Shown here piece by piece: positions 1-64,000 of a DNA stretch of 64,000 nt (positions are counted from its first letter, which is position 1; every line of letters begins with the position of its first letter). Made by a program: the position numbers and the translations under genes. Below the pieces are notes generated by a model. The model did no database searches, was not told the origin of the DNA, and saw only the letters and a list, made by a program, of their open reading frames with translations. The stretch lies in the IMG/VR virus record IMGVR_UViG_3300013120_000738, positions 1-64,000 of that record, one strand, 5' to 3'.

Positions 1-400
1 GCCATCCAGACAAAATTTACTCCTTGAAATTCTTTTGCCCCTTTCCCTAGCAACAACAATCCGCCACCAAGTAATAGGGCACCTATACCAACAAGTGCTG
101 CACCAATAGTAAATGGTACACCAGCAGCCCATAGCATGGTACCACCAATTGCCAGCTGGCCTGCCATCCAAACAAAATTGACCCCTTGAAATTCCTTAGC
201 ACCCTTCCCAAGTGCTTGCATTCCAAACCCGAGAAGTAACGCGCCTATCCCAACAAATGTAGCACCTATTGCGAATGGCACACCAGCAGCCCATATCATC
301 GTACCACCGACCATGAGCTGGAACGCCATACCAATAAAGTCGACACCTTTAAATTCTTTTGCACTCTCGGCAAGTGCTGACATTCCTGTACCGAGTAGCT
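1..400 (-). repeat. 162-bp (54-aa) imperfect tandem repeats in the tape measure gene
   Basis: gccat(c/a) units begin at 1, 163 and 325, encoding K/SAKEF(Q/K)GV(N/D)F(V/I)(W/G)M repeats. Confidence 0.8.
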
Positions 401-3026
401 TAGCCCCAAATCCGATCAATATAGCAGCTACAGCAAATAGCGATCCTGCAACTAACAAAGTAACACCAGCATATATAAGCGCCACAGCTATTAACGGCAT
501 CAAGAGCATAACTGGTATTAATATAAGGACTGCTCCGGTAATCTTCCCGGCCGACTCCCACAATGCAGTAGCAAAATCTTTTATCATATCACCCGAGAGT
601 TTCTCGAGTGCTGTAGCAAGCATACCTAAAGGTGGACCCAATAGCCATGCGGATATAGCCAGCATGCTCATAGTAGTAGCCAGAACTATAAGTCCTGGAG
701 CACTTATTAAGGCTGCATAGGCAAGTATCATCATGCCAGCAGCCACCATCGGCAATTTGACCCATAGTGGCGGAGAATGAGGGCCAATAGCTTCCACAAT
801 CATCATGAAAGCTTCAGCTGCCATCTTTAGACCGGCACCCATTAACCAGGCAGCAGCACCAATCAGAGCTAGAGCACCACCAATAGCCCATAATATTCCC
901 ACAACAGGTCCTGCTACAGGTGCTAATGCTCCTACAGCGGTCACAAGAATATATGTAGCTGCCACCAACAACAATACTCCAATCAGTATAGTATGGAATG
1001 GTATATCAACAAGTATTTTCATACCTTGTGCAAAGAAATACGCACCAGCACCAGCCATCATCAGCGCAGCACCAAGAGCAAGCAATCCTAGAGCATTAGC
1101 AGCTGCAGCGCTGCCAACAGCTCTTATACCTCTAGCGATACCCCTCATCACTTGATATATAACTTCACCAACAGCTACCGCGAAATCTACAATAAGCCCC
1201 AAGAAAGTGCTGATTATATTAGCAACACCACTTATAAGCCCAGGAAGTCCGGCAAATCCAAGTGCAAATGAAGTTAATGCCCCAGCAGCTATGATAATCA
1301 CCATAGCAAGGCCTAACACCATCCCCGCCAAAACTCTCATCCATTTTATTATGAATCCGAGTGGGCCTAATGCATTTTCTAGCCATACTGTGAATTTATG
1401 TATACCAGTAATAACACTAGCTATACCCCATACAACCCACTCAAGAACTACAAGTAATGGATACAAACCCTCGGATATAACTGACAAGATTACACCAAAA
1501 GCACCTGCCATTCCTGCTTTTATTTGGTTCCATTTAGCAGAAGCAGTAGTGTAAGTCTCATTTAGCCTCTTCCTATAATTCAAGTCCGCTGCTAATTTAT
1601 CATGTAGGGCATCATATGTCCCTAGCATTTCTACATTGCCTTTGTTTATCTCATTCTGCCTTCTAATCATCATGAGCAAGGCATTTTTATCCATAAAGAG
1701 GATCTGCTCAGATAATAAATTAAGTCTAGCTTGTTGCTCGGCAGTTAACGTCGTCATCCTATCTATTTGGGTGGCTGCAGGTACTATACTTTTAGCTATT
1801 TCAAGTATACCCTCTCCCATTTGATTATATCGTTCAGTTGGGTCAGCATTCGGGTCTATACGCAGCTTACCATAGAAAACGGAAGCCTCAATCCCAGTAA
1901 GCTTCATCTTCTTCATTATATCATCAATAGCAGCAGCTGGGGCTCCCAATTCTTTACCAGCCTTTCTATATCCAGCTTCTGCTAATGTGAATTGTTCTAC
2001 AGCATCCTGACCGAACATAAATGCCATTTCTTGTGCAGTCTCTGTATTACTCTGCATCATACGATTCATGTCATCAGTGCTTAACGCGAATCGTCGTTGC
2101 GCTTCTATCAACATTCCTATATGTTTAGAAGATCTTTCAGCGTCTGATCCCGCTGCTCGTAGACCACGAGTATACTCTGCAAGCGTACCAGCAGATAATC
2201 CAGTTATCCGTTGAGCTCTTCCAACAGATTTAGCTAATTTGTCTATTTCATTAGTCGGTGTCTTAACATCAGCCAAGGCTTTATAGGCAGCCATTGCATC
2301 TTCACGTAAGACACCATATCTAGCAGATAGATATCTAGTTCTATTAGTAAGTTGCATCATCGAGTCGTAAACCCGATAATTCGCTTCCTTGAATTTTTCT
2401 GCCTCCTCGTCGAATTTCTGTATAATCCCCCATAATTTACGAGCGGCAGCTACTAATTTACGAAAATGCCCTTCATTCCGCCTCGTATTATCACCTATAC
2501 GTTCTCCAGCATCACCGATCGCCCGTTGTAGTCCTTGTTCTTCAGCTAATAATCTTAACTCATCGGCATGCCCCAAATTTTTCCGTCTTATTGCTTCATT
2601 GATATTCTCTAGACCCTTCAGAGCATCATCCTTGAGGATATCCTCATCTTTCAATATTTCATGTAGATCCTCTACTATATCCTTTTTCTCTTCTAATAAT
2701 TTTATTTCCTCTTTTAATCTGTCAAGATTATCAAGACCTAATTGGTCCATATCACCAAGAGTATCACTAGCACCTACAAAACTCTTCTCGACATCACTCC
2801 CACCAAGATTTATATCTTTAGCAATCCCTGCTATATCACTCAGATTAGTCTTCAGGGCATCAGTAATTCCCTCTATACTACCCAAAGCATTCCTAGCTGC
2901 CTCGCTTACCTCATTTTCCAAATTGGATATACGTTGACTAAAGTCCCCAAGCGCAGCATCTGCCTCCGCCGTCTCAAGGGCTAAAGATACCTGTAGGGCA
3001 TATACATTCTGGTCAACACCGGCCAT
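1..3026 (-). CDS. Tape measure protein (partial, runs off the window edge)
   Basis: Hand-translated open frame from ATG 3026 (MAGVDQNVYALQVSLALE...) to base 1, >1000 aa. N-terminal coiled-coil/charged region, then a long Ala/Gly/Leu-rich hydrophobic region with 54-aa repeats. Lies downstream of the tail genes. Not in the ORF track because it has no stop in the window. Confidence 0.8.
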   Translation of the reverse strand, partial: MAGVDQNVYALQVSLALETAEADAALGDFSQRISNLENEVSEAARNALGSIEGITDALKTNLSDIAGIAKDINLGGSDVEKSFVGASDTLGDMDQLGLDNLDRLKEEIKLLEEKKDIVEDLHEILKDEDILKDDALKGLENINEAIRRKNLGHADELRLLAEEQGLQRAIGDAGERIGDNTRRNEGHFRKLVAAARKLWGIIQKFDEEAEKFKEANYRVYDSMMQLTNRTRYLSARYGVLREDAMAAYKALADVKTPTNEIDKLAKSVGRAQRITGLSAGTLAEYTRGLRAAGSDAERSSKHIGMLIEAQRRFALSTDDMNRMMQSNTETAQEMAFMFGQDAVEQFTLAEAGYRKAGKELGAPAAAIDDIMKKMKLTGIEASVFYGKLRIDPNADPTERYNQMGEGILEIAKSIVPAATQIDRMTTLTAEQQARLNLLSEQILFMDKNALLMMIRRQNEINKGNVEMLGTYDALHDKLAADLNYRKRLNETYTTASAKWNQIKAGMAGAFGVILSVISEGLYPLLVVLEWVVWGIASVITGIHKFTVWLENALGPLGFIIKWMRVLAGMVLGLAMVIIIAAGALTSFALGFAGLPGLISGVANIISTFLGLIVDFAVAVGEVIYQVMRGIARGIRAVGSAAAANALGLLALGAALMMAGAGAYFFAQGMKILVDIPFHTILIGVLLLVAATYILVTAVGALAPVAGPVVGILWAIGGALALIGAAAWLMGAGLKMAAEAFMMIVEAIGPHSPPLWVKLPMVAAGMMILAYAALISAPGLIVLATTMSMLAISAWLLGPPLGMLATALEKLSGDMIKDFATALWESAGKITGAVLILIPVMLLMPLIAVALIYAGVTLLVAGSLFAVAAILIGFGAKLLGTGMSALAESAKEFKGVDFIGMAFQLMVGGTMIWAAGVPFAIGATFVGIGALLLGFGMQALGKGAKEFQGVNFVWMAGQLAIGGTMLWAAGVPFTIGAALVGIGALLLGGGLLLLGKGAKEFQGVNFVWM

Positions 3027-3144
3027 GATAACCTATATTTGTTATTAATATATCCCCTTACCAACTCTATGTATTTCACATAATAGGGTTGTCGATTTAA
3101 CTCCCATTCCCCTGCTTGTAACATGGCAGTAGGAGGACAACATA

Positions 3145-3504
3145 ATGAAATGGCTCGATGACCTCACAGAATGGCTCAAAGGATTTGGCGATAGGTTACA
3201 GCAGAATCCTCGTAGCCTCGACCAAATCTTCGCAAAGACCGAATGGACGGAAGAAGAGCTGGTCGACTGGATGAACAGGATTCCGAAAGAACACCGTAAC
3301 CTGATCGCAGTCCGAGCTATCGAAGCTCGAGACCAGGGACAAGACCCAGTAGAATTCCTACGCAGGGCTCGTATCGAATATGAAGCCGGTCAAAGAGGGG
3401 CCGCAGGCTCCGGAATGTCCCTCCTAGATCTCTGGTGGGAATACGAATGCGGTGTAGTTGCTGGTGACCTCTTCATGGGCAAATACCTGCCAGATCGAGA
3501 CTAA
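3145..3504 (+). CDS. Hypothetical protein
   Basis: ORF with strong SD (AGGAGG). Confidence 0.65.
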   Translation: MKWLDDLTEWLKGFGDRLQQNPRSLDQIFAKTEWTEEELVDWMNRIPKEHRNLIAVRAIEARDQGQDPVEFLRRARIEYEAGQRGAAGSGMSLLDLWWEYECGVVAGDLFMGKYLPDRD

Positions 3505-3506
3505 CC

Positions 3507-3689
3507 ATGCATCTAGAAGTCACACAACCAGATGGGTCCATAGAATATGTGACCCCCACGGACATAGCCCGCGCCAGAATCTTCGCATCTTTCAACGAAG
3601 AACTGGCCTGGCTACTGTCCGCTCTCGATAATTTAACCCCCGGTAAATCCTTGCAACATGGCGGTAGGATTTGGAAACGCGTAAACTAA
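3507..3689 (+). CDS. Hypothetical protein
   Basis: Short ORF directly after the previous gene. Confidence 0.5.
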   Translation: MHLEVTQPDGSIEYVTPTDIARARIFASFNEELAWLLSALDNLTPGKSLQHGGRIWKRVN

Positions 3690-4183
3690 TTTATTCTAGT
3701 AACAGCTCTACACCTCTCCAAGAACTCTCCATCTGTCAAAGTATTCCTAGCCATATTAACCCACCAACACACAAGCCTAATATTATCCCTACTATAGTCC
3801 TTTAAACAGTTAATACGATCAACCGATATATTAGCATAATGTGAATCAGTAGTCATTGTTAATCCAGTAATTGCACATTTTCCTTCCTGTTCTTGCCATA
3901 ACTCAACTAAATCGTTATAAGTTATTGAACAATTAATGTTCTTACGATGTCTACATTTTTTAATCAACACTTTAAAGCGACCGTGAAGCGTCTGAGCCCA
4001 TTTTTTCTGGATTTCACTTATTTTACCAGCATTCTTTTCACGATATCGTTTAGCCTTGTGTCTTCCTTCTGGGCTATTCCGTTTTCTTCTTTTCTTTTCT
4101 AAGACATCTTCTCGATTTTTGAGATACCATTTTCGCCATCTATCCCTTTTTTTCTGTAGATCTATCATCAATACCCTCCACAA
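3686..4183 (-). CDS. HNH-like (His-Me finger) endonuclease
   Basis: Basic N-terminus; LWQEQEGKCAITG...SVDRI...Y...NIRLVCWWVNMARN motif typical of phage HNH-like proteins. Confidence 0.65.
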   Translation of the reverse strand: MWRVLMIDLQKKRDRWRKWYLKNREDVLEKKRRKRNSPEGRHKAKRYREKNAGKISEIQKKWAQTLHGRFKVLIKKCRHRKNINCSITYNDLVELWQEQEGKCAITGLTMTTDSHYANISVDRINCLKDYSRDNIRLVCWWVNMARNTLTDGEFLERCRAVTRIN

Positions 4184-4595
4184 CTAATTTACACCAATTC
4201 CGGAAATCACTGTCAGTCAACGTATTTCTAGCCATGTTGGCCCATTTACTAACAAATCTAATATTAGATAACTCATAAGGACCATGTGGTCTGATTCTAT
4301 CGATTGTCACAGCATCTGGAGATGGTCCGACATGATTATAAGTCATTGGAAGATTGCTTAAAGCACATCTCCCGCCTTGTTGTTCCCACAACAATTCTAA
4401 ATCTTCAATAGTAATATCAGTCCCGGCTCGTTTTCTAATATCTTTCAAAAGTTTATTAAACCTACCTCTTACTGTTCTACAGTATTCGTAATGCTTCTTT
4501 GCAAGTCTTTCTTTATTTAATTCTCTATACTTTTTATTCCGATCGAGTTCAGATTGTCGATGTTTCCGATAATATTGTCTTTGTTTAGTACCCAT
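4140..4595 (-). CDS. HNH-like endonuclease, paralogue of 3686-4183
   Basis: LWEQQGGRCALS...TIDRI...YELSNIRFVSKWANMARNTLTD. Confidence 0.65.
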   Translation of the reverse strand: MGTKQRQYYRKHRQSELDRNKKYRELNKERLAKKHYEYCRTVRGRFNKLLKDIRKRAGTDITIEDLELLWEQQGGRCALSNLPMTYNHVGPSPDAVTIDRIRPHGPYELSNIRFVSKWANMARNTLTDSDFRNWCKLVVEGIDDRSTEKKG

Positions 4596-4712
4596 ATCGT
4601 TTGCCCTTTAGTTATTTAATACTTCAACATATATTTGCCTAACGTATTTAACTATTAAATCCCACTTGCCACAGTCTAATATCAACAACCTTCAAACTAA
4701 AGGAGATAAATA

Positions 4713-5353
4713 ATGGGTTGGTGTGACAAATAATCCTTGAAGCTGTAGATTGCTTATGTCTCGCCCATTGGGAAACAGGCGGGCTCCCTAGTAATGCTCC
4801 ATCTGATTTAACAATTCCAGTAACCAGAACTAATAAGAGAGGGCAAACTCGTCAATATTGGAAATATCGTGCCCAAAGCCATAAGAATAATCATGTTACA
4901 GTATGGGTACGCACTGCATTAGATAACTATATCTGGACCGCCAATCATGGCTTAGCATTATGCCAAGAATATTATAAGAGATATAACAAAGTCCATAAGA
5001 CCGAAGAGCACTTATTGTGGTTCAAGACACATTCACCAGGCATCCCAAAAGGTTCTACCCCATTTAGACAAGCAGTAGCACGTGAACCAATCGACTGTGT
5101 CCGTGACGACGTCGTCTTAGCATATAAATTATATTATGCCTACTATAAGAGTCACCTAGCCAAATGGCGTCATTCAAGACCGCCTGGATGGTATTCTAAA
5201 ATGCGAGATCTTATAGCGATGAAAGCACCAGTATGCGTTGTAGAAGCCGCAGCATATGGTGGTAGTCATAAACCATTACCTCAAGATTCTATGAACTGCC
5301 AACATTTACCTAAGACGTGCCACACCCCTAGTGGAGAACAACTAATAAAATGA
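4713..5353 (+). pseudogene. Frameshifted pyrimidine-dimer glycosylase-related (Pyr_excise-like, CDKHVVKM family) gene
   Basis: SD + ATG 4713 gives MGWCDK-stop. Another frame open from 4727 reads IILEAVDCLCLAH...HKNNHVTVWVR...NYIWTANHGLALCQEYYKRYNKVHKTE..., matching the family; the expected HVVK after CDK is missing. Confidence 0.6.
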
Positions 5354-5356
5354 GCA

Positions 5357-5420
5357 CCGGCTGATCGGGGACATCCGTGACAGCCGGGGCTCGGATCACG
5401 GTGGGGTCGGGAGCCCACCG
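5357..5420. terminator. Tandem GC-rich hairpins between convergent genes
   Basis: CCGGCTG/CAGCCGG (5357-5387) and CGGTGGG/CCCACCG (5399-5420); no U-tract. Confidence 0.5.
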
Positions 5421-5425
5421 GGACC

Positions 5426-6085
5426 TTAGTAGACTGCCTCCTCATATAAGCAGTCATTCTCGACCACAGGCAACTTAGACGGTATAACGTACTTCTTGCA
5501 CTTCGTACTGTTATCCGCCTTCCTGAGATTCAAGCCATGTGCCCCGATTAAATCTCCGATTGATCTTGTAGGACCATGGTCATCAACACGTGCTTCATCC
5601 CTATCGAACCATTCTTCTATTAGATCATCAGGAATAAGAGCGTATACCATTTTTGCAGTTATTATGCTGCCTACTTCATATACACCCTTATCAATCTGTT
5701 CTTGAAGCCACTCAGTAATATTCGACAAGTTCTTACGTTTCCTAATTGGTATCCGTTCCTCCAGATCAGATAGATCTGTAGCCATGGTCGCACCCTTCTT
5801 AAATGACTCCGGGGCTCTCCATTTTCCGACACCACAGACCTCATCTAGTACGTTTGTTACTGACACAGCAGTAAACGCACCACTCACCTTAGAAAGCCGT
5901 TCAACCAACTTGGCAATAACTTTTCCGCCTTCTCTGACGGTTTTGCCAACTAACAATTCAGCCATTTTGTCGCAATCTAAAGCTTCCTTGACTTCAGGAA
6001 TCACAACAAATTTATCCCTATATCCAAGTGCAAGTCCTTTGACTTTGCTACCTAGATTAGAGACATCAGTAACAGTTTTTCCCAT
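5426..6085 (-). CDS. Hypothetical protein
   Basis: 219-aa ORF with SD AAGGGG. Confidence 0.7.
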   Translation of the reverse strand: MGKTVTDVSNLGSKVKGLALGYRDKFVVIPEVKEALDCDKMAELLVGKTVREGGKVIAKLVERLSKVSGAFTAVSVTNVLDEVCGVGKWRAPESFKKGATMATDLSDLEERIPIRKRKNLSNITEWLQEQIDKGVYEVGSIITAKMVYALIPDDLIEEWFDRDEARVDDHGPTRSIGDLIGAHGLNLRKADNSTKCKKYVIPSKLPVVENDCLYEEAVY

Positions 6086-6103
6086 TGGATATCCCCTTAT
6101 GAG

Positions 6104-6156
6104 GTAGGTTTGATTCGGGGGAGGCTCGCTGCGAACTTCCGAAAACCCGAACCTAC
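6104..6156. promoter_or_regulatory. Long imperfect stem-loop in the leader of 5426-6085
   Basis: GTAGGTT/AACCTAC outer stem, TTCGG(G)GAG/CTTCCGAA inner stem. Confidence 0.45.
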
Positions 6157-6205
6157 TTTATAAATACACAGAAACACCAGAAGTACACAACCGGTATTAT
6201 TCAGA

Positions 6206-6829
6206 TTACAGACTGATCTTCAGCTCATCACCAGGCTGACGTCTGTAAACTACCTCAAGAGCGGCCTTGATATGGGCACGATTAGTACCATCGAAATAGA
6301 GTGCTCTAGGATGCTCAAAATATACATTAAATTCATTCTGAGGTAATATAGCTAGGCCTCGTGGCCTACGTCCCAACCAAGCCTCAACATATGGCGGATG
6401 ATCATCTATAAGGACTTTCCCATAATCTAGACTTTTGGCGACTACATCATCAGTACCAGTAACTACTCTGATTCCTATATCACCGGTCAAGGTTTCAGGA
6501 ATCCTTCTATGGCACCACTGAACTTTCTCTTGCCATGCTAAAGGACACCAAGACGGTCCTTTGGTAAGAATATGAATACTAAATCCTATTTCCTTAAGCA
6601 TTTCCAGCACCATAAATCCAAGATGGAGTGTCTCCAATTCCTCCCACCATCCTGGTGTATTAACAATAGCCTTCCGACGCGCTTCAAGATGTCGTGGTAG
6701 ACTATGAAGATCAGAATGCCGAAGAGTTTCACCAGGACCTGACATAGCCATAAGATCCCGATATAAGGCCTTTTCATAGTCAGCTAAAGTGCCGTCCATA
6801 TCAACTAGTGCTATCTGATTACCGTCCAT
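6206..6829 (-). CDS. 5'(3')-deoxyribonucleotidase (HAD, NT5C-like)
   Basis: DMDGTLADY HAD motif I, WWEEL, ILTK, K...W and LIDD motifs. Confidence 0.85.
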   Translation of the reverse strand: MDGNQIALVDMDGTLADYEKALYRDLMAMSGPGETLRHSDLHSLPRHLEARRKAIVNTPGWWEELETLHLGFMVLEMLKEIGFSIHILTKGPSWCPLAWQEKVQWCHRRIPETLTGDIGIRVVTGTDDVVAKSLDYGKVLIDDHPPYVEAWLGRRPRGLAILPQNEFNVYFEHPRALYFDGTNRAHIKAALEVVYRRQPGDELKISL

Positions 6830-7940
6830 CTCTCTTTTTGGCCTCTTGAACTTCTGATCGGAATCGAACTAAATCATCAACAGTTAGCTTCTTCAACTGT
6901 CTATCGTATAACCGTCTAACCTCGGACAGCGTTAATTTCAATTCAGTAATACATTCGTTCCAGTCCTTTATTACCATGTTCTTCCCGTCCTTCTTATATG
7001 GTATAGAAGGAGGAAGACTAAACCATATTGGAAACCTGAGATTGCGTAGTAATAATTGATTCTCAATAATACTCTTTTTACCAGCTATATCATTATCGGG
7101 CGAGAGTATTATTCTCTCCTTAGGACCTAATAATTTAATCTTTTTGACCTGATTAGGACTTAGTGATGCACCTCCTGAAGCCAGTACTTGCTCTCCCAAT
7201 GTGTTCTGATCAAATATCGATTCGGTAATAATAACATATCTAGCAGGTTCAATATCATCAAAACCATATAAATAATCTGCTCTGCCACCCTCCATCTTCC
7301 CAGTAATATTATCTTCATTATCATATTCATATAAATCCGGGAATTCAAATCTCTTATTAATCCTCGATCGGCTTTGCCAATATACTAAGTCATCGAATTC
7401 ATAGTATGGCCAATAAACATCCATCCCTAAGTAGTATAATTCGTGAGTCTCTATCCCCTCGTCAGTATAACCTCTAGACCGCAACCAACCCTTCAGAATA
7501 TTAGCTTGAGGATCTTCCGCCGACCAAAGTAGCCTCGTGCCCCCAGGAAGGCTTACGGAAACGGTTTTCTTGGCCTCTGAGGCACCGGGCCGGTTTTCGG
7601 GCCTCATGTAAAGAGAAACGCTCCCCGTGTCTCCGAGAACCTCGGAGAGGGCATCCTTCATAGAGCATTTCCGATAGACCCGGACGAATCTGATAAATGA
7701 GCAATTACGCTTACCAGTCCTAGGATTTATTGGACCGGCCCATTCATCCCCATGCCAAGAGTGGCAGACACCTTTATCAGGATTTATTTGGAAGCGGAAT
7801 CTTGTATCGCCGTCGAATGGGTCGCATATTTGATATTCCGCACCACCTTTGCGTACTTTATACTCGAAGTTTCGCTCTACCCAAGCGATAATTCTATTCG
7901 GTGGTATTTTCTTGTAGGCATGGTCAGGCATACATTTCAA
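6819..7940 (-). CDS. DNA primase (TOPRIM, T4 gp61/DnaG-like)
   Basis: N-terminal zinc-binding-like region, LRSRG, YWQSR, TOPRIM ITESIFD and PDND.AG. Confidence 0.85.
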   Translation of the reverse strand: MKCMPDHAYKKIPPNRIIAWVERNFEYKVRKGGAEYQICDPFDGDTRFRFQINPDKGVCHSWHGDEWAGPINPRTGKRNCSFIRFVRVYRKCSMKDALSEVLGDTGSVSLYMRPENRPGASEAKKTVSVSLPGGTRLLWSAEDPQANILKGWLRSRGYTDEGIETHELYYLGMDVYWPYYEFDDLVYWQSRSRINKRFEFPDLYEYDNEDNITGKMEGGRADYLYGFDDIEPARYVIITESIFDQNTLGEQVLASGGASLSPNQVKKIKLLGPKERIILSPDNDIAGKKSIIENQLLLRNLRFPIWFSLPPSIPYKKDGKNMVIKDWNECITELKLTLSEVRRLYDRQLKKLTVDDLVRFRSEVQEAKKRDGR

Positions 7941-7969
7941 ATACCCTGACAGTGCCTAGCATGATTAGA

Positions 7970-9730
7970 CTAACGATCAGGAATAGTTCGAACATCTTTA
8001 GTATCTCCATTAGGATCTACAGCAGTTGGTAGGATTTCTACCTCTTCATCTAGTACCACTTGTGCGACATATAAGTTTCTACCATTAATCACTGACATCA
8101 CTCGAATGTTGATGTCAATTTCTTCACCATCCTTGGTGACCATTTTGCCAGAAACTTGTATGATGCCGCCTTTATTTAATTTTTCCAGAAGATCCGGATA
8201 CGTCATTCCTATTTGGTGTCTCTCGAATCTTCCTGGGGGGATTATTAGGTCAAGCTTTCTACCTATAGCTTCACCTTCTGTCCACCCAAGTAATTTTTGA
8301 GCACCATCATTCCACATAGCAATCGTACCATTCTTAGCATCACAAATAATATATGCTGTATCACTCATTTCAATTATTCTACGCCACTGATCTGCTCTCT
8401 TATTAGCCCTGTATATTGTTATGACTTGCCATAGGTCTTCCATCAAGAAAGTAACTTGCAAGACGTCATCTTGCGTATACGGTTTCTTCTTATTCCCAAG
8501 TCCTATAATTAGTCTACATTTCCCTTCAGTAAAAACTGGTACAGACATATATCGGCTCAATACTACTTTATGCTCTGCAGGGTGCTCTGCATTTTCATCC
8601 ATAGGCTTGCCACCAAAGTCATTGTTAACGTATGCCTTTTGTGTTCGAAATGGAATAGCCCATTGTGCTTCCCTTGCGATACCTTCTGCAATATCAAATT
8701 CAGCACGATCATTATGTATCTTATAATCCAACTGCATATTTTCAGACCAAACAGCTACTGTCACCGTATTTTCATCATTTTCATGAACATAGCCTATATA
8801 ACCATACCTACTACCAGTCAAGCGAATACATTCTTCTAGACAAAAATCCTTCAAACTCGCCTCAGTATGTGTACCAACATGGCTGTATAATTTAAGAGAA
8901 GCTTCTAATCTCTCTTGCGTTATACTAATCCTAACATCATTCACTTGTGCCACATGTAAACTATATCCAAGAAATGAAACCAAAAAAGCAATGATAAGAA
9001 TGATTATAGCAGATGATACTTTGCGTAATGTGTTTTCAGGCTTCCGCTTACGCGATTCATGTCTATCGTGGAGCCGCTTAAAAATCGGAGTAAGAGCACG
9101 AATGAACACAACAGAACCAACAAGTATGACCAAAACAGCAAAACTTGAAGCAATAACACCAGCCCTAATAAAAGGACTTCTGATTTCAGCAATATCCATT
9201 TTCGCCACTAATCCAAGATCGCAACAAATCATATCAACGGGTTCATATGCTGCAAGGACATATACACCTCTATAATCGCGACCTACCATGGAACCAGAGT
9301 GACCATTTAGAACCATTTGCATAGGCTCAGCATAATTAGATTTTAAAGCTATGATCTTACGATCTTCTACACCTGTATGGCGATGACTAAGTAGAAATAC
9401 TATATCACTACCTTCTCGTTCTGCTAATGTAAATTCTCCAGTTTTGCCAAAACCATTATATCTCCGATGTGCTTCAGTAATTTGAGTCAATGCTGCTTCA
9501 GATGCTTCATCTTGATCTTCAATTTGACTATGAGAGAATTTAGCTATTGACTCCATTAATCTGGCCTGGCTACGAGAAGTCTCAACTAATCTACGCTCAA
9601 CTTCATGTACTGCAGCATTATACGACAACACTATCGAGACAATACCAATAATCAATGACACACAAGTCATAACTATTAGTAAAAAATAAAATCTTTTACG
9701 ATCATCACGTATCATCGTTTGGCTCATCAT
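7970..9730 (-). CDS. Membrane sensor-like protein (TM-Cache-TM-TM-GAF-PAS) with no kinase or output domain
   Basis: Cache signature GRDYRGVYVLAAYEP...LGLVAKMD; GAF RYMSVPVF...GLGNKKKPY...DDV; PAS WNDGAQKLLGWTEGEAIG; the protein ends right after the PAS domain. Confidence 0.8.
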   Translation of the reverse strand: MMSQTMIRDDRKRFYFLLIVMTCVSLIIGIVSIVLSYNAAVHEVERRLVETSRSQARLMESIAKFSHSQIEDQDEASEAALTQITEAHRRYNGFGKTGEFTLAEREGSDIVFLLSHRHTGVEDRKIIALKSNYAEPMQMVLNGHSGSMVGRDYRGVYVLAAYEPVDMICCDLGLVAKMDIAEIRSPFIRAGVIASSFAVLVILVGSVVFIRALTPIFKRLHDRHESRKRKPENTLRKVSSAIIILIIAFLVSFLGYSLHVAQVNDVRISITQERLEASLKLYSHVGTHTEASLKDFCLEECIRLTGSRYGYIGYVHENDENTVTVAVWSENMQLDYKIHNDRAEFDIAEGIAREAQWAIPFRTQKAYVNNDFGGKPMDENAEHPAEHKVVLSRYMSVPVFTEGKCRLIIGLGNKKKPYTQDDVLQVTFLMEDLWQVITIYRANKRADQWRRIIEMSDTAYIICDAKNGTIAMWNDGAQKLLGWTEGEAIGRKLDLIIPPGRFERHQIGMTYPDLLEKLNKGGIIQVSGKMVTKDGEEIDINIRVMSVINGRNLYVAQVVLDEEVEILPTAVDPNGDTKDVRTIPDR

Positions 9731-10055
9731 CCTCCTCCGACTCATCAGGAACCGGTTCAATATGGAGATTTATCTTCCCCTGAAAGAAAATCTTCATTAA
9801 ATCAAGTGCCGTTGCCCCACCTATTCCAGCTAGCCCACTCACGGCTAACAAAAATGGTATATTTCCTTTGCCTTCAAAGTAATTATACCACATTAAAGCA
9901 ACAATTAATCCAATGATTCCACTATATAAGATAGACGATAAGACGGATCTGAGATTCAGATCTTCTTTACCTCTCAGTAAAGCTGCTAGTCCTCCAAGAG
10001 CTGCGACGCCGAAGGCCGACATGAAGACTAGTATATGAGTAAGAGTCCACACCAT
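9705..10055 (-). CDS. Putative holin (LydA-like, 3 TM)
   Basis: Small protein with three hydrophobic segments, GGLAA and GLAGIGGATALD patterns, and an acidic C-tail. Confidence 0.65.
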   Translation of the reverse strand: MVWTLTHILVFMSAFGVAALGGLAALLRGKEDLNLRSVLSSILYSGIIGLIVALMWYNYFEGKGNIPFLLAVSGLAGIGGATALDLMKIFFQGKINLHIEPVPDESEEDDEPNDDT

Positions 10056-10089
10056 AAGTTAACCCAGTCATAAGTTAACCCAGTCATAA
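10053..10089. repeat. Perfect 16-bp tandem duplication at the holin translation start
   Basis: cataagttaacccagt x2 plus cataa. Confidence 0.9.
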
Positions 10090-10090
10090 A

Positions 10091-10582
10091 TTATCCTACA
10101 CAAGCATGAAGGCACAAACCATACACGAAAAGCCCAAACAAACTAAGTATGATACACCAAAAGAACACACACCTCCAAAACCTAATTTTCCTCTCCTTCA
10201 GCAACAGATAAGCTTGAACAATAAGGGCATTTCCTATAAATTGCATATTCCCTTGACCCTTCCATAGGTATGTCAATGCTCCTGCATTATTAGCTTCCAG
10301 AATTAACTCAAGCTCTTCACTACCTGAAAAGACGACAACAGGGGGACTTTTATGTCGTCTATATCTAATATATTCAATAGTTTGTTTAGGTGTTGAATCT
10401 GGCAGATTCAGATCTAACAAAATCAAATCTGCATGTCTTTCACGTCCATGTGCATCATGTAGAGTACTAACAACCTCCAATGATATCAACTTATTCTTAT
10501 CATTGTGTTCTAATACTCGCTGCATTAGAGCGATATCGACTTGTAAGTCCTCGACCCACAATATCTTCATCGATTTCATCAT
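10091..10582 (-). CDS. Response-regulator receiver domain with C-terminal TM helix
   Basis: KILWVED, LILLDLNLPD (phospho-Asp), VVFSG, YLWK; C-terminal hydrophobic FFWCIILSLFGLFVYGLC. Confidence 0.85.
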   Translation of the reverse strand: MMKSMKILWVEDLQVDIALMQRVLEHNDKNKLISLEVVSTLHDAHGRERHADLILLDLNLPDSTPKQTIEYIRYRRHKSPPVVVFSGSEELELILEANNAGALTYLWKGQGNMQFIGNALIVQAYLLLKERKIRFWRCVFFWCIILSLFGLFVYGLCLHACVG

Positions 10583-10607
10583 AGTCTCCTAAAGTGAGCT
10601 AGGAGCA

Positions 10608-11474
10608 TCATGATATCGTAAGAACAAATTTCCTGCTCACCCTAGTCGAACCATTCGGCAGCGTCAAAGTGATGTAATACCTATATGTCCCCTTTAAAAA
10701 ACGAGACGTGTTGAGATCATACTGGACTACCCACGGATTTGACCTATACGATCCTTGTCTGATACCAATCCTACATGCCTCAGCATCGGCAAGCAATTCA
10801 TTGTGCTGAGTTTCTATCGTGATAGTCGGCTGCAAAAATGGAATGATAGGATTAACAAGATTGAAATTATAATCATACAAAGGCAAAGGCATAAGCCCAA
10901 CCTCAAGAGGCCTCGCCTCAGGTGTATGAAATTTCTGATCTAGTGGTTCAAAACCAAACCGAATAGTCTGTAACCGATCGTCGCAAAACCATTCTTCTGG
11001 ATAAACCCAAAACCGATGACAACACCTTAATAACAATGGGTCATAGGTGTCCTCATCCATATCACAATCTGTAGCATCCGTACCTAACGCTCCACAAGGA
11101 TTATCGGCGAAATAGTACCAAACATCAAAATAGACATCAGGTACTTCAAAGTCCTCTGAAATAGCATAGGGAAGGTGATATCTGCCAGCTACCGGTGTAT
11201 CATCCTCTGATGGCTCTGTGCAGCAGTCGCCAGCTTCAGAAGCTATCTCATGGCGACAAATTGGAGATGGGTATAGAGGATCATCGAGATCAACAACAGG
11301 CACAGTAGCCACCAAATTATGTGGAACCACCGATGACTTATAGATCTCAATTTGCCTGATAGCGTATGGATCAGTTAATACCCCATTCTTTCGGAAATCC
11401 ACGTTTAGATCAACCACACTGCCTCTTCTGGCAGAGATTCGTGGATACGCACCAGTAAGCTGTGCACATGTCAT
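10608..11474 (-). CDS. Putative virion structural protein
   Basis: Beta-rich acidic ORF in the tail operon; SD GGGAG before ATG 11474. Confidence 0.55.
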   Translation of the reverse strand: MTCAQLTGAYPRISARRGSVVDLNVDFRKNGVLTDPYAIRQIEIYKSSVVPHNLVATVPVVDLDDPLYPSPICRHEIASEAGDCCTEPSEDDTPVAGRYHLPYAISEDFEVPDVYFDVWYYFADNPCGALGTDATDCDMDEDTYDPLLLRCCHRFWVYPEEWFCDDRLQTIRFGFEPLDQKFHTPEARPLEVGLMPLPLYDYNFNLVNPIIPFLQPTITIETQHNELLADAEACRIGIRQGSYRSNPWVVQYDLNTSRFLKGTYRYYITLTLPNGSTRVSRKFVLTIS

Positions 11475-11524
11475 ACCACACACTCCCTAAAAGCTATAAT
11501 ATCTTTGATGTGTGGTGATGCAGA

Positions 11525-11737
11525 CTATCGTCGACGCACAGAAGGCATAGACGGTATAGATGGGCGAGGAATATGTGGGAGAGAATGCGAACCCATTTGT
11601 CGCTTTTCCCTATCGGCCCTCTCCTTGAACTCCCTCTCAAGCCTTTTCATATACCAATTTCTATCCTCGGCCGTCATATTATCCTGTTCGAATATATCAA
11701 GATTACCATAATGCTTTAATTGGAACTGCTGTTCCAT
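11525..11737 (-). CDS. gp51-like tail/baseplate assembly protein (possible frameshift extension of 11766-12845)
   Basis: DNMTAEDRNWYMKRL resembles the gp51-type NMxPxERxxYxxLL motif; no suitably spaced SD. Confidence 0.55.
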   Translation of the reverse strand: MEQQFQLKHYGNLDIFEQDNMTAEDRNWYMKRLEREFKERADREKRQMGSHSLPHIPRPSIPSMPSVRRR

Positions 11738-11765
11738 AATATTATTATATAGACGGTCATACTCC

Positions 11766-12845
11766 TCACTGCTCTGTCGGGCGAAAAAAGTTTTCTGTTA
11801 TCGGCAACTCCACTTTAAAATCAGTCTCACAATCGGGGCACGTCACCGCAACAGTATTATCAATACCAGGAGTATTCTCACGCAACCATTCTCTGATTGC
11901 CGTAGTATCTCGCCCGTGTAACTTCCCAATAAAATTCCTAATAGTAAAGAGATCACTCTCCCCCATCACATTGACAATAATCTTCTCAAGATTATCAGTT
12001 ATAGTATCATCAAGTTCTTGTTGTTGAGCTGCACCACCTCCCCCAGCTCCACGACCATACTTCAGCGGGTTAGTCTTAACATTACCAGGTCTTGCGTACG
12101 ACTTCTTCTTGAATTTCCTTTTACCAAGCATCTCATTAGCATCCTTGGCACGTAGGAATCGCACACCAACCCAGAATTCTTTCTTGGTTACTTTACTGAA
12201 ATATGGTAATATGACCTTAAACGGTTCTGAACCCAGAGAATTATTAGCCCAGACTATGGTTTGAGCTAGTTCATTAAGATCATATATGTGTGTATTGGTC
12301 GCATTGCAGGTCACATTCGGGCATGTTACTGCAAATTCGTATAGATTACCATAAGTAATACCACGCAGGAAATAAAGTAGAAAAACTCTATCACCCAACA
12401 ATAAGTCCGTGGCATCAAATTCATCTGGGAACTGGCAGCATTCCTTGAACAGATAATCTATCGATTGGCCACTCTGTGCCAGCCTTTGTGTAGCCAAGAC
12501 TTTCTCGGCGGTTTGGCCCATCGCTTTTACCATGATGATACCATCTGACCATCCGTAGTACATTCCTCTACTTGGAAGATGGCATTCTTCCCATGGTATA
12601 AGTTGTTCTTCTGAGGCCTGTAGTACTCGATTGAGTACTTCTCTAGAGGTGAGTTCTTCGTCTTGGAGCCCTAGGTCACCAACCCGTTCATCCATTTTGT
12701 TTACTTGATCTTCATCAAGTAATTGAGGCCCACCATCAACTGGCATTTTAGGTTCATCGGGACCATTGATGTTTAATTCCTCTTCGGGAGGAGCAGCACC
12801 ATCAGGAAGATTGTCTTCCGATTCAGGAATCTTTTCGTCGGCCAT
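11766..12845 (-). CDS. gp26-like baseplate hub/tail assembly chaperone
   Basis: LPSRGMYY, DLLLGDRVFLLYFLR, two CP..C zinc motifs, ends ...NFFRP; follows the tube genes. Confidence 0.75.
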   Translation of the reverse strand: MADEKIPESEDNLPDGAAPPEEELNINGPDEPKMPVDGGPQLLDEDQVNKMDERVGDLGLQDEELTSREVLNRVLQASEEQLIPWEECHLPSRGMYYGWSDGIIMVKAMGQTAEKVLATQRLAQSGQSIDYLFKECCQFPDEFDATDLLLGDRVFLLYFLRGITYGNLYEFAVTCPNVTCNATNTHIYDLNELAQTIVWANNSLGSEPFKVILPYFSKVTKKEFWVGVRFLRAKDANEMLGKRKFKKKSYARPGNVKTNPLKYGRGAGGGGAAQQQELDDTITDNLEKIIVNVMGESDLFTIRNFIGKLHGRDTTAIREWLRENTPGIDNTVAVTCPDCETDFKVELPITENFFRPTEQ

Positions 12846-12925
12846 ATATTATCCCCTTATTTGTATCTTATGTACTTCAGATGATATAGAAAGCGTTAAC
12901 TATAGATTGGATATAATAAGAGGCG

Positions 12926-13486
12926 CTATTCAGGCGGTAATTCTTCCGCCCAATCATATGCTACAGTGACTTCTACAGTTTTGACGTCACTATTAGTATA
13001 GGTCATTTCTCCATGTCGTATAACTTTTGGCCAACTACCATTTAGTAGCCATCCCTGTACTGATTTACCAGTCGGGAGGAAAGTCTCTAGATGTGATTGT
13101 TTCTTATATTCACTAGCAACTTTCAGGCCTTTCATAGATGTCCATATAGTCTCGCGCCATTCCTTTAAGTATTGTAACATTCCTACTGTATCATACCATG
13201 TTACTTTAATATCATCCCATGTAACACTCTTTGCCCATTTATATTCTAGGCTCGCCCCAAGAACCGTTTCTTGGTTGACAGTAAATGTAGGAAGTGTCAT
13301 ATCCTTAAGATGGATAAGAGCACTTCTAGCTCCAGGTGGGCTTTCTAATGTGTCTTCAAAGATTTTGAAGATTTCCCACATATAAATATAGTAGTATTCT
13401 GACTCAGAAGGTACGTGCTTCGAACTATCGGGCACTGTCATGCCACCAACAGGATCAGCAAAGCCTTGTACAGCAAATCCTGGCAT
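12926..13486 (-). CDS. Tail tube-like protein (gp19/gp54 family paralogue)
   Basis: MPGF start, LPTF, W.DI.VTWYD, GSWP...GEMTY...V.V..D.A. Confidence 0.75.
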   Translation of the reverse strand: MPGFAVQGFADPVGGMTVPDSSKHVPSESEYYYIYMWEIFKIFEDTLESPPGARSALIHLKDMTLPTFTVNQETVLGASLEYKWAKSVTWDDIKVTWYDTVGMLQYLKEWRETIWTSMKGLKVASEYKKQSHLETFLPTGKSVQGWLLNGSWPKVIRHGEMTYTNSDVKTVEVTVAYDWAEELPPE

Positions 13487-13487
13487 A

Positions 13488-14096
13488 TTATCCCTCCCTC
13501 TCCCTTGCCTTATTGAAGCGGAGAGTAACTGTTATATCTGCTATATCTGTATCAGCATAGGATAAATCTGATGGGGTCACTTTAGATGGCCAACAATCCA
13601 TCAATTCATATTGCCATATATATTTTGCTTCACCATCAAGCATTGCTAATTTGCATAATCTATAATAGTCTTTTGGTACATTATGCGTGCTAGTCCTAAG
13701 GTCAAGAATTGATTTACTATTTCTAGGATCTCCAGCCCACCAGTCATATATCAACATTGCTGGACTATCTTCACCAGCGCTGTTTACAACCTCATAGAAT
13801 GAGACTTCTACAGGTTTCCATCTATTTTTACCGGGTCTATAAATTTCATCTTGAGCACTATGTATAGTTATTTCATCGAATTCTGGGGTGGGTCTACTGC
13901 ATTTATACGCATAGACCAGCAATGATTGCCAGTCTAATGATGAACCACCAAGAGATTGAGCTGCAAATATTTCCCAAATATATCTATGTTTTCTAGCGGA
14001 TTCTGTTATATAGGAAGGAGGGTCGTACGGGGGTTTGCCCTCTAAGCCCGGTGGGGCACAGTCTGAGTCAGGTGCTGGTATATTAAAGCCTGGCAT
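13488..14096 (-). CDS. Tail tube-like protein (paralogue)
   Basis: MPGF start, SRPT..F, RPGKNRWKPV.VSFY, DCWP..VTPSDLSY. Confidence 0.75.
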   Translation of the reverse strand: MPGFNIPAPDSDCAPPGLEGKPPYDPPSYITESARKHRYIWEIFAAQSLGGSSLDWQSLLVYAYKCSRPTPEFDEITIHSAQDEIYRPGKNRWKPVEVSFYEVVNSAGEDSPAMLIYDWWAGDPRNSKSILDLRTSTHNVPKDYYRLCKLAMLDGEAKYIWQYELMDCWPSKVTPSDLSYADTDIADITVTLRFNKAREREG

Positions 14097-14123
14097 ATCA
14101 TATGTACAACCCAAACACCTGCA

Positions 14124-14726
14124 CTACATTCCAGGCGGGCATGCAGGAGTAACCGGCTCGTTAGTAGCACTGTTCTGGCAGCTACGAATCGCACGATCGT
14201 ACCGCATCGTCGCTTCGATGGTCATCAGATCGGTTGAGGTGTAATCAAGCTCTTGCCAATTGATTTCAGCTGGCCATGTACCATATAGCTCCCATCTCTC
14301 AGAGACAGCAGTAGCACCCATTCCGCCCACTAAGGCCATACCGCCGACCATAGCAAGCTGGGCAAACTTCTTATACTTTTCAGGATGTGCCACCTGAATA
14401 GTCGTCATATTTACTACTGTTTCCAGCCAGTAATAAATATCCGCAGATATATCGGGTTTCTGTTCCCCATCATACCATACCAGAGTAATCGGGTCCCAGT
14501 CTTGCTTACCAGCAAAACGGACCACTTCCTGATTATGGTGCATTTCAGGCTGTTCGAACTTGAAGCTAGGTCTTGAGGCAGACTGCAGCATCAGTCGAGA
14601 TATGGTGGAAAATGGCGTACCTTCACCACGTAGAATAACCTCGAAAACCCACCGATGCTTACGGCGGACTTCCATGGTGTTGGGCACTCCGCCACCGCCA
14701 ATGCCATTCACATTGAAACCAGGCAT
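14124..14726 (-). CDS. Major tail tube protein (T4 gp19-like)
   Basis: ASRPSF, FAGKQDWDPITL.WYD, GTWP...ELDY...ATMRYD; directly after the sheath gene; host-like codon usage. Confidence 0.85.
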   Translation of the reverse strand: MPGFNVNGIGGGGVPNTMEVRRKHRWVFEVILRGEGTPFSTISRLMLQSASRPSFKFEQPEMHHNQEVVRFAGKQDWDPITLVWYDGEQKPDISADIYYWLETVVNMTTIQVAHPEKYKKFAQLAMVGGMALVGGMGATAVSERWELYGTWPAEINWQELDYTSTDLMTIEATMRYDRAIRSCQNSATNEPVTPACPPGM

Positions 14727-14736
14727 GTTTTACTCC

Positions 14737-17598
14737 TTAGGAAACAATACCACCTGCCGCCAAGACTTCTTCTGCCGAGAAGCTAGCACCAGTTCGCATT
14801 ATGACTAAGTTAAGGACGATAAATTCAACCGTCCTCGTCGGCTGCAAGAACACTGATACCCACAACTCGTTACGATCTATACGTTCAGGTGTATTATTGG
14901 TCTGATCACAAACCACCTTAAAAGCCTGCAGACCACGCCGAGCCTTGATATCACCAAGGAATGGGTTGATCGAAGCCTCGACCTGTCGCCACAAGACAGC
15001 GTCATTCGGCTCAAAGATGAAGTTTCTTAGCAACTGGATCAGATTCTTCTTGATGAAGATCAAAAGCATTCTGACATTTACACGATCCAGAGCTGATTGT
15101 GTTCTTTGAAGCGTTCGCTGGCCCCAAACGGTAATACCGTCTTGCGGGAACTTCACGATCGGGTTCACCGCATTACCAGAACCATATAGCAGATCCCGCT
15201 CACCCATGGCCGGTGTGTATTCAACATCCAACGCCGTGAGCAATCTACCACGTTTCAGACCAGCAGGAGCGAACCATTGTTCCGTGTCTCTCGCAGTCCT
15301 CGAGAAAACTGCAGAAACATGACCGCTAGGCGGCACCCACATCTCAGCAGCCGAGAACTGATCAAAGATCCGCAGCCAACCCCAGTATAGAGCACCGTAG
15401 CTGCTATTGATGGCAGCCCTGAGGTCTGATAGCAACATCCCATTATGCCAGTCAACAACCTGTTGCGGTCTCAGGCCAAACGGCGGATCGACAATGTACA
15501 GTACATCGCCACGGCTCTCACAAATCTGCAAAGCCGTCCCGATTACAGCACCAGTCGAGAAGCCAGGAGTAACCAACAGGTTAATGTCGATCGTCTCAGG
15601 ATTCTGGAATGCGTACAGACCAGTCGATGTCGCTGGATTTCCTATGACTGCCGCATCCAATTCACTTGAGTATGCGGGGTCAGTAGGAACACCATTGGCT
15701 TGACCAGCATATTCCCTCATGTTGAACTGCGAGGGTAGGCGTACCACAAATGTCGAAAGATCATTGACATTGTTTTCTAGGAACGCCGGACGCTCTTCCC
15801 AGTTTAGGTAGTTATTACCATTAGTACCACCAAGGGTCGTCCCAGGATTGATAACGTTGCCGATATACCTGGCATCTCTCTTATCGAAGGTGATATCTTC
15901 GACAACGTCCAAGGGCTGATCATTCGCATCGTAAAGCGTCAGCTTATATCGCCCAGAAAGATCACCAACACCATCGGTGAAGGCTTCCAGGGTCACAGAG
16001 AAATCATCAACCCACGTTCCAGGGCTCGTCGCTACCAACCATCCAACGATCCCTTGGAAGTACGCCGTATCGCTGACGCACTCGTCACTTAGAGGATCAT
16101 CCTCACAGCTCAATGGGCTTGATGGAGTTACCTCTCCAGCATCCGGCAATTCCGTTCGGCTATCGAAGAAACCACGGTAAGCTCGTTTATATGGGTATGG
16201 AATATTCACCTCTTCGGCGAATCGTAACGTCTTGAGATTCGAGTAACTCGCCCGCATTATCAGAGTGTCTAATTGGCGACCAACAGAGGTCACGATTACA
16301 ACGTGAGTAGTACCGCCTGGGACAGTAAGTTCAAAAGAGTCCCATAGGACTTCACCCGCTACGACACCCGCACCATCAATGCTCGCGGCTACCGATGCAG
16401 TAGTCTGATCAAGGCCTACTGGTACGTTGAATTCCTCAATTTGTGATGTTGCTTCACCAAGCAATTCCATCTTGACGCGGTTCTTTTGAGTCGTAATATC
16501 ATAAGGACCGGCATCAAGACCTAACAAGTAGGATCGAGGAATATCCCAAGCGTATTGAGTGGTACCTACCTCTAGAGCGAATGCTTCGGTACCAGTCAGT
16601 TGGATTCGTTCACCAGCAACCGATGTCCTGATCTGGGGAACCGTCGTCGAACCATCTTCCAGAGTATACTCAACAAAGATGTAATCTGATTCCACTGCAG
16701 CAGTCAGAACAGCATTTGCCGCGTTAACAAATGCTTGTACGGTCGTGTAGGAGGCTGCGGGCATTTGATAGGTGCCATTACTAACACCTTCAACCTCAAC
16801 AGTAAAATCTCTGTTGTCCGGAGCCACGCTGAACATAAAGGTGTCATTCTCGTCCAGGACACCACCGGTGACTACCACTCTGACATACAGACCATCGCCG
16901 ATACGAATGTTTTGCGATGTACCGTTGTCGTCATCATCAACCAGAGTACCTTCTGCGACAACCTCACCATCACTATTCCTGACGATCTCAAAACCGGCAC
17001 CGTCAACTGGAGCTCCAGCTGAGACAGAAGGAGCCGAAGTGATGATCATCACAAAAGAATCATCGACTGAACCGGTATAAGTACCAGTAATTGTCAGCGT
17101 AGCGGTGGTAGCACCATATGTGCTCGATACTTCAACGTCGCTGTAATCGACAGCACTTGTTGATGCGTCATGGAAGGTATACGGTTCGGCATTATCGCCG
17201 ATACCATCACCAATCTCTCTTAGTGTTAGTCGACCATAATCGATACCAGTGAAAAGAGGTATTCTACCCCATCCTTTTCCACGACCTCCTGAGGTATCAA
17301 TGCAGATGTCGTCTAAGGCAGCTACTTGGCCCGTCTCGCATTCCACACCAACACGCATAGCATAGCATTCTGCACCTTCCTCCATGAATGAGAGGATGGC
17401 GTACATGAAATAACTTTCTGGGAACGGTTCGCCAAAAGCATCCAGAGCTAATTGAGCATTAGCGAGCAACAGTGGCTCATTCATAGGACCTTTGTTAGCT
17501 GTACCGATGAAAGCTGGGCGCAGAGGCCCAATAGCAGCCGGTAGAACACTAAGGTCTATTTCTCGCGGGAAGACGCCCGGACTGAGGTATACTGCCAT
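14737..17598 (-). CDS. Tail sheath protein (T4 gp18-like) with inserted domains
   Basis: MAVYLSPGVFPREIDLS start, WFAPAG..RG, NPIV.FP..G..VWGQRTLQ, RVNVR; 953 aa. Confidence 0.95.
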   Translation of the reverse strand: MAVYLSPGVFPREIDLSVLPAAIGPLRPAFIGTANKGPMNEPLLLANAQLALDAFGEPFPESYFMYAILSFMEEGAECYAMRVGVECETGQVAALDDICIDTSGGRGKGWGRIPLFTGIDYGRLTLREIGDGIGDNAEPYTFHDASTSAVDYSDVEVSSTYGATTATLTITGTYTGSVDDSFVMIITSAPSVSAGAPVDGAGFEIVRNSDGEVVAEGTLVDDDDNGTSQNIRIGDGLYVRVVVTGGVLDENDTFMFSVAPDNRDFTVEVEGVSNGTYQMPAASYTTVQAFVNAANAVLTAAVESDYIFVEYTLEDGSTTVPQIRTSVAGERIQLTGTEAFALEVGTTQYAWDIPRSYLLGLDAGPYDITTQKNRVKMELLGEATSQIEEFNVPVGLDQTTASVAASIDGAGVVAGEVLWDSFELTVPGGTTHVVIVTSVGRQLDTLIMRASYSNLKTLRFAEEVNIPYPYKRAYRGFFDSRTELPDAGEVTPSSPLSCEDDPLSDECVSDTAYFQGIVGWLVATSPGTWVDDFSVTLEAFTDGVGDLSGRYKLTLYDANDQPLDVVEDITFDKRDARYIGNVINPGTTLGGTNGNNYLNWEERPAFLENNVNDLSTFVVRLPSQFNMREYAGQANGVPTDPAYSSELDAAVIGNPATSTGLYAFQNPETIDINLLVTPGFSTGAVIGTALQICESRGDVLYIVDPPFGLRPQQVVDWHNGMLLSDLRAAINSSYGALYWGWLRIFDQFSAAEMWVPPSGHVSAVFSRTARDTEQWFAPAGLKRGRLLTALDVEYTPAMGERDLLYGSGNAVNPIVKFPQDGITVWGQRTLQRTQSALDRVNVRMLLIFIKKNLIQLLRNFIFEPNDAVLWRQVEASINPFLGDIKARRGLQAFKVVCDQTNNTPERIDRNELWVSVFLQPTRTVEFIVLNLVIMRTGASFSAEEVLAAGGIVS

Positions 17599-17656
17599 GA
17601 TGGGTACTCCCAAATCATCAAATTTCCATCTTCATGGGTATATTTGCCGAGATGAA

Positions 17657-17914
17657 CTAGGGATTTACTACCGCTTCAGCGTCTTCAGCTTCCTGACTAT
17701 CATAAATGACCCTAATCATCCGACGTTTCTGAAGGTTCTCGATCTGTTCCCACCGGAGGTGGCTGTGAGGAAGGAGAGTGTCCTGACCAGGTGCTAATCG
17801 CACCTGTGATTCACCAGTGTAGAAATCAGCTCCAGGTGGTCTGACCTGGAGAGGAATCATCTGTGTACCACAATTGTAGAGCCTCACCATTCGTGACTTT
17901 TCGGCCTTTGCCAT
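17657..17914 (-). CDS. Small tail-operon protein
   Basis: Lies between the gp15-like and sheath genes; paralogous to 44437-44667. Confidence 0.65.
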   Translation of the reverse strand: MAKAEKSRMVRLYNCGTQMIPLQVRPPGADFYTGESQVRLAPGQDTLLPHSHLRWEQIENLQKRRMIRVIYDSQEAEDAEAVVNP

Positions 17915-17973
17915 TGTCTAGTCTCCATTTCTGATCGTAGTTTGAAGCATACTTCCAATATCTACCGGGGGTA

Positions 17974-18846
17974 TCAATCACTAACAGTCTGAGTAGGTTC
18001 ATACCATAGATTACCACCAGCCCCAACCGATTGTGACTTAGAAGCAAGTAGTATATTACTAACCCGCTCCTTAAGCACTACAGTCCTACCAAGTACGGTC
18101 TTGACAATCTTCTCGGGCAACGGCAACCAAGCTTCAGCAGTACAATTAAATTCATAGCGTACTCTAGCAAGTTGATCAAACCCCGCCTCTTTATCACTTG
18201 CATCAGTAGAGCCGCCAAAACGTATTTGTACGCCACCCTCCAACTTGCCATCGAACATAATGAACTCAGCAAGCGGATTAAAACGTGTTAGCACTTGATA
18301 TAATATATACTCTGCATCCCTCTTACGTTCTGCCCAAATTATCAAATTATACTCAACAAGCCACGGAGTAGGCCGAAACACTAAAGCAATCTGATCATAT
18401 TGCTTGCTCAAATATCTCCCGGTCATAGCACCATATGGAGGACTATACTTCTCTGGATTGAATTCATGGCTCTCACGGCTTACCGCCGCCACAGGCAACC
18501 TAGCCCTACCCTCTTTCAGCTCATCAGCCCAAATCATAAGGCTCTTATCGCCACCAGCAACTTTCACCCGCATAAAACGATAATTGTCTTTAGTAGGCAC
18601 TCTTATACCAGACCAATATTGCTTCATAGCATAGTCTAGCGACCTAAACCCAGGAATTAAGAATTCCTCTAAATGTTCAGGATAGGATAGAAAATCAGTA
18701 CCATCAAACGGATTTCTACCGCCCTCGACATGACTAAGCTGCCTGACTGCAGGGACTTCACCAAGCCCAAACGGTACCTCCGTAGGCGGTGTTCGAAGTT
18801 TCTCACCCCTGACTGAGAAGTCAGCATCAAAATCATATACTGGCAT
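17974..18846 (-). CDS. Tail terminator / sheath stabiliser (gp15-like)
   Basis: P...EY.L.IW......A..I..Q+L..F.P pattern; position upstream of the sheath gene. Confidence 0.7.
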   Translation of the reverse strand: MPVYDFDADFSVRGEKLRTPPTEVPFGLGEVPAVRQLSHVEGGRNPFDGTDFLSYPEHLEEFLIPGFRSLDYAMKQYWSGIRVPTKDNYRFMRVKVAGGDKSLMIWADELKEGRARLPVAAVSRESHEFNPEKYSPPYGAMTGRYLSKQYDQIALVFRPTPWLVEYNLIIWAERKRDAEYILYQVLTRFNPLAEFIMFDGKLEGGVQIRFGGSTDASDKEAGFDQLARVRYEFNCTAEAWLPLPEKIVKTVLGRTVVLKERVSNILLASKSQSVGAGGNLWYEPTQTVSD

Positions 18847-19121
18847 TAACTTGCCTTCACTAACTCAATAAGTGCAAATGGTGGTCCGAGTTCTTTCAAT
18901 CGTGCTACAACTTTCGCCCTATCCTCCTCCGATTTGAATTCGTAAGTATGGGTTCTCTCCCTCTCCTTCCAATCAGTCTCTCTGCGCACAGCACTTGGTA
19001 CAGTTTTAGTGACTTCTCCAACAGCAGCCTTCTCAATTAAATTGAAAAATGCTGCATGGTCATTACTAATCTTATTTCTAAGATCACCAAGGGACCCGCA
19101 TTCTACCTTATCAGCCATCAA
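18846..19121 (-). CDS. Hypothetical protein
   Basis: ORF coupled to its neighbours. Confidence 0.55.
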   Translation of the reverse strand: MMADKVECGSLGDLRNKISNDHAAFFNLIEKAAVGEVTKTVPSAVRRETDWKERERTHTYEFKSEEDRAKVVARLKELGPPFALIELVKAS

Positions 19122-19744
19122 ATGCTTTCCCTATACTGACCACCGGTCTTGATTTGCTCCTCTGTTGGCATATCATCTTCAGGTCGCACTGCAATATCAG
19201 CAGTAAGGGTCTCAACCTGGCATGTATAATATAGCCAGATATAGCGAAAATTACCCGTAGGAGTACCATTAAGCACCCTAAAATTCCTTGGGTTGATCAT
19301 CGCTGCATTATATGGTAACTGAATCACATCACCACTACGAAGCATCCTATCTCCAAGTTTATCATAGATGCTCATATGGCTAAATGCTACTTCAGCAGTA
19401 TTCTTAGTATCTAAACCCCATTTCTCTAATTCCACTTGAATCGGTTCAGGCTTGAAAAAGGCCTTAATAGTAAATGCATTCCAATAAGTAGGATCTGGAT
19501 CTTCATCCCATACAGCATCATAATCAGCATTTTCAGTCCTGGTATAGACCTTAACCTCTGCACCACTTACGTTTATCATCTCCTCTGCCATCGTTCTAGC
19601 CAGTTTTACATCCCGGCTTTCTTCATCATGAATAGCAATAGGTGTATGATGCTGATCAATATCAGATCTAAAACTCTCCCAAGCAGAGCTAAATAAAGCA
19701 GGACTAACTTGACCGGTATCAATCGCAAATCTGTGTACGGACAT
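19118..19744 (-). CDS. Neck/head-closure protein (gp14-like)
   Basis: E.I...G..V..Y.R, KWGLD, GDVIQLPY. Confidence 0.7.
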   Translation of the reverse strand: MSVHRFAIDTGQVSPALFSSAWESFRSDIDQHHTPIAIHDEESRDVKLARTMAEEMINVSGAEVKVYTRTENADYDAVWDEDPDPTYWNAFTIKAFFKPEPIQVELEKWGLDTKNTAEVAFSHMSIYDKLGDRMLRSGDVIQLPYNAAMINPRNFRVLNGTPTGNFRYIWLYYTCQVETLTADIAVRPEDDMPTEEQIKTGGQYRESI

Positions 19745-19777
19745 ATCAATTCCTCTATAGTAGATTTGGAGAACGAG

Positions 19778-20077
19778 ATGGCCTTTTTACACTGTCACAA
19801 ATGCGGATGGGAACAAGATGACTTCTGGTCAGAGAATTATAATCCCATCAAATCACTACAAGACTGGATGAAAGATCTACTCACCAAAGACTTAGAAGAA
19901 GTATTTGGAACAGATGAATTTACTGGTTATACTGTAACATGGAGAGAATTACTCGCCAAAGAATGTGAAAAAGCAGCAAAAGCTATTCGAAATATGAAAT
20001 GGCGAACAGAGAAAGACTATAAAGAATCAGAAGACCAGACGTGTCCAAAGTGTGGTAGCCCACTAGATGTGGATTAG
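19778..20077 (+). CDS. Hypothetical Zn-binding protein, opposite strand within the structural operon
   Basis: CHKC and CPKC motifs, SD GGAG. Confidence 0.65.
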   Translation: MAFLHCHKCGWEQDDFWSENYNPIKSLQDWMKDLLTKDLEEVFGTDEFTGYTVTWRELLAKECEKAAKAIRNMKWRTEKDYKESEDQTCPKCGSPLDVD

Positions 20078-20583
20078 GTTCCACTAATACCCCATGGCGG
20101 AATAGGAGGTAGTACACCGACACCAGCCGGAAATTCACCCTCTTCTTTATAAGGACTACGAGGTGGGGCTTCTGTATCTTCAAAGTCTGGTGATGGGCAA
20201 TATCCCATCCCAATTATATCACATGAATCATAATCTTCCTCTACTGGCAATTCCTCACTAGCTAGATCCCTGAGCATTTGATAGTAATCTGGTTTGCTGG
20301 CACAAGGGCAATCAACGTCGACTGCAGGCAATACAAACCATTTCTGACGAATAGCCCCACGACCCCAGTTACTACCCCACTTTATCCATGAACCAGGAAT
20401 TGCGGCTAAGGCCTCCTCAAGATCAACAAGAGCACTACCGCAATTCTGTTGTGCTAACCAGCTTGAAAGTTTATTAGATGATAAGGCTGATGTAGGTTCA
20501 CACCCTGGCACGAGTATCTTGTTGGTGGGCAAGACCTCTAATTGTAGTGCGATATCTACAGGGTATCTAGTAGGCATTTTCAT
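20074..20583 (-). CDS. Hypothetical protein
   Basis: 169-aa ORF in the operon. Confidence 0.55.
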   Translation of the reverse strand: MKMPTRYPVDIALQLEVLPTNKILVPGCEPTSALSSNKLSSWLAQQNCGSALVDLEEALAAIPGSWIKWGSNWGRGAIRQKWFVLPAVDVDCPCASKPDYYQMLRDLASEELPVEEDYDSCDIIGMGYCPSPDFEDTEAPPRSPYKEEGEFPAGVGVLPPIPPWGISGT

Positions 20584-21419
20584 TCTTCCTCAAATATCTT
20601 TGTTGGGTCAACTGATGTTGTGCCAGTTAACACTATTGCAACAAAGCACATAGCTTCACAATATTGATATAAAGCTCTTAGTTTAGCCTGTACTCTATCA
20701 TCATTCAGCAACCTAGCAGCTTTCACTTCGACAATTAATATTTTATCAACTAATTTTATCATGAAATCAGGATAATAAATCCTTTTCTTTTCATCATGAA
20801 GATACTCGATCTTAATAGAATCTTTTGAAAAAGTTAGAACTCTATTATCGTTATCGAGGAATAATGCTACATCTTTTTCCCAACTGGAATGACACCAAAA
20901 AGCACCACCTTTTTTAGTTTCTAATCTACAACCACGTCTCCCCCGCATCCGTTTCTTACATGCTTGTTCAGAAGACATGTCAAAACCTTGAGATTCTTTA
21001 TATCTGCGAGCAGAGCACTCTAATCGTAATTTCTTAGATTTAGTTATAGCGAATTTTCTTAACCAATCACCAACACATTTAGAAGATACACCCAACTCAC
21101 TAGCAAGCTCGGTTCTAGATTTGTTTTGAATTATATAAGCATCGTACAGCCAATCTTTGTTGTTTAATTTACCAATCGCTTCTATTGATACAGAACGAAC
21201 AAATTTATCAAGATTAGATTTTTTAATATCACGCGGTCTGTAATTTATAGGTATATTGTGTCGTTTTAATGCAGAAACTACAGCCTTTTTACCACATCCT
21301 ACAAGAGCACCTATTTGTCTGGTAGAAAGAGCAGGATAATATCGCTCAAGCCAACTTTTATCTAATAAAAAATCTGCTGCTTCACCTAATTGTGCTTTAT
21401 AATTAGTAGGTATTTTCAT
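20580..21419 (-). CDS. TnsA/gp4-like PD-(D/E)XK endonuclease with N-terminal HTH repeats
   Basis: HSSWE, YYPDF, IVEVK; two HTH-like units (STRQIGALVGC, SRTELASELGVS). Confidence 0.75.
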   Translation of the reverse strand: MKIPTNYKAQLGEAADFLLDKSWLERYYPALSTRQIGALVGCGKKAVVSALKRHNIPINYRPRDIKKSNLDKFVRSVSIEAIGKLNNKDWLYDAYIIQNKSRTELASELGVSSKCVGDWLRKFAITKSKKLRLECSARRYKESQGFDMSSEQACKKRMRGRRGCRLETKKGGAFWCHSSWEKDVALFLDNDNRVLTFSKDSIKIEYLHDEKKRIYYPDFMIKLVDKILIVEVKAARLLNDDRVQAKLRALYQYCEAMCFVAIVLTGTTSVDPTKIFEEE

Positions 21420-22252
21420 ATAATATCTTTGATCAGAGAACCACCAAACATTAATATAGGCAATAATATATTCCAGATCAAAACCGGATATGGCTCTCCT
21501 AAATTAAGTGCTTTCTCTATAATTGTCTCTTTGACCGCATTTGCCTCTTGAACCAAATCGGAGCCATCATAATTAATAGAGCCCCCATCAGGTGTAGGCA
21601 TACCGGCAACCTTTCGTCTAGCCATCCCCACAGCATGTTTTACCTCAGCTTCCATCATCTCATAACAAATTGCTCTGGCCTGAGGACTCCGAAAATGATT
21701 GACTACCGGGATATACAGAATTACAACGGGGAATGCCCCCTTAGGTGTTGGGTAAAGCCTTATCAATTGATCTTTAGCATCGAGTGAATCACCCTCAACA
21801 TTCCCCTCTACCTCACCTATTACTTCCCAGTGTCCTTCCGTCCCAAGAACTTTTTGAGAGAACTTACGATACGACTGTAGTAAATGATAATCGGTAAGAA
21901 TATTCTGAATACCAGAAATATTACCAATATTAAACAAAAAGCTCTCAGCGCCGAAAACATCGTCTATTCTCGTCGTTACTGGATCCCAAGATACTTCCTG
22001 TACCCAATATGCGTCAGCCGGTAACGGATATGTGGACTGCAATGGAGTAGTCCAAAATAATGCTAATTTTTGTTCCCTCGGAAAATAACCAGAAATAAAA
22101 TCACCAGCAACCCGAAAAATCGTTTCCCATTGATCCTCAGTAATTTCTACTTCGGTTACGGGGAAGGCAAGCTTTGATAGGACATACTTTTTCATCGGCT
22201 CGCTTCGAACCTTCAAGACCGATGGTAGGTCTGCTGGTGCAAGTATGGCCAT
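21416..22252 (-). CDS. Neck/head-tail adaptor (gp13-like)
   Basis: KKYVLSKLAFPVTEVEITEDQ resembles the gp13 N-terminus; G..+NG..+..EA pattern at the C-terminus. Confidence 0.75.
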   Translation of the reverse strand: MAILAPADLPSVLKVRSEPMKKYVLSKLAFPVTEVEITEDQWETIFRVAGDFISGYFPREQKLALFWTTPLQSTYPLPADAYWVQEVSWDPVTTRIDDVFGAESFLFNIGNISGIQNILTDYHLLQSYRKFSQKVLGTEGHWEVIGEVEGNVEGDSLDAKDQLIRLYPTPKGAFPVVILYIPVVNHFRSPQARAICYEMMEAEVKHAVGMARRKVAGMPTPDGGSINYDGSDLVQEANAVKETIIEKALNLGEPYPVLIWNILLPILMFGGSLIKDII

Positions 22253-23334
22253 TATACCCTCATTAGACTCTCTTCAAGTTCTGTTTTCTTCCTGGCATAT
22301 CCTCGATATCCTCTGGCATGCTCATATATCTTCTTTAGTACGTCCCGCACACCTCTTATTTCTGACGATGGTATGTTGAATGAACGTGCTCCACCATGGG
22401 GAGCACTGCTTCCACCTTGTTTCTTTGCTACCTCTATGACATATTCAACAACATCATTACCCATAAGGTGTATATCTGTAACCAATGCGATCCCTTGCGT
22501 AGCATGTGCTACAACATCAACTGTATCTATAATCTCACCAATATGATCTAATGTTACATTTTCTACCTCAATTTTTTGTATTTGTGGCTGAATCCCACTA
22601 TACGAATAATCCTTCTCACCCAAACAAGCAATATGTATATCAGCCCCACCAGCTTCTTCCACTTCTTTAATCTTCGCAACTCTTGGTCTAGTCATACTGC
22701 CAGTAGCGGGTCGTTCCAATCTTAGCCAAGGACCATCATATGCTAGGGTCACACCTGTGATATATGAGTATCTCGTTCGGAACTTTCCACCATCAGTATT
22801 CAATAATTTCCCGAAAATATTAAACCCAAAATCACGTAATTCTTGGACTTTAGCAGCAAGTTCTTGATATTCAGGTCTTCTAAAAAATCTTACTAACCCC
22901 GCTAATGTCTCGGATGTTATAGCTTTTTCATATTCATAGCTAACTAGTTTACCATTAGGTTGTACAAATTGAAATCGATCTGTAAGGGCTTGGAAGAATC
23001 TTGGGAATCTAGTTTCAACACGCTTACATAATTCTTTTATCTTATCAATCGATGACCTATATCGTGCTGCTTCCAAATCGGATTCTTGTTGTCTTCTTCT
23101 GTCTGCTTCGATCTGAGTTGCTGTTCTGCCATAATTTCTTAAACTATCAAGAGCATAACGCATTTTTTGAAGATAATGAGAACCAGCACAAACTCCACCA
23201 GGTAACGTACCGAAATCAGCTTCTCGATAGTCCTCTAGCTGATCGATGATATCATCGAGCATTCGTTTTTCCTCGTCGCTAAACTGAGCTTCGAGGATTA
23301 AATTCAATTGATGCTCAAACGGTAGCCGTAGCAT
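22252..23334 (-). CDS. Hypothetical protein (possible capsid-internal)
   Basis: 360-aa ORF; N-terminus ends in LILE. Confidence 0.65.
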   Translation of the reverse strand: MLRLPFEHQLNLILEAQFSDEEKRMLDDIIDQLEDYREADFGTLPGGVCAGSHYLQKMRYALDSLRNYGRTATQIEADRRRQQESDLEAARYRSSIDKIKELCKRVETRFPRFFQALTDRFQFVQPNGKLVSYEYEKAITSETLAGLVRFFRRPEYQELAAKVQELRDFGFNIFGKLLNTDGGKFRTRYSYITGVTLAYDGPWLRLERPATGSMTRPRVAKIKEVEEAGGADIHIACLGEKDYSYSGIQPQIQKIEVENVTLDHIGEIIDTVDVVAHATQGIALVTDIHLMGNDVVEYVIEVAKKQGGSSAPHGGARSFNIPSSEIRGVRDVLKKIYEHARGYRGYARKKTELEESLMRV

Positions 23335-25288
23335 CTTCCAACCTCTGTAATCTTGCTAATTTCCGGTCGATAAGCTTCTTAACACCACGTGACTTAGTCA
23401 TGATTCTAAGTTCTCGTAGTTCAGCTGGATCATCGATCTCCAGTACTTCAGCTGTGTCAGCGGCTAGCTTAGCAGAAGTTCCCTTCAAAGTCGGATAAGT
23501 TATTTCTCCTTCTTTAGCCGTTATCTCTCTTATTCCAGCCATCATGTGTTTCAGCTTTGCATTAATAGATTTATTACCTATTCTATATAATTGAGACAGA
23601 TTCTCAAATTCAGTGCTGTAAACTATTGCATCAGCCACTGCGGATTCTATACTAAAATCTGGCGGCAAAAGACTTAGTATAGCAACCTTACTCTCAAAAT
23701 CTCCTTCAACAAGTTCACCTGTAAGCGAAGTAAGTATTAAATTAATCGTATTACTCCCAGCCTCGCTCTCAACAGCGGATCGCAATAACCTTGTCATATG
23801 ATCCAACGGGACATTCCCAAACATTACTGGAGCAATATCATTACTTAATGCGCCCTTTGCCATCATTTCATCGACTATATCTGCGAATCTATCATGCCTA
23901 CCAGGGAATGCCCCAATAGCGTGTTTATAATTTCTAAAAGCTGCGGCAAGATCCTCTACATCGATCTTCGATATATCGTCTATAAAGTCCTCAGGATGGT
24001 ATGCTGCATGTATAGTCAATAGGGCTGTACGCGGCAATTTACCTTCTTCAGCAAGTTGCAATGCTTTTTCCTCCGATATCTTGCGATATTTTATAGCCAA
24101 AGTAACAAATTCACCAGCGTCCCAGAGCCACCAGGCTCCTTGTTTTCCATAGTAATGGCCTTGTTGTTGTTTGGCGGCAGGATTATTATGTAAAAGAGCA
24201 AGTACCGTATCTTCGGTTAATCTCTTTACAATTTTCTCATCAGCATGCCTCATACCTTGTTTACTGATAATAGCATTCAAGTTCTCATCATTGAGCTTAC
24301 CAAGCAAATGAGCATTTTCTGTAATATCACCTTGGTATGATGTTATAAAATCATCTAATGGTATCTCAAGACGCCAGAAATCGGAATGATTGGTTATCTC
24401 TATTCCCTTCTTACGTATAAGAGTCCTAACAAAATCCATTATAGGTTCATGATATTTCTCAATTGGTGCTCTATTCTGCTTACCTTTAATTTCATTAACT
24501 GCCCACTTGCCAGAACCGGCATTTTTTGTGATTGACATACTAACATGCGGATTATTATATCTATTCCGCATGCTAAATATCTTAGTAGTATCACCTGGAT
24601 TACAGTACTTGCCGATGCAATTCTGCATCTTCACACCCTCGATGCGTGCATCGTCTTTTTTAACTGATATCCAGAAGAATGGACCAGATTTATGCACCGC
24701 TTGTTCAGGTCCTCGTACGTATTCCCCTCCTACTTTCTGATTAGCAAATTGTTGTTCATGCCATTGATGGGATGCCGCCTGCACATCCTGTAATGACATC
24801 TCTTTTAATTGATCGTCGGTAAGGCCTTCACCCTCAATATAATGAAACAATCCCTCATCAAATACTGCGTCAGGATCCTCTTTCTGGATCCTCATAATCC
24901 ATTGCCAGTACTTGGGGTGTACTTCCTTCGCTCTCCTCACCTCAGCAGCATACTTCAATTCTGCTTCGCTCTTCTCCCTCTTCTTAAAGGGATCTAGTTC
25001 TGCTACAGCTGCTAGAGAGTCTTGGTCAATCTTGTCGATGACACCTTGATTCAGACCTAGAACGAGTTTCTCAGCGTTCTTTCTATCCAGATCGATAGCT
25101 TGTTGGATAAGATCGGTATCCACCTCTGGATACTTTTTACTCAAATAATCAATCTGATCTTCAAGGAGTAATGTATCAAAGAAATGTTGGTCAAAGCCTT
25201 CAAACGGCAGTAAATTTATACCTTTTGGTTTTGATCTATTAATCTCACACAATTTATGACTTGATGATCTATACACATCATTTCTCAC
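23315..25288 (-). CDS. PcfJ-like domain protein
   Basis: EGVKMQNCIG.Y...IFSMR...PHVSMSI...EIKGKQNRAP. Confidence 0.7.
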   Translation of the reverse strand: MRNDVYRSSSHKLCEINRSKPKGINLLPFEGFDQHFFDTLLLEDQIDYLSKKYPEVDTDLIQQAIDLDRKNAEKLVLGLNQGVIDKIDQDSLAAVAELDPFKKREKSEAELKYAAEVRRAKEVHPKYWQWIMRIQKEDPDAVFDEGLFHYIEGEGLTDDQLKEMSLQDVQAASHQWHEQQFANQKVGGEYVRGPEQAVHKSGPFFWISVKKDDARIEGVKMQNCIGKYCNPGDTTKIFSMRNRYNNPHVSMSITKNAGSGKWAVNEIKGKQNRAPIEKYHEPIMDFVRTLIRKKGIEITNHSDFWRLEIPLDDFITSYQGDITENAHLLGKLNDENLNAIISKQGMRHADEKIVKRLTEDTVLALLHNNPAAKQQQGHYYGKQGAWWLWDAGEFVTLAIKYRKISEEKALQLAEEGKLPRTALLTIHAAYHPEDFIDDISKIDVEDLAAAFRNYKHAIGAFPGRHDRFADIVDEMMAKGALSNDIAPVMFGNVPLDHMTRLLRSAVESEAGSNTINLILTSLTGELVEGDFESKVAILSLLPPDFSIESAVADAIVYSTEFENLSQLYRIGNKSINAKLKHMMAGIREITAKEGEITYPTLKGTSAKLAADTAEVLEIDDPAELRELRIMTKSRGVKKLIDRKLARLQRLEDATATV

Positions 25289-25451
25289 GTCTTAATCGTC
25301 GTAATTCTGCAACCAAGCCTTCTTCGTCAGTTACTCCGACGTTCTCGACCTCATTCAAAACATCAAGAACTTCTTGTGGCGTTAATTCCTGTCCGTGTTT
25401 CTCTGCGATATACTGTCTGATGTATTGGAGATCCTCTTTAGCAATTTCCAT
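25278..25451 (-). CDS. 57-aa hypothetical protein (below ORF-track cutoff)
   Basis: Hand translation MEIAKEDLQYIRQYIAEKHG...LRREK fills the gap in the operon. Confidence 0.65.
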   Translation of the reverse strand: MEIAKEDLQYIRQYIAEKHGQELTPQEVLDVLNEVENVGVTDEEGLVAELRRLRREK

Positions 25452-25458
25452 AACGTAC

Positions 25459-26010
25459 CTAGGTCTTGGACATGTGATAACCTTTGTCGCCGTATACCAC
25501 CCCAGCGACTTCTAACCTGAAGATACGATACGTAACGCCAGATGGTAGACCAGCATCGAGTGCATCTTCCAGGAGAGTCTTAATTACAGATTCTTCATAC
25601 CGATTCTCACTCGATGGATTCTGCAAATGGGCAGCCGCCCCTCCAGCACCAGTCCGTATTTCACCACCATGGAATACGGTCTTATCTGGGTGCTGCTGAT
25701 TGTTATCCAAACCAGACTCGAAGAATCCTGTTATCATCAATTGCGCAGGATTTTGACCAATACGTGGCTTGACGGACATACCATGGCGGTATCCACTCCA
25801 GCTACCACCACTTTGACCGCCACGGAGATGACCTTGGCCACCTCCAGGAGTTGCTAATTGAAAGCTGCTTTCGGTAGCAATCGCATCATACGCTAATGCA
25901 CCGATTTTTTGCATATCTCGCCACATTTCCATTCTCTTGGATTTCAGGAGTCCTGAACCCCATTGTGGCTCAATTCGAATGTGTACAGTAAATGGTGTCC
26001 ACCTGGCCAT
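25459..26010 (-). CDS. Hypothetical (probable virion) protein
   Basis: SD GGAGG; preceded by a CAAAAATA motif. Confidence 0.65.
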   Translation of the reverse strand: MARWTPFTVHIRIEPQWGSGLLKSKRMEMWRDMQKIGALAYDAIATESSFQLATPGGGQGHLRGGQSGGSWSGYRHGMSVKPRIGQNPAQLMITGFFESGLDNNQQHPDKTVFHGGEIRTGAGGAAAHLQNPSSENRYEESVIKTLLEDALDAGLPSGVTYRIFRLEVAGVVYGDKGYHMSKT

Positions 26011-26051
26011 GATAAGTATCCTCCATTAATATTTTTGTATGAAGAAAAAAC

Positions 26052-26450
26052 ATGATTAATATCATAATCATCTACGATGAAGAATTGGAAAGCATCAAGG
26101 TGAGCGGTGGTGCACAGCCATCAGATTATAGAGGAAGCCTCAAGGATTGGTTGGATATACATGCATTAAAAATATCTCAATTACAAAAAGACGGAACATG
26201 GGATATTAGAATTCCCAAGAATATATGGCGCACCCATATCGAGGGTAATAAAAATTTACTAGATATCTTCGAAATAATTGCAGAGATATGTGCGACAGAT
26301 ATACAAAACCCTAATCCAAAATCACCGGCATGCATCTGCCCAATAGAATGTGATTGTGCTGATCCAGACAACGGATTATTCAGCGAGCACTGCCCAATCC
26401 ATAATGAAAAGCCTATGCCAGATCCAGATTGTCCGTATCACCAGATCTAA
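26052..26450 (+). CDS. Hypothetical protein with Cys/His-rich C-terminus
   Basis: CICPIECDC...HCPIH...CPYH. Confidence 0.55.
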   Translation: MINIIIIYDEELESIKVSGGAQPSDYRGSLKDWLDIHALKISQLQKDGTWDIRIPKNIWRTHIEGNKNLLDIFEIIAEICATDIQNPNPKSPACICPIECDCADPDNGLFSEHCPIHNEKPMPDPDCPYHQI

Positions 26451-27079
26451 GTAATTACTATTCTATCTGCCTCTACAGACTTTATATTGTGCCGCCACGG
26501 ATGCTTGCTGTGAGGATCCGGGTCATACACGAAATTACTATTTACAACCCTAAATGCATCCTCATATACAAATGTAATATTCCTTACTGGCCACGGTAAA
26601 ACACCAAATCCTATTTCATATCCTATTAGATGTACTATCTTAATAGTACTGCCTTGCTCCATGGCAGTGCGACGTCTGTAAAAGAATCGCATTCCAGGCA
26701 CTAAGTCTTGATGGAATAGGACTCTACCAGCTTTCGTAGTCAGTGAGAATCCTCTCAAATTCTCTCTGCTTACTAATTCACAGGAACGACTATTTCCTTC
26801 TTCATCATATTGTTTAAAGGTTGAACCATCAGCGTAATGAGCTATCCATCTTATTTTATCGCTTGGTGTCATATTCACGGCATCCGGTTTAGGACTGGGT
26901 GAGAATGTATGGATGCCTTGTTTATCAAAGTTCAGGTTCATTGGATGTGTTTCACCCAATTCTGCTGCTTCATTTATTTCTAAGCATTTAGGCTCACCGT
27001 CGCTATCTCCTTCTTTCACTTGTTCAGCACTGAATGGTAATTCGGCTGTCCACCTATCGATTTTTACTTGGCGTGGCAT
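26447..27079 (-). CDS. Hypothetical protein
   Basis: 210-aa ORF, SD GGGAG. Confidence 0.65.
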   Translation of the reverse strand: MPRQVKIDRWTAELPFSAEQVKEGDSDGEPKCLEINEAAELGETHPMNLNFDKQGIHTFSPSPKPDAVNMTPSDKIRWIAHYADGSTFKQYDEEGNSRSCELVSRENLRGFSLTTKAGRVLFHQDLVPGMRFFYRRRTAMEQGSTIKIVHLIGYEIGFGVLPWPVRNITFVYEDAFRVVNSNFVYDPDPHSKHPWRHNIKSVEADRIVIT

Positions 27080-27104
27080 AATTTATCTCCCGATTTATAT
27101 ACAG

Positions 27105-27136
27105 CGACCCCAGAAAGGACGTACTTTCTGGGGTCG
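27105..27136. terminator. Perfect 13-bp hairpin (terminator or processing site)
   Basis: CGACCCCAGAAAG-gacgta-CTTTCTGGGGTCG. Confidence 0.65.
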
Positions 27137-27143
27137 TAATATT

Positions 27144-27467
27144 TTAGATGTCGACTTCTACTTCGATTTCGTCGACGTCTTTTGTCCTATTTTCGAGGTT
27201 TTTCTTCGTCGCCTCGAGTTCTTCTTCGTAGGATGCCACTTGTTTCTTATTCATCAAGTTCTTTGCACGCACCCATAGACAATTCTTGGATTTGGCACGG
27301 CCGCCACAGTCATGGGAGCCCACACCATCTTTCTCGAATTCCACACCTACTTGGCATACGGGATTATCCGTTAAAGCAATTATTGTTGCTTTCTGGGGTG
27401 GCATAAGTGCCCTAGCGAATCTAGGGATCATCACCCAACATTTGGTACCCTTTTTTATTTTAGCCAT
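27144..27467 (-). CDS. Small SH3/KOW-like hypothetical protein
   Basis: IKKGTKC.V...VGVEF...HDC.G...LWV. Confidence 0.6.
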   Translation of the reverse strand: MAKIKKGTKCWVMIPRFARALMPPQKATIIALTDNPVCQVGVEFEKDGVGSHDCGGRAKSKNCLWVRAKNLMNKKQVASYEEELEATKKNLENRTKDVDEIEVEVDI

Positions 27468-27485
27468 CGTCAGTCTCCAATATGG

Positions 27486-28076
27486 CTATGTTTCATCATA
27501 AAGCCAAGTGAATGTTTCTTTGTTCGTCGTACCTGCCGATGCACCAGGGTTGTTTACCTCGAATTGGTATACAACAAAGTCTCCAAAATCGCCGGTGCTG
27601 GTCTGAGAGCCATCAACACTTAGTGGACTACCACTGGTATGTGTAAATGCTGTGACTGGGTTCGTTAGCAAGGCTGCATAATTACCCTTACTCAGTAGCG
27701 TACCACTAGTACCGGTCGTTCCAGTAGCCTGAACATATGGTGTGGCATGATCTTTGTCAGCTCTAGCAACCTTACAATAAATCGCATTGGGGTCACCGCC
27801 TGGGTCAAGACTATTGGTTCCGTCAGTATACCATCGCAGGTTATTAATAGTACCAGTCGGTGCTACAGAAGCAGATAACCTGGTACAACACCAAAAACTA
27901 CGATTCGTACCAGCAACAGTTGGGATCTTGATCGGATTTGAACTTCCAGCAGCTGTTGTCTGATGCGAGTCGCTGGCATTTACGACGGTATTCCCAGCAC
28001 CGGCAGCATCGATAGTCGTCTTTGTCGGCCCACCAGCTACTCCGGTCCACCGTTTTATTGCAACAGTTGCAGTCAT
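27486..28076 (-). CDS. Putative virion structural protein
   Basis: Thr/Gly/Ala-rich beta protein ending F.W.YDE; SD GGAG. Confidence 0.6.
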   Translation of the reverse strand: MTATVAIKRWTGVAGGPTKTTIDAAGAGNTVVNASDSHQTTAAGSSNPIKIPTVAGTNRSFWCCTRLSASVAPTGTINNLRWYTDGTNSLDPGGDPNAIYCKVARADKDHATPYVQATGTTGTSGTLLSKGNYAALLTNPVTAFTHTSGSPLSVDGSQTSTGDFGDFVVYQFEVNNPGASAGTTNKETFTWLYDET

Positions 28077-28162
28077 TTGTATTCTCCAATACTGCTTTAG
28101 TATTCAAATTATCTTTGCCACGATTAAAATAGCAGCAAATCTAATGATAAGGAACATAAATT

Positions 28163-28630
28163 ATGTCTCTAAAACTATCAACAGCCGCCAGAAACGCAGT
28201 ATGTGATGCTGTAACAGCCAAATTAACTGCCGGTAGTTTTGGGCCATATCCAGGAGCTGTCATAACTGTTTATACCGGAACTAGACCAGCCAGCCCAGAT
28301 AATTCTCCAGCTGGTGGTACAGTTGGTGTAGCTAGCTTTGCCCTAGGTAATAGTCCAGGATTTGACCCAGCAGTAGGTGGTGTTGCACAAAGTAATGATC
28401 CATCCTATGGTCCTCCTTATGAGGACGAAAACTCACAATCGGGGACAGCAGTATGGTTTAGGATGACTAATAGAGAAACTGCATTAGGAGTGGCCTTAAT
28501 AGATGGTAGTGTAGGTGTTCTAGGTAGCGGAGCAGATCTAGAATTTGATAGTATAGTATTTAATGGAAGCATTGGTGCTCCAACCCGAAGTACTCTTACC
28601 AGTTTCTTTATTAGCGTTTATGCACCATGA
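28163..28630 (+). CDS. Putative minor structural protein (paralogue A)
   Basis: +YTGTRPASPDN.P...GT..WFR...DG..G..GSGAD.EF. Confidence 0.65.
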   Translation: MSLKLSTAARNAVCDAVTAKLTAGSFGPYPGAVITVYTGTRPASPDNSPAGGTVGVASFALGNSPGFDPAVGGVAQSNDPSYGPPYEDENSQSGTAVWFRMTNRETALGVALIDGSVGVLGSGADLEFDSIVFNGSIGAPTRSTLTSFFISVYAP

Positions 28631-29040
28631 CAACAACCGTCGCTGAAGCACTGAAAAACATAATGATCGATACCTTGGTCGATCTAGTTGACCAAGGTAC
28701 TATATCTGTCGTAGGCGGACATATTAAATTCTATACAGGAACAAGACCGGCAAGTCCAGATAATGCACCAACAGGTACATTCCTAGCTCAAAAACAATTA
28801 GTAAACCCAGCATTCCAAGATGCTTCTGGTGGCTCATCAACAGCCAACGCTATAGGATCATTTGCAACATGGGCCACAGGAACAGTAACGTGGTTTAGGA
28901 TAGTAGATCGCGACGATAATGCTATCATGGATGGTACATGTGGGATAACAGGTAGCGGTGCAGATATAGAATTCAACACAGTAGATTGGACTTTTCCAGG
29001 CACTGTCGAAATCACCAGTTTAAGAATTTATCACCCATAA
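28627..29040 (+). CDS. Putative minor structural protein (paralogue B)
   Basis: Same motif set as 28163-28630. Confidence 0.65.
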   Translation: MTTTVAEALKNIMIDTLVDLVDQGTISVVGGHIKFYTGTRPASPDNAPTGTFLAQKQLVNPAFQDASGGSSTANAIGSFATWATGTVTWFRIVDRDDNAIMDGTCGITGSGADIEFNTVDWTFPGTVEITSLRIYHP

Positions 29041-32015
29041 TGTCTAGACCACAAATCGACTACATCTACGAAGAAATTTATGGTACCGCCGCACAAGGTA
29101 GTGTTACTTATGGTGACACGTATAGTGAGAATCTCATAACTATCCCGACTGGATCATTCACTCCTGGATACTGGTTGGCTCTCCTAGGATATGAGATGGT
29201 TGGGATGGGGAGTCTCCATAATCCTAGTGCGGATTTTACTACATTTCAAATGGATGGTACTCCCATCCCATCGGGAGGTACATTAGCTCATGATTGGACC
29301 GGTACATGGAGCCGACCTATTTGGGACATGCACCAACCAATACAGTCTTTTGGAACACATACAGGCTGGTTAGATGCGACTGATGAATATTCGGTTGGTT
29401 TTATAGCCCAAAGAGATTACCTCATAAGAAATGTAAGATTATTCCTTATGAGGATTTCTGAAGAAGGTAGTATTACCAATCTACCTTTTTATCTCGGTGG
29501 TGCATCTACACCAGTTTCGATGTTCTCAATATTCACCGAGATGCCCTCAAATACCTCTTCTCACTTCAGCGGTTCTAACGCTGCATTTACAATCGCAAAT
29601 CCTCAACTTAGCGGAGGACTAGGTGATAGATGTCTTGCAATCGGAACTGTTTGTGTAAGGTCTTCAGGTGTAAATTGGCCTGGGCCTATGGAATTTTGGA
29701 TGGAACACTATTATGATACTATTACTATAAACGCCAGTAACTCTCTAATTATTCCGCGCATGCATATGCCACCAAACGATGTTGGCAAATCAAGTTCTGA
29801 ACAGCGATGTTATACTTTCATATTCCCATTCGATGCCGTTATGTCAACCATATCAATGCGAATGAATTATGAATATCCAGCAGGTGGATGGGGTGGGATG
29901 GCACATGTCGACAGCACTTATGAAGTAGGATTCAGAATCCAACTCTTGAATTTAGAAGGATTTTATGATCATACAACAGGTAGAGATACTTTAAGCGGTG
30001 CTTGGCCAACAGGTGCTTGGGGAGTAGGATGGCTTAGTGGCGGTAGTCAAGCCGATACTGTAGCAGATACATCAGAAGCCCCTGCTCTAACCCTTTTGAA
30101 CACAACTCAAAACCTCGGTGGCCCAAGCCCATTAACATATCCACTACAAAACCAAAGGATCAAGACGGACATAAGAACTTATGATGCCACAGACCCAATC
30201 ACACCAGAACCTGAATCAGATCACAAGGGTATACATGAATGGCACACTCTTGATGCATTTACTGCAGCAAATGGATGGAGCGACCCTGGAGTTACAGCTG
30301 ATCTAAGACCAATGAATGAGGTGCTTGCAGGATCTAGAATACCAATAAATCATATGGTAATAATGCCAGAGGGAGGACCAAGCACATATAATAGCCAACT
30401 CAGGCCAATGAGTACTTCTCCAGACCCAGTACAAACAAGGCCTGGAACAACAGATGTTAGAACATGGGCCTCGTTTACATTATCAGACAATAGAGAATAT
30501 CATACAGGTGCTGGTGGCGGAATAATCACTCTATTCAAGGGAGAAGGTGATGGTATAGCAGAGGTAGAAGCTACTATAGATCACACCACAGATGCTCTAT
30601 TACAAGCGGAAATAAGTGTCACACATACTACTGATGCGAGATTATTATTACCAGCTACAGTACTACATGAACAAACAACTGACGCTCTATTACAAGCAGA
30701 AATAAGTATCACATATACTACTGACGCTTTATTAGCCGAAGAAGTCTCTATAACCCACACGACCGAAGCAGAATTGTTTGAGGTATTAGCTGTAACTCAT
30801 ACTACAGATCTGTTATTATTTGAATCTGATATCCCACAGGACCACACAACAAACGCTCTATTATGGGCAGAACAAACCCTTACTCACACTACAGATGCTG
30901 AAATAAAATTCCAATACGATATTGACCACACTACCGATTCTCGCGTCTTTGGAGCATTAAAGCATAGTTCTGATGCTTCTGTATTATGTGTTGGAACTGC
31001 TATTAGCCATACTACTGATTGTTGGGCAGCGGTAGCAGTTGAACAGACATATGATCACACAACCGATGCTCTATTATGGTCAGAGGGTAGTCTAGCTCAT
31101 ACTACCGATGCCGCTATATGGGCCTTAGAAGAATTAAGTCACACAACAGATTTATTAATATACCGATCACACAGAAAGTCATATACTACTGATGCATCGA
31201 TGCAAGAAATTAACATTGTATTGTCACATACTACTGATGCATTTATTGGCAATGTAGTAGGACACCATACAAACGCATTATTGAAAGAAGAAGTACAAAT
31301 AACTCACACTACAGATTCAATATTATCTGAGCAACATGACATAACTCATACCACTGACACATTATTGGCAATTCAAAGAGGTGCAGCCCATACCACCGAT
31401 GCAATCCTCGCAGAAGAACACCAAATAACCCATACCACAGACGCAATCTTGGCAGAAGAACACGATCTACCATATACTACTGATGCATGGCTAACCGGAT
31501 TCAAAATACAAACTACAGATGCTAGTCTATTAGAGACTATTGAGATAGAACAAACAACGGATGCATTAATCAAACGAGAAGTCCGAATATGGCATGGTAC
31601 AGATTCCGAATTGCGAGACGAAGGAAGATTATGGCATAGTACCGATGCTCTAACATCCTGGGAAACAGATGGCGTTGGTAGTATTAATTTTGGTGATTTA
31701 GTAACTCTTCCTTCAATTGCCGCATCAGCAACAGCGTATAAATCATTATTCATTACTGGTATAGCGGAAGAAGATCATGAGACTTTCCCGCCAGATGGAC
31801 ATGTTGATTCAGTCTACGAAGAGAATATGAATACATTAGATGGTTGGCGACCACCAGATCAATTCGGGCGATACCCGACAGATCCCGATTATCCTAATGC
31901 AGATCCTAAACCATGTAGCCCATGCAGTGGTGGAACTAGTGGTAATATTCCACGTAAGACTATCCACCAACAATCTAGTGAAGATTGTTCTTGCGACGAA
32001 GATAGTACCGAATAG
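29040..32015 (+). CDS. Large fibre-like protein with about 26 HTTD repeats
   Basis: TAATG coupling at 29038-29042; beta-rich N-terminal domains then a repeat shaft. Confidence 0.7.
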   Translation: MSRPQIDYIYEEIYGTAAQGSVTYGDTYSENLITIPTGSFTPGYWLALLGYEMVGMGSLHNPSADFTTFQMDGTPIPSGGTLAHDWTGTWSRPIWDMHQPIQSFGTHTGWLDATDEYSVGFIAQRDYLIRNVRLFLMRISEEGSITNLPFYLGGASTPVSMFSIFTEMPSNTSSHFSGSNAAFTIANPQLSGGLGDRCLAIGTVCVRSSGVNWPGPMEFWMEHYYDTITINASNSLIIPRMHMPPNDVGKSSSEQRCYTFIFPFDAVMSTISMRMNYEYPAGGWGGMAHVDSTYEVGFRIQLLNLEGFYDHTTGRDTLSGAWPTGAWGVGWLSGGSQADTVADTSEAPALTLLNTTQNLGGPSPLTYPLQNQRIKTDIRTYDATDPITPEPESDHKGIHEWHTLDAFTAANGWSDPGVTADLRPMNEVLAGSRIPINHMVIMPEGGPSTYNSQLRPMSTSPDPVQTRPGTTDVRTWASFTLSDNREYHTGAGGGIITLFKGEGDGIAEVEATIDHTTDALLQAEISVTHTTDARLLLPATVLHEQTTDALLQAEISITYTTDALLAEEVSITHTTEAELFEVLAVTHTTDLLLFESDIPQDHTTNALLWAEQTLTHTTDAEIKFQYDIDHTTDSRVFGALKHSSDASVLCVGTAISHTTDCWAAVAVEQTYDHTTDALLWSEGSLAHTTDAAIWALEELSHTTDLLIYRSHRKSYTTDASMQEINIVLSHTTDAFIGNVVGHHTNALLKEEVQITHTTDSILSEQHDITHTTDTLLAIQRGAAHTTDAILAEEHQITHTTDAILAEEHDLPYTTDAWLTGFKIQTTDASLLETIEIEQTTDALIKREVRIWHGTDSELRDEGRLWHSTDALTSWETDGVGSINFGDLVTLPSIAASATAYKSLFITGIAEEDHETFPPDGHVDSVYEENMNTLDGWRPPDQFGRYPTDPDYPNADPKPCSPCSGGTSGNIPRKTIHQQSSEDCSCDEDSTE
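30582..31655 (+). repeat. About 26 copies of an 11-16 aa (mostly 14 aa) H/Y/Q-T-T-D-A-x-L repeat
   Basis: Counted in the translation. Confidence 0.9.
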
Positions 32016-32025
32016 TTCGGTAATG

Positions 32026-32490
32026 CTATTTTCTAATAAGAGCAATAATGTTTAATAATAGGTTATCTCTAATAAATATGTATAGTGCCGTTTCGATAAC
32101 GATGATCGCTATAATACTCCAATAGAATGGTACATTTGTTGCGAATATCCATCCTAGAGAGCATATCACTAAATCAGATATAGAATTTACTATAGCATCA
32201 CCAGCATACGTTGGATGGCCTTTCCTTCTATATTTCTTAATAATATATTGCGTATTTTCAATTATCTCCCATACAAATTCAGCTCCGAGAGCTATTACCC
32301 ATGGTAAACCTATAAGGCTAAAAATCACTCCGTGAAGGAAATGAGACCATGTATAAAAATCGACTATTCCGCCGCTGTTTAAATGAGGAGCGTACCATGC
32401 TCTGCCCATCAGACGGAGTATGATCACTAATAAAACGATATAGACAAATAATACCACCATATTTATACATAGAAATGGCCCGACGAGCAA
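32026..32490 (-). CDS. DUF2585-like membrane protein
   Basis: D.YTWSHFLHG...WEIIENT..II..YR...Y.GDAIVNSISD. Confidence 0.75.
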   Translation of the reverse strand: MLVGPFLCINMVVLFVYIVLLVIILRLMGRAWYAPHLNSGGIVDFYTWSHFLHGVIFSLIGLPWVIALGAEFVWEIIENTQYIIKKYRRKGHPTYAGDAIVNSISDLVICSLGWIFATNVPFYWSIIAIIVIETALYIFIRDNLLLNIIALIRK

Positions 32491-32545
32491 CCTCGCCGGG
32501 CCATATCCGCCGCGTAATTCAGACCGAATCCCAAATCATTCGAGA

Positions 32546-32944
32546 TTACAGGTCTGGTGTTAGGTCCCGTGCGTCCTGATGCAGGTCGCCAGTAAGGCCT
32601 GCCACGGTGTTGGTCAGGAACTTGTCGTGACCGATTTGGAAAGCGAAGTCCACAGCAGAAATGTTCGCTTGGGCATTCGCGAAGGACACCTGATCCACCA
32701 AGCCGATGACAATCGGGAATCCACGCGTTGCGTTGTGCCGTGCTTCGCCCATATATGGGCTGAAGTCGGCCGTGGTCGTGTCGCGGGCCTTTACCTCAAC
32801 CAGGATTTCGTTCGCCGGAATACTCATGACCAGCGGACGAAGTCGCTTGATCAAGGCCGCGACCGACTCGTGACGGTGCATCTGCCGGAAAGATCTGATC
32901 CTCCGGAATACCGTAATGTCGGTATTAGCTGGTTGTGCAGCCAT
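32546..32944 (-). CDS. Hypothetical, probably abundant virion protein
   Basis: Strong C-ending codon bias like the sheath and tube genes; SD GGAGG; CAAATATA upstream. Confidence 0.6.
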   Translation of the reverse strand: MAAQPANTDITVFRRIRSFRQMHRHESVAALIKRLRPLVMSIPANEILVEVKARDTTTADFSPYMGEARHNATRGFPIVIGLVDQVSFANAQANISAVDFAFQIGHDKFLTNTVAGLTGDLHQDARDLTPDL

Positions 32945-33030
32945 GAGTGTTGGCCTCCATTTTACCTTGAGTTAGTAACCATTACAATTTATATTTGCTG
33001 AGAGAAGCAACTGCTTCAATTACATATTGA

Positions 33031-33790
33031 TCAATACGATCCACTAAAAATTTTCCGCCTAACAGTAAACGGTCTCCAGGTCTGTCTGGCCTGGGGTTGA
33101 ACTCTTTTAAAACGTGGCAGATTCTCCGCATTATATTTATTATTTATATTAGTCACTCTATGGTTATGTACATTATCATGAATAGTAATCAAATCCTCAG
33201 AACCAATATCCCTTAAAGAACAAGAGGCAATGTTATGGGAATTCACCAAGTGATTCCTAAGATCTCCTGACCAACCCCATGTGCTACCAGGTAATCTAGT
33301 GATTGGTGGCAACTTCGCAAGATCTTTAGATTTCAAATGCTCAACTATTTCCTCATAACCAAGATAATTAGTCCTGAACCAACCACGACTCGTTTTCGTA
33401 TAAACAACAAGCTGCGGAACTATCATCTTCTTTACAAGATCACCAATCTTGATAGAGTGTTTCTTATCGATCCGCAATTCTGAAACATGCGATAAATCAT
33501 TCAGATCATCAAAATATTTCTCTTTTAGTCTATCACAAGGTATACAATTCGGGCCAGTCAACAATATATGGATAGGCTTCCCAGATTCCATCGCCGCAGC
33601 TCTAGCAACAGCATAATCAGATGGCAATTCCTTCTTTTCAGCAGTTAAACTCCAAGGATCTTTAAGACTCCATATAGATGTTGTAGTAACCAAAACTCCA
33701 TATAGATGTTGTAGTAACCAAACTCCACTCGTTACCGTACCCAACACCTATGACAAGGACGAATACGATAGAAAATATTACACCTCTCAT
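33031..33790 (-). pseudogene. Secreted thioredoxin-like protein, frameshifted by a 28-bp duplication
   Basis: SD AAGGAG + ATG 33790 gives a signal peptide but stops at codon 43; CIPC thioredoxin fold lies downstream in another frame. Confidence 0.7.
33668..33727. repeat. 28/27-bp tandem duplication
   Basis: ctccatatagatgttgtagtaaccaaa(a) x2 plus ctcca. Confidence 0.9.
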
Positions 33791-33794
33791 CTCC

Positions 33795-34772
33795 TTACCC
33801 TTTATTAATAGGGTTCTCCAAGTCTAGATCCATGGTTACCATCATCCGGATGAGTTCTTTAAAGCTTATTTCGGGCTCCCATCCGAGCTCCTTCTTAGCC
33901 TTACTAGGATTTGAATGCAATAAATTAACGTCAGCAGGCCTCAAAAATTTCGGATCAATCTCCACATATTCTTCATAATCCAGCCCAACACACTCGAATG
34001 CTAATTGGGCTAATTCTCGTACGCTATGTGTTTCACCGGAACCAATCACAAAATCCCCAGGCTCATCTTGTTGGAGCATCAACCACATAGCCCTAACATA
34101 ATCCTTAGCATGGCCCCAATCCCTCTTAGCATCCATATTACCAAGATATAACTTATCCTGCAACCCTAATGAAATCCTGGCAGCAGCTCTAGTGACTTTC
34201 CGTGTCACAAATTCATATCCGCGTCTTTCAGATTCATGATTGAATAATATACCATTACTGCAGAACATATCATAGCTCTGCCTATAATTTATAGTAGTCC
34301 AATATGCTGCCAACTTCGCAATAGCATATGGACTCCTCGGTCTAAATGGAGTATTCTCATCTTGTGGCGTCTCCGCTACATCTCCGTATAATTCACTACT
34401 ACTGGCCTGATAAAACCGCACATTCTTATCAACAAGTCGTATGGCTTCCAAGACCTTGAAAACACCTAAAGAATTGATACCAACAGTAGTGATAGGGTGA
34501 TTCCAACTAGCGGGAACAAATGATTGTGCTGCCAAGTTATACACTTCGTGGGGACGTATTTTATCGATCAATTTCATAACCGAAGATTGATCAGTAATAT
34601 CCCCAAAATGCATAGTGATTGAGTCAAGTATATGATTTATCCTAGCAGTATTCGGCGTACTAACACGCCTTGATGCACCATGTACATCGTAATCCTTTTC
34701 TAGTAAGAATTCCGCAAGGAATGATCCATCTTGACCAGTAATACCTAGAATCAATGCGCGTTTCTCAGACAT
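33795..34772 (-). CDS. gmd: GDP-mannose 4,6-dehydratase
   Basis: [48 protein letters not shown]. Confidence 0.95.
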
Positions 34773-34820
34773 AAGCTCCTCCAAAGATAGATTATGAAAT
34801 ATATACAACAGAGATAAATT

Positions 34821-35312
34821 ATGCCAAGAACAGAAACAGGTTGGTCAGCATACAGGACATGGTATCATCCTGTAGAACAGATACGCGATAGTGTGCATTC
34901 TATTGCATTTGACGAAGAACAAACGAATTGGCTTCTAGGCGATGAAGATATAGATTTTCCCGACCCACATACAGAATCTCTAGATGGCCTCGCTCCATTA
35001 ATGATAGAAAATAATCTACATGGAAAATGCATCTTAATGATACAATTCTATATTGAATCAGTCACTATAAACGATCATGAAGAACAAAACGAAGAACTAA
35101 GTAGTGCTTATCTATTAAAATTAGATGATTATGGCAACGAAGTTGCATCAGTACGCGTGCCGGAGACCATAGCAATGCCAATAGCAAAAGCATTTAAAAG
35201 AGAGATACAAGATACCCCATACGAGATTGATCGAGAGTGGAACCACTCAGATGAGATTCAAGAGGACTCAATACCTGATATAGTTGCATCACTCATCACA
35301 GAAGATCCATAA
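34821..35312 (+). CDS. Hypothetical acidic protein
   Basis: 163-aa ORF. Confidence 0.6.
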
Positions 35313-35349
35313 ATACATCTAGCGTATTTAAAGAGTGAAACTGCAGATG

Positions 35350-35416
35350 GGTTCCGATCGTTTCGGAACCAGTCCCCGTGTTTCGATCCTAGTAACGGGG
35401 GATCGAACACGGGGAC
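35350..35416. terminator. Tandem hairpins between convergent genes
   Basis: GGTTCCGA/TCGGAACC (8 bp), then GTCCCCGTG-t-TTCGATCC / GGATCGAA-CACGGGGAC (17 bp). Confidence 0.65.
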
Positions 35417-35420
35417 AATT

Positions 35421-37601
35421 TTATACTTCGGCTTCGACGGCTTCTTTATCCGGCTTCTCCAGCACAACCTCTCCATCGATCGCCTTCTTAAGGTAATCTA
35501 TGGAAATAATACCACAGCCGTACTTCTCAGCCTTCTTCGTTTTATTAGAACTGCTTGTTGCATCCTTCTGGACAAGAAAGTCCAATGCCTTAGACACACC
35601 AGATTTAACCGTGCCACCTAATCGTTCGATGTCACCGATATAAGCCCTAGTGCCTGTTAAGCAGAAAGACAGGCCTGTAAAAATTTTCCCTTCTGCCGGT
35701 TGAGTCATCACTCCATCACCATCGGTGTCAACCGGTTCATCCTCCTGAGTCTCTTCTTTGATCGTGACACCAACCGACCGCAACTTCTCGATCAAGGGGC
35801 GGCACTCATCGATACCCTTCCGGATTGACTCACGAATAGTGTCACCGAATCCGGGGATCTGAAGTGTAGCCAACTTCTGATCATCAAGCCAATCATCAAG
35901 AGCATCCAATTGACCACTCGCCGTACCTCGCAAGATCTCAACACGGCGGCGACCGAGCAGATCAATTCCAAGAGATCCTAAGAAAACATGAAGAGGTAAG
36001 CACTTCTTCGATGCGATATTCTTCACGATTTCCGAAGCTCGTGACTCGCCGATACGCACACCGCCATCAAGTTCAACATCCTTCATCTGATCAACGGCCA
36101 AGGTGTACAAATCAGCTGGGTCACCAACAAGACTATTATCCCACAGAGCCTTCAAGATCGTGTCACCGATCCCAAGGATTCCGGTACCTTTCTTCGAAGT
36201 CCCAATCCAATGATCAATCTTGCCAAGACCCACCGCTGGGCACTGAGAACTTGAACAATATGTGATAGCACCAGTCTTGCCCCTCATAGTCCTTGTCGTA
36301 GGTTCACCACAAGTTGGGCACCGCTTCGGTTCTTCGATTTGTTGGCGTGTAACATGTTTACGAACTCGACGCGTGATTTTCGGGATAATATCACCCGCTA
36401 GGATTACCTCGACGGTATCACCAATTGCGACGTCAAGACGATTGATCTCGTCCCAATTGTTCAAAAGGGCGTGAGTAACATTCACACCGCCGACGCGAAC
36501 TTCCTCAAGCAAAGCCGTAGGAATAACAGCCCCGGTATGGCCAACCGTCAAGATCACATCTTTAAGCGTAGTTTGGCCCGAGTAGTGCGGGAACTTGATC
36601 GCTCGAGCATACTTCGGACGCAGACGAGTCTTCTTGTCGGCAGTCACAAAGACATCTTGATGTGCAGCTTGATTCAAGCACACTACCACGCCATCGATCG
36701 CGAATGGAAGTTGTTCACGGCCGTCAAGTGTAGCTGCATAGAATTTCTTGACGTCGTCGATCGTTTTGCACACCTTGTGAGGAACAGGTCTAAATCCCAA
36801 TTGCTTCAGAAATTTGAATTTACCTGATTCCGTAGCGAATGGGTCGCCTGGCACTCCACCGTCACCGGCTTCAACATTGAATGCGATAAATCGCATTCTC
36901 TCACTATCTTGACCATCATCACGGCTGAAGCAACCATTACCAATAGCACGAGCATTGCTCTGGTCCTTTTCATCAATATCATCAAAGGGTTTGCCAAGGT
37001 CACGGGATCGGATCACTTTCCAATCCTCAGTATAGAGAATGGCCTCACCACGCACTTCCAAATCCAAAGCTTCCTCTAGGACTGTTGGGAGTCCTTGGAA
37101 GTTTGCACCGTTGGCGGTGATATCTTCGCCGACTGCCCCATTACCTCTCGAGGCTACCCGAACAAGTTTACCGGCCTTATAGCTGGCGCAGATACTGCCA
37201 CCATCGATCTTGAGCGATGTACAGACCTCTACAACACCATCGTCCTTGATCTTCTTGCAGACACCGGTGTACCAAGAATCGTACCCAAGGATACCGTCAT
37301 CAGTATTATCGAGCGAACCCATTGGGATAGCGTGAGTGACTTTATCACGCAGTTCGGCTTCGCTGAAGGGGGCACCAACCCGATCGATACGCTCGTCATC
37401 TGGTGCTTTTGCTTTGAGAGCCGGACGGAGGAGATCATACTCCGCATCGGTCATAATCGCTTCCGAGCCAACGCGGTAATATGCGTGGTCAGCCTTGTCG
37501 ATGAGCAATTGAAGCTTGTGAACCGGCAAGCTGTTGATCGCGGCTGCAAAGCCGTCTTCGTGGTGGCGTGAAGCCTTGATGAGGTCTTGTGCTGATGCCA
37601 T
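35421..37601 (-). CDS. ligA: NAD-dependent DNA ligase
   Basis: KIDG adenylation motif, RGNG..GEDIT, EVRGE, OB fold, CP.C zinc finger, HhH, BRCT. Confidence 0.95.
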   Translation of the reverse strand: MASAQDLIKASRHHEDGFAAAINSLPVHKLQLLIDKADHAYYRVGSEAIMTDAEYDLLRPALKAKAPDDERIDRVGAPFSEAELRDKVTHAIPMGSLDNTDDGILGYDSWYTGVCKKIKDDGVVEVCTSLKIDGGSICASYKAGKLVRVASRGNGAVGEDITANGANFQGLPTVLEEALDLEVRGEAILYTEDWKVIRSRDLGKPFDDIDEKDQSNARAIGNGCFSRDDGQDSERMRFIAFNVEAGDGGVPGDPFATESGKFKFLKQLGFRPVPHKVCKTIDDVKKFYAATLDGREQLPFAIDGVVVCLNQAAHQDVFVTADKKTRLRPKYARAIKFPHYSGQTTLKDVILTVGHTGAVIPTALLEEVRVGGVNVTHALLNNWDEINRLDVAIGDTVEVILAGDIIPKITRRVRKHVTRQQIEEPKRCPTCGEPTTRTMRGKTGAITYCSSSQCPAVGLGKIDHWIGTSKKGTGILGIGDTILKALWDNSLVGDPADLYTLAVDQMKDVELDGGVRIGESRASEIVKNIASKKCLPLHVFLGSLGIDLLGRRRVEILRGTASGQLDALDDWLDDQKLATLQIPGFGDTIRESIRKGIDECRPLIEKLRSVGVTIKEETQEDEPVDTDGDGVMTQPAEGKIFTGLSFCLTGTRAYIGDIERLGGTVKSGVSKALDFLVQKDATSSSNKTKKAEKYGCGIISIDYLKKAIDGEVVLEKPDKEAVEAEV

Positions 37602-37671
37602 TTTGGACTCCCTATTTGCGTTTTAAATACCTTCCAAGATATTGTTACAAATAGGGGTATGGCAGTTAAAT

Positions 37672-38925
37672 TCATTCGGTAGATTGGGCTTCCCTTTTCC
37701 TTCTCCTCCTCGCCCTTCTCGTTTCTGTATTCACATCCTCCCCATTACTCCGTTTCCCAATAAGCTTATTCAACCATCGAACAAAAGCATAGACACACCA
37801 CAGACCAGCTGTCATAAGTGCATAATATACACTTTCTGGCCATTCAGACGGTTTACCACCATCCCTGATCAATACCGCCGCAGGATGTAGTGGATATTTC
37901 AATTCTCCTTCCTCGGGTTTATTAGGAACGTTGGCCCACTGTATCTCCGGGATTCTATGTTGAAGAGCTCGTTGGCATACACCGGCTAAGTAAAATGCAT
38001 CTCTATCACTCATAGCAGAAGAGCATACTAGGACACGGCGTGAACCAAATACATCGATCTTTGTTGGACAGAAATCACCATGAACATAAGAATTAGCTTC
38101 AAATGTATCAGGTAATAATTGTTCATAACTTCTAATTATCGCATCACGATCATTATCTAAACCAACTAAGCGACATGTGTCATCCTTAACAATGCTCTCT
38201 ATTATCGGGGCATGTTGTGGACCACCATAAAATGCTACATCAACAAACCCTCTATGTAATGCCGATCGCATTTCATGCCAATCAGCAATACCATGAGCAG
38301 AATGTTGTCCTGGATTAAGACCGTAATGTTCTAGCACATATTCAGCACATCTACGGGTACCACTATCATATGGCCCGAGAAATATCCTACCATGTTCTAG
38401 CTTCGGAGCAATGTCTTTAAACAATATCGTGTTATTAGAGGTACCAATCGTATTTCTAGTCAGAAAGTCTCTAGTCACCAAGATATGTAAACAATTACGA
38501 TCTAATGGTAATAGAATTCTGATATGCTTTGACTCGCCGAAACCATCATGTGTAAATCCAATAACTCTACCAGTATTGTCCTTACTAACACTTTCTCGAT
38601 TTTCTTCGTAACCATCAGTGCCTATTGGGTCCAAAATATATTGTGTCACCCAGAATTTCCATGGTGAAGCTGATTGAGTTTCCATATATTCTGAGATCTC
38701 ATGTACTAACGCTTCTGTAGATCCACCACTAGGACCAACAAGAACATCTATCTTTCTGGTACTAATATAATCACGATAATGTGAAGCACTTATCACTAGG
38801 ATAAGCATGAATATCATACAGAACAATAACGGTATAGCATTCTCACTAATAAACCCAAATATCCATTTTAATATATGATATAGAAGAGAGCCAATCTGGT
38901 TTGGTAAATCGCTGAATCGTTCCAT
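37672..38925 (-). CDS. TAXI/NMT1-like solute-binding protein with N- and C-terminal TM anchors
   Basis: GP..SGTR..A..VL..YG, ALHRGFVDVAFY, PLHPAA. Confidence 0.7.
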   Translation of the reverse strand: MERFSDLPNQIGSLLYHILKWIFGFISENAIPLLFCMIFMLILVISASHYRDYISTRKIDVLVGPSGGSTEALVHEISEYMETQSASPWKFWVTQYILDPIGTDGYEENRESVSKDNTGRVIGFTHDGFGESKHIRILLPLDRNCLHILVTRDFLTRNTIGTSNNTILFKDIAPKLEHGRIFLGPYDSGTRRCAEYVLEHYGLNPGQHSAHGIADWHEMRSALHRGFVDVAFYGGPQHAPIIESIVKDDTCRLVGLDNDRDAIIRSYEQLLPDTFEANSYVHGDFCPTKIDVFGSRRVLVCSSAMSDRDAFYLAGVCQRALQHRIPEIQWANVPNKPEEGELKYPLHPAAVLIRDGGKPSEWPESVYYALMTAGLWCVYAFVRWLNKLIGKRSNGEDVNTETRRARRRRKREAQSTE

Positions 38926-39000
38926 TTGACATACCCCAGATATATCTTTGTGAATAATTATTTAACAAGGCTACATGTATTATCACAACGGAGGGCTAAA

Positions 39001-39633
39001 ATGAACGAACAGATGCAAATTACGGTTATCTCTTATATTCCTTTGTTGACCGGTAGAGCAGGTGAGATCCTAAGTCCGGAAGACTTCAATGAAGACAGAT
39101 TCAAGGATTGTCATCCCGGCAACGTAGAAGCGTGCTTATGGGCACAAATCAGCGAAGAAGAAGGTGTGGTACCTGTCTTCGTATTGGACCGAGCCCATGA
39201 AGTAGCAGATCATTTAGTAGAGTGGGCTGAGAATGATTTAGATAGATGGTTCGCTCTATGTTTCCAAGAACGTGGTGATCTATACACAGCACTTTTAATG
39301 CCAAATATCGATGAATCTATTAGGCGATTCAAACAAGCCCAAATGATAATCAATAGGTCAAAACCGCCAGAAGACGCAAAATATACAGCGATCTTTCATC
39401 CATTGAAATTTACGTCTCAATCTGAAAACACATTCAAAAAGGTACGCGACAGAATCAGGGATAGATCAAACGTCGGTTTCTTAGATATCACTGATATCGA
39501 TAAAGATAACCCACTAGATATTAATGAAGAAGATATTAAGAGTATTGGGCCATTTAATGTATGTTGGGACAGTACTGTATTTGGTCTTAATATAGAAAAT
39601 TTATGCTTTGAAGATGAAGAAGAGGCCACCTAG
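39001..39633 (+). CDS. Hypothetical protein
   Basis: SD GGAGG before ATG 39001. Confidence 0.65.
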   Translation: MNEQMQITVISYIPLLTGRAGEILSPEDFNEDRFKDCHPGNVEACLWAQISEEEGVVPVFVLDRAHEVADHLVEWAENDLDRWFALCFQERGDLYTALLMPNIDESIRRFKQAQMIINRSKPPEDAKYTAIFHPLKFTSQSENTFKKVRDRIRDRSNVGFLDITDIDKDNPLDINEEDIKSIGPFNVCWDSTVFGLNIENLCFEDEEEAT

Positions 39634-39734
39634 ACGATTTGCACGTCTGACCCCCAGGTTCCCCTAGTGCTCTGGACTACCTCGTAGAGGTAATACCCCT
39701 ACATTGGCTCCCCGAAGGGCTGAGCTAAAGTGGC
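39624..39734 (-). ncRNA. tRNA-like RNA lacking an anticodon loop
   Basis: GGCCACTT/AGGTGGCC acceptor, TA, D-stem GCTC/GAGC, A26, CTAGG-GGAA-CCTGG, variable loop GGGTC, T-arm AGACG-TGCAAAT-CGTCT. Confidence 0.75.
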
Positions 39735-39740
39735 CACAAA

Positions 39741-39989
39741 TTATGCTTTTGTCTTCTCTTTTGCTTTCGCTGCACGAGCCTTAACTCTCTCAATTTTGCC
39801 TAAAGCGAATTCATGAGCTTGGCGGAGCGAATCAACTGCTTTCTTACATTTCTCATAATTTGGAGTGATTTTTGCCAATTTGGCTTCACTCGCAGTTAAC
39901 TTCTTCTTGATTTTTTCGGCTCGTGCAGTTAGCCTAGCAATCTTTTCATCTGGAGTTTGTGGTTGTTTACTCTGTTCTTTCTTTGCCAT
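39741..39989 (-). CDS. Small basic coiled-coil protein
   Basis: Lys/Ala/Glu-rich, 82 aa. Confidence 0.65.
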   Translation of the reverse strand: MAKKEQSKQPQTPDEKIARLTARAEKIKKKLTASEAKLAKITPNYEKCKKAVDSLRQAHEFALGKIERVKARAAKAKEKTKA

Positions 39990-40272
39990 TTTTGTACCTA
40001 TATTGATATTGCCACACGGACGCTTTGATTTTATTTAGATTTGATTATGCGAAGATGAATATAAGTATTCCAACAACTGTCATAAATAGTGCGTAGTAGA
40101 ATAACCCTATCATCTCAATGCAGCCTCTAACCATCCGCAATTATAGGCGGCTTCATGTAAAAACCAATCGTACCCATGCCTAGATGGATCACAGGTACGA
40201 TTAGTTCGTGCGTCCTTATAACCCTTTTCGAATGGGCCACGTATTCCTGGTAATTCCAGGGGTGCCCAATCG

Positions 40273-40614
40273 TCACACGTTAGGTTTGATGCGAACTGAA
40301 GCTCTGGCTGGCGGTGTCTTCTTGACTTCTTCTTTAGCCACCCCTTTGTCCAGAAGCTTCTGGCGCAATTCAGGAACTGTTTTAAGGCGTTCTTCATCGA
40401 ACGTTAACACCACTTTCTCACTGCCTTGTCGTGGCTCAGTGACATCAATTTTGCCGAGACCTTCGACAGTAATATTCATCTTCTTACCGTTAGCCAGATC
40501 ACGAAGTTCTTCCTTTTTCGCGTCCAACTTATCAGCAAGTTCTTGGGACTGGATTTGTAATTCCAGTGCTTCCTTTGCAAGATCCTGACCAATATCGGTT
40601 ACAGCGGTACTCAT
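40273..40614 (-). CDS. Hypothetical protein (coiled coil plus beta; Gp157-like possible)
   Basis: SD GGAGG, ATG 40614. Confidence 0.65.
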   Translation of the reverse strand: MSTAVTDIGQDLAKEALELQIQSQELADKLDAKKEELRDLANGKKMNITVEGLGKIDVTEPRQGSEKVVLTFDEERLKTVPELRQKLLDKGVAKEEVKKTPPARASVRIKPNV

Positions 40615-40635
40615 AACAACCTCCGTAAATACCAT

Positions 40636-40938
40636 ATGCTAAAACAAACGCGGCGGGTAACCACTCTCTTCCTCCAGGAGCTCCCAGAACAAGTAGAGTA
40701 CTTTGATGCATATATGTACGTAATGGTAGATCGTAAACCAGATAAAATAGTATCTGGAGCACAGTTTGGTACTGAAGTCAGAATTAATCCGTGTGTGCTA
40801 GACTGGGAGAAAAAGACTATAACGATGACTATTCCAAAAGATATAAATGAAGGTATTGATAGCTGGGATGATCTAGATCCAAATTTCTATGAAGCTGTCG
40901 AAGCAGCCTTTCTAGCATTAATCAAAAGTTGTCTTTAG
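40636..40938 (+). CDS. Hypothetical protein
   Basis: 100-aa ORF. Confidence 0.5.
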   Translation: MLKQTRRVTTLFLQELPEQVEYFDAYMYVMVDRKPDKIVSGAQFGTEVRINPCVLDWEKKTITMTIPKDINEGIDSWDDLDPNFYEAVEAAFLALIKSCL

Positions 40939-41173
40939 AAAAGAACTTATTGACTTCACGCCACATCTCGTCAATCGCTTTAACATGCTTATTATATCTC
41001 TTTCTAATATCCTTTGGCATCCATTCCTTTGGGCCTTCATATATTAACTTGCCATTCTCTTTTATATTGACCCAACTACCATGTGTTTCACACGTCCATT
41101 CATGTTTCCTAAGTCCAAATATTTCGCGTATCCTACCGAAAGCTCCTCTCAGGGATAGCTTTGAAATCTTCAT
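40922..41173 (-). CDS. Hypothetical protein
   Basis: 83-aa ORF. Confidence 0.5.
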   Translation of the reverse strand: MKISKLSLRGAFGRIREIFGLRKHEWTCETHGSWVNIKENGKLIYEGPKEWMPKDIRKRYNKHVKAIDEMWREVNKFFSKDNF

Positions 41174-41495
41174 ATGACATCCTCAGCATCCAAACATTAT
41201 CTGTAACTACTCTAAATTTGTGAGTAATCCCAGACATGTCAGTTATAGTTACTAATCGCCCTAGATGCCTAGTACCATCAGATAATACTATACAAGTACT
41301 CGGATTACAACGCGACTCAAAAACAATAGCAACATCTATCCCAGGTTCTTCAAATCCATAATCAGCTAAATAAATATCACGATCAATTATAGAACGTACC
41401 GCAAAGTATTGAAATTCTGTGTTAGGAAATAAATATGGATCATTATGATGGTATGGATCGGTTAGGTATGGATCGTTCATTATATCTACTAGCAA
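41133..41495 (-). CDS. Hypothetical protein
   Basis: ORF in the operon. Confidence 0.5.
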   Translation of the reverse strand: MLVDIMNDPYLTDPYHHNDPYLFPNTEFQYFAVRSIIDRDIYLADYGFEEPGIDVAIVFESRCNPSTCIVLSDGTRHLGRLVTITDMSGITHKFRVVTDNVWMLRMSYEDFKAIPERSFR

Positions 41496-42285
41496 CTTTA
41501 TAGTATCTTAATGGTCTAGGTCCATACAAACTTTGTTCTCCAGGACCGGCAATTCCAGAAGCAGCATAATGCCAAAAGGTCGTGGTCAACAATGGTGTAG
41601 CCCTACGAGCCAAATACAGAGCAATCAACCTCTCAAACATATGTGGTGTCCAAAAACCAATATCACGTAACCTAAGATTCCTAGCTATTCTAGCAAGCTT
41701 ATCACCAAGATAATCAAAAGTAGCTCTAGTACAAAGAAATTGATGTGAGTAAATCAACCTTGGTTGAATATCCATAGCCCAATCATGTATATCGGCATCA
41801 TATTCCTTCATAATCTCCCACACACTAATCTGATCATCAAAAAGATGTCTAAAGAACGGATCATAATTGGGAGTACAATATACCTCTTCCGGTATCACCC
41901 AATCGTCCCATATACCAATATATCTCGACGGTGCTGTTAGTCCAATCGCTCGTAATTCATCCTCTCGAAGCCATTTATTCAATTTTCTCCAGGTCTCACC
42001 CGCCTTAAAGTGTATACCTATATCAGCATGCATGATAGCAACATCATCGTTACCTATAAGATTATCCGCATGCTCCCAAATAGTAAGAATAACAGATGTT
42101 TCGAACAAACCAGAATTCCAAGAAGCATACGTGGGAAAGAAATCATTAGATTCTGACAAATCCGCATTCTTTACTTTAGTAGTACCACATGCAATCCTCC
42201 TAGCATTTACAATCTGGCTCCTAAATGCCTTCTTAGAAATAATGTCAGTCGACTGTGGATGACAGAGTAAAAATGCTTGAATCAT
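41443..42285 (-). CDS. DUF4422-like glycosyltransferase-related protein
   Basis: ETSVILTIWEH, MHAD, HQFLCTRATFDY...L, FERLIALYL resemble DUF4422 patterns. Confidence 0.55.
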   Translation of the reverse strand: MIQAFLLCHPQSTDIISKKAFRSQIVNARRIACGTTKVKNADLSESNDFFPTYASWNSGLFETSVILTIWEHADNLIGNDDVAIMHADIGIHFKAGETWRKLNKWLREDELRAIGLTAPSRYIGIWDDWVIPEEVYCTPNYDPFFRHLFDDQISVWEIMKEYDADIHDWAMDIQPRLIYSHQFLCTRATFDYLGDKLARIARNLRLRDIGFWTPHMFERLIALYLARRATPLLTTTFWHYAASGIAGPGEQSLYGPRPLRYYKVASRYNERSIPNRSIPS

Positions 42286-42300
42286 AATAAAATCTACAGT

Positions 42301-43140
42301 ATGAAATTAAGATTAATAGTTGAATACAAAGCAGTAACCCTGACAAAAGGGTTAATAGCACACTTCAAGAATGTGTTAGAGCCTATATTACCAAAGTTAT
42401 CACGTATCAAAGACATCAGATCTATAATTAGGTACATAAACGCCGCATTCGAAAAACAACCATTCCAAGACCGTAGGATCGTTTTTAATATACCAAGTAA
42501 AGAAGACCTCGTAGACCCATACCCGGAAGCTATAATACAAGGTAATGTAGATCCAGATAATCTCATTATTAATCTAACACCAGGTAAAATATTTATCGAA
42601 GCAATTCGAAATCAAGATATTGGGCCAATTCTTGCAAGTGTTAGGACCATTATAGGGCATGAAGACACACATGTTCAACAATTCGGTAATAAAGATTCCA
42701 AATTATCCAAAAACCTGACTAATGAGAAACACTGGAAAGCACTAGAAGAACTTGTAGGCGAGAATGGTGCTAAATTCTCTAGTATGATGTATGATGATCC
42801 ATCTAGCCTAGATGATCAACCAGCTATAAGAAAGATGATATCACAAAGGTACTATATTAACCTATCAGAATTGCCATCACACGCATATTCAGCAGTAGCA
42901 GAACTAGTCAATAGTGTAAAGAAAGAAATGCCAAACGCTAGACCACAAGAAGTACTACAAACAACTGACAAACTAATTAGGACACTAAAGGATGACCCCA
43001 CAAATAAAACAGTCGCTAATGCATCCAAAGCAGTGAAATTATATACACAAGGCGTCGCCAAGGATTTTCCAAAAGCTGTACCAAGCTTTATCAAGATGAT
43101 GGGGCAGACATTACGAAAATTAAGAGAAGAATTCTTCTAA
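42301..43140 (+). CDS. Zincin-like (HExxH) protein, possible capsid-internal
   Basis: IGHEDTHVQQ and YY...ELPSHA; MKLRLIVE N-terminus. Confidence 0.65.
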   Translation: MKLRLIVEYKAVTLTKGLIAHFKNVLEPILPKLSRIKDIRSIIRYINAAFEKQPFQDRRIVFNIPSKEDLVDPYPEAIIQGNVDPDNLIINLTPGKIFIEAIRNQDIGPILASVRTIIGHEDTHVQQFGNKDSKLSKNLTNEKHWKALEELVGENGAKFSSMMYDDPSSLDDQPAIRKMISQRYYINLSELPSHAYSAVAELVNSVKKEMPNARPQEVLQTTDKLIRTLKDDPTNKTVANASKAVKLYTQGVAKDFPKAVPSFIKMMGQTLRKLREEFF

Positions 43141-43273
43141 TGCGACTATCATTAATTACAGACGATACTACCAGACGCGACTTCTTAAAAAGAGAAAAGA
43201 ACGGGAAGAAGCAGACCGCTGGAAACCAGACCCCGCCGCATCAAGTATGCATCAACCATGGTTCGAATCAGTA

Positions 43274-43567
43274 CTAGAATCCCATCTCAGTTTCTATAAG
43301 TAATCTACCAGGTTTTGTCCCATCACTCTTCTGATATAAGTGGCTTCTATATTCATATACTTTACCGTCAAAATGAAGTTTCACACCACCTGTCATACCC
43401 TCCAGTCGCAGTGAAAAATCATTGCTTAAATCAGTCTCTGTTCCAACAACAGGAGCATTAGCTTCATCTATTCCAACTCCCTCTGGAAATAATATCAAAA
43501 AATATATAACCTTTTGCCCATTATGTTCTAATGGTTCTGGATTTTTATCTAGTCTATAATATCTCAT
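43274..43567 (-). CDS. Hypothetical protein
   Basis: 97-aa ORF. Confidence 0.55.
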   Translation of the reverse strand: MRYYRLDKNPEPLEHNGQKVIYFLILFPEGVGIDEANAPVVGTETDLSNDFSLRLEGMTGGVKLHFDGKVYEYRSHLYQKSDGTKPGRLLIETEMGF

Positions 43568-44412
43568 TCAATAAATCCCATTTTCTTATCTATAGACAAG
43601 CGTGCTTCTTTTATTCCAAATGATTTCACATGAATATTATTACCATCATCTGCTTCAAGTTCAGCCGAAACATAACTAGTTAACTCATTATCACACCAGT
43701 GCATATGTGTGCCAAGCATCTCTGGGAAACGCGATTTCCATTTATTATGTAATAATCTAAAGAATTGCCAATATCGACTCCTGCCAGCCATACTAGATGA
43801 ATATGCCCCATAATGAATTATAGGTAAGTCTGCCGCATACACACCAAATCCAGCCGCCCTCGCCTGCAAACACATATCGGCCCCATAAAAATGGAACCCA
43901 TTAAACATCGTATCAAACCGCAGTCCTGTTTTCTTATTAAGAATAAATAAGCATTCATCAACACAATGAACTCTTGTCGGCGACTTTAAACCATCCCAAT
44001 ATGGTTCCGAATCAACATCATCTGTATGCCAGACACTACCTACCGCCACAGTATCCAATAATACTGCACCACCCCATGGCCCTATATCTCGCCTCTCCCT
44101 ATTAAGATCTATCCCAGCAGCACCAAGTATTCCCCAATCTTTATCCAATTTCCCCAATGTCTCTTCCGCTATCGCAAACCAATCCTCTACGAGTGTAATA
44201 TCTTGGTGAGCAATAACCAGATTATCTGATCTTGCAACCTTAATTCCTAAATTTAGAGCAAGGCTAGCTGAATATAACCCACTATCATTTAGTACGGGAA
44301 TAATTTCTACGTCAAAATTACCACGGCACCGGTCTATTGAATCAAGCAAGCATTCTTGATAAATGTCCGGCTCAGAGATACAAGTAATAACAGAAAATAT
44401 AGGCATCATCAA
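43564..44412 (-). CDS. Glycosyltransferase-like protein (GT2-related, Glyco_tranf_2_5)
   Basis: S...ALN.GI..A..D.+V+.HQD, G+LGAAG, VDEC, FHFYGADMCLQ. Confidence 0.8.
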   Translation of the reverse strand: MMMPIFSVITCISEPDIYQECLLDSIDRCRGNFDVEIIPVLNDSGLYSASLALNLGIKVARSDNLVIAHQDITLVEDWFAIAEETLGKLDKDWGILGAAGIDLNRERRDIGPWGGAVLLDTVAVGSVWHTDDVDSEPYWDGLKSPTRVHCVDECLFILNKKTGLRFDTMFNGFHFYGADMCLQARAAGFGVYAADLPIIHYGAYSSSMAGRSRYWQFFRLLHNKWKSRFPEMLGTHMHWCDNELTSYVSAELEADDGNNIHVKSFGIKEARLSIDKKMGFIE

Positions 44413-44436
44413 AATTACAGTAAAGGAGAATGAATC

Positions 44437-44667
44437 ATGGCTACACGGGTAACTACCATCACCAATATTTCAACCCAGACAATACCTATCTTGCTGAACG
44501 CTATCGACCTCGATAAAGCGGCTGCAACATCGGATATTGATCCCACCCGTGCCGAGCAATTATCGATAGCGCCAGGTGCAGAACTAGTTATCGAGACACA
44601 AAGAATTGACATAGGTCAATTGGAACAACTACAGAGAAAGAATCTCATCACCTTTATTGGTTACTGA
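44437..44667 (+). CDS. Small protein paralogous to 17657-17914
   Basis: N.STQ.IP+...Q+.+APG...Q+E.LQ+K.LI. Confidence 0.7.
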   Translation: MATRVTTITNISTQTIPILLNAIDLDKAAATSDIDPTRAEQLSIAPGAELVIETQRIDIGQLEQLQRKNLITFIGY

Positions 44668-45128
44668 GTCACTAAAACAAACCTATCGTCTAGATATTGT
44701 CTCAATACGGGCAGCACTTGTTTAGGTCGCAATCTACCATTAGCACATCCCACCATCGGTAGAACAATCATATCGGCCTCTAATATATCTATTAACCTAG
44801 CTAATTGAATAGTAGATCTACGTATCAAATCGATATCCGAGTCCTGTTGCCAAGACAACCAGGGTTTATCCTCATCTAGTGGTTTAGTAGGAAATAATAT
44901 AAATTTCTTTTTCCTGTATGGTAGTGTTGCTGTATTAGCACCGAATTTTTGGCATTTCTTACCATACCATATAGGTAGATCTGGATCTATCCCAGCAGCA
45001 GCTCTGGCTATACCAGCACCCATAGGATTAGAACCGTCTTTCTTCCAACCGATGTTGGTAGTAATGACGATCCACTTCCTTCTGTCGTGGAAGTTCCAGA
45101 TGTTACCAACTCTCTCAATCATCAACAA
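44661..45128 (-). CDS. Macrodomain (ADP-ribose binding/hydrolase, DarG-like) protein
   Basis: GNIW, ITTN, MGAGIA, FPTK, LPMVGCANG.L. Confidence 0.8.
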   Translation of the reverse strand: MLMIERVGNIWNFHDRRKWIVITTNIGWKKDGSNPMGAGIARAAAGIDPDLPIWYGKKCQKFGANTATLPYRKKKFILFPTKPLDEDKPWLSWQQDSDIDLIRRSTIQLARLIDILEADMIVLPMVGCANGRLRPKQVLPVLRQYLDDRFVLVTQ

Positions 45129-45453
45129 TCAAGTCAAGAATTCGTGCAGGGTTTATTTTGTCATAATAACCGCAATGTGGCTTATCTGTACACTCCCGTA
45201 TGGTCTTCACAGCAGAACTTATAAAATGTAGAACATCAGCATCTGGATTACTGATCATTATTCCTTCATCTTTACCAAGATACACCGCGTATAAATAGTC
45301 ATCCTCTATAATAAATATTAATTTTCGCCATCTACCAAGACCATCTGTGACTTCTGATTTAACTATATCCGATGCCTCTTTGCGCACCGGCAATTTCATA
45401 CTTCGTAAGATATCGATCACAAGATCAGCAATCAATATGGTTGCTCCCCACAA
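45115..45453 (-). CDS. Hypothetical protein
   Basis: ORF in the operon. Confidence 0.5.
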   Translation of the reverse strand: MWGATILIADLVIDILRSMKLPVRKEASDIVKSEVTDGLGRWRKLIFIIEDDYLYAVYLGKDEGIMISNPDADVLHFISSAVKTIRECTDKPHCGYYDKINPARILDLIVDD

Positions 45454-46094
45454 AACTCATCAAAATCTATCTCAGTATCAGGATAATATAGATCGATTGC
45501 ATATTTCTCAGCATCTAATACACGCTGTAACAATTCTGGGGTATACTTTGCAAGTTGCTTAGATGACATCTCGCCCATAGACGAATCGTTTATTCTCCCA
45601 GCATCTATAAATTTCTGCTCATCGAATTCTACACCGGCATTCTGTAATATATTAGTAGCATCAGTTACCAAGTTCTCCATAGTACCAACGTTGATTTCTC
45701 CTGATGGTACTCTCTCAATATAGACCTTATATAAAGTTGATACCCAACCGGGTTTATGAATCAATAGATTATCGACCCACTCCCGAAAATCATTAGATGA
45801 GCAATTTCTATCTATCGGATGGCTCATATGCCACCCATGCTTAACCCTAAATGCCCATCTAGATTGATACCACGTAATCGGATGCCTAACAAAAGCAAAA
45901 TAATAAGCGGATTTAATAGTGTCCGGATTAATATGATTAGCTAGTTCTGGAAAATGCGAGTGTTGTTGCCCAACATGTGAGTATGGTTTACCGGTAGCCA
46001 GCTTAATAGCCTCACGGAACCACGATCCTCCAGTCTTAGGGATATGAAGAAATATCCATGTCCGTCCATCAGAACACTCGCCCATCAAAGCCAT
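45432..46094 (-). CDS. Sulfotransferase family protein
   Basis: FLHIPKTGGS (5'-PSB loop) and FVRHP..WYQS (3'-PB). Confidence 0.85.
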   Translation of the reverse strand: MALMGECSDGRTWIFLHIPKTGGSWFREAIKLATGKPYSHVGQQHSHFPELANHINPDTIKSAYYFAFVRHPITWYQSRWAFRVKHGWHMSHPIDRNCSSNDFREWVDNLLIHKPGWVSTLYKVYIERVPSGEINVGTMENLVTDATNILQNAGVEFDEQKFIDAGRINDSSMGEMSSKQLAKYTPELLQRVLDAEKYAIDLYYPDTEIDFDEFCGEQPY

Positions 46095-46276
46095 TACGAA
46101 GTCCTTCTTGTCAAAGCCTCTACCATATGCCTAGCTATTGCATCAAGGACATCCTCACCATCCTCGATCTTATGCCCAAAAACTTTGATGGCTTGGTCAT
46201 CATTCTCCACACTACCCCATTTATATTCGGTAATCTCGTCTAATCGGTTCCGAAACAATTCAAAAACGTCATCCAT
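46094..46276 (-). CDS. Hypothetical protein
   Basis: 60-aa coupled ORF. Confidence 0.5.
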   Translation of the reverse strand: MDDVFELFRNRLDEITEYKWGSVENDDQAIKVFGHKIEDGEDVLDAIARHMVEALTRRTS

Positions 46277-46283
46277 GATACAC

Positions 46284-47231
46284 CTACTCTATTATCTTCT
46301 CAGCTTCCTCCTCAAAACCAAGTGCAGTAAACATGGTGCTCATCCGATGGTGGTATGTATGGTGTTGTAAGACAGAATCTCTTTGTTTAGTAGCAAGAAG
46401 AAACCGCTCCTCCTCATTCTCAGGGCGACTATAATAAACACATCTTTCAAGATACTCTTCGGGAGTAGTAGCGATTACTATACCTTCGATAATCCTATCC
46501 AATCTTGGTACTGCATCATGTACCGCCAAAGCACCACATAGTGCTACTTTGAAAGCTCTTTCAGGTAGATCAATACCAAAACTTCTTGTATGCTGCTCCG
46601 ATATACAAGGTCCCACCTTGCCACTATTGAAGAACGCACATACTTTATCATCGGCTATAGCACCGCTAGAAATACCATCTGGCCAATCGCCCCAACCGTG
46701 CAGTTTATGTGTTATCTTGCCATTCTGCAACACCGGCATCAAGCATTCAGTTATTGTAATAGCCTTATATGGCCAGATACCACCAAGATAGACGACGTCG
46801 AATTTTCTTTCCCCGTCTAGTAATTTATATATAACCTTATCACCAGCTGTGGGCATAGGCACCCAAGTAATTCCGGCTTTCTGTGACCAATAAGACCATA
46901 GAATCCTATCAGAATCATATCCGTAACCGAATACTACATCGGGCTTTTGTTTACGCACCCAATTAATAGCATCTGTTGATTCTGATACCCCATCGATAGT
47001 GCTAGGACCCCATGGATTGACATGGATAGCTATCTTCGCACGCCTGTTTCTTGGTATTTCTTGCTTGTGGCCAGAACAACCCATATAAATATCTGGGTTA
47101 AAATCATCCCAGCTAGCCCTATCATTATTCCATCGGCGAACTTCATGCCCTTTATCACGAAGAGCATTGATCCAGCCATCTGAAATATAACCAAAAGCAC
47201 CACCAGGCCTGTGACATATAAGGACTCTCAT
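46284..47231 (-). CDS. GT-B glycosyltransferase (CgeB-like)
   Basis: DVVYLGG, LHG.GDW, ERAFKVALCGA, HTY.HR. Confidence 0.8.
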   Translation of the reverse strand: MRVLICHRPGGAFGYISDGWINALRDKGHEVRRWNNDRASWDDFNPDIYMGCSGHKQEIPRNRRAKIAIHVNPWGPSTIDGVSESTDAINWVRKQKPDVVFGYGYDSDRILWSYWSQKAGITWVPMPTAGDKVIYKLLDGERKFDVVYLGGIWPYKAITITECLMPVLQNGKITHKLHGWGDWPDGISSGAIADDKVCAFFNSGKVGPCISEQHTRSFGIDLPERAFKVALCGALAVHDAVPRLDRIIEGIVIATTPEEYLERCVYYSRPENEEERFLLATKQRDSVLQHHTYHHRMSTMFTALGFEEEAEKIIE

Positions 47232-47482
47232 TACTCACCATCTACAATAGTTGGGATTTGTTCTCTAGTAACAACAATATTTAGTTCTTCTGGGACCGCA
47301 TAAATCGTGTAACCAAGGCACGCATCAACCACAAAACGCCCTAGGCCTTGACCATGATCTGTTGGTGTAGAAACCACCACGCCAGTTATCTGATACTTAG
47401 CACAGAATCTAGCAGCATCACTGCTATTCAACTTACCATCGTCATCTAGTAGCCGGAATTTGACGATATCACCACTTTTCAT
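47231..47482 (-). CDS. Hypothetical protein
   Basis: 83-aa coupled ORF. Confidence 0.5.
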   Translation of the reverse strand: MKSGDIVKFRLLDDDGKLNSSDAARFCAKYQITGVVVSTPTDHGQGLGRFVVDACLGYTIYAVPEELNIVVTREQIPTIVDGE

Positions 47483-49440
47483 TTCGCATGCCTCTTTAAT
47501 AAATTGCCCCAGCCCTGTTCAACCAAACGTTTATGTTGCATTTTGACTCTTTTCTCAATCCCTAATACAACGAGATTTTTCTCTTTGATTTTATTAGTCT
47601 CATGATGCTCATTCCAGTATGGTACACGACCATGCCACAAATGCAAGAAATCGAAAATCCTATCCTCTTTCCAATCACTAGCTCCAGATAACCTAGCGTA
47701 GAAATCACAGTCCTCACATCCGTAACCCCAATAGTCTTGGCAAAATGCACCAACTCTCCAATATGCCTGAATAGTACACCCTACTGATCCACCTTCAAAA
47801 TATCCAACAACTCTATCACAATTTATATCATCATCCACTTTTCCTAAATCACATATACGATCTGTTGATTGCTTGTCGGCATAAACAACAGTACTACCAA
47901 GGTGGCATGATTCACGATCTTCCAAGATACGAGCAACAGATCTTGTATAATTTCCCTGAACAAGCAGATCAGCATCATGTAACACCACAGTCGGTGTAAT
48001 CACCTTCGATACACCTGTGTTAAAAGCTAATGACTTATTAAATAACGGATTCTGGGCGGTAACGTGGCAATAAGTAACAGGATTGAAGTTATCGAGATTT
48101 ATCTTGGTATTGGCATCTTGTTCAACAACTATAATATGAACAACAGGATATCGTTGTGCTCTTATATTATTGACAGCGGCTAAGATGCACTTTTCTCTGC
48201 CGGTATTTCTAAATGGTATTACATAAGATATTTCCGGCAATCTAGATCTTTCTGTTGGACCTATCCTCCTATAAGTTCTTTTAGCAAATATCTTCCTTCC
48301 TTCTCTGAGATGTGTACTTCTATCTTCCATAGCAGAAGTATCTTTATGGATCTTGAAATAAAGTTCTGACCCATCGACATCCCAAAATCCTGGATTTTGT
48401 AATTCAAATTCCCATGCCTTCTGAGACCAATCTACATGTTCCATTCCATATAGACCATATGCTTCATCAAAATAACCACATTTAACAAGCATTTCCCTCG
48501 AGAAAGCCAATACTGCACCATGTGGCTTTTCATCCACTACTCGCAGATTTAGGTTACCTCTTTTCTGCAATTTGCCTTCGCCAGCACCATACACACCAAC
48601 CTGTCTGTAAGAGAAATGGTGCATACCTGTCTCTATCATAGCGTCATGGTATAAAGTGTCCCAGCCCTTTCTTAAAACTTCAACATCATCATTTAGAATC
48701 ATACCGTAAGCAAATCTCGACAAGCACCGTATCAATCTATTACTATTGCCAGCTATACCTAACCTCTCTGAATTCTTAATAACCACAATATTATGATTGC
48801 TTGATAAATCATTCAGATATTGTACGGTTGGTTTATCAGTACTAGCGTCATCGCTGATAAAGAGGGTAGTTTTAGACAAATCAGTATTGGTGAGAATTGA
48901 ATTTACTAATCTCTTTAAACAATCTGCTCTATTATATGATAGTATTCCAATTCCTATATTATTACTTATTGGGAAGATATTGTTCTTTAAATTGGATTGA
49001 AGCAATCTATTTGCATCTACATTTACTCTTCTACCGACGACTTTTGATCTCTTCCTTTGTCGCGGTGCAGCCCTCTCTTGTCTAATTATACTACGAGCTC
49101 TTGATACTCTAACTGCTTTCCGTGCTTCTTGCCGGGCTTTTTTACGTTCTTGTAGTTTACTTCTTTCTTCCTGCAACTGAGATTGATCTGGAGTCTCTTT
49201 CTTCTCTTGCCTCCTAGTCTTTGTCTTACCTAATATCACTTTATTTCTAATCAAGGACTGCGGTTGTTTCATACGTTTATTTGGTGTTGATTCATTTACG
49301 AGTTTTATAAATCCTCTAGTCCTATATCGTTCAAAATATTCACCCAGCACTCTTTTCTGGCGTGGTCGCAGAATAATCTCCTTGCCATCGGGGCCTATAA
49401 GATGAACTGCATAATTATTGTGATTAATATATTCGGGCAT
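47479..49440 (-). CDS. Two-domain glycosyltransferase (GT2 + GT7-like) with N-terminal extension
   Basis: ILSYNR...DDAS...LNDD...FDE.YGLYG.EHVD; second domain IPFR...EQD...FNKS...N.G...HDAD...YWGYGCED.DF. Confidence 0.85.
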   Translation of the reverse strand: MPEYINHNNYAVHLIGPDGKEIILRPRQKRVLGEYFERYRTRGFIKLVNESTPNKRMKQPQSLIRNKVILGKTKTRRQEKKETPDQSQLQEERSKLQERKKARQEARKAVRVSRARSIIRQERAAPRQRKRSKVVGRRVNVDANRLLQSNLKNNIFPISNNIGIGILSYNRADCLKRLVNSILTNTDLSKTTLFISDDASTDKPTVQYLNDLSSNHNIVVIKNSERLGIAGNSNRLIRCLSRFAYGMILNDDVEVLRKGWDTLYHDAMIETGMHHFSYRQVGVYGAGEGKLQKRGNLNLRVVDEKPHGAVLAFSREMLVKCGYFDEAYGLYGMEHVDWSQKAWEFELQNPGFWDVDGSELYFKIHKDTSAMEDRSTHLREGRKIFAKRTYRRIGPTERSRLPEISYVIPFRNTGREKCILAAVNNIRAQRYPVVHIIVVEQDANTKINLDNFNPVTYCHVTAQNPLFNKSLAFNTGVSKVITPTVVLHDADLLVQGNYTRSVARILEDRESCHLGSTVVYADKQSTDRICDLGKVDDDINCDRVVGYFEGGSVGCTIQAYWRVGAFCQDYWGYGCEDCDFYARLSGASDWKEDRIFDFLHLWHGRVPYWNEHHETNKIKEKNLVVLGIEKRVKMQHKRLVEQGWGNLLKRHAK

Positions 49441-49442
49441 GC

Positions 49443-50099
49443 CTACCTCTTCACTTCAACATATAATGGCACAAAATTATCTGGTGTCACACTATGCATT
49501 CTAAATCTGCTTGGTTTCAGTATTAAATCACCACTGTATGAACCAGATCCATATTCAATATACTCCATAGCACGATCGTCAAGAATCTCGATCTTTTGTA
49601 CTTCTTGTGTTGGAAAAACTTTGCTGAAAACATCTCTAAGCATTCCAGGAGATGCAAACTTATTTATCCCAACTTGGATGTCTACTAATATAAGCTCACC
49701 ATCAACAATGGCAAAGAAGAATTGTGCTTGATCTAATTTGATTAAGCGCATCGTTTCATATAGCACCATAATCCTGTCTTTAACCAGTTCGTTAGCATGC
49801 GTGACTAATGTAGTAGGCTTATCAGATACTATGTCTATCTTATTACCGAGCCAATCCCCGCATATTATAACAACCTGATCTTTCTGTGGTTGCCTATATA
49901 TCAACGCCGATAGACCAGCATTACCATAATGTCTTATAACGTAACAGAATATATCTTTTATAGGCGCGGAATCGAATGGGAGTAATTCAGGGTACTTTAA
50001 TAGCTCTGGTAACTTTAATTTAGATGTACCAGACGTTCGCATTTTGGGACGTTTCGTGCTGGAGAATCGCGAACTTTCCATTTGCGGCGGTTTTGACAT
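49443..50099 (-). CDS. Hypothetical protein
   Basis: 218-aa ORF. Confidence 0.6.
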   Translation of the reverse strand: MSKPPQMESSRFSSTKRPKMRTSGTSKLKLPELLKYPELLPFDSAPIKDIFCYVIRHYGNAGLSALIYRQPQKDQVVIICGDWLGNKIDIVSDKPTTLVTHANELVKDRIMVLYETMRLIKLDQAQFFFAIVDGELILVDIQVGINKFASPGMLRDVFSKVFPTQEVQKIEILDDRAMEYIEYGSGSYSGDLILKPSRFRMHSVTPDNFVPLYVEVKR

Positions 50100-50385
50100 C
50101 TGACAATTTTACCTTTATAGTTTCTTTTGTTTGTTTCTCTTCTGGCATTGTTAATAATATAAATGGTACTCCAGAAACTACAATATGTAGTTCATCAGTC
50201 TCATGATCATAATTGACAATCAAACCATGCCATGTAGTAAACCATTTAGACCAAACAAAATAATCGCCGAATTGTGGCTTATATTGGGATCTAGGTTTGT
50301 ACTGAGCCAGTACTGTCGGATTCGCTAGGTTTTGTTGTTCTAGTGAGTTTGTGGGTGTAGATGTCGTATTTGTAGATGAAACCAT
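50020..50385 (-). CDS. Hypothetical protein
   Basis: ORF overlapping its neighbours. Confidence 0.5.
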   Translation of the reverse strand: MVSSTNTTSTPTNSLEQQNLANPTVLAQYKPRSQYKPQFGDYFVWSKWFTTWHGLIVNYDHETDELHIVVSGVPFILLTMPEEKQTKETIKVKLSDVKTAANGKFAILQHETSQNANVWYI

Positions 50386-50833
50386 CGCCTAAATCCCAAT
50401 AAATAAGTGTGCCTTGCCGATACCCACCCAACCACTGCCTTATAAACTTGTCAACCCAAACAACACCTTCACTACCTTTCCCTATGGTAGCAGGCTTCAT
50501 CAATATACCATTCACTTCTGTAGGAGAACTATTGTCTCTTAATTGCTCCTCATGTTCTATCCATTTCTTGACTAAATCAAGACCTTCGATAAGCATTTCT
50601 CGCTTGGTCCTGGATTTTGTGTTTGCTGATACTTGTACTTGTCTGGATCCAGATTCTGTTTCGGCCTGTAATGTCGTACTCAGTGGTACTGTTCGAGAAG
50701 CCTCGTTCTTGCTAGGATCAAGTTCTGCTACTACTCTTTTTATATCACCAAGGGAATGGATTTCAGCCGGTTTTAGGATCTCCGGCCCCAACTTCCTCAT
50801 TTCCCTCTCCCTCGCCATATCCAATTCCAGCAT
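50291..50833 (-). CDS. Hypothetical protein
   Basis: 180-aa ORF. Confidence 0.55.
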   Translation of the reverse strand: MLELDMAREREMRKLGPEILKPAEIHSLGDIKRVVAELDPSKNEASRTVPLSTTLQAETESGSRQVQVSANTKSRTKREMLIEGLDLVKKWIEHEEQLRDNSSPTEVNGILMKPATIGKGSEGVVWVDKFIRQWLGGYRQGTLIYWDLGDGFIYKYDIYTHKLTRTTKPSESDSTGSVQT

Positions 50834-51266
50834 CTTCCTGCTCCGACACTCTAACTAATAAATCATGGGTACGTACGCGACCACGCCTTACTATCTCAAA
50901 AATAGCATGTGTCCAATTTGAAATCCTATGTATGATTAAAGTAGAAATTAACCAGCATACCAAAACATTATTGACTAGAGCACGCGGCCCATCTAATGAT
51001 ACAAATAAAGCTAGAAAGCCCGAAGTCCATACACTAGTACAATAACCACAACTCCATAGTTCATCTACAAACACTTTAAATCTTTGAAAATATGTATCGG
51101 GTGGTGGTTTATCAATAGGGTATGTCCATTTTTTCCACGGATCCCTAAAGAACTTAGCGGAGAACTTAGAATCCACTATTAATTCTGCTAGAGCTTCACT
51201 AGCTAGACCCAGCAGAATATATTGAACTATTACAAATAGCAATTGTTCAAAGGACATTAAAACCAT
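50763..51266 (-). CDS. DUF1360-like membrane protein
   Basis: TM helices and L.SC.YC.SVW motif. Confidence 0.7.
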   Translation of the reverse strand: MVLMSFEQLLFVIVQYILLGLASEALAELIVDSKFSAKFFRDPWKKWTYPIDKPPPDTYFQRFKVFVDELWSCGYCTSVWTSGFLALFVSLDGPRALVNNVLVCWLISTLIIHRISNWTHAIFEIVRRGRVRTHDLLVRVSEQEDAGIGYGEGEGNEEVGAGDPKTG

Positions 51267-51820
51267 TCCGCTTTCTGTTTATGTGGACAAATCCCATCGT
51301 TTCTAGCACGTCCGCAATTACAATTGAAACATAACACCTGATATCCATCTGGGAAATCATTCTTCTTCAACCAATATGCTAATCGTTTCCTATCACCTCG
51401 ATGTTGTTTATGACCATCACTGTTGATATGATCGATTGTTAAAAAGAAGATATTCGTTTCGCCACAACACGCACATTTTGGCCCACCATAATGATTTAAG
51501 ACCTCAAGAAATAATTGGCGTGACCGCCTCCGATAATACCCAGGATTTGACTTACGCCATTCAGCCGCAGATTCAACATATTTACTAGCACATGCTTCGC
51601 ATAACGTCTTTCCAGGGCGTGCTGTAGAACCGCAACGACATGTTCCAGTAGCAGCTAACTTCGAGTGGCGACGCTGCCGTGCTTCTTTTCGTTTTTGTTT
51701 ACAATATGTACAACAAATAGAATTATGTTCGGGTTCACGACAACCACATCTAACGCATTTATTATTTGCTTTTCTATCAGCGTACTTACCCATGGTACCC
51801 TTTTTTGTCATATTTGACAA
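51257..51820 (-). CDS. HNH endonuclease with N-terminal zinc fingers
   Basis: CACCGE...LTIDHIN.DG...YQVLCFNCN. Confidence 0.8.
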   Translation of the reverse strand: MSNMTKKGTMGKYADRKANNKCVRCGCREPEHNSICCTYCKQKRKEARQRRHSKLAATGTCRCGSTARPGKTLCEACASKYVESAAEWRKSNPGYYRRRSRQLFLEVLNHYGGPKCACCGETNIFFLTIDHINSDGHKQHRGDRKRLAYWLKKNDFPDGYQVLCFNCNCGRARNDGICPHKQKAEWF

Positions 51821-51839
51821 AATGGGTACACCACACCGC

Positions 51840-52100
51840 TTATGAGATATGCTTGCAGTTCACGTTAGCACATTGAATTCTCTGACGACTAGCAATAACA
51901 ACAAGCATCGTTGGGTATCCACATTTCGGGCACCTTTGACGTGGTACTACATATTGTCGTTTTATCTCGACATTTCTTGTAGAAGGCTTACGAGAAACTC
52001 TATGAATCGCCGCTCTCTTTTTCTTCTTCGTAGATGGGCGATTTACTACTTGTTGTCGAACAGTTCTAGGACTACCTTTTCCACCACCACAGCAAGGCAT
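51840..52100 (-). CDS. Small basic Cys-rich protein
   Basis: MPCCGGGK...CPKC...C...C. Confidence 0.6.
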   Translation of the reverse strand: MPCCGGGKGSPRTVRQQVVNRPSTKKKKRAAIHRVSRKPSTRNVEIKRQYVVPRQRCPKCGYPTMLVVIASRQRIQCANVNCKHIS

Positions 52101-52102
52101 AG

Positions 52103-52270
52103 TTACACTCTATATCTGTTTAGGTTATTGGCTGGCTGTGTGGCAACAATTATAGGTTTTCTAGCATTTAATCTAATAGTTTTCTTTTCTATCGCCCTCT
52201 TTGAAAGAGAACGACCCGCCGGTCTAGAAATCCTAATAGGTTGTTTGCCACCACAAGATCCACAAGACAT
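52103..52270 (-). CDS. 55-aa basic protein MSCGSCGGK... (below ORF-track cutoff)
   Basis: Hand translation; SD GGAG; fills the operon gap. Confidence 0.65.
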   Translation of the reverse strand: MSCGSCGGKQPIRISRPAGRSLSKRAIEKKTIRLNARKPIIVATQPANNLNRYRV

Positions 52271-52285
52271 TATACACTCCTATTT

Positions 52286-52942
52286 CTAGGTTTGTACAAA
52301 TATCGTCTTTGGATCTATATTAGCGGCAAAATCACGCCACCGGCATAAACAAGGCTCTAAGAGAGCAAGAGACACCATCACAGGATTCTTCTTAGAATGG
52401 GAAACATCTAGTTCTATTTCACCACATCTATCATAGCAATTCACGAGGATATGTGGGAATGGTAGTGTACCAGGCACCGGGGAAGTAGTAATATCAAACT
52501 TATTGACTGGATACCATGTTTCTATCAAACACTGTGGAAATGCTATCCAGTCGAAGTTTGGATGGGGTTTAAAAAACAATAATGGATATCTAATTTGTTC
52601 TATCTTCTCAGACAATATTATAGCATCATATGTTACCTGATGCCACCACTCTGTGAACTTAGCCGTTTTAGGACTAGACATAAGGCCATCTAGGCTAAAT
52701 CCCTGGCCTTTCTTGGCCTCTATGGCGAATATAGTATCACCCTCTACAGGTATTACATCGCCTACACCCTCTACCACCTTTACATCATCTCCACGCCCTT
52801 CAACCCGCCGCCGCCGAAATTCCTTACCAGTCCATTCTTTGAGTAATTTAGCCACACGGCGCTCATGAGCCTTAGCAGTCCTGACATTACTCTTGCCAGT
52901 TTTGGAGAATTTCTTTTTCTGTTCTTCTGTCAACTCGGCCAT
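52286..52942 (-). CDS. Holliday junction resolvase-like PD-(D/E)XK nuclease
   Basis: K.HER.VA..L, GDV, IEAK. Confidence 0.7.
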   Translation of the reverse strand: MAELTEEQKKKFSKTGKSNVRTAKAHERRVAKLLKEWTGKEFRRRRVEGRGDDVKVVEGVGDVIPVEGDTIFAIEAKKGQGFSLDGLMSSPKTAKFTEWWHQVTYDAIILSEKIEQIRYPLLFFKPHPNFDWIAFPQCLIETWYPVNKFDITTSPVPGTLPFPHILVNCYDRCGEIELDVSHSKKNPVMVSLALLEPCLCRWRDFAANIDPKTIFVQT

Positions 52943-52987
52943 AATTACACCTCAAAGTTACAATACCTTATGTACAGGAGTGATATC

Positions 52988-53563
52988 ATGGCAACCAACA
53001 AAATAACTTTCAAAATACAGAAGGCAATATTTCGTTTCCTAGGTGACATAAAATGGGCTGGTATACTTCACCCATTCTGGTTCGTAATTAATGCTAGAAA
53101 TTGCCGATTAAAAGGCAAACATTATCGGCAACTAGAACCATTAATCAAACCCGGTGATATCATTATACGTCGGTTTGAAGGATATGTTGATAAATGGTTC
53201 ATCCCCGGCTGGTGGAATCATGCGGGATTATACGTAGGTGATAACGAAATTATCCACGCTATCAGTGACGGTGTACTCATAGAAGATCTTATAGACTTTA
53301 TGAGAACTGATCATATGATAGTACTACGAGCACCGGAGAAATACCGAGAAGAAGCTATCGAATTAGCCAGGAAAGCTGTCGGAAGTGAATATGATTTCGA
53401 TTTTGATTTCAAGAGTACATTAAGATTTAGTTGTACAGAACTTATAAGTCATTGCTTCCCAGGACTTATCACTGGGTCAAAACGATTCGGTAGAGTTACT
53501 GTAGTAGCGGATGATATTGTCAACAATTCACAACTAGAAGTAGTTTGGGATTCTACTAAATGA
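52988..53563 (+). CDS. Permuted papain-like amidase (YiiX/YebB, NlpC/P60)
   Basis: PGDII, W.HAGLY, IHA, YDF.F, FSCTEL. Confidence 0.8.
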   Translation: MATNKITFKIQKAIFRFLGDIKWAGILHPFWFVINARNCRLKGKHYRQLEPLIKPGDIIIRRFEGYVDKWFIPGWWNHAGLYVGDNEIIHAISDGVLIEDLIDFMRTDHMIVLRAPEKYREEAIELARKAVGSEYDFDFDFKSTLRFSCTELISHCFPGLITGSKRFGRVTVVADDIVNNSQLEVVWDSTK

Positions 53564-54360
53564 GAGTGCTAATAAATGAAGACAAAAAGCTCTGCTTCTG
53601 GACATCACAGAAGGCTGGCAGCACAACACTTTTTATATGGTTTCTAAAGACTATTGGCCAATATGAAAGAGCTTTAAAAGTCGGACTAAGAAGATATAGA
53701 AATCAAAGTGGTAAGTGGGCATCATGGAGCCAACGCAAAAAAGAATTCCTCCGAAACCCAGATCAAGATAAATATTATAAAGTTGCTCTTGTTAGAAATC
53801 CATATGCAAGGGCCGTAAGCATATTTCTCCACTGCCTTGAACGGCATCCACAAAATATTAGTGATAGGAAATTAAATCCTAGATTATTAGCTGAAAATCC
53901 ACGAGTAATAGTAAGAGTCGATTATAGCAAATTCGGTTTGACACCAAACCTATCATTCCATGATTTCCTATTATTGTTGATAGAAAACCAAAAAACGAAA
54001 AAAGGGTGGTTTGAAGGACATACACTACCACAATTACGCAGAAGAATCGACATATCGTATTTCAGTCAGATTATTAAATTAGAAAGCATCGAAGCAGAAT
54101 TAGACCAACTAAATCAAAGATTCGAATTAGGTGTCCAATATAAAGATTGCGACGTACCTCACCATACTGAGAGACGCACAGAAGAAGAGACTTTCGAAAC
54201 AGAACATTACAATCTTGGATATAGGAGCCTATATGATCTATATGATGGAGTATTCCCAGATTTCCATCATTTCTATACACCAGAAATTATAGATTTATTA
54301 GCTGAAATCCACGGCATAGATTTAGAAAGTCTGGATTATCCCAGCCCATTAGCTAGGTAG
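53560..54360 (+). CDS. Sulfotransferase family 2 protein
   Basis: QKAGSTT, VRNPY.R.VS, H.LPQ, IIKLE. Confidence 0.8.
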   Translation: MRVLINEDKKLCFWTSQKAGSTTLFIWFLKTIGQYERALKVGLRRYRNQSGKWASWSQRKKEFLRNPDQDKYYKVALVRNPYARAVSIFLHCLERHPQNISDRKLNPRLLAENPRVIVRVDYSKFGLTPNLSFHDFLLLLIENQKTKKGWFEGHTLPQLRRRIDISYFSQIIKLESIEAELDQLNQRFELGVQYKDCDVPHHTERRTEEETFETEHYNLGYRSLYDLYDGVFPDFHHFYTPEIIDLLAEIHGIDLESLDYPSPLAR

Positions 54361-54631
54361 CACTATTCACATCGCCAGCATCATACGTTACAATCATATT
54401 CTGATCCATATGATATAACACAAAATCGCTGGCAGCTTCAAGTTCTAGATAAGTCTTCACATCCGGATTATTAGCAGTATTTGGTATAGAGGAATCGGCA
54501 AGTACCCTATGATCGTGCGATCCCGTCAGATGTTGTGCGATAGTAGTAGTATTACTATCCTTATCCACAACATTCCCGGAGGCATCTACTTTTAGAAAAC
54601 CAGTACGCGCAACATGTATACCAACAGCCAT
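54353..54631 (-). CDS. Small hypothetical (probable virion) protein
   Basis: SD AGGAG; CAAATATA upstream. Confidence 0.6.
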   Translation of the reverse strand: MAVGIHVARTGFLKVDASGNVVDKDSNTTTIAQHLTGSHDHRVLADSSIPNTANNPDVKTYLELEAASDFVLYHMDQNMIVTYDAGDVNSAT

Positions 54632-54647
54632 GATTCAATCTCCTGAT

Positions 54648-55499
54648 TTATATTTGAGATGGAGATAATTGTAGGAATGGTGGTAATAAATCCGTTTCTT
54701 CGGATACAAAACCCATCACTTTGTACTTACCAACTAACTCATCTATCTTTTTCTTGTCCCACCTGATTGGCTTTTGCATAGTTGACCAAACATACTTCCT
54801 ATTAGCAAGCAATCGTGGACACAATGATAAATCTATTAGTAATAAATTCTTATAATATAGCTGGCTACCCTGCGTTTGAAGAAATTCATTTAAGGATTGA
54901 ACACCTTCTAGCATAGCAGCCGATTTCTTAGGACCAATTCCACGATACCCATCAATTGAATCAGCCTTATCACCCATCAAGGCTTTTTGAGCAGCTGGAT
55001 TAATATGTGGGACGGACATCATTTCTTGTTTCTTCGGGTCCCACACTTCTACCGTTGGATACACAAATGGCATCTGTATCATATCGGAATCGGTAGAAAT
55101 AATTACACTATCACTAGGATGAATAGTATTCACAGCAGCATATATTAAGTCGTCTGCCTCCATCTGTGCCTTAAAATATTGGCGAACATTCATAAACGGA
55201 AGAATTTCCATCGCCACCCTAGTAGTAATGGCCAAATCCTCAGAAATATCCTCAACATATTGACTATTAGATCTATCTTTATATGTCTCCAGAACAAGTC
55301 TACGCCACACCTTTGTCTTCGGTGCATCCCAGAAAATGTGAACAGAAGATGGATTAAATCTGCCTATCCAAGATGATAACTGGCGTAGAAATATCACAAA
55401 ATAGTGATATTTAATAGTATGCCTTCTATCAGCCTTAACAGCATATATAGCCCTATAAAGGGCATTACGAGCATCAACAAGTAAGGCTTTATTAGGCAT
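54648..55499 (-). CDS. 5'-3' exonuclease / T4 RNase H-like
   Basis: LLVDA.N, WD, Y K..R, EADD, STDSD, GDKADSIDG..GIGPK. Confidence 0.9.
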   Translation of the reverse strand: MPNKALLVDARNALYRAIYAVKADRRHTIKYHYFVIFLRQLSSWIGRFNPSSVHIFWDAPKTKVWRRLVLETYKDRSNSQYVEDISEDLAITTRVAMEILPFMNVRQYFKAQMEADDLIYAAVNTIHPSDSVIISTDSDMIQMPFVYPTVEVWDPKKQEMMSVPHINPAAQKALMGDKADSIDGYRGIGPKKSAAMLEGVQSLNEFLQTQGSQLYYKNLLLIDLSLCPRLLANRKYVWSTMQKPIRWDKKKIDELVGKYKVMGFVSEETDLLPPFLQLSPSQI

Positions 55500-55508
55500 A
55501 ATAGGGGA

Positions 55509-55541
55509 GTGGGGCGGGAGGGAACAGGGCTCCCGCCCCAC
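55509..55541. terminator. Perfect 12-bp GC hairpin after ssb
   Basis: GTGGGGCGGGAG / CTCCCGCCCCAC. Confidence 0.6.
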
Positions 55542-55555
55542 GTGGCGAAAGGAGA

Positions 55556-56596
55556 TTAGTCTTCGTCGTCGAGTTGCTCGAGAAGAGCACTTATTTCTTC
55601 ACTCTCGACATCATCGCCCGCAGGCTCAGTATCGGATGTCTCCTCCTGAACAGGGGCCTCACCCGCCAAATCATCTGAGCTATCGTCAGTTGGCCCAGCC
55701 TCGGCCTCAGATTCCTCAACTGGCCCAGCCTCGGACTCATCCTCAACCGGCCCAGCCTCAGCCTCATCAGTAGGAGCCGTTTCATCCTTATCAAAGCCTC
55801 CAGATTCCTCGTGTTGGTCGTCAGCATTTGATAGGAATGCGAACATCTTCTTGATGTCTGCGGGATTCGGTTCTTCCACCTTCGAGAACAAGTTATGGCG
55901 TAACCTCAGAAGGGCTTTGATGCCCTTTTCATTTGGCTCGCCTTTCTTACCTACCATTGGGACGGGCTCGCCATCTTTCGTGACAAAGTGGCTTGTTTTG
56001 TAACTATTCTGCTTACCACTCTTTATCACTTCCAATTGGAAGATGAAGGCCGCATGTTCGTCGTAAAAGACGCCATGTGCTTCAGGTTCTTCTTCATCAC
56101 CCTTATCATCACGGTACAATGCAGCGGTCCAGATGTCGAGGCACGTCTTGGGGGCATTGTAGTACTTTACCTTACCGCGAAGTTCCTCAGGGTTGCCTTG
56201 CCAATGTGTGAAATAAATATTGACCATCGAGTATTTGGATGGCAACCAAATCTCTCTGATTTTCTTCCGTGCATCTTCGTCTTTCTCTTCCCTAAGGAGA
56301 TCAAGGCCGAATTGGCAAATCTCACACTCAGAATTGTCCCAGGACCGTGGGCATGGGTGTGGCCGCATATTGATCCAGTGATTGCCATGTTGCAAGAAGA
56401 AGTGATCCATAGTCTCCTTGGCAGTACCGGATTTGAGTACATCACCCTTCTGTATCGGCGGTAGGACAAAATACCGATACTTGATAGCCTCGGTCGTGCT
56501 TGTGGCTTTCGCGGGCTTGAACTCGTCCGGATCAGCGAATTTCCCGCCCATTTGAGACTTCAATTTCTTGCGGATTGCTTCTACATCGTAACTCAT
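55556..56596 (-). CDS. Single-stranded DNA-binding protein (T4 gp32-like)
   Basis: H...CP......C.IC zinc site, GKVKYY, F.L...K.G....Y..S.F, long acidic C-tail. Confidence 0.8.
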   Translation of the reverse strand: MSYDVEAIRKKLKSQMGGKFADPDEFKPAKATSTTEAIKYRYFVLPPIQKGDVLKSGTAKETMDHFFLQHGNHWINMRPHPCPRSWDNSECEICQFGLDLLREEKDEDARKKIREIWLPSKYSMVNIYFTHWQGNPEELRGKVKYYNAPKTCLDIWTAALYRDDKGDEEEPEAHGVFYDEHAAFIFQLEVIKSGKQNSYKTSHFVTKDGEPVPMVGKKGEPNEKGIKALLRLRHNLFSKVEEPNPADIKKMFAFLSNADDQHEESGGFDKDETAPTDEAEAGPVEDESEAGPVEESEAEAGPTDDSSDDLAGEAPVQEETSDTEPAGDDVESEEISALLEQLDDED

Positions 56597-56654
56597 TTTC
56601 AGTGCTCCAGTTTCAGCTTTTCAGTTTCATTTTCAGTTTCAGTTTCATTTTCAG
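56597..56654 (-). promoter_or_regulatory. Eight (C/A)TGAAA hexamer repeats around the ssb ribosome-binding site
   Basis: Minus strand: CTGAAA ATGAAA CTGAAA CTGAAA ATGAAA CTGAAAAG CTGAAA CTGGAGCA CTGAAA ATG. Confidence 0.75.
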
Positions 56655-57193
56655 GTGCTTTTGTCATACTCTTGTCGCTTGAACCCAGATAATGATCTGG
56701 CCAGTTCAGCTTTCATTTTCAACGCTTCGACCATGTGATACAATTTCCCGGTTTGCATTTGCAATGTCGCTAATTTTGCATCTGCTTCTTTTACACTATC
56801 CTCCGCTTCTAGTACCATTTTGACTTGATCTGCAGTAAGCCTTACATTATCCTTGGCAGCGTCATCCTGTACTTTCTTGATCGCCTTACCCTTCGCAGCC
56901 TTTAGGCCCCTCTCCGCAAGAGTCGCCCAAAATCTACTCTCCGAGTAAACCGCCGACCAGAATGCATATTGACCAGGAAGGTCTTGCATCTGATCCTCAA
57001 GAATATCATAATCAAGGTCGAGCTCCGGGAGCATATCGACCTCAACTCGCATCTTTTTCGGGAGCCCAGGTCTAATTTCCCTAACTGGATCATCAACCGC
57101 TAATTTGACCTTGAATCGAAATAATGTCGATTCAACCAAATCCACAGGAATATTCTCATCAATCCACTTAGGTCTTTTCTGCTTCTTGCTCAT
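56651..57193 (-). CDS. UvsY-like recombination mediator
   Basis: L.+D...LE.....P..YA.W helical pattern, ...KAE..RSL; adjacent to ssb. Confidence 0.6.
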   Translation of the reverse strand: MSKKQKRPKWIDENIPVDLVESTLFRFKVKLAVDDPVREIRPGLPKKMRVEVDMLPELDLDYDILEDQMQDLPGQYAFWSAVYSESRFWATLAERGLKAAKGKAIKKVQDDAAKDNVRLTADQVKMVLEAEDSVKEADAKLATLQMQTGKLYHMVEALKMKAELARSLSGFKRQEYDKST

Positions 57194-57470
57194 CAGGTGG
57201 GCTCCAGGCATTCATATTAAAGCCCTGATAATCGTCCAATACACCATCGTCTGTGTCATTCTGCATAGTATTATCTGGTGGTTGTAACGATTGCCAGGCA
57301 TTTCTCTGGAATGTAGGTTGAATTCTTTGTTTAGCTTGTCCTATAATTACTGCTCCAGCCGCTTTCTCAGCAATTTTCACCTTAGCACGATCTATCTTCT
57401 TAGCCTTTTTCTTCTTCCTCTGGAGACGTCTTTTTGCCTTCTCACGTAATTTATTTTCTTTGCTCTTCAT
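57168..57470 (-). CDS. Basic hypothetical protein
   Basis: Lys-rich 100-aa ORF. Confidence 0.55.
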   Translation of the reverse strand: MKSKENKLREKAKRRLQRKKKKAKKIDRAKVKIAEKAAGAVIIGQAKQRIQPTFQRNAWQSLQPPDNTMQNDTDDGVLDDYQGFNMNAWSPPDEQEAEKT

Positions 57471-58672
57471 CTATAGACTTTCAATAATTTCCATTTCTTC
57501 CATTTCTTACCAACACTAACCTTAACCGGAAACGAAGGATTATCTTCCAGTAAACCGTCAAATGGGTGGAGCATGACATCTGCCACCATATCAACAGTAT
57601 CACCAATCTTATTACGAGGGCTTGAAACTACTAAGGAATCATGGATTTCTGTGATAAGTCTCGTCCCTATCTCGTCCCAAATCTTCCTAACAACTCTCTG
57701 CATAGCATGAGCTACAGAGCCTTGCATGACACCATTCAACACAGCGAGTTGATTCTTTGCATGGGCTAATCGGAATCTACGACCTAATATTGTCTGAAGA
57801 GAAGTTGAAGGACCATCCAATCTGGATTTGCACTTCATAATCCACTCACCTAAACCAGGGTATATATCACTTAGAGCTTCACTATGAAAATCCATCGAAT
57901 TTATAGATTTCAATAGAAATAACTTAGCCTCATCCCTAGTTATTTGATCATTTGAATCTTTATTTATCTCTTCCATCATTGTTGTATATGGATCTGATTT
58001 TTGGAAAGCCATCGATAATTTCGCATCATTAGCCAATAATGATGCAACACGAATATCTGCACAGATCCAATCAAAATGAATTAGTATATCACTATCAGGA
58101 AATCTCGGAGACCAAACAGGAAATTCCTCGCTTAATCCTTGTATATTATATCCTACTGTTTTACTTCTACCAGAGAACGTCCTTTGTGAATAAACCGGCC
58201 GTACCCTTTCATGACCGACCATCAAACCAGCACGCTGCAAATCCTCATAAACAATAGCAGCATCAGCTATCAATCTCTGATAATCACGTACCTTTTGAGC
58301 CTGCATCCTCTCTAGTACATGCCGAACAGCTAATATATCCGCGTGTTTAGACTTACCAGGCTTAATATTTGGTAAATGCAGATCATATACTTTATATGGT
58401 AGATCAAGTGGAAGTTTGAAAGTTCTAATATGGGCCTTAAAATCTGACAAAATTATTTCTGCTCCTTTAGAAGCAGCCGTTATAATTATTTTGCGTATTT
58501 CATCTATTCTACTAGATATATCTCCTACTATTTTACCCTCTCCAGACCTAAATAATTCCTTTATTATAATCTTATCGCCTATTGCGATACCACAAATACT
58601 AGGCCGCTCCCTAGCACCTTTAGGAGGTTCGAAGATTGTACAAACATAAACTCTGCGCATCGTTCTAATCAA
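57467..58672 (-). CDS. Minimal family A DNA polymerase (polymerase domain only, divergent motifs)
   Basis: SGR...NIQ, motif A FDWICADIR, motif B RDEAKLFLL...N, QGS.A, motif C IHDSL. Confidence 0.8.
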   Translation of the reverse strand: MIRTMRRVYVCTIFEPPKGARERPSICGIAIGDKIIIKELFRSGEGKIVGDISSRIDEIRKIIITAASKGAEIILSDFKAHIRTFKLPLDLPYKVYDLHLPNIKPGKSKHADILAVRHVLERMQAQKVRDYQRLIADAAIVYEDLQRAGLMVGHERVRPVYSQRTFSGRSKTVGYNIQGLSEEFPVWSPRFPDSDILIHFDWICADIRVASLLANDAKLSMAFQKSDPYTTMMEEINKDSNDQITRDEAKLFLLKSINSMDFHSEALSDIYPGLGEWIMKCKSRLDGPSTSLQTILGRRFRLAHAKNQLAVLNGVMQGSVAHAMQRVVRKIWDEIGTRLITEIHDSLVVSSPRNKIGDTVDMVADVMLHPFDGLLEDNPSFPVKVSVGKKWKKWKLLKVYR

Positions 58673-58697
58673 TACGAGAGAGATGATAAGCTTGTAG

Positions 58698-59150
58698 TTA
58701 GCTACTGGTTGCTTTTTTCACTTCTTCAACCAGATCACCACTACGGGGGCCAGAGAAGTGTTGAGTTTTAGGATCGTGTTGGCCCTCTTTTTGTAGTTGA
58801 TTTTTGATATGATCAACTTCTCCCGGTACTCGATGCTCAGCATATGGATCATTTTGAGTTAGAGCATGCATATTCATATCACGCTTAGCTCCCGCTCGAT
58901 CCAACCAGCCATATCCGCGAATATAACTATGAATACTAGCACCATGAGGAGTTATCTGTGCGTTAGTGCTACCACACCTTGGGCACTCCGTCGCCTCTTT
59001 CAATTCCTCATCGGTAGGATTCATAGCGTGGGAAGTCTCAAATAAGACTTCCGCCTCAAGTATATCATCGGTTAGATCGTAAAGATCTTTCTTATGCTTA
59101 GCTGTTACTTTCTTTGCACAATCTAAGCATATATAATTATATCTAGGCAT
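58698..59150 (-). CDS. FmdB-like zinc-ribbon protein
   Basis: MPRYNY.C..C...CPRCGS. Confidence 0.75.
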   Translation of the reverse strand: MPRYNYICLDCAKKVTAKHKKDLYDLTDDILEAEVLFETSHAMNPTDEELKEATECPRCGSTNAQITPHGASIHSYIRGYGWLDRAGAKRDMNMHALTQNDPYAEHRVPGEVDHIKNQLQKEGQHDPKTQHFSGPRSGDLVEEVKKATSS

Positions 59151-59589
59151 CTTCTTTATAATGCTCGTATTCTATTTTGGTTGGTAACTTACAAATGAGA
59201 TTTCGCTCGGAAACAATGACTACCCTTTTGCCAGCGTATGGTGGGCTCTTCGAGTCAATATTTGCAATAACGCCTTTACCAAACATCACCACATCGCCGA
59301 TATTGACTTGAGATTCTAGACGACCACCAGCACCATTTGACATACCAGGACCAATTCCTACCACTAATCCCTCATTCTTGAACTTGGCCTCTTCAGTAAG
59401 TTCAATATTGGTGCCATGTTCGAACTGCAAAATAGCCACAAAATCATTCAAGCAGTCGACTTTACGGATTTGAATGACTTGAGTAGGGCCGGGCTGATCC
59501 TCAATAGATTCCTCTTCTTGCTCTTCTTGTAGTTCTTCTTCCTGTCTCTCTTCCTCGGCAGCGAGTTTCTTACTTTTTGGGATGTTCAT
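59143..59589 (-). CDS. groES: Co-chaperonin GroES (gp31 analogue) with acidic N-terminal extension
   Basis: LNDFV, G.VV.+GPG, V.+GD.VMF, ...+SE..+I. Confidence 0.85.
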   Translation of the reverse strand: MNIPKSKKLAAEEERQEEELQEEQEEESIEDQPGPTQVIQIRKVDCLNDFVAILQFEHGTNIELTEEAKFKNEGLVVGIGPGMSNGAGGRLESQVNIGDVVMFGKGVIANIDSKSPPYAGKRVVIVSERNLICKLPTKIEYEHYKEDA

Positions 59590-59623
59590 CTGTATCTCCT
59601 AGGGTATCGTTGAGTTGGATATA

Positions 59624-59875
59624 CTATTTACTCGCCGCAACTACTTCCTTGTGGCTTGTATCTGGGTCTTGTATAAATTGTACTGCAGTTTTACGGCTCG
59701 GGATAGCAGGTGTATGTGGTACACGTACTTGCATAGACGATCCATCTCGACAAACAGTGAAACCATTCCGTTCTATGGTTTCAGCAATTGTCTTAGAGAC
59801 ATCAACATCTACTATGACTCTAAGTTTCATAATGGGGCTTCCTTTACTATCATTGTATCGTATGCGATGGTACAA
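59624..59875 (-). CDS. Hypothetical protein
   Basis: Short ORF overlapping the helicase 3' end. Confidence 0.45.
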   Translation of the reverse strand: MYHRIRYNDSKGSPIMKLRVIVDVDVSKTIAETIERNGFTVCRDGSSMQVRVPHTPAIPSRKTAVQFIQDPDTSHKEVVAASK

Positions 59876-61164
59876 GTTACTGTTTCTAACTTGGGACCAT
59901 TACGATTTTTGGCGATATACAATCGGATTTGAGGAAGAGGTTTACTCCTCCTCTCGGATGTCGTTTGACTAAGGCTGACAACATAATCAAGAGCAAACTG
60001 CTTGGCAAAGCTCTCCGCCGCTTTATTAATATCAACAACCTCGCCACCAGTCGCAGTTCTGTTCGTTTGAGTAGCAGTGAATAACAAAACATGCTCGTTC
60101 CTGGCAAGTCCTCTTAATTCATTAGCTACGTGTTTTTGGCGTGTGTAGTCATCACTATTGTACCTGTCGTTCCTGCTTATCATCAAATCAAGGTAATCGA
60201 TGATGATAACATCAGGACTCCATGATTCTGTACGACGCAAATTATCTAATAATGCATATATATTAGCAACACTACATTCTTCTGGGGACCACTCATATAT
60301 TGCAAATCTCTTCCTATAAGTATTCTTCATCCCTTCTATTCGTGTTATAATAGTCTCTTTGCGTTCAGCAGCTTCATTTATGGGCATACCACTAGCGATA
60401 CCAAGGCACCGCATAGCAGTCTTGATTGTATCAAGTTCGAATGTTATTAATAAAACATCCTGCCCAGGCTCTCCATTAGCTCCAAGACCACACAAAGAAG
60501 TGATAGCGTTATTGCACAGAACTATAGATTTGCCAACATTAGTTGCTGCCAGCCAGCATACGACTTCCTTCGGAGATGGACCACCATTATTAAGATACCT
60601 ATCTAATGATGGGAAACCTGTCGTACGATGATCTATAACATCTGGCTCGAATAATACTTTATACTGATCAAAAAACCAAAAACCTCTTTGACCTACATCG
60701 GCTATACGATTCGCATCTTGTACTATTTTCTCAAGATGATCATACTCACCTCTAACATAAGCATCTTGTGCATCATCACTGTATAGCAAACCAAACGCTT
60801 TATCTCTAGCCCATTGAAGCAAAGTATCCTTTATCATAGGAACTTCGCGAGGGTTCGATTTCCGCGATATAATCTCTAGCACATCTTCAAACGGCTCATC
60901 CTCCGTCATACTACGAAGGACTTTATCCCGCAACAATTTCTTTGTAGGGACTACTTCATACTTTTCAAAACAATTGAGGATCTCGGCCATCACCCATTGG
61001 CATTCTAATCTGCCAAACATAGTAGGCTTAAGAAACCTACCAACAGCCGTAAAGAATTCTGGGTGGTCCAGCGCAAGAGATACTATCGCCTCTTCTTGGT
61101 AACTACCGAAAGGCCTTTCCTCTGGCTCTGGCACAGAATCCAATAATTTATCAACTTTATCCAT
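59827..61164 (-). CDS. Replicative DNA helicase (DnaB/gp41 family)
   Basis: Walker A ATNVGKS, TFEL, IIIDYLD, ELR.LA, ATQ.NR, KNRNG. Confidence 0.9.
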   Translation of the reverse strand: MDKVDKLLDSVPEPEERPFGSYQEEAIVSLALDHPEFFTAVGRFLKPTMFGRLECQWVMAEILNCFEKYEVVPTKKLLRDKVLRSMTEDEPFEDVLEIISRKSNPREVPMIKDTLLQWARDKAFGLLYSDDAQDAYVRGEYDHLEKIVQDANRIADVGQRGFWFFDQYKVLFEPDVIDHRTTGFPSLDRYLNNGGPSPKEVVCWLAATNVGKSIVLCNNAITSLCGLGANGEPGQDVLLITFELDTIKTAMRCLGIASGMPINEAAERKETIITRIEGMKNTYRKRFAIYEWSPEECSVANIYALLDNLRRTESWSPDVIIIDYLDLMISRNDRYNSDDYTRQKHVANELRGLARNEHVLLFTATQTNRTATGGEVVDINKAAESFAKQFALDYVVSLSQTTSERRSKPLPQIRLYIAKNRNGPKLETVTCTIAYDTMIVKEAPL

Positions 61165-61499
61165 TATGTTATGCCACAGATAGCATTTCTCTGAGCTTGG
61201 ATCACAGTTAGTTGTCTTGTAAGATTAGCCTCTACCAGCTCCATAGCATCACAAGCGGGGACAAGTTCATCCTCGGTATAATATAGAACTGCACCATTAA
61301 CAGACAATGTATGCTCGCCATATCTAGCTCCCCTAGGCATTACTCCACCAGCCAAGATAGTGTATACCCATCCAGCTTGCCTCCATTGCGTAGAAGCACC
61401 CCACTGTACACTATTGATAGTGACTGCCTCTAAGAAACCAAGAGCAGCTGATTCCTTAAGGTAAAGAACATCGCCGGGTTCATATAACGGAGCATCCAT
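61164..61499 (-). CDS. Hypothetical protein
   Basis: Coupled ORF. Confidence 0.55.
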   Translation of the reverse strand: MDAPLYEPGDVLYLKESAALGFLEAVTINSVQWGASTQWRQAGWVYTILAGGVMPRGARYGEHTLSVNGAVLYYTEDELVPACDAMELVEANLTRQLTVIQAQRNAICGIT

Positions 61500-61507
61500 C
61501 TTTTCAC

Positions 61508-62626
61508 CTACAGTACCAAACCAGGAAATACCTTACTGTAGATTTGTTGGCGTAATGCTATTGCTGTTTCAGGATTGTCTCGCAAGAACTTCAAAGCATT
61601 AGAACGACCATTACCCAAATTCTTATCACCAAGCTTATAAAAACTACCGCTCTGGGCAATTATTTTCTCTTCCACAGCAACATCTAAAAGAGCAGCATCA
61701 AGATCTATACCAAATACCGGTCTACTAGGATGCCCCACACATATTTCATATGATGCTTCACCAAAAGGATAACCAAGTTTATTCTTCTTGATCTTAGCTG
61801 TAGGTTTCGATCCTATTAGAGTATCACCATCCTTGATCTTACCACCAGCAGAAATATCAATTCTAATAGATGCAGCAAATTTGAGTGCTCTACCACCTGG
61901 TGTTACCTCAGGATTACCAAATACAATACCAATTTTCGACCGGATTTGGTTGATGAATATAATAGTAGCACCAGACTTACTGACTATTGGAACTAATTTA
62001 CGTATACCCTGCCCCATCAACTGTGCTTGAGCACCTATTTGCTTATCACCAATCTCACCAGCAAGTTCTGCTTTTGGAATGAGTGCCGCCACCGAGTCAA
62101 CAACTATAATATCGACTAGACCACTTTTGGCCATTATTTCAGCGATTTGAAGGGCTTCTTCGCCAGAATTCGGTTGTGATAGTAACAATTGATCTACATC
62201 TACACCGATCCTCTCAGCCCATGTTATATCCAGAGCATTTTCTACATCTATAAACGCTGCTGTACCTTGTCGTGGTTGGGAAACAAATTTCGATGCCAAA
62301 GTATCTTGTATTGTTGCACGAGTTTGGCCTTTAGGTTCGTCCTTAAAATGGTCCTTGCTTACAAAGGTCTTGCCTTGACATGCGGCTATAAAGTGCAATG
62401 CTGTAGTAGTCTTTCCACTACCTTCTGCACCATATAATTCTATCATTCTGCCTCTAGGTATACCACCACATCCGAATGCCATATCTATAGTAATAATGCC
62501 AGTACTATATGCCTCAACTGGTTTTACAGAACCGCGTCCCTGCATCACGGCACCGTCACCAAATTGCTTATTGATTATGCTCTTTACTTGATCCAGGCCT
62601 GTCTTCGATTCTTTTGTCTTTGCCAT
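61508..62626 (-). CDS. recA: Recombinase RecA
   Basis: GRMIELYGAEGSGKTT, FIDVE.ALD, VVDSVAAL, INQIR, PGG.ALKF. Confidence 0.95.
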   Translation of the reverse strand: MAKTKESKTGLDQVKSIINKQFGDGAVMQGRGSVKPVEAYSTGIITIDMAFGCGGIPRGRMIELYGAEGSGKTTTALHFIAACQGKTFVSKDHFKDEPKGQTRATIQDTLASKFVSQPRQGTAAFIDVENALDITWAERIGVDVDQLLLSQPNSGEEALQIAEIMAKSGLVDIIVVDSVAALIPKAELAGEIGDKQIGAQAQLMGQGIRKLVPIVSKSGATIIFINQIRSKIGIVFGNPEVTPGGRALKFAASIRIDISAGGKIKDGDTLIGSKPTAKIKKNKLGYPFGEASYEICVGHPSRPVFGIDLDAALLDVAVEEKIIAQSGSFYKLGDKNLGNGRSNALKFLRDNPETAIALRQQIYSKVFPGLVL

Positions 62627-62876
62627 GGGATAATTTTCCTAGTCTTGATATAAGCTCAGACAGATCATACTCCGCTATCTTCAACACATCACTTGCTGGT
62701 ATCTTAATAACAGCATTATTCTTGGCCAATAACAGCTTTCCATCCTCAACGGTGGCTACTACAGACCATATTCCTTTAGGGGATGCCGTCTCACCAGACG
62801 GGACAGATAAATATGATACGTTCTTAGTAGATAACAAGCGAACTTGATCGAATCTTCCAAAAGTAGTAGATTCCAC
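62568..62876 (-). CDS. Hypothetical protein (KOW/SH3-like)
   Basis: ORF upstream of recA. Confidence 0.5.
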   Translation of the reverse strand: MESTTFGRFDQVRLLSTKNVSYLSVPSGETASPKGIWSVVATVEDGKLLLAKNNAVIKIPASDVLKIAEYDLSELISRLGKLSHGKDKRIEDRPGSSKEHNQ

Positions 62877-62923
62877 AATTTATTACCACTCAAAATTACA
62901 ATTGAACATACAAGGAGATTGTC

Positions 62924-63484
62924 ATGACCCTCAATAAAGATGAAAAATTGTTGTGCGAAGCTATCGATTCGATGCTTCAACAAGATGCTAAACTCGGGCT
63001 AGCTATGCACGACAAAGAGCATGAAAAAACAGGGTCAGCCGAACGAGGTTATGAATATCTACATGGTCAAATAGACGAAATGTTTGCCGTCAAAGCGGCC
63101 GAATTAGACCATGCTGATGGGGTATGTCAAGCATTCAAGAAAGTACACAACTACAAATATGTTGACGACCCAACATTCAAGACAGCCATGGAAAAAGAGA
63201 TGGTCGCACAAGCTATACCGGAAGCAGATAGAAGTAAAGCACTAGAATTCGTACCAGCAATAATTAACGAACTCAAGAAAGAACAATCAGAATGGGCAGA
63301 GAAGGATAGTGGTTTCAACCCGGCTCTCGACGAGATAAGAGAAGCAAGCCAACCAGAACAACCACTAGACTTCCAAATCGAGGATGTAGATGGCTGGCCT
63401 AAAGACGCCAACGTCGAATGGGATGAAGGCGACGCCAGTCCAGGAAAGACCCCATCCGATTCAGAACACTCGATGCCAAAATGA
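62924..63484 (+). CDS. Acidic hypothetical protein (possible virion-internal)
   Basis: SD AAGGAG; CAAAATTA upstream. Confidence 0.65.
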   Translation: MTLNKDEKLLCEAIDSMLQQDAKLGLAMHDKEHEKTGSAERGYEYLHGQIDEMFAVKAAELDHADGVCQAFKKVHNYKYVDDPTFKTAMEKEMVAQAIPEADRSKALEFVPAIINELKKEQSEWAEKDSGFNPALDEIREASQPEQPLDFQIEDVDGWPKDANVEWDEGDASPGKTPSDSEHSMPK

Positions 63485-63720
63485 AGCTAAAACAGATAAA
63501 TGAAAATCTGGTGATGCAACAGCTTCGCGGGCAATTAATGACATCAGGACCATATTTCGCCCGCCCTAATCTCCATCTACAAGGTACTACACAAGCATCA
63601 GGACATGATTCAGGAAGCAGATCAGCCGGACTAACATTCCTACCAACAGCTATACCACATAAACCAAGATATAGAAATTATCTAGGATTCGAGAAAAGAC
63701 CTGGTACTATCAGACTCTAA
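63481..63720 (+). CDS. Small hypothetical protein
   Basis: MKLKQINE start, ATGA coupling. Confidence 0.55.
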   Translation: MKLKQINENLVMQQLRGQLMTSGPYFARPNLHLQGTTQASGHDSGSRSAGLTFLPTAIPHKPRYRNYLGFEKRPGTIRL

Positions 63721-63971
63721 TATACTGATATCTGCCCAGCACCTTTGCACTTCGGGCAAGTATCACCATTCACTTCACAATCGCCCCTACATACAGGACA
63801 ATTAGTCATTGTCTTAGCATATCCTTGCCTAGCAAAATCAGGAGTTCTATCCTGCATAGAATCATCAGCCATCCTCTTAAATCTATCCTGTAACTTCCTA
63901 TCATCCTCAGACTTTATAATTGCAACACGAGTAGTGCCTGTACCATCTACCCGTTTCCTCTGAATAGCCAA
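63717..63971 (-). CDS. Small zinc-finger protein
   Basis: CPVC.G...CPKC.G.G. Confidence 0.55.
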   Translation of the reverse strand: MAIQRKRVDGTGTTRVAIIKSEDDRKLQDRFKRMADDSMQDRTPDFARQGYAKTMTNCPVCRGDCEVNGDTCPKCKGAGQISVY

Positions 63972-64000
63972 CGGTTGTCCCTCTCTGCCCTCTACGACGC

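What the first reader, a model, noticed from the sequence alone, without database searches (positions are those of the whole stretch)
7970..10582. Kinase-less sensor and membrane-anchored receiver flanking the holin: a possible lysis-timing signalling module
Seen: three consecutive co-oriented genes encode a receiver domain (intact Asp, Ser/Thr and Lys positions) ending in a TM helix, a 3-TM holin, and a TM-Cache-TM-TM-GAF-PAS protein with no kinase, cyclase or other output. The third TM would place GAF-PAS on the opposite face from host sensors. Established: the T4 holin T has a periplasmic GAF-fold domain bound by antiholin RI in lysis inhibition. Inference: host signalling domains were stripped of outputs and membrane-tethered to couple holin triggering to host phosphorelay status or external ligands.
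Basis: partly seen in the sequence, partly recalled or inferred. Interest (0 to 1): 0.72.

Follow-up and report, generated by a model that had tools for sequence, protein, structure and literature searches.

The report
Phage holin-like protein with sensor partners
A marine giant phage carries an accessory three-gene membrane cassette built around a small holin-like protein and a membrane-anchored PAS sensor that nearly always travel together in uncultured phages, which suggests, without proving it, sensor-controlled timing of membrane permeabilisation or lysis.

Summary
Three tightly packed minus-strand genes encode three proteins. The first is a receiver domain with all phospho-site residues and a C-terminal membrane helix. 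The second is a 116-aa three-helix membrane protein. The third is a 581-aa protein ordered TM, Cache-like domain, TM, TM, GAF, PAS, with no kinase or other output.

New here: the triplet occurs only in this phage species. It sits in a hypervariable slot between two genes that are syntenic in 55 related giant-phage contigs.

Its core is conserved elsewhere. In 21 of 22 assessable loci from other uncultured phages, a homolog of the 3-TM protein is followed at once by a ~200-aa TM-anchored PAS protein, often with overlapping stop and start.

The window's sensor is a chimera. The "third TM" and the PAS come from that phage partner family. The Cache-like N-terminus (45-50% identity) and the GAF resemble those of bacterial histidine kinases.

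The PAS is closest to the haem oxygen sensors FixL and DosP, with the proximal His conserved.

The holin call is plausible but sub-threshold, and no endolysin lies nearby. The receiver is a one-off addition.

The lysis-timing idea is therefore partly supported: sensor-holin coupling is strong, while the lysis role and the receiver's role are inferred.

The parts
10091..10582 (-). Membrane-anchored single-domain response regulator (163 aa). Receiver domain at 10253-10564, phospho-acceptor D57 codon at 10412-10414, C-terminal TM (residues 138-156) at 10115-10171.
   Evidence: Pfam PF00072 at 42.9 bits, over the cut-off. E11/D12, D57, S86 and K108 align to LuxO and KdpE. Hydropathy. It is the only receiver in the 227-kb record. 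It is absent from the other holin-like loci and from related giant phages.
9705..10055 (-). 3-TM holin-like protein (116 aa). Helices at 7-28, 35-60 and 66-91. Predicted topology is N-out, C-in, with an acidic C-terminal tail.
   Evidence: PF16083 (LydA holin) 23.7 bits, below the 28.4 cut-off. phrog_6384 and phrog_785 'holin' at E~1e-6. The family has 279 cluster representatives. Members hit only holin families. AF2 model. The named viral fold matches among the top 50 are almost all holins, but weak. hhalign against the P1 LydA clade is negative.
7970..9715 (-). Kinase-less chimeric membrane sensor (581 aa from M16; the ORF is open from TTG at 9760).
9101..9682 (-). Histidine-kinase-derived module. 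TM1 at 9626-9682, Cache-like extracytoplasmic domain at 9158-9625, TM2 at 9101-9157.
   Evidence: 45-50% identity to the N-terminal sensor domain of many bacterial HKs. AF2 pLDDT is about 90. Atlas Cache look-alikes.
8963..9100 (-). K/R-rich cytoplasmic loop (9020-9100) followed by the 'third TM' (8963-9019). This TM is the ancestral signal-anchor of the phage TM-PAS family.
   Evidence: The TM-PAS family HMM aligns to sensor residues 224-268. The loop holds 10 K/R in 27 residues. Bacterial homologs have a coiled-coil linker here instead.
8420..8869 (-). GAF domain, lying between the TM-PAS anchor and the PAS domain.
   Evidence: PF13185 at 46.8 bits. 25-29% identity to the GAF domains of HKs P0047, P0002, P0003, P0004 and P0036. 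AF2 is confident, and the best fold matches are GAF-containing proteins (phosphodiesterase GAF regions, phytochrome sensory modules).
8075..8389 (-). FixL/DosP-like PAS domain. The candidate proximal His (H500 in 581-aa numbering) has its codon at 8216-8218.
   Evidence: PF00989 at 37.1 bits. The TM-PAS HMM aligns to residues 437-563 at E 8e-31. Nine of the 11 PDB hits are haem-PAS FixL or DosP, with the His aligned to the FixL haem ligand. The His is present in 16 of 17 family sequences.
10608..11483 (-). Conserved upstream flank: a 291-aa protein of unknown function, one border of the hypervariable slot.
   Evidence: Found in 55 related IMG/VR contigs at 49-81% identity, always after the baseplate-hub and 70-aa genes.
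6819..7940 (-). Conserved downstream flank: DNA primase, the other border of the slot.
   Evidence: phrog_47 at E 2e-26. Syntenic in the related contigs. The gap between the flanks ranges from about 22 bp to 5.8 kb.

Best explanation
The cassette is an accessory, horizontally assembled membrane module. Its core is a two-gene unit that is widespread in uncultured phages: a small 3-TM holin-type protein, and a partner anchored by one N-terminal TM helix that displays a FixL/DosP-like PAS domain on the outer face of the cytoplasmic membrane.

Shown:
- The pair is conserved and often translationally coupled.
- The window's sensor contains that partner, namely its anchor (the 'third TM') and its PAS.
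- A bacterial histidine-kinase N-terminus (TM, Cache-like domain, TM) is fused in front. A GAF lies between anchor and PAS.
- The sensor has no enzymatic output.
- The receiver has an intact phospho-site and a tail-anchor.

Inferred:
- With no catalytic output, the sensor acts by protein-protein contact in the membrane on the 3-TM protein. It would work like an antiholin, or a co-activator, whose grip depends on what its extracytoplasmic domains bind: an unknown Cache ligand, an unknown GAF ligand, and possibly haem-bound O2 or redox state.
- This would set when the 3-TM protein oligomerises and permeabilises the membrane.
- The tail-anchored receiver adds a cytoplasmic input at the same membrane site, through phosphorylation by a host kinase or by acetyl phosphate.

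The closest analogies are T4 RI acting on holin T, and P1 LydB acting on LydA.
For: Pair conservation:
- 17 of 18 assessable loci with close homologs of the 3-TM protein (44-61% identity) carry a TM-PAS gene directly downstream.
- All 4 distant loci (31-36% identity) do so too.
- Upstream neighbours vary between loci.

Chimera:
- The family HMM hits the sensor in two pieces, 224-268 and 437-563.
- The HK-like N-terminus is 45-50% identical to bacterial kinases.

No output and no kinase:
- The sensor carries no output domain.
- No kinase was found in the 227-kb record.

Topology:
- N-in, Cache out, a loop with 10 K/R in, GAF-PAS out.
- The stand-alone TM-PAS proteins have K/R-rich N-termini (RKRLSW-type) before the TM, consistent with the same orientation.

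Holin character of the 3-TM family:
- Only holin families are matched: phrog_6384 by 70 of 100 members, phrog_785 by 27, phrog_175 by 13, PF16083 by 7 and PF04550 by 3.
- Most top-50 viral fold matches, and nearly all the named ones, are holins.

PAS and receiver:
- The PAS is nearest to haem-PAS FixL and DosP, with the proximal His conserved.
- The receiver residues are intact.

Precedent:
- P1 encodes holin LydA and its antagonist LydB as overlapping genes. They sit in the late dar operon, unlinked to the endolysin (PMC9025707).
- T4 RI is a membrane-tethered periplasmic antiholin (PMC11413866).
Against: - The holin assignment is sub-threshold in Pfam (23.7 against 28.4 bits).
- hhalign against the P1 LydA clade gives probability 0.6%.
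- Fold matches are weak, the best at E 1.5e-3.
- The C-terminal tail is acidic, not basic as in typical holins.
- No endolysin or spanin lies near the cassette. None of four endolysin families was found in the record, which is 63% complete.
- Near-complete relatives lack the 3-TM family, so it is not needed for lysis in this clade.
- In 11 other loci the pair is followed by a 2H-SAK or InPase 'polyvalent'-type protein, not by lysis genes.
- A non-covalent haem PAS and a GAF outside the cytoplasm would be unusual.
- The receiver association is unique to this phage.
- No direct evidence of binding exists.
Confidence: 0.4

Rival explanations
1. Interference with host signalling. The kinase-less sensor, through its HK-derived Cache-like domain and TM helices, forms dead heterodimers with the related host histidine kinase, or titrates its ligand. 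The membrane-tethered receiver drains or reads phosphoryl groups from host kinases. The 3-TM protein is only a scaffold or a passenger.
For: The N-terminal module is 45-50% identical to that of many bacterial kinases and keeps their TM1-sensor-TM2 layout. The kinase part is missing. The receiver keeps every residue needed for phosphotransfer, and the record encodes no kinase. Phage proteins that perturb two-component systems are known, for example PIT4 (title and abstract of PMC10714779).
Against: This does not explain the near-universal pairing of the PAS part with the 3-TM protein in phages that have neither the HK module nor a receiver. The third TM puts GAF-PAS on the opposite face from a kinase's cytoplasmic domains. 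Identity to any known HK is only about 50%, so no specific host target is identifiable.
Confidence: 0.2
2. The 3-TM/TM-PAS pair is a membrane module unrelated to lysis timing. It might be superinfection exclusion or envelope sensing. Or it might serve the virion-borne counter-defence or RNA-repair 'polyvalent' proteins that follow it in other phages. The holin resemblance would then reflect only a shared small helical-bundle architecture.
For: In 11 loci the pair is followed by a 2H-SAK protein, often fused to InPase or LigD_N. The InPase part hits PHROGs named DarB-like antirestriction, minor head protein and virion structural protein. No endolysin lies beside any pair examined. Holin homology is sub-threshold or negative in two tests.
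Against: The window's copy of the pair moved without any 2H-SAK gene, and none is in the record. The only families the 3-TM proteins match, by sequence and by fold, are holins. In P1 a proven holin/antiholin pair also sits in front of antirestriction genes, so that context does not argue against a holin.
Confidence: 0.2
3. The adjacency of the receiver is incidental. It is an independent moron dropped into a recombination hot spot and has no functional tie to the other two genes.
For: The slot between the 291-aa gene and the primase holds unrelated cargo in different relatives: nothing, a PAS plus tail-anchored pair, HNH-like or zinc-ribbon genes, giant proteins. No other holin-like locus has a receiver. 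The receiver has no detectable close relative.
Against: It is membrane-anchored like its two neighbours, lies 35 bp upstream of the 3-TM gene on the same strand, and carries no output domain of its own. All metagenomic copies keep the three genes identical and intact.
Confidence: 0.15

Closest known systems
Phage P1 LydA (holin) / LydB (antiholin) in the late dar operon
   Same: A small multi-TM holin gene is followed, with overlapping stop and start, by a gene for its antagonist. The pair is unlinked to the endolysin and sits upstream of virion-borne antirestriction genes (PMC9025707). The 3-TM family's only Pfam hits are LydA-type holin families.
   Different: Homology to the P1 LydA clade is not demonstrable (hhalign probability 0.6%). 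The paper describes LydA with two TM helices and LydB with no predicted TM and no known domain. Here the partner is a TM-anchored PAS protein, extended by Cache-like and GAF domains.
Phage T4 holin T / antiholin RI (lysis inhibition)
   Same: A membrane-tethered protein with an extracytoplasmic globular domain binds the holin and delays lysis in response to an external cue (PMC11413866). The predicted topology of the TM-PAS partner is the same kind.
   Different: There is no sequence relation. T has a large periplasmic domain, whereas this 3-TM protein exposes only short loops. rI and t are not adjacent.
Haem-PAS oxygen sensors FixL and DosP (EcDOS)
   Same: They make up nearly all PDB sequence hits for the PAS of the partner family and of the window's sensor, with the proximal haem-ligand His aligned. 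The NCBIfam FixL model also gives a partial hit.
   Different: FixL and DosP PAS domains are cytoplasmic and drive a kinase or phosphodiesterase. Here the domain is predicted to lie outside the cytoplasm and has no enzymatic output. The distal Arg of FixL is not evident in the window's sequence by inspection. Haem binding is untested.
Bacterial sensor histidine kinases with TM, Cache-like domain, TM, linker, GAF, PAS, HisKA, HATPase (e.g. P0047, P0036)
   Same: Same N-terminal sensor module at 45-50% identity, and a GAF of the same type.
   Different: The phage protein lacks the DHp and catalytic domains. In place of the coiled-coil linker it has a K/R-rich loop plus a third TM.
LytSR two-component control of the holin-like CidAB/LrgAB proteins in staphylococci (own knowledge, not tested here)
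   Same: Two-component signalling is coupled to holin/antiholin-like membrane proteins.
   Different: There the control is transcriptional and uses a complete kinase plus a DNA-binding regulator. Here there is no kinase and no DNA-binding domain, and all three proteins are membrane-anchored.

Membership tests
Response regulator receiver (PF00072) | Profile match over the curated cut-off | tested here: met
   42.9 bits against 30.2; 43.4 bits in the genome scan.
Response regulator receiver (PF00072) | Acidic pair, phospho-acceptor Asp, Ser/Thr and Lys at canonical positions | tested here: met
   E11/D12, D57, S86 and K108 align to LuxO and KdpE.
Response regulator receiver (PF00072) | Cognate histidine kinase encoded by the same genome | tested here: inconclusive
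   No HATPase_c over the cut-off in the 227-kb record. The one weak hit lies in a 547-aa ORF at 186 kb. The record is only 63% complete.
Holin, superfamily III / LydA family (PF16083) | Profile match over Pfam's gathering score | tested here: not met
   23.7 bits against 28.4. Only 7 of 100 family members reach E<=1e-3.
Holin, superfamily III / LydA family (PF16083) | Profile-profile homology to the experimentally studied P1 LydA/LydC clade | tested here: not met
   hhalign probability 0.6%, E 0.097, against a shallow alignment of 7 sequences.
Holin (functional class) | Small protein with one or more TM helices and a charged C-terminal tail | tested here: met
   116 aa with three helices. The tail is charged, but acidic rather than basic.
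Holin (functional class) | Similarity to families annotated as holins | tested here: met
   phrog_6384 at 2.5e-6 and phrog_785 at 7.7e-6. 70, 27 and 13 of 100 members hit the three holin PHROGs and nothing else. The named viral fold matches among the top 50 are almost all holins, but weak.
Holin (functional class) | Genomic linkage to an endolysin or spanin | tested here: not met
   None lies in the cassette or its flanks. PF00959, PF01464, PF01510 and PF00182 are absent from the record. P1 shows that linkage is not obligatory.
Holin (functional class) | Forms lethal membrane lesions that release endolysin | not testable with these tools
   Needs expression assays.
Antiholin (functional class, as P1 LydB or T4 RI) | Encoded beside, or overlapping, the holin gene | tested here: met
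   The window's genes overlap by 11 nt. The same order holds in 21 of 22 assessable loci, with overlapping stop and start in the three nearest homolog loci.
Antiholin (functional class, as P1 LydB or T4 RI) | Physically binds the holin | tested here: inconclusive
   The complex prediction returned no verdict.
Sensor histidine kinase | HisKA/DHp and HATPase_c catalytic domains | tested here: not met
   No such Pfam hit in the 596-aa ORF. The primase gene starts 29 bp after its stop.
Haem-binding PAS (FixL/DosP type) | Closest solved relatives are haem-PAS, and the proximal His is conserved | tested here: met
   Nine of the 11 PDB hits for the window's PAS, and 13 of 14 for L068, are FixL or DosP. 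The His aligns with the haem ligand. The His is present in 16 of 17 family sequences.
Haem-binding PAS (FixL/DosP type) | Binds haem and responds to O2, CO, NO or redox state | not testable with these tools
   Needs spectroscopy of the purified domain. The distal Arg is not evident by inspection.
Cache / PDC extracytoplasmic sensor domain | Match to a Pfam Cache model | tested here: not met
   No Cache family hit at E<=0.1. Atlas look-alikes carry the name Cache, with dCache or sCache in related clusters, which is a lead only.

The most novel reading that the evidence does not exclude
Uncultured phages carry a previously undescribed class of lysis (or membrane-permeabilisation) regulators. In it, a FixL/DosP-like, possibly haem-binding PAS sensor is anchored on the outer face of the membrane and gates a holin-type partner. 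This marine giant phage has upgraded that two-gene unit into a kinase-less, multi-input device. The inputs are a Cache ligand, a GAF ligand, the PAS, and a membrane-tethered phospho-receiver reading the host's phosphorelay. Together they would decide when the cell is opened.
Probability: 0.25. Interest if true: 0.85.

Novelty: new variant of a known kind. Interest (0 to 1): 0.68.

Why it matters
Apart from T4-type lysis inhibition, few ways are known by which phages adjust lysis timing to outside conditions. Here a holin-type protein is paired again and again with a sensor domain related to oxygen sensors. That gives a concrete, testable candidate for environmental control of lysis in uncultured phages.

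The window's version also shows how a phage can build a signalling device without any kinase. It fuses a bacterial sensor module onto its own membrane partner and adds a tethered receiver.

If the 3-TM protein turns out not to be a holin, the conserved pair still defines a new phage membrane-sensing module of unknown role.

Tried and rejected
- GenBank phages: megablast of the region, and tblastn of the sensor, the 3-TM protein and a TM-PAS partner, all found nothing. The tail sheath finds only distant cultured relatives.
- Word-based homolog search with the receiver found only itself.
- Complex prediction of sensor residues 216-581 with the 3-TM protein returned no verdict. This counts neither for nor against binding.
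- hhalign of the 3-TM family against P1 LydA, alone and as a 7-sequence alignment, was negative.
- Endolysin families PF00959, PF01464, PF01510 and PF00182 were not found in the record. The PF00182 control rang nowhere, so that search is uninformative.
- The sigma-70 promoter and terminator scan, and the T4 late-promoter motif TATAAATA, were not enriched, so they say nothing about timing.
- The Foldseek search with the whole sensor model was dominated by the GAF domain, so it did not classify the N-terminal domain.
- A mixed MAFFT alignment of full-length kinases and TM-PAS proteins (A5) misaligned the anchor and was discarded. GAF fragments also misaligned.
- dN/dS across metagenomic copies was impossible because all copies are 100% identical.
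- PADLOC found no defence-system family for any of the three proteins or the partners.
- The alignment-based scan of IMG/VR for the 3-TM family found only one further locus, L071. That locus is the single assessable one without a recognisable PAS partner.
- The library search linking PAS domains to holins or antiholins returned one irrelevant paper.
Full report
**What the window is.** The window is the first 64 kb of a 227,725-bp IMG/VR virus record. CheckV estimates it at 63% complete. Around the finding lie genes for a tail sheath, a T4-type baseplate hub, a DNA primase and an NT5C nucleotidase. No cultured phage is close. The sheath reaches only about 41% identity over a third of its length, and the region has no nucleotide or protein match in GenBank phages. 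Identical copies of the cassette occur in several marine metagenomes, on contigs up to 340 kb.

**Checking the observation: gene layout.** Three minus-strand ORFs lie 25-35 bp apart, and the second and third overlap by 11 nt.

**Checking the observation: the receiver.** The 163-aa product of the first gene matches the receiver domain over Pfam's cut-off. Aligned to LuxO and KdpE, it has E11/D12, D57, S86 and K108 in place. It ends in a strongly hydrophobic helix followed by only seven residues, so it is a tail-anchor.

**Checking the observation: the 3-TM protein.** The 116-aa product of the second gene has three hydrophobic spans. A confident AlphaFold2 model shows three helices.

**Checking the observation: the sensor.** The third ORF is open from a TTG at 9760. 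Homologs align only from residue 17, and public gene calls start at M16, giving 581 aa. It has GAF_2 and PAS domains and no kinase, cyclase or other output. The primase gene follows 29 bp after its stop. There are three hydrophobic spans. The 27-residue loop between the second and third holds 10 Lys/Arg. The positive-inside rule therefore places the N-terminal domain and the GAF-PAS part outside the cytoplasm. The N-terminal domain is not recognised by Pfam Cache models. It folds confidently as an alpha/beta sensor domain, and its Atlas look-alikes are labelled Cache.

**Where the cassette sits.** The gene order baseplate hub, 70-aa gene, 291-aa gene, gap, primase is kept in 55 related IMG/VR contigs. 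The gap between the 291-aa gene and the primase is hypervariable:
- 22-100 bp in many contigs;
- about 0.9-1 kb in many others;
- up to 5.8 kb in a few.

The common 0.9-1 kb filling is a stand-alone PAS protein plus a coiled-coil protein with a C-terminal TM helix. The receiver, 3-TM and sensor triplet is found only in this phage species. Five related records, two of them 98-100% complete, contain no homolog of the 3-TM family and no receiver domain. The cassette is therefore accessory cargo in a recombination hot spot, not a core function of the clade.

**The conserved core.** An exhaustive HMMER search with the 3-TM protein found 279 cluster representatives. The three nearest, at 53-61% identity, are each followed by a 197-203-aa protein with one N-terminal TM helix and a PAS domain, with overlapping stop and start.

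A metagenome scan added 17 loci from other phages. I built an HMM from these partner proteins. It finds a partner directly downstream in 17 of 18 assessable close loci, at E 1e-47 to 1e-77. The exception is L071. Three further loci end too soon to judge.

Four loci with distant homologs (31-36% identity) also have a TM-anchored downstream gene that matches the HMM, at E 1e-6 to 1e-15. Upstream neighbours differ between loci. So the pair, not the wider neighbourhood, is what is kept.

**The sensor is a chimera.** The partner HMM aligns to the window's sensor in two separate pieces. Residues 224-268 cover the K/R motif and the 'third TM'. Residues 437-563 cover the PAS, at E 8e-31.
- Residues 1 to about 220 are 45-50% identical to the N-terminal sensor module of many bacterial histidine kinases.
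- Kinases such as P0047 and P0036 continue the alignment into the GAF at 25-29% identity. Where the phage protein has the charged loop and third TM, they have a coiled-coil linker.
- The 'third TM' is therefore the original signal-anchor of the phage partner. The HK-type N-terminus was fused in front of it, and a GAF resembling HK GAFs lies between the anchor and the PAS.
- The stand-alone partners have K/R-rich N-termini and acidic or neutral stretches after the TM. They are predicted N-in with the PAS outside.
- The fusion after the kinase's TM2, which ends in the cytoplasm, preserves that orientation.

**What kind of PAS.** Sequence searches of the PDB were run with a stand-alone partner and with the window's PAS. 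They return almost only the haem-binding oxygen sensors DosP and FixL. The His that ligates haem aligns to H500 of the sensor in 581-aa numbering. That His is present in 16 of 17 family sequences. NCBIfam's FixL model gives a partial hit as well. Haem binding is an inference. The distal Arg of FixL is not evident by inspection, and a non-covalent haem domain outside the cytoplasm would be unusual.

**Is the middle protein a holin?**

For:
- The only Pfam and PHROG families that the window's protein and 100 relatives match are holin families.
- Most of the 50 best structural matches among viral proteins, and nearly all the named ones, are holins or LydA-type holins.
- The size, three helices and predicted N-out, C-in topology fit class I holins.

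Against:
- The Pfam score is below the gathering threshold.
- A profile-profile comparison with the P1 LydA/LydC clade is negative.
- The fold matches are weak.
- The tail is acidic.
- No endolysin lies near any copy examined, and four endolysin families are absent from the incomplete record.

I rate a holin-type function at roughly two in three.

**A telling parallel.** In phage P1 the holin gene lydA is followed, with a 4-bp overlap, by lydB, which encodes its antagonist. The pair heads the late dar operon of antirestriction and head proteins, far from the endolysin (PMC9025707). In 11 of the loci found here the 3-TM/TM-PAS pair is likewise followed by a 2H-SAK protein, often fused to InPase or LigD_N. 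The InPase part matches PHROGs named DarB-like antirestriction, minor head protein and virion structural protein. The window's copy lacks such a gene. Homology with P1 is not shown. The layout does show that a holin/antiholin pair need not sit beside an endolysin.

**The receiver.** It is the only receiver in the record. No kinase was found, though completeness is limited. None of the other loci or related phages has a receiver, and it has no close relatives. Its link to the pair rests on adjacency, shared strand, shared membrane location and lack of any output domain. That makes it the weakest part of the model.

**Most likely mechanism.**

Shown:
- a conserved, coupled pair;
- a chimeric, output-less sensor with extracytoplasmic domains;
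- an intact tail-anchored receiver.

Inferred:
- the sensor acts on the 3-TM protein by contact in the membrane, as RI does on T in T4 (PMC11413866) and as LydB does on LydA in P1;
- this makes oligomerisation of the 3-TM protein depend on ligands or redox state sensed outside the cytoplasm;
- the receiver adds a cytoplasmic phosphorylation input.

Confidence is about 0.4. Three rivals remain open:
- interference with host two-component signalling;
- a non-lysis membrane function tied to counter-defence or superinfection;
- an unrelated receiver.

A complex prediction gave no verdict and counts neither way.

**Novelty.** No paper in the searchable library links PAS domains with holins or antiholins in phages. 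No cultured phage carries either protein. The kind, a holin with an adjacent regulator, is known. The PAS-sensor partner, its apparent relation to oxygen sensors, and the kinase-less three-protein elaboration are new variants.

Noticed in passing
L009, L012-L017, L021, L024-L027, L030, L031, L036, L037, L044 (slot between the 291-aa gene and the primase; e.g. L013:8871-9425 and L013:9388-9801): Many relatives of this giant phage fill the same slot with a different pair. One gene encodes a soluble PAS_3-type protein of 135-189 aa. The other encodes a 112-145-aa coiled-coil protein with a conserved N-terminal W.EY(K/R)RLVL.ELERL motif and a C-terminal TM helix. The second protein gives weak hits to phrog_1193 'hemolysin' (E 1e-3) and NCBIfam SLATT_4 (22.8 bits, below the cut-off). 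So 'PAS plus small membrane protein' recurs at this locus in a non-homologous form.
   Followed up: partly
L073, L074, L075, L076, L077, L080, L083, L086, L088, L091, L093 (e.g. L074:5877-7403, L086:2035-5637): In other phages the 3-TM/TM-PAS pair is followed by a 2H-SAK phosphoesterase protein of 146-1200 aa, often fused to InPase, LigD_N and ligase-OB domains. This is a 'polyvalent', RNA-repair or Dar-like type of protein. Whether this third gene works with the pair is unknown.
   Followed up: partly
L044:9570-13391: One relative carries three tandem paralogous genes (468, 367 and 361 aa, with near-identical N-termini) in the hypervariable slot. The first has a DUF982 hit.
   Followed up: no
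L057:7021-12754: Another relative fills the slot with two very large ORFs (925 and 984 aa), one of them with dockerin-like wording in its N-terminus. Function unknown.
   Followed up: no
G000:C1:186026-186187 (outside the window): The only HATPase_c-like signal in the record is a weak sub-threshold hit (19.9 bits) inside a 547-aa ORF. It may be a GHKL ATPase, such as a topoisomerase subunit, rather than a histidine kinase.
   Followed up: no
window 10091-10582: ESM-Atlas feature look-alikes of the receiver are clusters of 162-168-aa 'response regulator' proteins, mostly from Bacteroidota and of the same length (score 0.97). This hints at a bacterial family of similarly sized, perhaps also tail-anchored, receivers, and at a possible host phylum. 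That phylum differs from the Deltaproteobacteria-type best hits of the sensor's N-terminus.
   Followed up: no
L069:2626-3069: Two genes downstream of one 3-TM/TM-PAS pair lies a 147-aa protein with a sub-threshold Peptidase_C92 (permuted papain-like amidase) hit (24.4 bits against 27). It is the only candidate cell-wall hydrolase seen near any pair.
   Followed up: no

What the first reader, a model, noticed from the sequence alone, without database searches (positions are those of the whole stretch)
11737..11800. Probable programmed +1 (or -2) frameshift joining the gp26-like and gp51-like tail chaperones
Seen: the upstream gene ends AAC TTT TTT CGC CCG ACA GAG CAG TGA. The downstream frame opens after a TAA just before this U6 run and reads F-A-R-Q-S-S-E-E-Y-D-R-L-Y-N-N-I into the annotated MEQQ, which lacks a properly spaced SD. 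Established: tail chaperones G/GT are made by frameshifting (lambda -1, Mu -2), and UUU_CGN is a known +1 shift site in RNA viruses. Inference: a G/GT-type fusion made by +1 slip of tRNA-Phe from UUU to UUC, unusual for a T4-like myovirus.
Basis: partly seen in the sequence, partly recalled or inferred. Interest (0 to 1): 0.6.

Follow-up and report, generated by a model that had tools for sequence, protein, structure and literature searches.

The report
Conserved +1 frameshift in gp26-like chaperone
A tail-assembly gene of a huge marine phage very probably makes a second, longer protein by a programmed +1 ribosome slip at UUU_CGC, and relatives suggest that phage T4's paralogues gp26 and gp51 are a two-gene version of the same short/long chaperone pair.

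Summary
All coordinates are on the minus strand. The gp26-like gene (12845..11766; PF12322, phrog_150) ends AAC TTT TTT CGC CCG ACA GAG CAG TGA. The +1 frame is open from 11797 to 11528.

In 69 distinct related phage contigs (45-63% protein identity):
- TT[TC] TTT CGN is invariant. The second Phe codon is always TTT and Arg is always CGN, never AGR.
- The 0-frame stop follows 2-13 codons later.
- The +1 frame is always open.
- Protein-level conservation in the +1 frame starts right at the slip site, 15 codons before the supposed start Met.
- That Met is not ATG in 15 of 63 aligned relatives, and no Shine-Dalgarno (SD) site precedes it.
- Seven junctions read TTC TTT CGN, which excludes mechanisms that need the T6 run.

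Distant homologues recode at the same FF motif, mostly +1, two by -1. In four of them the gene sits between the tube and tape-measure genes. The predicted N-domain's best structural matches are the HK97 and YqbN tail assembly chaperones, with weak scores. T4 gp26 and gp51 are both PF12322 proteins. gp51 carries an extra C-terminal tail, and genomes with the frameshift have one copy.

The mechanism is a known kind; its place in this family appears undescribed. No protein-level evidence exists.

The parts
11766..12845 (-). 0-frame CDS of the gp26-like protein (359 aa), the short 'G-like' product. It has a disordered acidic N-terminus, a TAC-like domain at about residues 63-168, a four-Cys zinc ribbon (C175, C180, C336, C339) with a helical insert, and the C-terminal motif ELPITENFF-RPTEQ.
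   Evidence: PF12322 T4_baseplate at 33.6 bits (cut-off 24.5) and phrog_150 at E 8.5e-14. AF2 model with pLDDT 82. Fold matches to 3klu and 2ob9, both Z 4.9.
11778..11789 (-). Shift site TTT TTT CGC CCG. The proposed slip is P-site tRNA-Phe moving from UUU (11786..11784) to UUC (11785..11783). The next codon read is GCC (11782..11780).
   Evidence: TT[TC] TTT CGN is invariant in 69 distinct junctions. The second Phe codon is always TTT and Arg is always CGN.
11766..11768 (-). 0-frame stop codon TGA, five codons after the slip codon.
   Evidence: In relatives the 0-frame stop lies 2-13 codons after the slip.
11528..11782 (-). +1-frame extension of 85 aa (ARQSSEEYDRLYNNIMEQQFQLKHYG...RRR), the 'T-like' part. 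The fused product is join(12845..11784, 11782..11528) = 354 + 85 = 439 aa. Its stop is at 11527..11525.
   Evidence: Conserved as protein in 66 relatives. AF2 pLDDT is about 95 for residues 1-60, and helix 5-24 starts before the Met.
11735..11737 (-). The ATG that gene callers take as the start of a 70-aa ORF (MEQQ...). It is probably just an internal Met of the extension.
   Evidence: No SD is present. The column is ATG in 48 of 63 relatives and CTG, CTT, CTC, TTA, TTG, AGG or CAG in the rest.
11798..11800 (-). TAA that closes the +1 frame four codons upstream of the slip codon.
12926..14726 (-). Context: three tandem gp19-like tail tube paralogues directly upstream (14726..14124, 14114..13488, 13486..12926).
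   Evidence: phrog_4542 and phrog_45, with weak PF06841.
14737..17613 (-). Context: tail sheath gene.
   Evidence: phrog_23 at E 1.2e-80; PF17482 and PF04984.
3..3026 (-). Context: candidate tape measure gene, truncated by the contig end. It lies about 8.5 kb downstream of the frameshift site, with at least nine other genes in between.
   Evidence: phrog_167 at E 1.9e-8. The same order (gp26-like gene ... primase ... tape measure) is seen in the complete relative G002.

Best explanation
The gp26-like gene is decoded in two ways.

Most ribosomes terminate at TGA 11768..11766 and make the 359-aa protein. A fraction shift +1 when tRNA-Phe occupies the P site on the second UUU (11786..11784). The tRNA re-pairs with UUC, and the C of the following CGC makes this possible. 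GCC is then read, and translation continues for 85 codons. The result is a 439-aa fusion with the junction ...ITENFF-ARQSSEEYDR....

The two products share the gp26-like core. That core has an N-domain with a tail-assembly-chaperone-like fold plus a zinc ribbon. The products differ by a C-terminal three-helix module with a disordered Pro/Arg tail.

By analogy with lambda G/GT and P2 E/E+E', and with T4 gp26 and gp51, the pair would act as non-virion chaperones in a fixed ratio. Their job would be to load the tape measure into the hub and start tube assembly.

What is shown: the sequence facts, the conservation, family membership and synteny.
What is inferred: the slip itself, its efficiency and the chaperone function.
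For: 1. Site conservation. TT[TC] TTT CGN occurs in 69 of 69 distinct junctions at 45-63% protein identity. The counts are CGC 45, CGT 20, CGG 3, CGA 1 and AGR 0. Genome-wide in this phage, 48% of Arg codons are AGR and 48% of Phe codons are TTC.
2. The +1 frame is open from the site in all. The extension aligns as protein from its first residues. The pre-Met stretch shows 3-periodic variation in the +1 frame.
3. The Met column is not ATG in 15 of 63 relatives. SD-like motifs precede it in 6 of 50, which is background level.
4. TTC TTT CGN variants exist (7 of 69, plus GXN1 and HSE3). These exclude -2 slippage and transcriptional slippage on T6.
5. AF2 places a confident helix (residues 5-24, pLDDT about 95) across the supposed start Met.
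6. Distant homologues recode at the same FF motif:
- SP-15: TTT TTT CAC, +1
- HSE3 and GXN1: TTC TTT CGT CCC, +1
- Mel-JY01: TTT TTT TGG, +1
- immuto: TTT CTT TGG, +1
- LR756508: TTT CTA, +1
- RAS14 (T7) and LR756511 (GGT TTT TTC): -1
An HMM of the extension ranks exactly these shifted ORFs as the top 7 of 547 six-frame pieces. HSE3 scores 8e-7 and GXN1 9e-7.
7. Synteny of tube, gp26-like gene, shifted ORF and tape measure in immuto, SP-15, HSE3 and Mel-JY01.
8. The top fold matches are YqbN (3klu) and the HK97 TAC (2ob9), found by two aligners.
9. T4 gp26 and gp51 both match PF12322 and phrog_150, and gp51 extends about 48 aa further. PF12322 is single-copy in own genome, SP-15 and nine other genomes with the frameshift, and two-copy in T4.
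10. UUU_Ynn is a known +1-prone site in bacteria, and UCC_UUU_CGU is the influenza PA-X site (PMC5009743).
Against: - There is no protein or RNA evidence. No RNA run holds this phage.
- No conserved stimulatory RNA structure was found (alifold gave 0 pairs; z -0.58).
- In-frame TTT CGN is not avoided elsewhere in this genome: 35 sites in 191 ORFs, about 32 expected. The site alone therefore predicts only a low shift level.
- Forty-eight of 63 relatives keep an ATG at the MEQQ position, so some independent initiation cannot be excluded.
- In this phage the tape measure candidate is 8.5 kb away, not adjacent.
- The fold matches are weak (Z 4.9).
- Similarity of the extension to the gp51 tail is not significant: E 0.029 and 0.19 by hhalign, 33 against 30 bits on phrog_150, and nothing significant in BFVD.
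Confidence: 0.82

Rival explanations
1. There are two independent genes. The 70-aa ORF is translated from its own ATG (11737), perhaps by re-initiation after the upstream TGA, and no fusion protein is made.
For: Gene callers predict 63-80 aa ORFs here. ATG is kept at this column in 48 of 63 relatives. The upstream stop lies only 28 nt before the ATG, so coupling is conceivable.
Against: Fifteen of 63 relatives have CTG, CTT, CTC, TTA, TTG, AGG or CAG there, and their next in-frame ATG would delete the most conserved block. Coding conservation and a confident helix begin 15 codons upstream, at the slip site. SD motifs are not enriched. The invariant TTT CGN and the absence of AGR are unexplained under this reading. 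In HSE3, SP-15, immuto and RAS14 the annotated small ORFs start far inside the conserved shifted ORF.
Confidence: 0.08
2. The frame change is real but arises on the T6 run. It would be a -2 ribosomal slip (junction NFFFARQ) or RNA-polymerase slippage that deletes one U or adds two.
For: Sixty-two of 69 junctions carry T6. Homopolymer runs are the classical substrates. The -1 relatives RAS14 (T7) and LR756511 (GGT TTT TTC) do use long T runs.
Against: Seven of 69 junctions, plus GXN1 and HSE3, read TTC TTT CGN, where the longest T run is 3. immuto (TTT CTT TGG) and LR756508 (TTT CTA) also lack a run. The C after TTT is invariant, which only the UUU-to-UUC re-pairing needs. T6 is short for bacterial RNAP slippage (this last point is general knowledge, not tested here).
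Confidence: 0.07
3. It is an artefact or a decaying gene: an assembly indel in a homopolymer, or a recently broken single ORF.
For: The window is a metagenomic assembly, and homopolymers are error-prone.
Against: The same two-frame layout, with a nearby 0-frame stop, appears in 69 distinct contigs from many samples and in sequenced isolates (SP-15, HSE3, GXN1, immuto, Mel-JY01, RAS14). None of the 120 best homologues listed is a 430-460 aa in-frame fusion.
Confidence: 0.02

Closest known systems
Lambda G/GT and P2 E/E+E' tail assembly chaperone frameshift (Levin 1993; Xu, Hendrix and Duda 2004; reviewed in PMC5009743)
   Same: A short and a C-terminally extended product come from one gene through a slip near the 3' end. 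The gene lies after the tube gene and before the tape measure. The extension ORF has no start signals of its own. The N-domain has a TAC-like fold (HK97 TAC 2ob9 and YqbN 3klu are the top matches).
   Different: The shift is +1 at UUU_CGN, not -1 at a heptamer. The protein belongs to PF12322 (T4 gp26/gp51) and carries a zinc ribbon, and it matches no Phage_TAC family by sequence. In this phage several unrelated genes separate it from the tape measure.
T4 gp26 and gp51, the 'hub assembly chaperones' (PMC3004832)
   Same: The 0-frame product matches PF12322 and phrog_150 and ends where gp26 ends (EFF motif). The fused product has gp51's layout of core plus C-terminal tail. gp51 is required for assembly but is absent from the virion, as are G and GT.
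   Different: T4 uses two divergently transcribed paralogous genes and no frameshift; gene 26 ends TTC TTT GAG TTA CTA TAA. Homology of the extension to the gp51 tail is collinear but not significant.
+1 frameshifting at UUU_Ynn: influenza A PA-X (UCC_UUU_CGU), Amalgaviridae UUU_CGN, Yersinia YopN-TyeA
   Same: The same tetranucleotide logic applies: tRNA-Phe moves from a wobble-paired UUU to a Watson-Crick-paired UUC. No obvious stimulatory structure is present, so a low level of shifting is expected.
   Different: The host is a bacterium and the virus a dsDNA phage. The product is a morphogenetic chaperone. A preceding UUU or UUC codon and a following CCN are also conserved here, which may reflect only the FFRP protein motif.
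Two-gene tail chaperone of Bacillus phage 0305phi8-36 (PMC2147016) and the probable +1 shift in the haloarchaeal myovirus HSTV-2 (PMC5009743)
   Same: These are precedents for (a) replacing the G/GT frameshift with two genes that share a domain and (b) a +1 shift in place of -1 in a myovirus tail chaperone.
   Different: The protein families are different. Neither has been linked to gp26/gp51.

Membership tests
T4 gp26/gp51 family (Pfam PF12322 T4_baseplate; phrog_150) | Profile match above the curated threshold | tested here: met
   PF12322 at 33.6 bits against a cut-off of 24.5, residues 121-355 to profile 37-219. phrog_150 at E 8.5e-14, residues 84-356 to profile 13-234. The controls T4 gp26 and gp51 both match.
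T4 gp26/gp51 family (Pfam PF12322 T4_baseplate; phrog_150) | C-terminal CPxC zinc-ribbon strand followed by an (E)xFF motif at the domain end | tested here: met
   hhalign pairs VTCPDCETDFKVELPITENFF with T4 gp26 IKCPECGKTHAHVIRGLKEFF. C336, C339, F353 and F354 are invariant in 56 homologues.
gp51-type long form (PF12322 core plus C-terminal tail, PF28602 in newer Pfam) | C-terminal tail homologous to gp51 residues 202-249 | tested here: inconclusive
   The register is the same in three methods (extension 25-51 to gp51 221-247), but scores are weak: hhalign E 0.029 and 0.19; phrog_634 at E about 0.05 in 4 of 34; the gp51-tail HMM at E 0.5 or worse; BFVD at E above 3. PF28602 is not in the local Pfam, and the precomputed field for the 70-aa ORF is empty.
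G/GT-type tail assembly chaperone recoding | Overlapping ORF pair located between the tube gene and the tape measure gene | tested here: inconclusive
   In this phage the pair lies directly after three tube genes, but the tape measure candidate is 8.5 kb further on. The feature is fully met in the homologues immuto, SP-15, HSE3 and Mel-JY01.
G/GT-type tail assembly chaperone recoding | [quoted passage not shown] | tested here: met
G/GT-type tail assembly chaperone recoding | TAC fold of the shared (G) part | tested here: inconclusive
   3klu (YqbN) and 2ob9 (HK97 TAC) rank 1-2 of 48,161 chains. However, Z is only 4.9 (rmsd 4.0-4.4, 90-96 residues aligned) and Foldseek E is 0.5 or worse.
G/GT-type tail assembly chaperone recoding | Both products are made in a fixed low ratio, are absent from virions, and bind the tape measure (G part) and the tube protein (T part) | not testable with these tools
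   This needs expression, MS and binding assays.
+1 programmed ribosomal frameshifting at UUU_Ynn | In-frame UUU followed by a pyrimidine at the point where the frames must join | tested here: met
   TTT C occurs in 69 of 69 junctions and in SP-15, HSE3, GXN1 and LR756508.
+1 programmed ribosomal frameshifting at UUU_Ynn | Direct demonstration of the shifted product and of its junction peptide | not testable with these tools
   No proteomic or RNA data are available for this phage.

The most novel reading that the evidence does not exclude
The PF12322 (gp26/gp51) proteins would be the tail assembly chaperones of a large, ancient group of contractile-tailed phages. The ancestral state would be one gene read in two frames at the conserved FF motif, usually +1 at UUU_C and sometimes -1. 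T4 has long been cited as the exception to G/GT frameshifting. On this reading T4 is not an exception in function: it hard-wired the short and long forms as the paralogues gp26 and gp51. [quoted passage not shown]
Probability: 0.5. Interest if true: 0.8.

Novelty: new variant of a known kind. Interest (0 to 1): 0.7.

Why it matters
Three consequences follow if this is right.

1. Annotation. Hundreds of huge-phage and jumbo-phage genomes carry this gene labelled 'baseplate hub subunit', followed by an orphan 36-80 aa 'hypothetical protein'. The real second product is a fusion of about 440 aa. No public record seen here annotates it that way.

2. Recoding biology. It adds a deeply conserved bacterial-virus case of +1 shifting at UUU_CGN, the motif known from influenza PA-X and the amalgaviruses. 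Close kin use -1 at the same protein position. The family therefore shows the direction of shift changing over evolution.

3. Phage assembly. It links T4 gp26 and gp51 to the G/GT paradigm. The review literature states that G/GT frameshifting is conserved in long-tailed phages 'except T4' (PMC5009743). [quoted passage not shown] A one-gene, two-frame ancestor with a two-gene descendant makes that question directly testable in T4, SP-15 or HSE3.

Tried and rejected
- Stimulatory RNA structure. RNAalifold on 32 junctions gave 0 pairs. A single-sequence fold gave z -0.58. No conserved element was found.
- Upstream SD-like stimulator. Nothing is conserved beyond what the ELPITE codons require (from inspection).
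- Known families for the extension. Pfam, PHROGs and PDB sequence searches gave nothing significant. BFVD fold search gave a best E of 0.18.
- Homology of the extension to the gp51 tail. Tested five ways; always collinear, never significant. Reported as inconclusive.
- In-frame natural fusions. None of the 120 best homologues listed is 430-460 aa. The length window of that search was 197-628 aa, so such fusions would have been visible.
- Megablast of the region against isolate phages found no match.
- Sequencing runs. Only marine DNA metagenomes hold part of the stretch and there is no RNA holder. Read laying was therefore not used, because contigs cannot show slippage.
- Literature. No paper in the held library links gp26/gp51 or 'baseplate hub subunit' to tail assembly chaperone frameshifting. 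The library is incomplete, so this is not proof of novelty.
- Not run. Complex prediction (extension against tube protein) was left out because its expected discrimination was low. The large representative protein search was left out because it was flagged as costly and was not needed.
- Hand-made decoding step. A four-letter step (TTTC=F) was used once, on window:11525-12377:-, only to read through the proposed shift for a family scan. It does not claim that the phage uses another genetic code.
Full report
**Setting.** The window is the first 64 kb of a 227,725-bp IMG/VR virus record with an estimated completeness of 63%. It is a huge marine phage; partial matches occur only in marine metagenomes. 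The tail module is on the minus strand:
- gp15-like sheath stabiliser, 18846..17974
- tail sheath, 17613..14737
- three gp19-like tube paralogues, 14726..12926
- a 359-aa protein, 12845..11766
- a 70-aa ORF, 11737..11525
- a conserved 291-aa protein of unknown family, 11483..10608

Non-structural genes follow (response-regulator receiver, holin-like, a 596-aa membrane protein, primase, two EndoVII/HNH-like genes). A tape-measure candidate runs off the contig start at 3026..3.

**Observation.**
- The 359-aa gene ends GAA AAC TTT TTT CGC CCG ACA GAG CAG TGA. T6 is at 11789..11784 and TGA at 11768..11766.
- The +1 frame is closed by TAA at 11800..11798. It then reads QKTFFARQSSEEYDRLYNNIMEQQ... 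to the stop at 11527..11525.
- No SD-like motif lies 5-16 nt before the ATG at 11737. The nearest GGAG is 24 nt away. By contrast, 38% of long ORFs in this genome have such a motif, against a 7.5% background.

**Is it more than chance?** The 359-aa protein has hundreds of homologues of 335-377 aa, many on contigs of 340-440 kb. Two scans of IMG/VR gave 80 related loci with 69 distinct junction sequences at 45-63% protein identity. The findings were:
- The motif TT[TC] TTT CGN is present in all 69. The variants are TTTTTTCGC 39, TTTTTTCGT 20, TTCTTTCGC 6, TTTTTTCGG 2, TTTTTTCGA 1 and TTCTTTCGG 1.
- The 0-frame stop follows 2-13 codons after the slip codon.
- In all 66 junctions whose downstream sequence is complete, the +1 frame is open from the site for 64-105 codons.
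- The +1 translations align from their first residues. The consensus is ARxSxxEYERxYxxLMEQQFQLKxYGxLSLFEQxxMTAEDRAWWxKRLEKE, followed by a Pro/Ser/Arg-rich tail.
- Column entropies make the same point. The third position of the second Phe codon has 0.00 bits, against 0.9-1.0 for other two-fold codons nearby and 0.45 for the first Phe codon. The Arg codon never starts with A, although 48% of Arg codons in this genome are AGR and 48% of Phe codons are TTC.
- The stretch between the usual 0-frame stop and the Met would be intergenic under a two-gene model. It varies with a period of three in the +1 frame (1.05 / 0.82 / 1.69 bits).
- The Met column is ATG in 48 of 63 aligned relatives. It is CTG, CTT, CTC, TTA, TTG, AGG or CAG in the other 15. 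In those, the next in-frame ATG would remove the most conserved block.
- SD-like motifs precede the ATG in 6 of 50 relatives, which is background level.
- AlphaFold2 on the 34-sequence extension alignment gives pLDDT of about 95 for residues 1-60. It predicts helices at 5-24, 30-34 and 38-64, so the first helix begins 11 residues before the supposed start Met.

**Mechanism.** The invariant core is TTT followed by C, not the T6 run. Seven junctions read TTC TTT CGN, as do the isolates Streptococcus phage GXN1 and Bacillus phage HSE3 (TTC TTT CGT CCC). This excludes a -2 slip and polymerase slippage on a homopolymer as the general mechanism. It leaves a +1 re-pairing of P-site tRNA-Phe from UUU to UUC, with GCC (or GTC, GAC, GGC) read next. 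The need for a C after UUU explains why Arg is always CGN. UUU_Ynn is documented as especially +1-prone in bacteria. UCC_UUU_CGU is the influenza PA-X cassette, and UUU_CGN the amalgavirus site (PMC5009743). No conserved RNA structure follows the site. In-frame TTT CGN is not avoided elsewhere in the genome: 35 sites were observed and about 32 expected. A low shift efficiency, as for PA-X or lambda G/GT, is therefore the natural expectation. This is inference; nothing here measures it.

**What the proteins are.**
- The 0-frame product is a member of Pfam PF12322 (T4_baseplate) at 33.6 bits against a cut-off of 24.5. It also matches phrog_150 at E 8.5e-14. Both matches end at residues 355-356, that is at the slip site.
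- Its AF2 model (pLDDT 82, pTM 0.76) has a disordered acidic N-terminus, a domain at about 63-168, and a four-Cys zinc ribbon with a helical insert.
- Foldseek against the PDB ranks the HK97 tail assembly chaperone (2ob9) first and YqbN (3klu, a B. subtilis prophage protein) third, though with E of 0.5 or worse.
- An independent all-against-all aligner over 48,161 chains ranks 3klu and 2ob9 first and second. Both have Z 4.9, rmsd 4.0-4.4, and 96 of 119 and 90 of 104 residues aligned.
- The scores are low by the tool's own calibration. The identity of the two top hits is what carries weight. I treat the TAC-like fold as suggested, not shown.

**Link to T4.** T4 gp26 (208 aa) and gp51 (249 aa) both match PF12322 (1-206 and 1-201) and phrog_150 (profile 14-235 and 13-280). 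They are therefore paralogues, and gp51 has about 48 extra C-terminal residues. In T4 the two genes are transcribed divergently. Gene 26 ends TTC TTT GAG TTA CTA TAA and is followed by gene 25, so there is no frameshift. [quoted passage not shown]

PF12322 is single-copy in this genome, in four complete relatives of 364-408 kb, and in SP-15, GXN1, HSE3, RAS14, LR756508 and LR756511. It has two copies in T4.

The extension aligns to gp51 residues 221-247 in the same register by hhalign, phrog_634 and HMM searches, but never significantly. So the statement 'the fused product equals gp51' rests on architecture and copy number, not on demonstrated homology of the tails.

**Generality.** Distant PF12322/phrog_150 homologues in isolate phages sit in the classical chaperone slot.
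- In Flavobacterium phage immuto, Bacillus phages SP-15 and HSE3 and Microcystis phage Mel-JY01 the order is sheath, tube, 'baseplate hub subunit', a small hypothetical ORF, then the tape measure or a long tail gene.
- In each, a shifted frame is open from the conserved FF motif to just before the next gene. The sites are SP-15 TTT TTT CAC (+1), HSE3 and GXN1 TTC TTT CGT CCC (+1), Mel-JY01 TTT TTT TGG (+1), immuto TTT CTT TGG (+1) and LR756508 TTT CTA (+1). Stenotrophomonas phage RAS14 (AGT TTT TTT ATC) and LR756511 (GGT TTT TTC TTC) use the -1 frame at canonical-looking heptamers.
- An HMM of this clade's extension picks exactly these shifted ORFs as the top seven of 547 six-frame pieces. HSE3 scores 8e-7, GXN1 9e-7 and Mel-JY01 5e-3; the rest are weak.
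- None of these records annotates a chaperone or a slippage event.

**Comparison and novelty.** In function and layout this works like lambda G/GT and P2 E/E+E'. In mechanism it is a UUU_Ynn +1 shift. In family it is gp26/gp51. Each element is known. The combination, and the reading of T4 gp26/gp51 as a two-gene G/GT, was not found in the held literature. A major review states that G/GT frameshifting is conserved 'except T4'. The library is incomplete, so I rate this a new variant of a known kind.

**Limits.**
- There is no direct evidence of the fusion protein, its abundance or its partners.
- In this phage and its close kin, several genes separate the pair from the tape measure.
- Independent initiation at the ATG may coexist with the frameshift in some phages.
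- The sequences are phylogenetically related, so counts such as 69 of 69 are not independent trials. The contrast with neighbouring synonymous sites in the same alignment is the fair control.

Noticed in passing
whole genome G000:C1 218627-218701 (minus strand; outside the window): ARAGORN calls a tRNA with anticodon TCA ('tRNA-SeC'). It may be an opal-suppressor tRNA carried by the phage. tRNA-Met(CAT) and tRNA-Pro(TGG) lie at 156903-157065. Long ORFs look intact under table 11.
   Followed up: no
window 7970-10582 (minus strand): Host-like signalling and lysis genes are inserted between the tail chaperone and the tape measure. They are a response-regulator receiver protein (10582..10091), a LydA-like holin (10055..9705) and a 596-aa membrane protein with no family hit (9760..7970).
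   Followed up: partly
window 10608-11483 (minus strand): A Cys-rich 291-aa protein with no Pfam or PHROG match directly follows the extension. A gene of similar size, likewise without a PHROG match, sits in the same place in two complete relatives (254 aa in G002, 299 aa in G001), and the close relatives L003-L005 start a similar protein there. It may be an unrecognised tail or hub component.
   Followed up: partly
window 12926-14726 (minus strand): Three tandem gp19-like tube paralogues (200, 208 and 186 aa). They may correspond to the tube plus gp48/gp54-like tube initiators. The relative G002 appears to have only two before the gp26-like gene.
   Followed up: no
window 3686-4595 (minus strand): Two adjacent, overlapping EndoVII/HNH-like endonuclease genes (151 and 165 aa), paralogous by their PHROG hits, sit between the primase and the tape measure candidate.
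   Followed up: no
L013 (LR756511) 2190-2474 and L107 (Stenotrophomonas phage RAS14) 2229-2483: In these two huge or jumbo phages the homologous extension lies in the -1 frame, behind GGT TTT TTC and AGT TTT TTT. The direction of the programmed shift has therefore changed within one protein family.
   Followed up: partly
window 11766-11768 and the same place in relatives: The 0-frame stop after the site is TGA in most relatives. This is a by-product of the +1 frame reading NNT GAN for a conserved Glu or Asp.
   Followed up: yes

What the first reader, a model, noticed from the sequence alone, without database searches (positions are those of the whole stretch)
17657..49440. A small tail-operon domain recurs as a stand-alone paralogue and at the N-terminus of a glycosyltransferase
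Seen by manual alignment. 17657-17914: RLYNCGTQMIPLQVRPPG...QVRLAPGQDTLL...EQIENLQKRRMIRVIYD. 44437-44667: TITNISTQTIPILL...QLSIAPGAELVI...QLEQLQRKNLITFI. First about 50 aa of the 653-aa GT: EYINHNNYAVHLIGPDG-KEIILRPRQKRVL-GEYFERYRTRGFIKLVNE. The shared pattern is N, hydrophobic strand, P.G, +.L.P.Q..+L, E.+E.+..R.+I. One copy sits between the tail terminator and sheath genes, one inside the glycan gene cluster. Inference: a virion-docking module that targets a glycosylating enzyme to the particle. The first two are clearly similar; the GT match is weaker.
Basis: partly seen in the sequence, partly recalled or inferred. Interest (0 to 1): 0.72.

Follow-up and report, generated by a model that had tools for sequence, protein, structure and literature searches.

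The report
Small phage adaptor domain; glycosyltransferase look-alike
Two small proteins of this jumbo phage are true relatives from a large unnamed phage family, one of them fixed between the tail-terminator and sheath genes, while the first 50 residues of a big glycosyltransferase form a separate mini-domain that is predicted to have the same fold but shows no significant sequence kinship, so the idea of a shared "docking module" stays untested.

Summary

**The two small proteins.** The 85-aa ORF (17657-17914, -) and the 76-aa ORF (44437-44667, +) are real paralogues: BLASTP E 6e-8, hhalign 92.5%. They belong to a phage-only family of at least 227 clusters with no Pfam or PHROG model. Each of five complete related jumbo genomes has exactly two copies. 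The first type always lies between the gp15-like terminator and the sheath (9 of 9 places). The second is a lone opposite-strand gene in the glycan cluster, close to the dual-GT2 gene.

**Fusions.** The domain also heads lectin-like, LRR and protease proteins. No glycosyltransferase fusion was seen.

**The glycosyltransferase N-terminus.** Residues 1-50 form a conserved mini-domain, present in all 63 related loci. An 80-180 aa basic disordered linker follows it.
- Sequence link to the family is not significant: HMMER finds nothing, hhalign P about 0.02.
- AlphaFold models of both have the same strand-helix order.
- They share the same best structural neighbours: GINS B-domain, YqbF, lambda gpFI-C.

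**Verdict.** Same fold class is likely, common ancestry is possible, and the virion-docking function is unproven.

The parts
17657..17914 (-). P0001, 85 aa. Tail-block member of the small-domain family. Predicted order: b1 9-14, b2 20-24, loop, b3 37-40, b4 45-49, helix 55-63, b5 67-72, C-terminal helix.
   Evidence: Translation. 15 close homologues. AF2 pLDDT 82. Found directly after the gp15-like gene and before the sheath in 9 of 9 places.
44437..44667 (+). P0002, 76 aa. Paralogue of P0001, a lone + strand gene inside the - strand glycan cluster. AAGGAG ribosome-binding site 8 nt upstream of the ATG.
   Evidence: Position and orientation conserved in L067-L069, in 19 of 63 GT loci within 3-kb flanks, and in 4 of 5 complete genomes within 7 kb.
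49291..49440 (-). N-terminal mini-domain (residues 1-50) of the 653-aa glycosyltransferase. Predicted b-b-b-b-helix-b. Conserved positions N6, L14, L32, Y39.
48961..49290 (-). Low-complexity basic linker of the glycosyltransferase (about residues 51-160, pI 12, net charge +24).
   Evidence: Translation. The linker is sequence-divergent but basic (pI 10-12) in 44 of 45 orthologues.
47479..48960 (-). Two GT2 (GT-A) catalytic domains of the same protein (about residues 165-380 and 404-620; the second carries a Glyco_transf_7C match).
   Evidence: PF00535 E 1e-20, PF02709, PF13641, PF10111. phrog_2456 and phrog_1579.
17974..18846 (-). T4 gp15-like tail terminator / sheath stabiliser, immediately upstream of P0001.
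   Evidence: PF16724 E 2.4e-5, 24.1 bits, just under the cut-off. Orthologues carry the precomputed PF16724 hit.
14737..17613 (-). Tail sheath, 958 aa, immediately downstream of P0001.
   Evidence: phrog_23 E 1e-80; PF17482 and PF04984.
43564..47482 (-). Remainder of the glycan cluster around P0002: GT2_5 (43564-44412), phosphatase-like (44661-45128), sulfotransferase (45432-46094), GT1-like (46284-47231), conserved 83-aa ORF (47231-47482).
   Evidence: The same gene order is seen in L067-L069.

Best explanation
P0001 and P0002 are paralogues of a large, so far unnamed family of 65-110 aa phage proteins. They fold into a small b4-alpha-b domain of the GINS-B / YqbF-N / lambda gpFI-C kind, which in solved cases acts as a protein-protein adaptor.

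One subfamily (P0001) is a fixed element of the neck-tail gene block, in the order gp15-like terminator, small protein, sheath. Its start often overlaps the terminator's stop, so it is most likely made together with the terminator and sheath and acts on or with them (inferred). The second subfamily (P0002) is kept as a separately oriented gene beside the glycan enzymes. Elsewhere the same domain is the N-terminal head of lectin-like, LRR and protease proteins and occurs in tandem arrays, which is the behaviour of a tethering module (shown as architecture, function inferred).

The glycosyltransferase carries at its N-terminus its own conserved 50-aa domain of the same predicted fold class, joined to two GT2 catalytic domains by a long basic disordered linker. 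The most likely reading is that this head tethers the enzyme to a protein partner in the infected cell, possibly an assembling virion part or a P0002-like protein, while the linker gives the catalytic domains reach (inferred).

Whether the GT head descends from the P0001/P0002 family or only shares the fold is open.
For: **Paralogy.**; the family has 227 clusters at E<=1e-3.

**Copy number.** Exactly two family copies and one GT head in each of 5 complete genomes of 320-408 kb.

**Synteny of the P0001 type.** 9 of 9 places, with overlapping stop and start in four.

**Positional analogues.** SP-15 SP15_042 matches the family profile at hhalign 71%, P 3.8e-5. Mu gp38 holds the same position.

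**Fusions.** P0089 (Laminin_G_3), P0112 (DUF285), P0173 (trypsin-like), and tandem copies.

**GT head.** Present in all 63 related loci.

**Fold.**
- The two AF2 models have the same order of elements.
- Both map onto the same residues of Sld5, Gins51, YqbF and gpFI-C.
- 10 of the top 50 among 48,161 chains are shared in a Foldseek-independent search.
- 4 of the top 30 among 2.3 million AFDB clusters are shared, including rank 2 for both.
- SP15_042 itself is a BFVD neighbour of the GT head.

**Sequence with structure.** With the models' secondary structure added, hhalign rises to 20.8%, P 0.0025. The GT's four conserved positions N6, L14, L32, Y39 align to the family's conserved N14, L22, L48, L61.
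Against: - No significant sequence or profile similarity links the GT head to the family.
- The two models could not be superposed on each other directly.
- No glycosyltransferase fusion of the family appears in the top 150 hits.
- There are no virion proteomics for any member.
- Mu gp38 was not resolved in the virion maps.
Confidence: 0.5

Rival explanations
1. The GT head is unrelated to P0001/P0002, and the resemblance is convergence on a very common small beta fold. Together with the strongly basic linker, it tethers the enzyme to nucleic acid or to the replication machinery, and the enzyme modifies DNA rather than virion proteins.
For: The sequence link is not significant. The head's best structural matches are replisome parts: GINS B-domains and the primase PriS C-terminal domain. 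The linker has pI 10-12 in 44 of 45 orthologues. The cluster lies near an NAD-dependent DNA ligase, and a Mom-like gene lies nearby in a related phage. GT-A fold phage enzymes can glycosylate DNA (bioRxiv 10.1101/2023.12.21.572611).
Against: No ThyA-like pyrimidine hydroxymethylase is found in this record or in five complete relatives. The neighbours are a sulfotransferase, GDP-mannose dehydratase and GT1/GT2 enzymes, which look like glycan building rather than base modification. The second GT2 domain carries a Glyco_transf_7C match, which I know from polymerising and protein-directed enzymes (my knowledge). The shared structural neighbours and the coinciding conserved positions would need explaining.
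Confidence: 0.25
2. The P0001-type protein is not a virion part but a transient assembly or regulatory factor for the terminator and sheath, for example controlling sheath polymerisation or capping. In that case the family's domain is not a virion-docking module.
For: Mu gp38, which has the same gene position, is listed as only a 'probably structural' protein and was not resolved in 3.3-3.8 A virion maps. The protein is small, and translational coupling to the terminator gene is compatible with a chaperone. The TRAP fold scores nearly as high as GINS for P0001.
Against: The domain heads lectin-like, LRR and protease proteins, which fits an anchor better than a chaperone. An Achromobacter phage protein annotated 'virion structural protein' is among the BFVD neighbours of the GT head. 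Absence from symmetrised maps does not exclude low-occupancy or flexible components.
Confidence: 0.3
3. P0002 is a partner or acceptor of the glycan enzymes: a small subunit that pairs with the GT head (like with like), or a protein that is itself glycosylated. This would explain its conserved place beside them.
For: It is linked to the GT gene and on the opposite strand in 19 of 63 loci within 3 kb and in 4 of 5 complete genomes within 7 kb. It has its own ribosome-binding site. In a related phage, the corresponding place near the DNA ligase gene is taken by a fusion of this domain with an LRR protein.
Against: No test of binding was run for this pair. Linkage is absent in one complete genome, G005. 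Linkage alone is weak evidence.
Confidence: 0.15

Closest known systems
GINS B-domain (Sld5, Psf1, archaeal Gins51 C-terminal domain)
   Different: No sequence or Pfam match. The context is a phage tail block and glycan cluster, not a replisome. P0001 has a 12-residue insert between b2 and b3 and an extra C-terminal helix.
B. subtilis prophage protein YqbF N-domain (PDB 2hjq) and lambda gpFI C-terminal domain (PDB 2lsm)
Mu gp38 (DUF2635) and SP-15 SP15_042
   Same: Small genes in exactly the same place, between the tail terminator and the sheath. SP15_042 matches the family profile at 71% probability and is a structural neighbour of the GT head. A DUF2635 protein is also a BFVD neighbour.
   Different: The DUF2635 HMM does not hit P0001, P0002 or the GT head. 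The function of both proteins is unknown, and gp38 was not seen in Mu virion maps.
Pfam DUF7444 and DUF6385
   Same: These are the only Pfam models that family members touch: 7 of 149 members each, with best E 0.0056 and 0.033. Four longer family proteins outside that alignment (P0062, P0077, P0094, P0117) also touch DUF7444, best E 0.0015. A DUF7444 cluster is a structural neighbour of the GT head.
   Different: All hits are below the curated cut-offs. The DUF7444 HMM hits only one P0002-type gene in five genomes, at 15.3 bits, and never the GT head.
Virion glycosylation in mycobacteriophages (Freeman et al. 2023, as cited in PMC12619734)
   Same: Phage-encoded glycosyltransferases that decorate capsid and tail-tube proteins.
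   Different: To my knowledge no docking domain is described for those enzymes. No glycosylated virion protein is known for this phage.

Membership tests
P0001/P0002 small-protein family (unnamed) | Significant profile match over the whole 65-75 aa domain, including the N-x-S-x-Q ... Q-x-x-N-L-x-x-x-G-x-I signature | tested here: met
   P0001 and P0002 match: E 9e-34 and 2e-25 to the 149-member profile (which includes them), pairwise E 6e-8, hhalign 92.5%. The GT head is not matched at E<=10.
P0001/P0002 small-protein family (unnamed), applied to the GT N-terminal domain | Profile-profile similarity above chance | tested here: not met
   hhalign probability 0.3-2.3%, P 0.02-0.22. 1 of 99 column shuffles reached the score. 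With secondary structure added: 20.8%, P 0.0025.
GINS B-domain-like fold | b-b-b-b-helix-b topology of about 50 residues, superposable on solved B-domains | tested here: inconclusive
GINS B-domain Pfam families (SLD5_C, PSF1_C, Gins51_C) | HMM match above the gathering score | tested here: not met
   No such Pfam hit at E<=1 for P0001, P0002 or GT residues 1-70. None in the profile-against-PDB sequence searches.
DUF7444 (PF24231), DUF6385 (PF19912), DUF2635 (PF10948) | HMM match above the curated cut-off | tested here: not met
   Only sub-threshold hits. DUF2635 gives no hit at all.
Glycosyltransferase family 2 (GT-A), for the 653-aa protein | PF00535-type domain above cut-off, with acidic DxD-type motifs | tested here: met
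   PF00535 scores 74.7 bits against a cut-off of 23.3, with two stretches; PF13641 and PF02709 are also above cut-off. 'SDDAS' and 'HDAD' motifs are visible in the translation. Catalysis was not tested.
Virion structural protein or virion-docking module | Presence in purified particles, or binding to a virion protein | not testable with these tools
   No cultured relative and no proteomics. Complex prediction of the gp15-like protein with P0001 gave no answer. Mu gp38 was unresolved in virion maps.
T4 gp15 tail sheath stabiliser (the neighbour 17974-18846) | PF16724 match above cut-off | tested here: inconclusive
   24.1 bits against a cut-off of 25 in the window. Orthologues at 39-63% identity carry the precomputed PF16724 hit.

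The most novel reading that the evidence does not exclude
A widespread, undescribed phage adaptor domain (GINS-B-like, at least 227 clusters) has a fixed site on the neck-tail junction. Jumbo phages use it, stand-alone or fused, to hang cargo on the particle or on its assembly intermediates: lectin-like and LRR adhesins, a protease and, in a diverged form, a bifunctional glycosyltransferase. The virion would then be glycosylated, possibly with a sulfated glycan, by an enzyme docked on its own substrate.
Probability: 0.15. Interest if true: 0.8.

Novelty: new variant of a known kind. Interest (0 to 1): 0.45.

Why it matters
If the domain is a tether, it gives a handle on three things:
- an unannotated protein that sits between the terminator and sheath genes in many myoviruses (Mu gp38, SP-15 gp042, this family);
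- how jumbo phages attach accessory enzymes and adhesins;
- how a phage glycosyltransferase finds its target.

It would also supply a small portable module for displaying cargo on phage tails. If the GT head is only a fold look-alike, what remains is more modest: a new, large and clearly defined family of small neck-tail proteins that deserves a family model and a virion-proteomics check.

Tried and rejected
**Searches of cultured and GenBank phages.**
- tblastn of P0001, P0002 and three diverse family members (P0045, P0154, P0071) gave nothing, or a single E 0.03 hit.
- PHROGs has no family for either small protein or for the GT head.

**Stand-alone copies of the GT head.** A profile search found only two short fragments that look like truncated glycosyltransferases. 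No extra copy is present in the own record or in five complete genomes.

**Family models.** The DUF7444 and DUF2635 HMMs run on the genomes gave only one sub-threshold P0002-type hit and none, respectively.

**Complex prediction.** gp15-like (9-row alignment) with P0001 (149 rows) scored 0.00 and returned no verdict. This is neither support nor evidence against.

**Other small ORFs of the two clusters.** The 83, 97, 112, 91 and 60 aa ORFs show no relation to either profile.

**Promoter and terminator scan around P0002, and k-mer enrichment upstream of genes.** Nothing above shuffles and no shared motif, so expression timing could not be inferred.

**Close-relative scan for the gp15-like gene.** It found only near-identical contigs.

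**DNA-modification reading of the cluster.** No ThyA-like gene is present. The TET/JBP search was uninformative because its controls did not ring.

**'Moraphage' lineage paper (PMC12619734).** Its genomes reach only 307 kb, and membership of this phage could not be judged.

**Partial hits to giant Ig-repeat (ASH/Cep192) proteins.** These cover only the first half of the domain and were set aside as analogous beta-strand motifs.
Full report
**What is there**

The window is the first 64 kb of a 227.7-kb viral record (CheckV 63% complete), a jumbo myovirus with no close cultured relative.
- P0001 is 85 aa, at 17657-17914 on the - strand.
- P0002 is 76 aa, at 44437-44667 on the + strand.
- The third is residues 3-50 of the 653-aa protein at 47479-49440 on the - strand.

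P0001 lies between a 958-aa sheath gene (phrog_23 E 1e-80) and a T4 gp15-like terminator / sheath-stabiliser gene. Two gp19-like tube genes follow downstream.

P0002 lies between a GT2_5 gene and a phosphatase-like gene. The cluster also holds a sulfotransferase, a GT1-like gene, a conserved 83-aa ORF and the 653-aa enzyme. A GDP-mannose 4,6-dehydratase and an NAD-dependent DNA ligase lie nearby. P0002 is on the strand opposite to all its neighbours and has an AAGGAG site 8 nt before its ATG.

**The two small proteins are real paralogues of a large family**

BLASTP of P0001 against P0002 gives E 6e-8, with 25% identity over 72 residues. Each has its own set of conserved homologues, 15 and 13 proteins of constant length. 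The two profiles match at 92.5% probability, E 4.8e-7.

A merged profile searched against 1.84 billion representatives found 227 proteins at E<=1e-3 and 60 at E<=1e-10. Most are 67-110 aa long. Conserved positions are N14, Q18, Q57 and L61 in P0001 numbering.

No Pfam or PHROG family covers them. A few members touch DUF7444 or DUF6385 below threshold. No GenBank phage has a BLAST-detectable member.

**Copy number and synteny**

Five complete relatives (320-408 kb, 98-100% complete) each hold exactly two family copies and one GT head.

The P0001 type follows the gp15-like gene directly and precedes the sheath in all nine places examined. These include phages whose copy is only 34-41% identical to P0001. 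In four of them its start overlaps the terminator's stop codon.

The P0002 type sits 1-7 kb beyond the GT gene on the opposite strand. This holds in contigs L067-L069, in 19 of 63 GT loci within the 3-kb flanks fetched, and in 4 of 5 complete genomes.

**Fusions**

The domain heads several longer proteins:
- a 300-aa Laminin_G_3 (lectin-like) protein;
- a 736-aa DUF285 (LRR) protein, which lies near the DNA ligase gene and opposite in strand to most of its neighbours, much as P0002 does;
- a 441-aa protein with a trypsin-like domain;
- proteins carrying two or three tandem copies.

No glycosyltransferase fusion is among the best 150 hits.

**The glycosyltransferase**

Pfam finds two GT2 domains, at about residues 165-380 and 404-620. 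The second carries a Glyco_transf_7C match.

All 63 related viral loci keep the N-terminal segment. An alignment of 46 distinct N-termini shows a 50-residue domain with N6 invariant and L14, L32 and Y39 nearly so.

Between this head and the first catalytic domain lies an 80-180 residue low-complexity linker. Its sequence drifts freely, but it is basic (pI 10-12, net charge +7 to +26) in 44 of 45 orthologues.

**Is the head related to P0001/P0002? Sequence says not significantly**

- BLASTP finds nothing.
- HMMER profiles do not cross-hit, even at E 10 with filters off.
- hhalign gives probability 0.3-2.3% and P 0.02-0.22 with three versions of the family profile.
- In a column-shuffle null, 1 of 99 shuffles reached the observed score.
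- Unrelated small ORFs of the window reach P 0.07-0.35 against the GT profile.

**Structure says probably the same fold class**

AlphaFold2 models built from the alignments are confident (pLDDT 82 and 81) and have the same order of elements. P0001 has a 12-residue loop between b2 and b3, a longer helix and an extra C-terminal helix.

Foldseek and VIA-align place both models on the same solved domains and the same residue ranges: Sld5, Psf1 and Gins51 B-domains, YqbF, and the lambda gpFI C-domain.

In a Foldseek-independent scan of 48,161 chains, the two top-50 lists share ten entries: 8ouw_D, 7pfo_G, 1zt2_A, 3anw_A, 5ghr_B, 2hjq, 9moj_D, 2lsm, 8xt7_A and 3gf5_A. Among 2.3 million AFDB clusters the two top-30 lists share four entries, including rank 2 in both. 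ESM Atlas gives the same picture.

With the models' secondary structure added, hhalign rises to 20.8% probability, P 0.0025, over 56 columns. The four conserved GT positions then align with conserved family positions: N6 with N14, L14 with L22, L32 with L48, and Y39 with L61.

**A bridge from cultured phages**

In Bacillus phage SP-15, whose sheath is the best cultured match to this one, a 76-aa gene (SP15_042) lies directly before the sheath gene. It matches the family profile at 71% probability, P 3.8e-5, over the helix-b5 motif. It is the same UniProt entry (A0A127AYN4) that appears among the BFVD neighbours of the GT head.

Phage Mu has gp38 (DUF2635) in the same slot, and a DUF2635 protein is also a BFVD neighbour. 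The DUF2635 HMM does not hit this phage.

The Mu virion study lists gp38 as only 'probably structural' and could not resolve it (PMC11915804).

**Function**

The following points are shown:
- the paralogy;
- the family's size;
- its two fixed genomic settings;
- its use as an N-terminal head of multi-domain proteins;
- the GT's head-linker-catalytic architecture.

The following are inferred:
- the domain is a protein-protein tether;
- the P0001 type acts at the terminator-sheath junction;
- the GT head tethers the enzyme to a partner.

The virion-docking reading has indirect support. It fits the fusions, the tail-block position, the gpFI-C and YqbF relatives, and an Achromobacter phage 'virion structural protein' among the BFVD neighbours of the GT head. 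The Mu result counts against it. A complex prediction of the gp15-like protein with P0001 returned no verdict.

A DNA-directed rival rests on the basic linker, the replisome-like fold neighbours, the ligase nearby, and the fact that GT-A phage enzymes can glycosylate DNA. It is weakened by two things: no ThyA-like hydroxymethylase is present in this record or in five complete relatives, and the neighbours are glycan-building genes.

**Verdict**

The small-protein paralogy is solid and opens a sizeable unannotated family. The GT match is a likely fold-level resemblance (about 0.7 in my judgement), with common ancestry possible (about 0.4) and a virion-docking function unproven (about 0.25). I file it as a new variant of a known kind: small phage adaptor domains of the GINS-B / YqbF / gpFI-C type.

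Noticed in passing
window 45432-46094, 47479-49440, 33795-34808: A Sulfotransfer_2 / galactose-3-O-sulfotransferase-like gene sits beside a two-domain GT2 enzyme that carries a Glyco_transf_7C match, with a GDP-mannose 4,6-dehydratase nearby. Together these suggest the phage builds a sulfated glycan, which would be unusual for a phage.
   Followed up: partly
window 48961-49290 (GT residues about 51-160) and orthologues L004-L065: The linker of the glycosyltransferase is free to change in sequence and length (80-180 aa) but is kept strongly basic (pI 10-12) in 44 of 45 orthologues. It ends in a conserved IVG[RK] motif. The charge itself appears to be under selection.
   Followed up: partly
window 20580-21419 (-): An ORF with HNH-endonuclease, TnsA-like nuclease and HTH matches lies inside the neck gene block; its C-terminal part also matches a 'head closure' PHROG. 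It looks like a homing-endonuclease-type insertion. Relatives G003 and G005 have an extra 1-1.5 kb between the P0001-type gene and the sheath (L085, L087).
   Followed up: no
window 14737-17613 (-): The sheath protein is 958 aa, but only the last 300 or so residues match sheath families. The N-terminal 650 or so residues have no family match.
   Followed up: no
window 13488-14114 and 14124-14726 (-): Two adjacent gp19-like tail tube paralogues. A related contig (L073) has three.
   Followed up: no
L072:4063-6273 (contig QXGG01038517.1): In a related phage, a 736-aa protein with the P0002-type domain at its N-terminus, DUF285 LRR repeats and a Ser/Thr/Gly-rich tail lies near the DNA ligase gene, next to a Mom-like gene, and opposite in strand to most of its neighbours. 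The setting resembles that of P0002.
   Followed up: partly
proteins P0133 (1339 aa) and P0135 (2883 aa): The family profile gives 12-15 partial matches, covering the first half of the domain only, to giant proteins made of ASH/Cep192/HYDIN-type Ig-like repeats. The 'N-x-S-x-Q-x-[IV]-P' strand motif resembles that of PapD/MSP-like sandwiches. This is probably analogy.
   Followed up: no
window about 56597-56650: A short run of GAAACTGAAA-like repeats lies directly upstream of the ORF 55556-56596 (-). It was seen only in a listing of upstream regions.
   Followed up: no
L091 (phage Mu NC_000929) 1455-2003: The RefSeq record labels Mup37 'portal protein', whereas the Mu cryo-EM paper (PMC11915804) identifies gp37 as the tail terminator and gp29 as the portal. 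This is an annotation slip in the public record.
   Followed up: no
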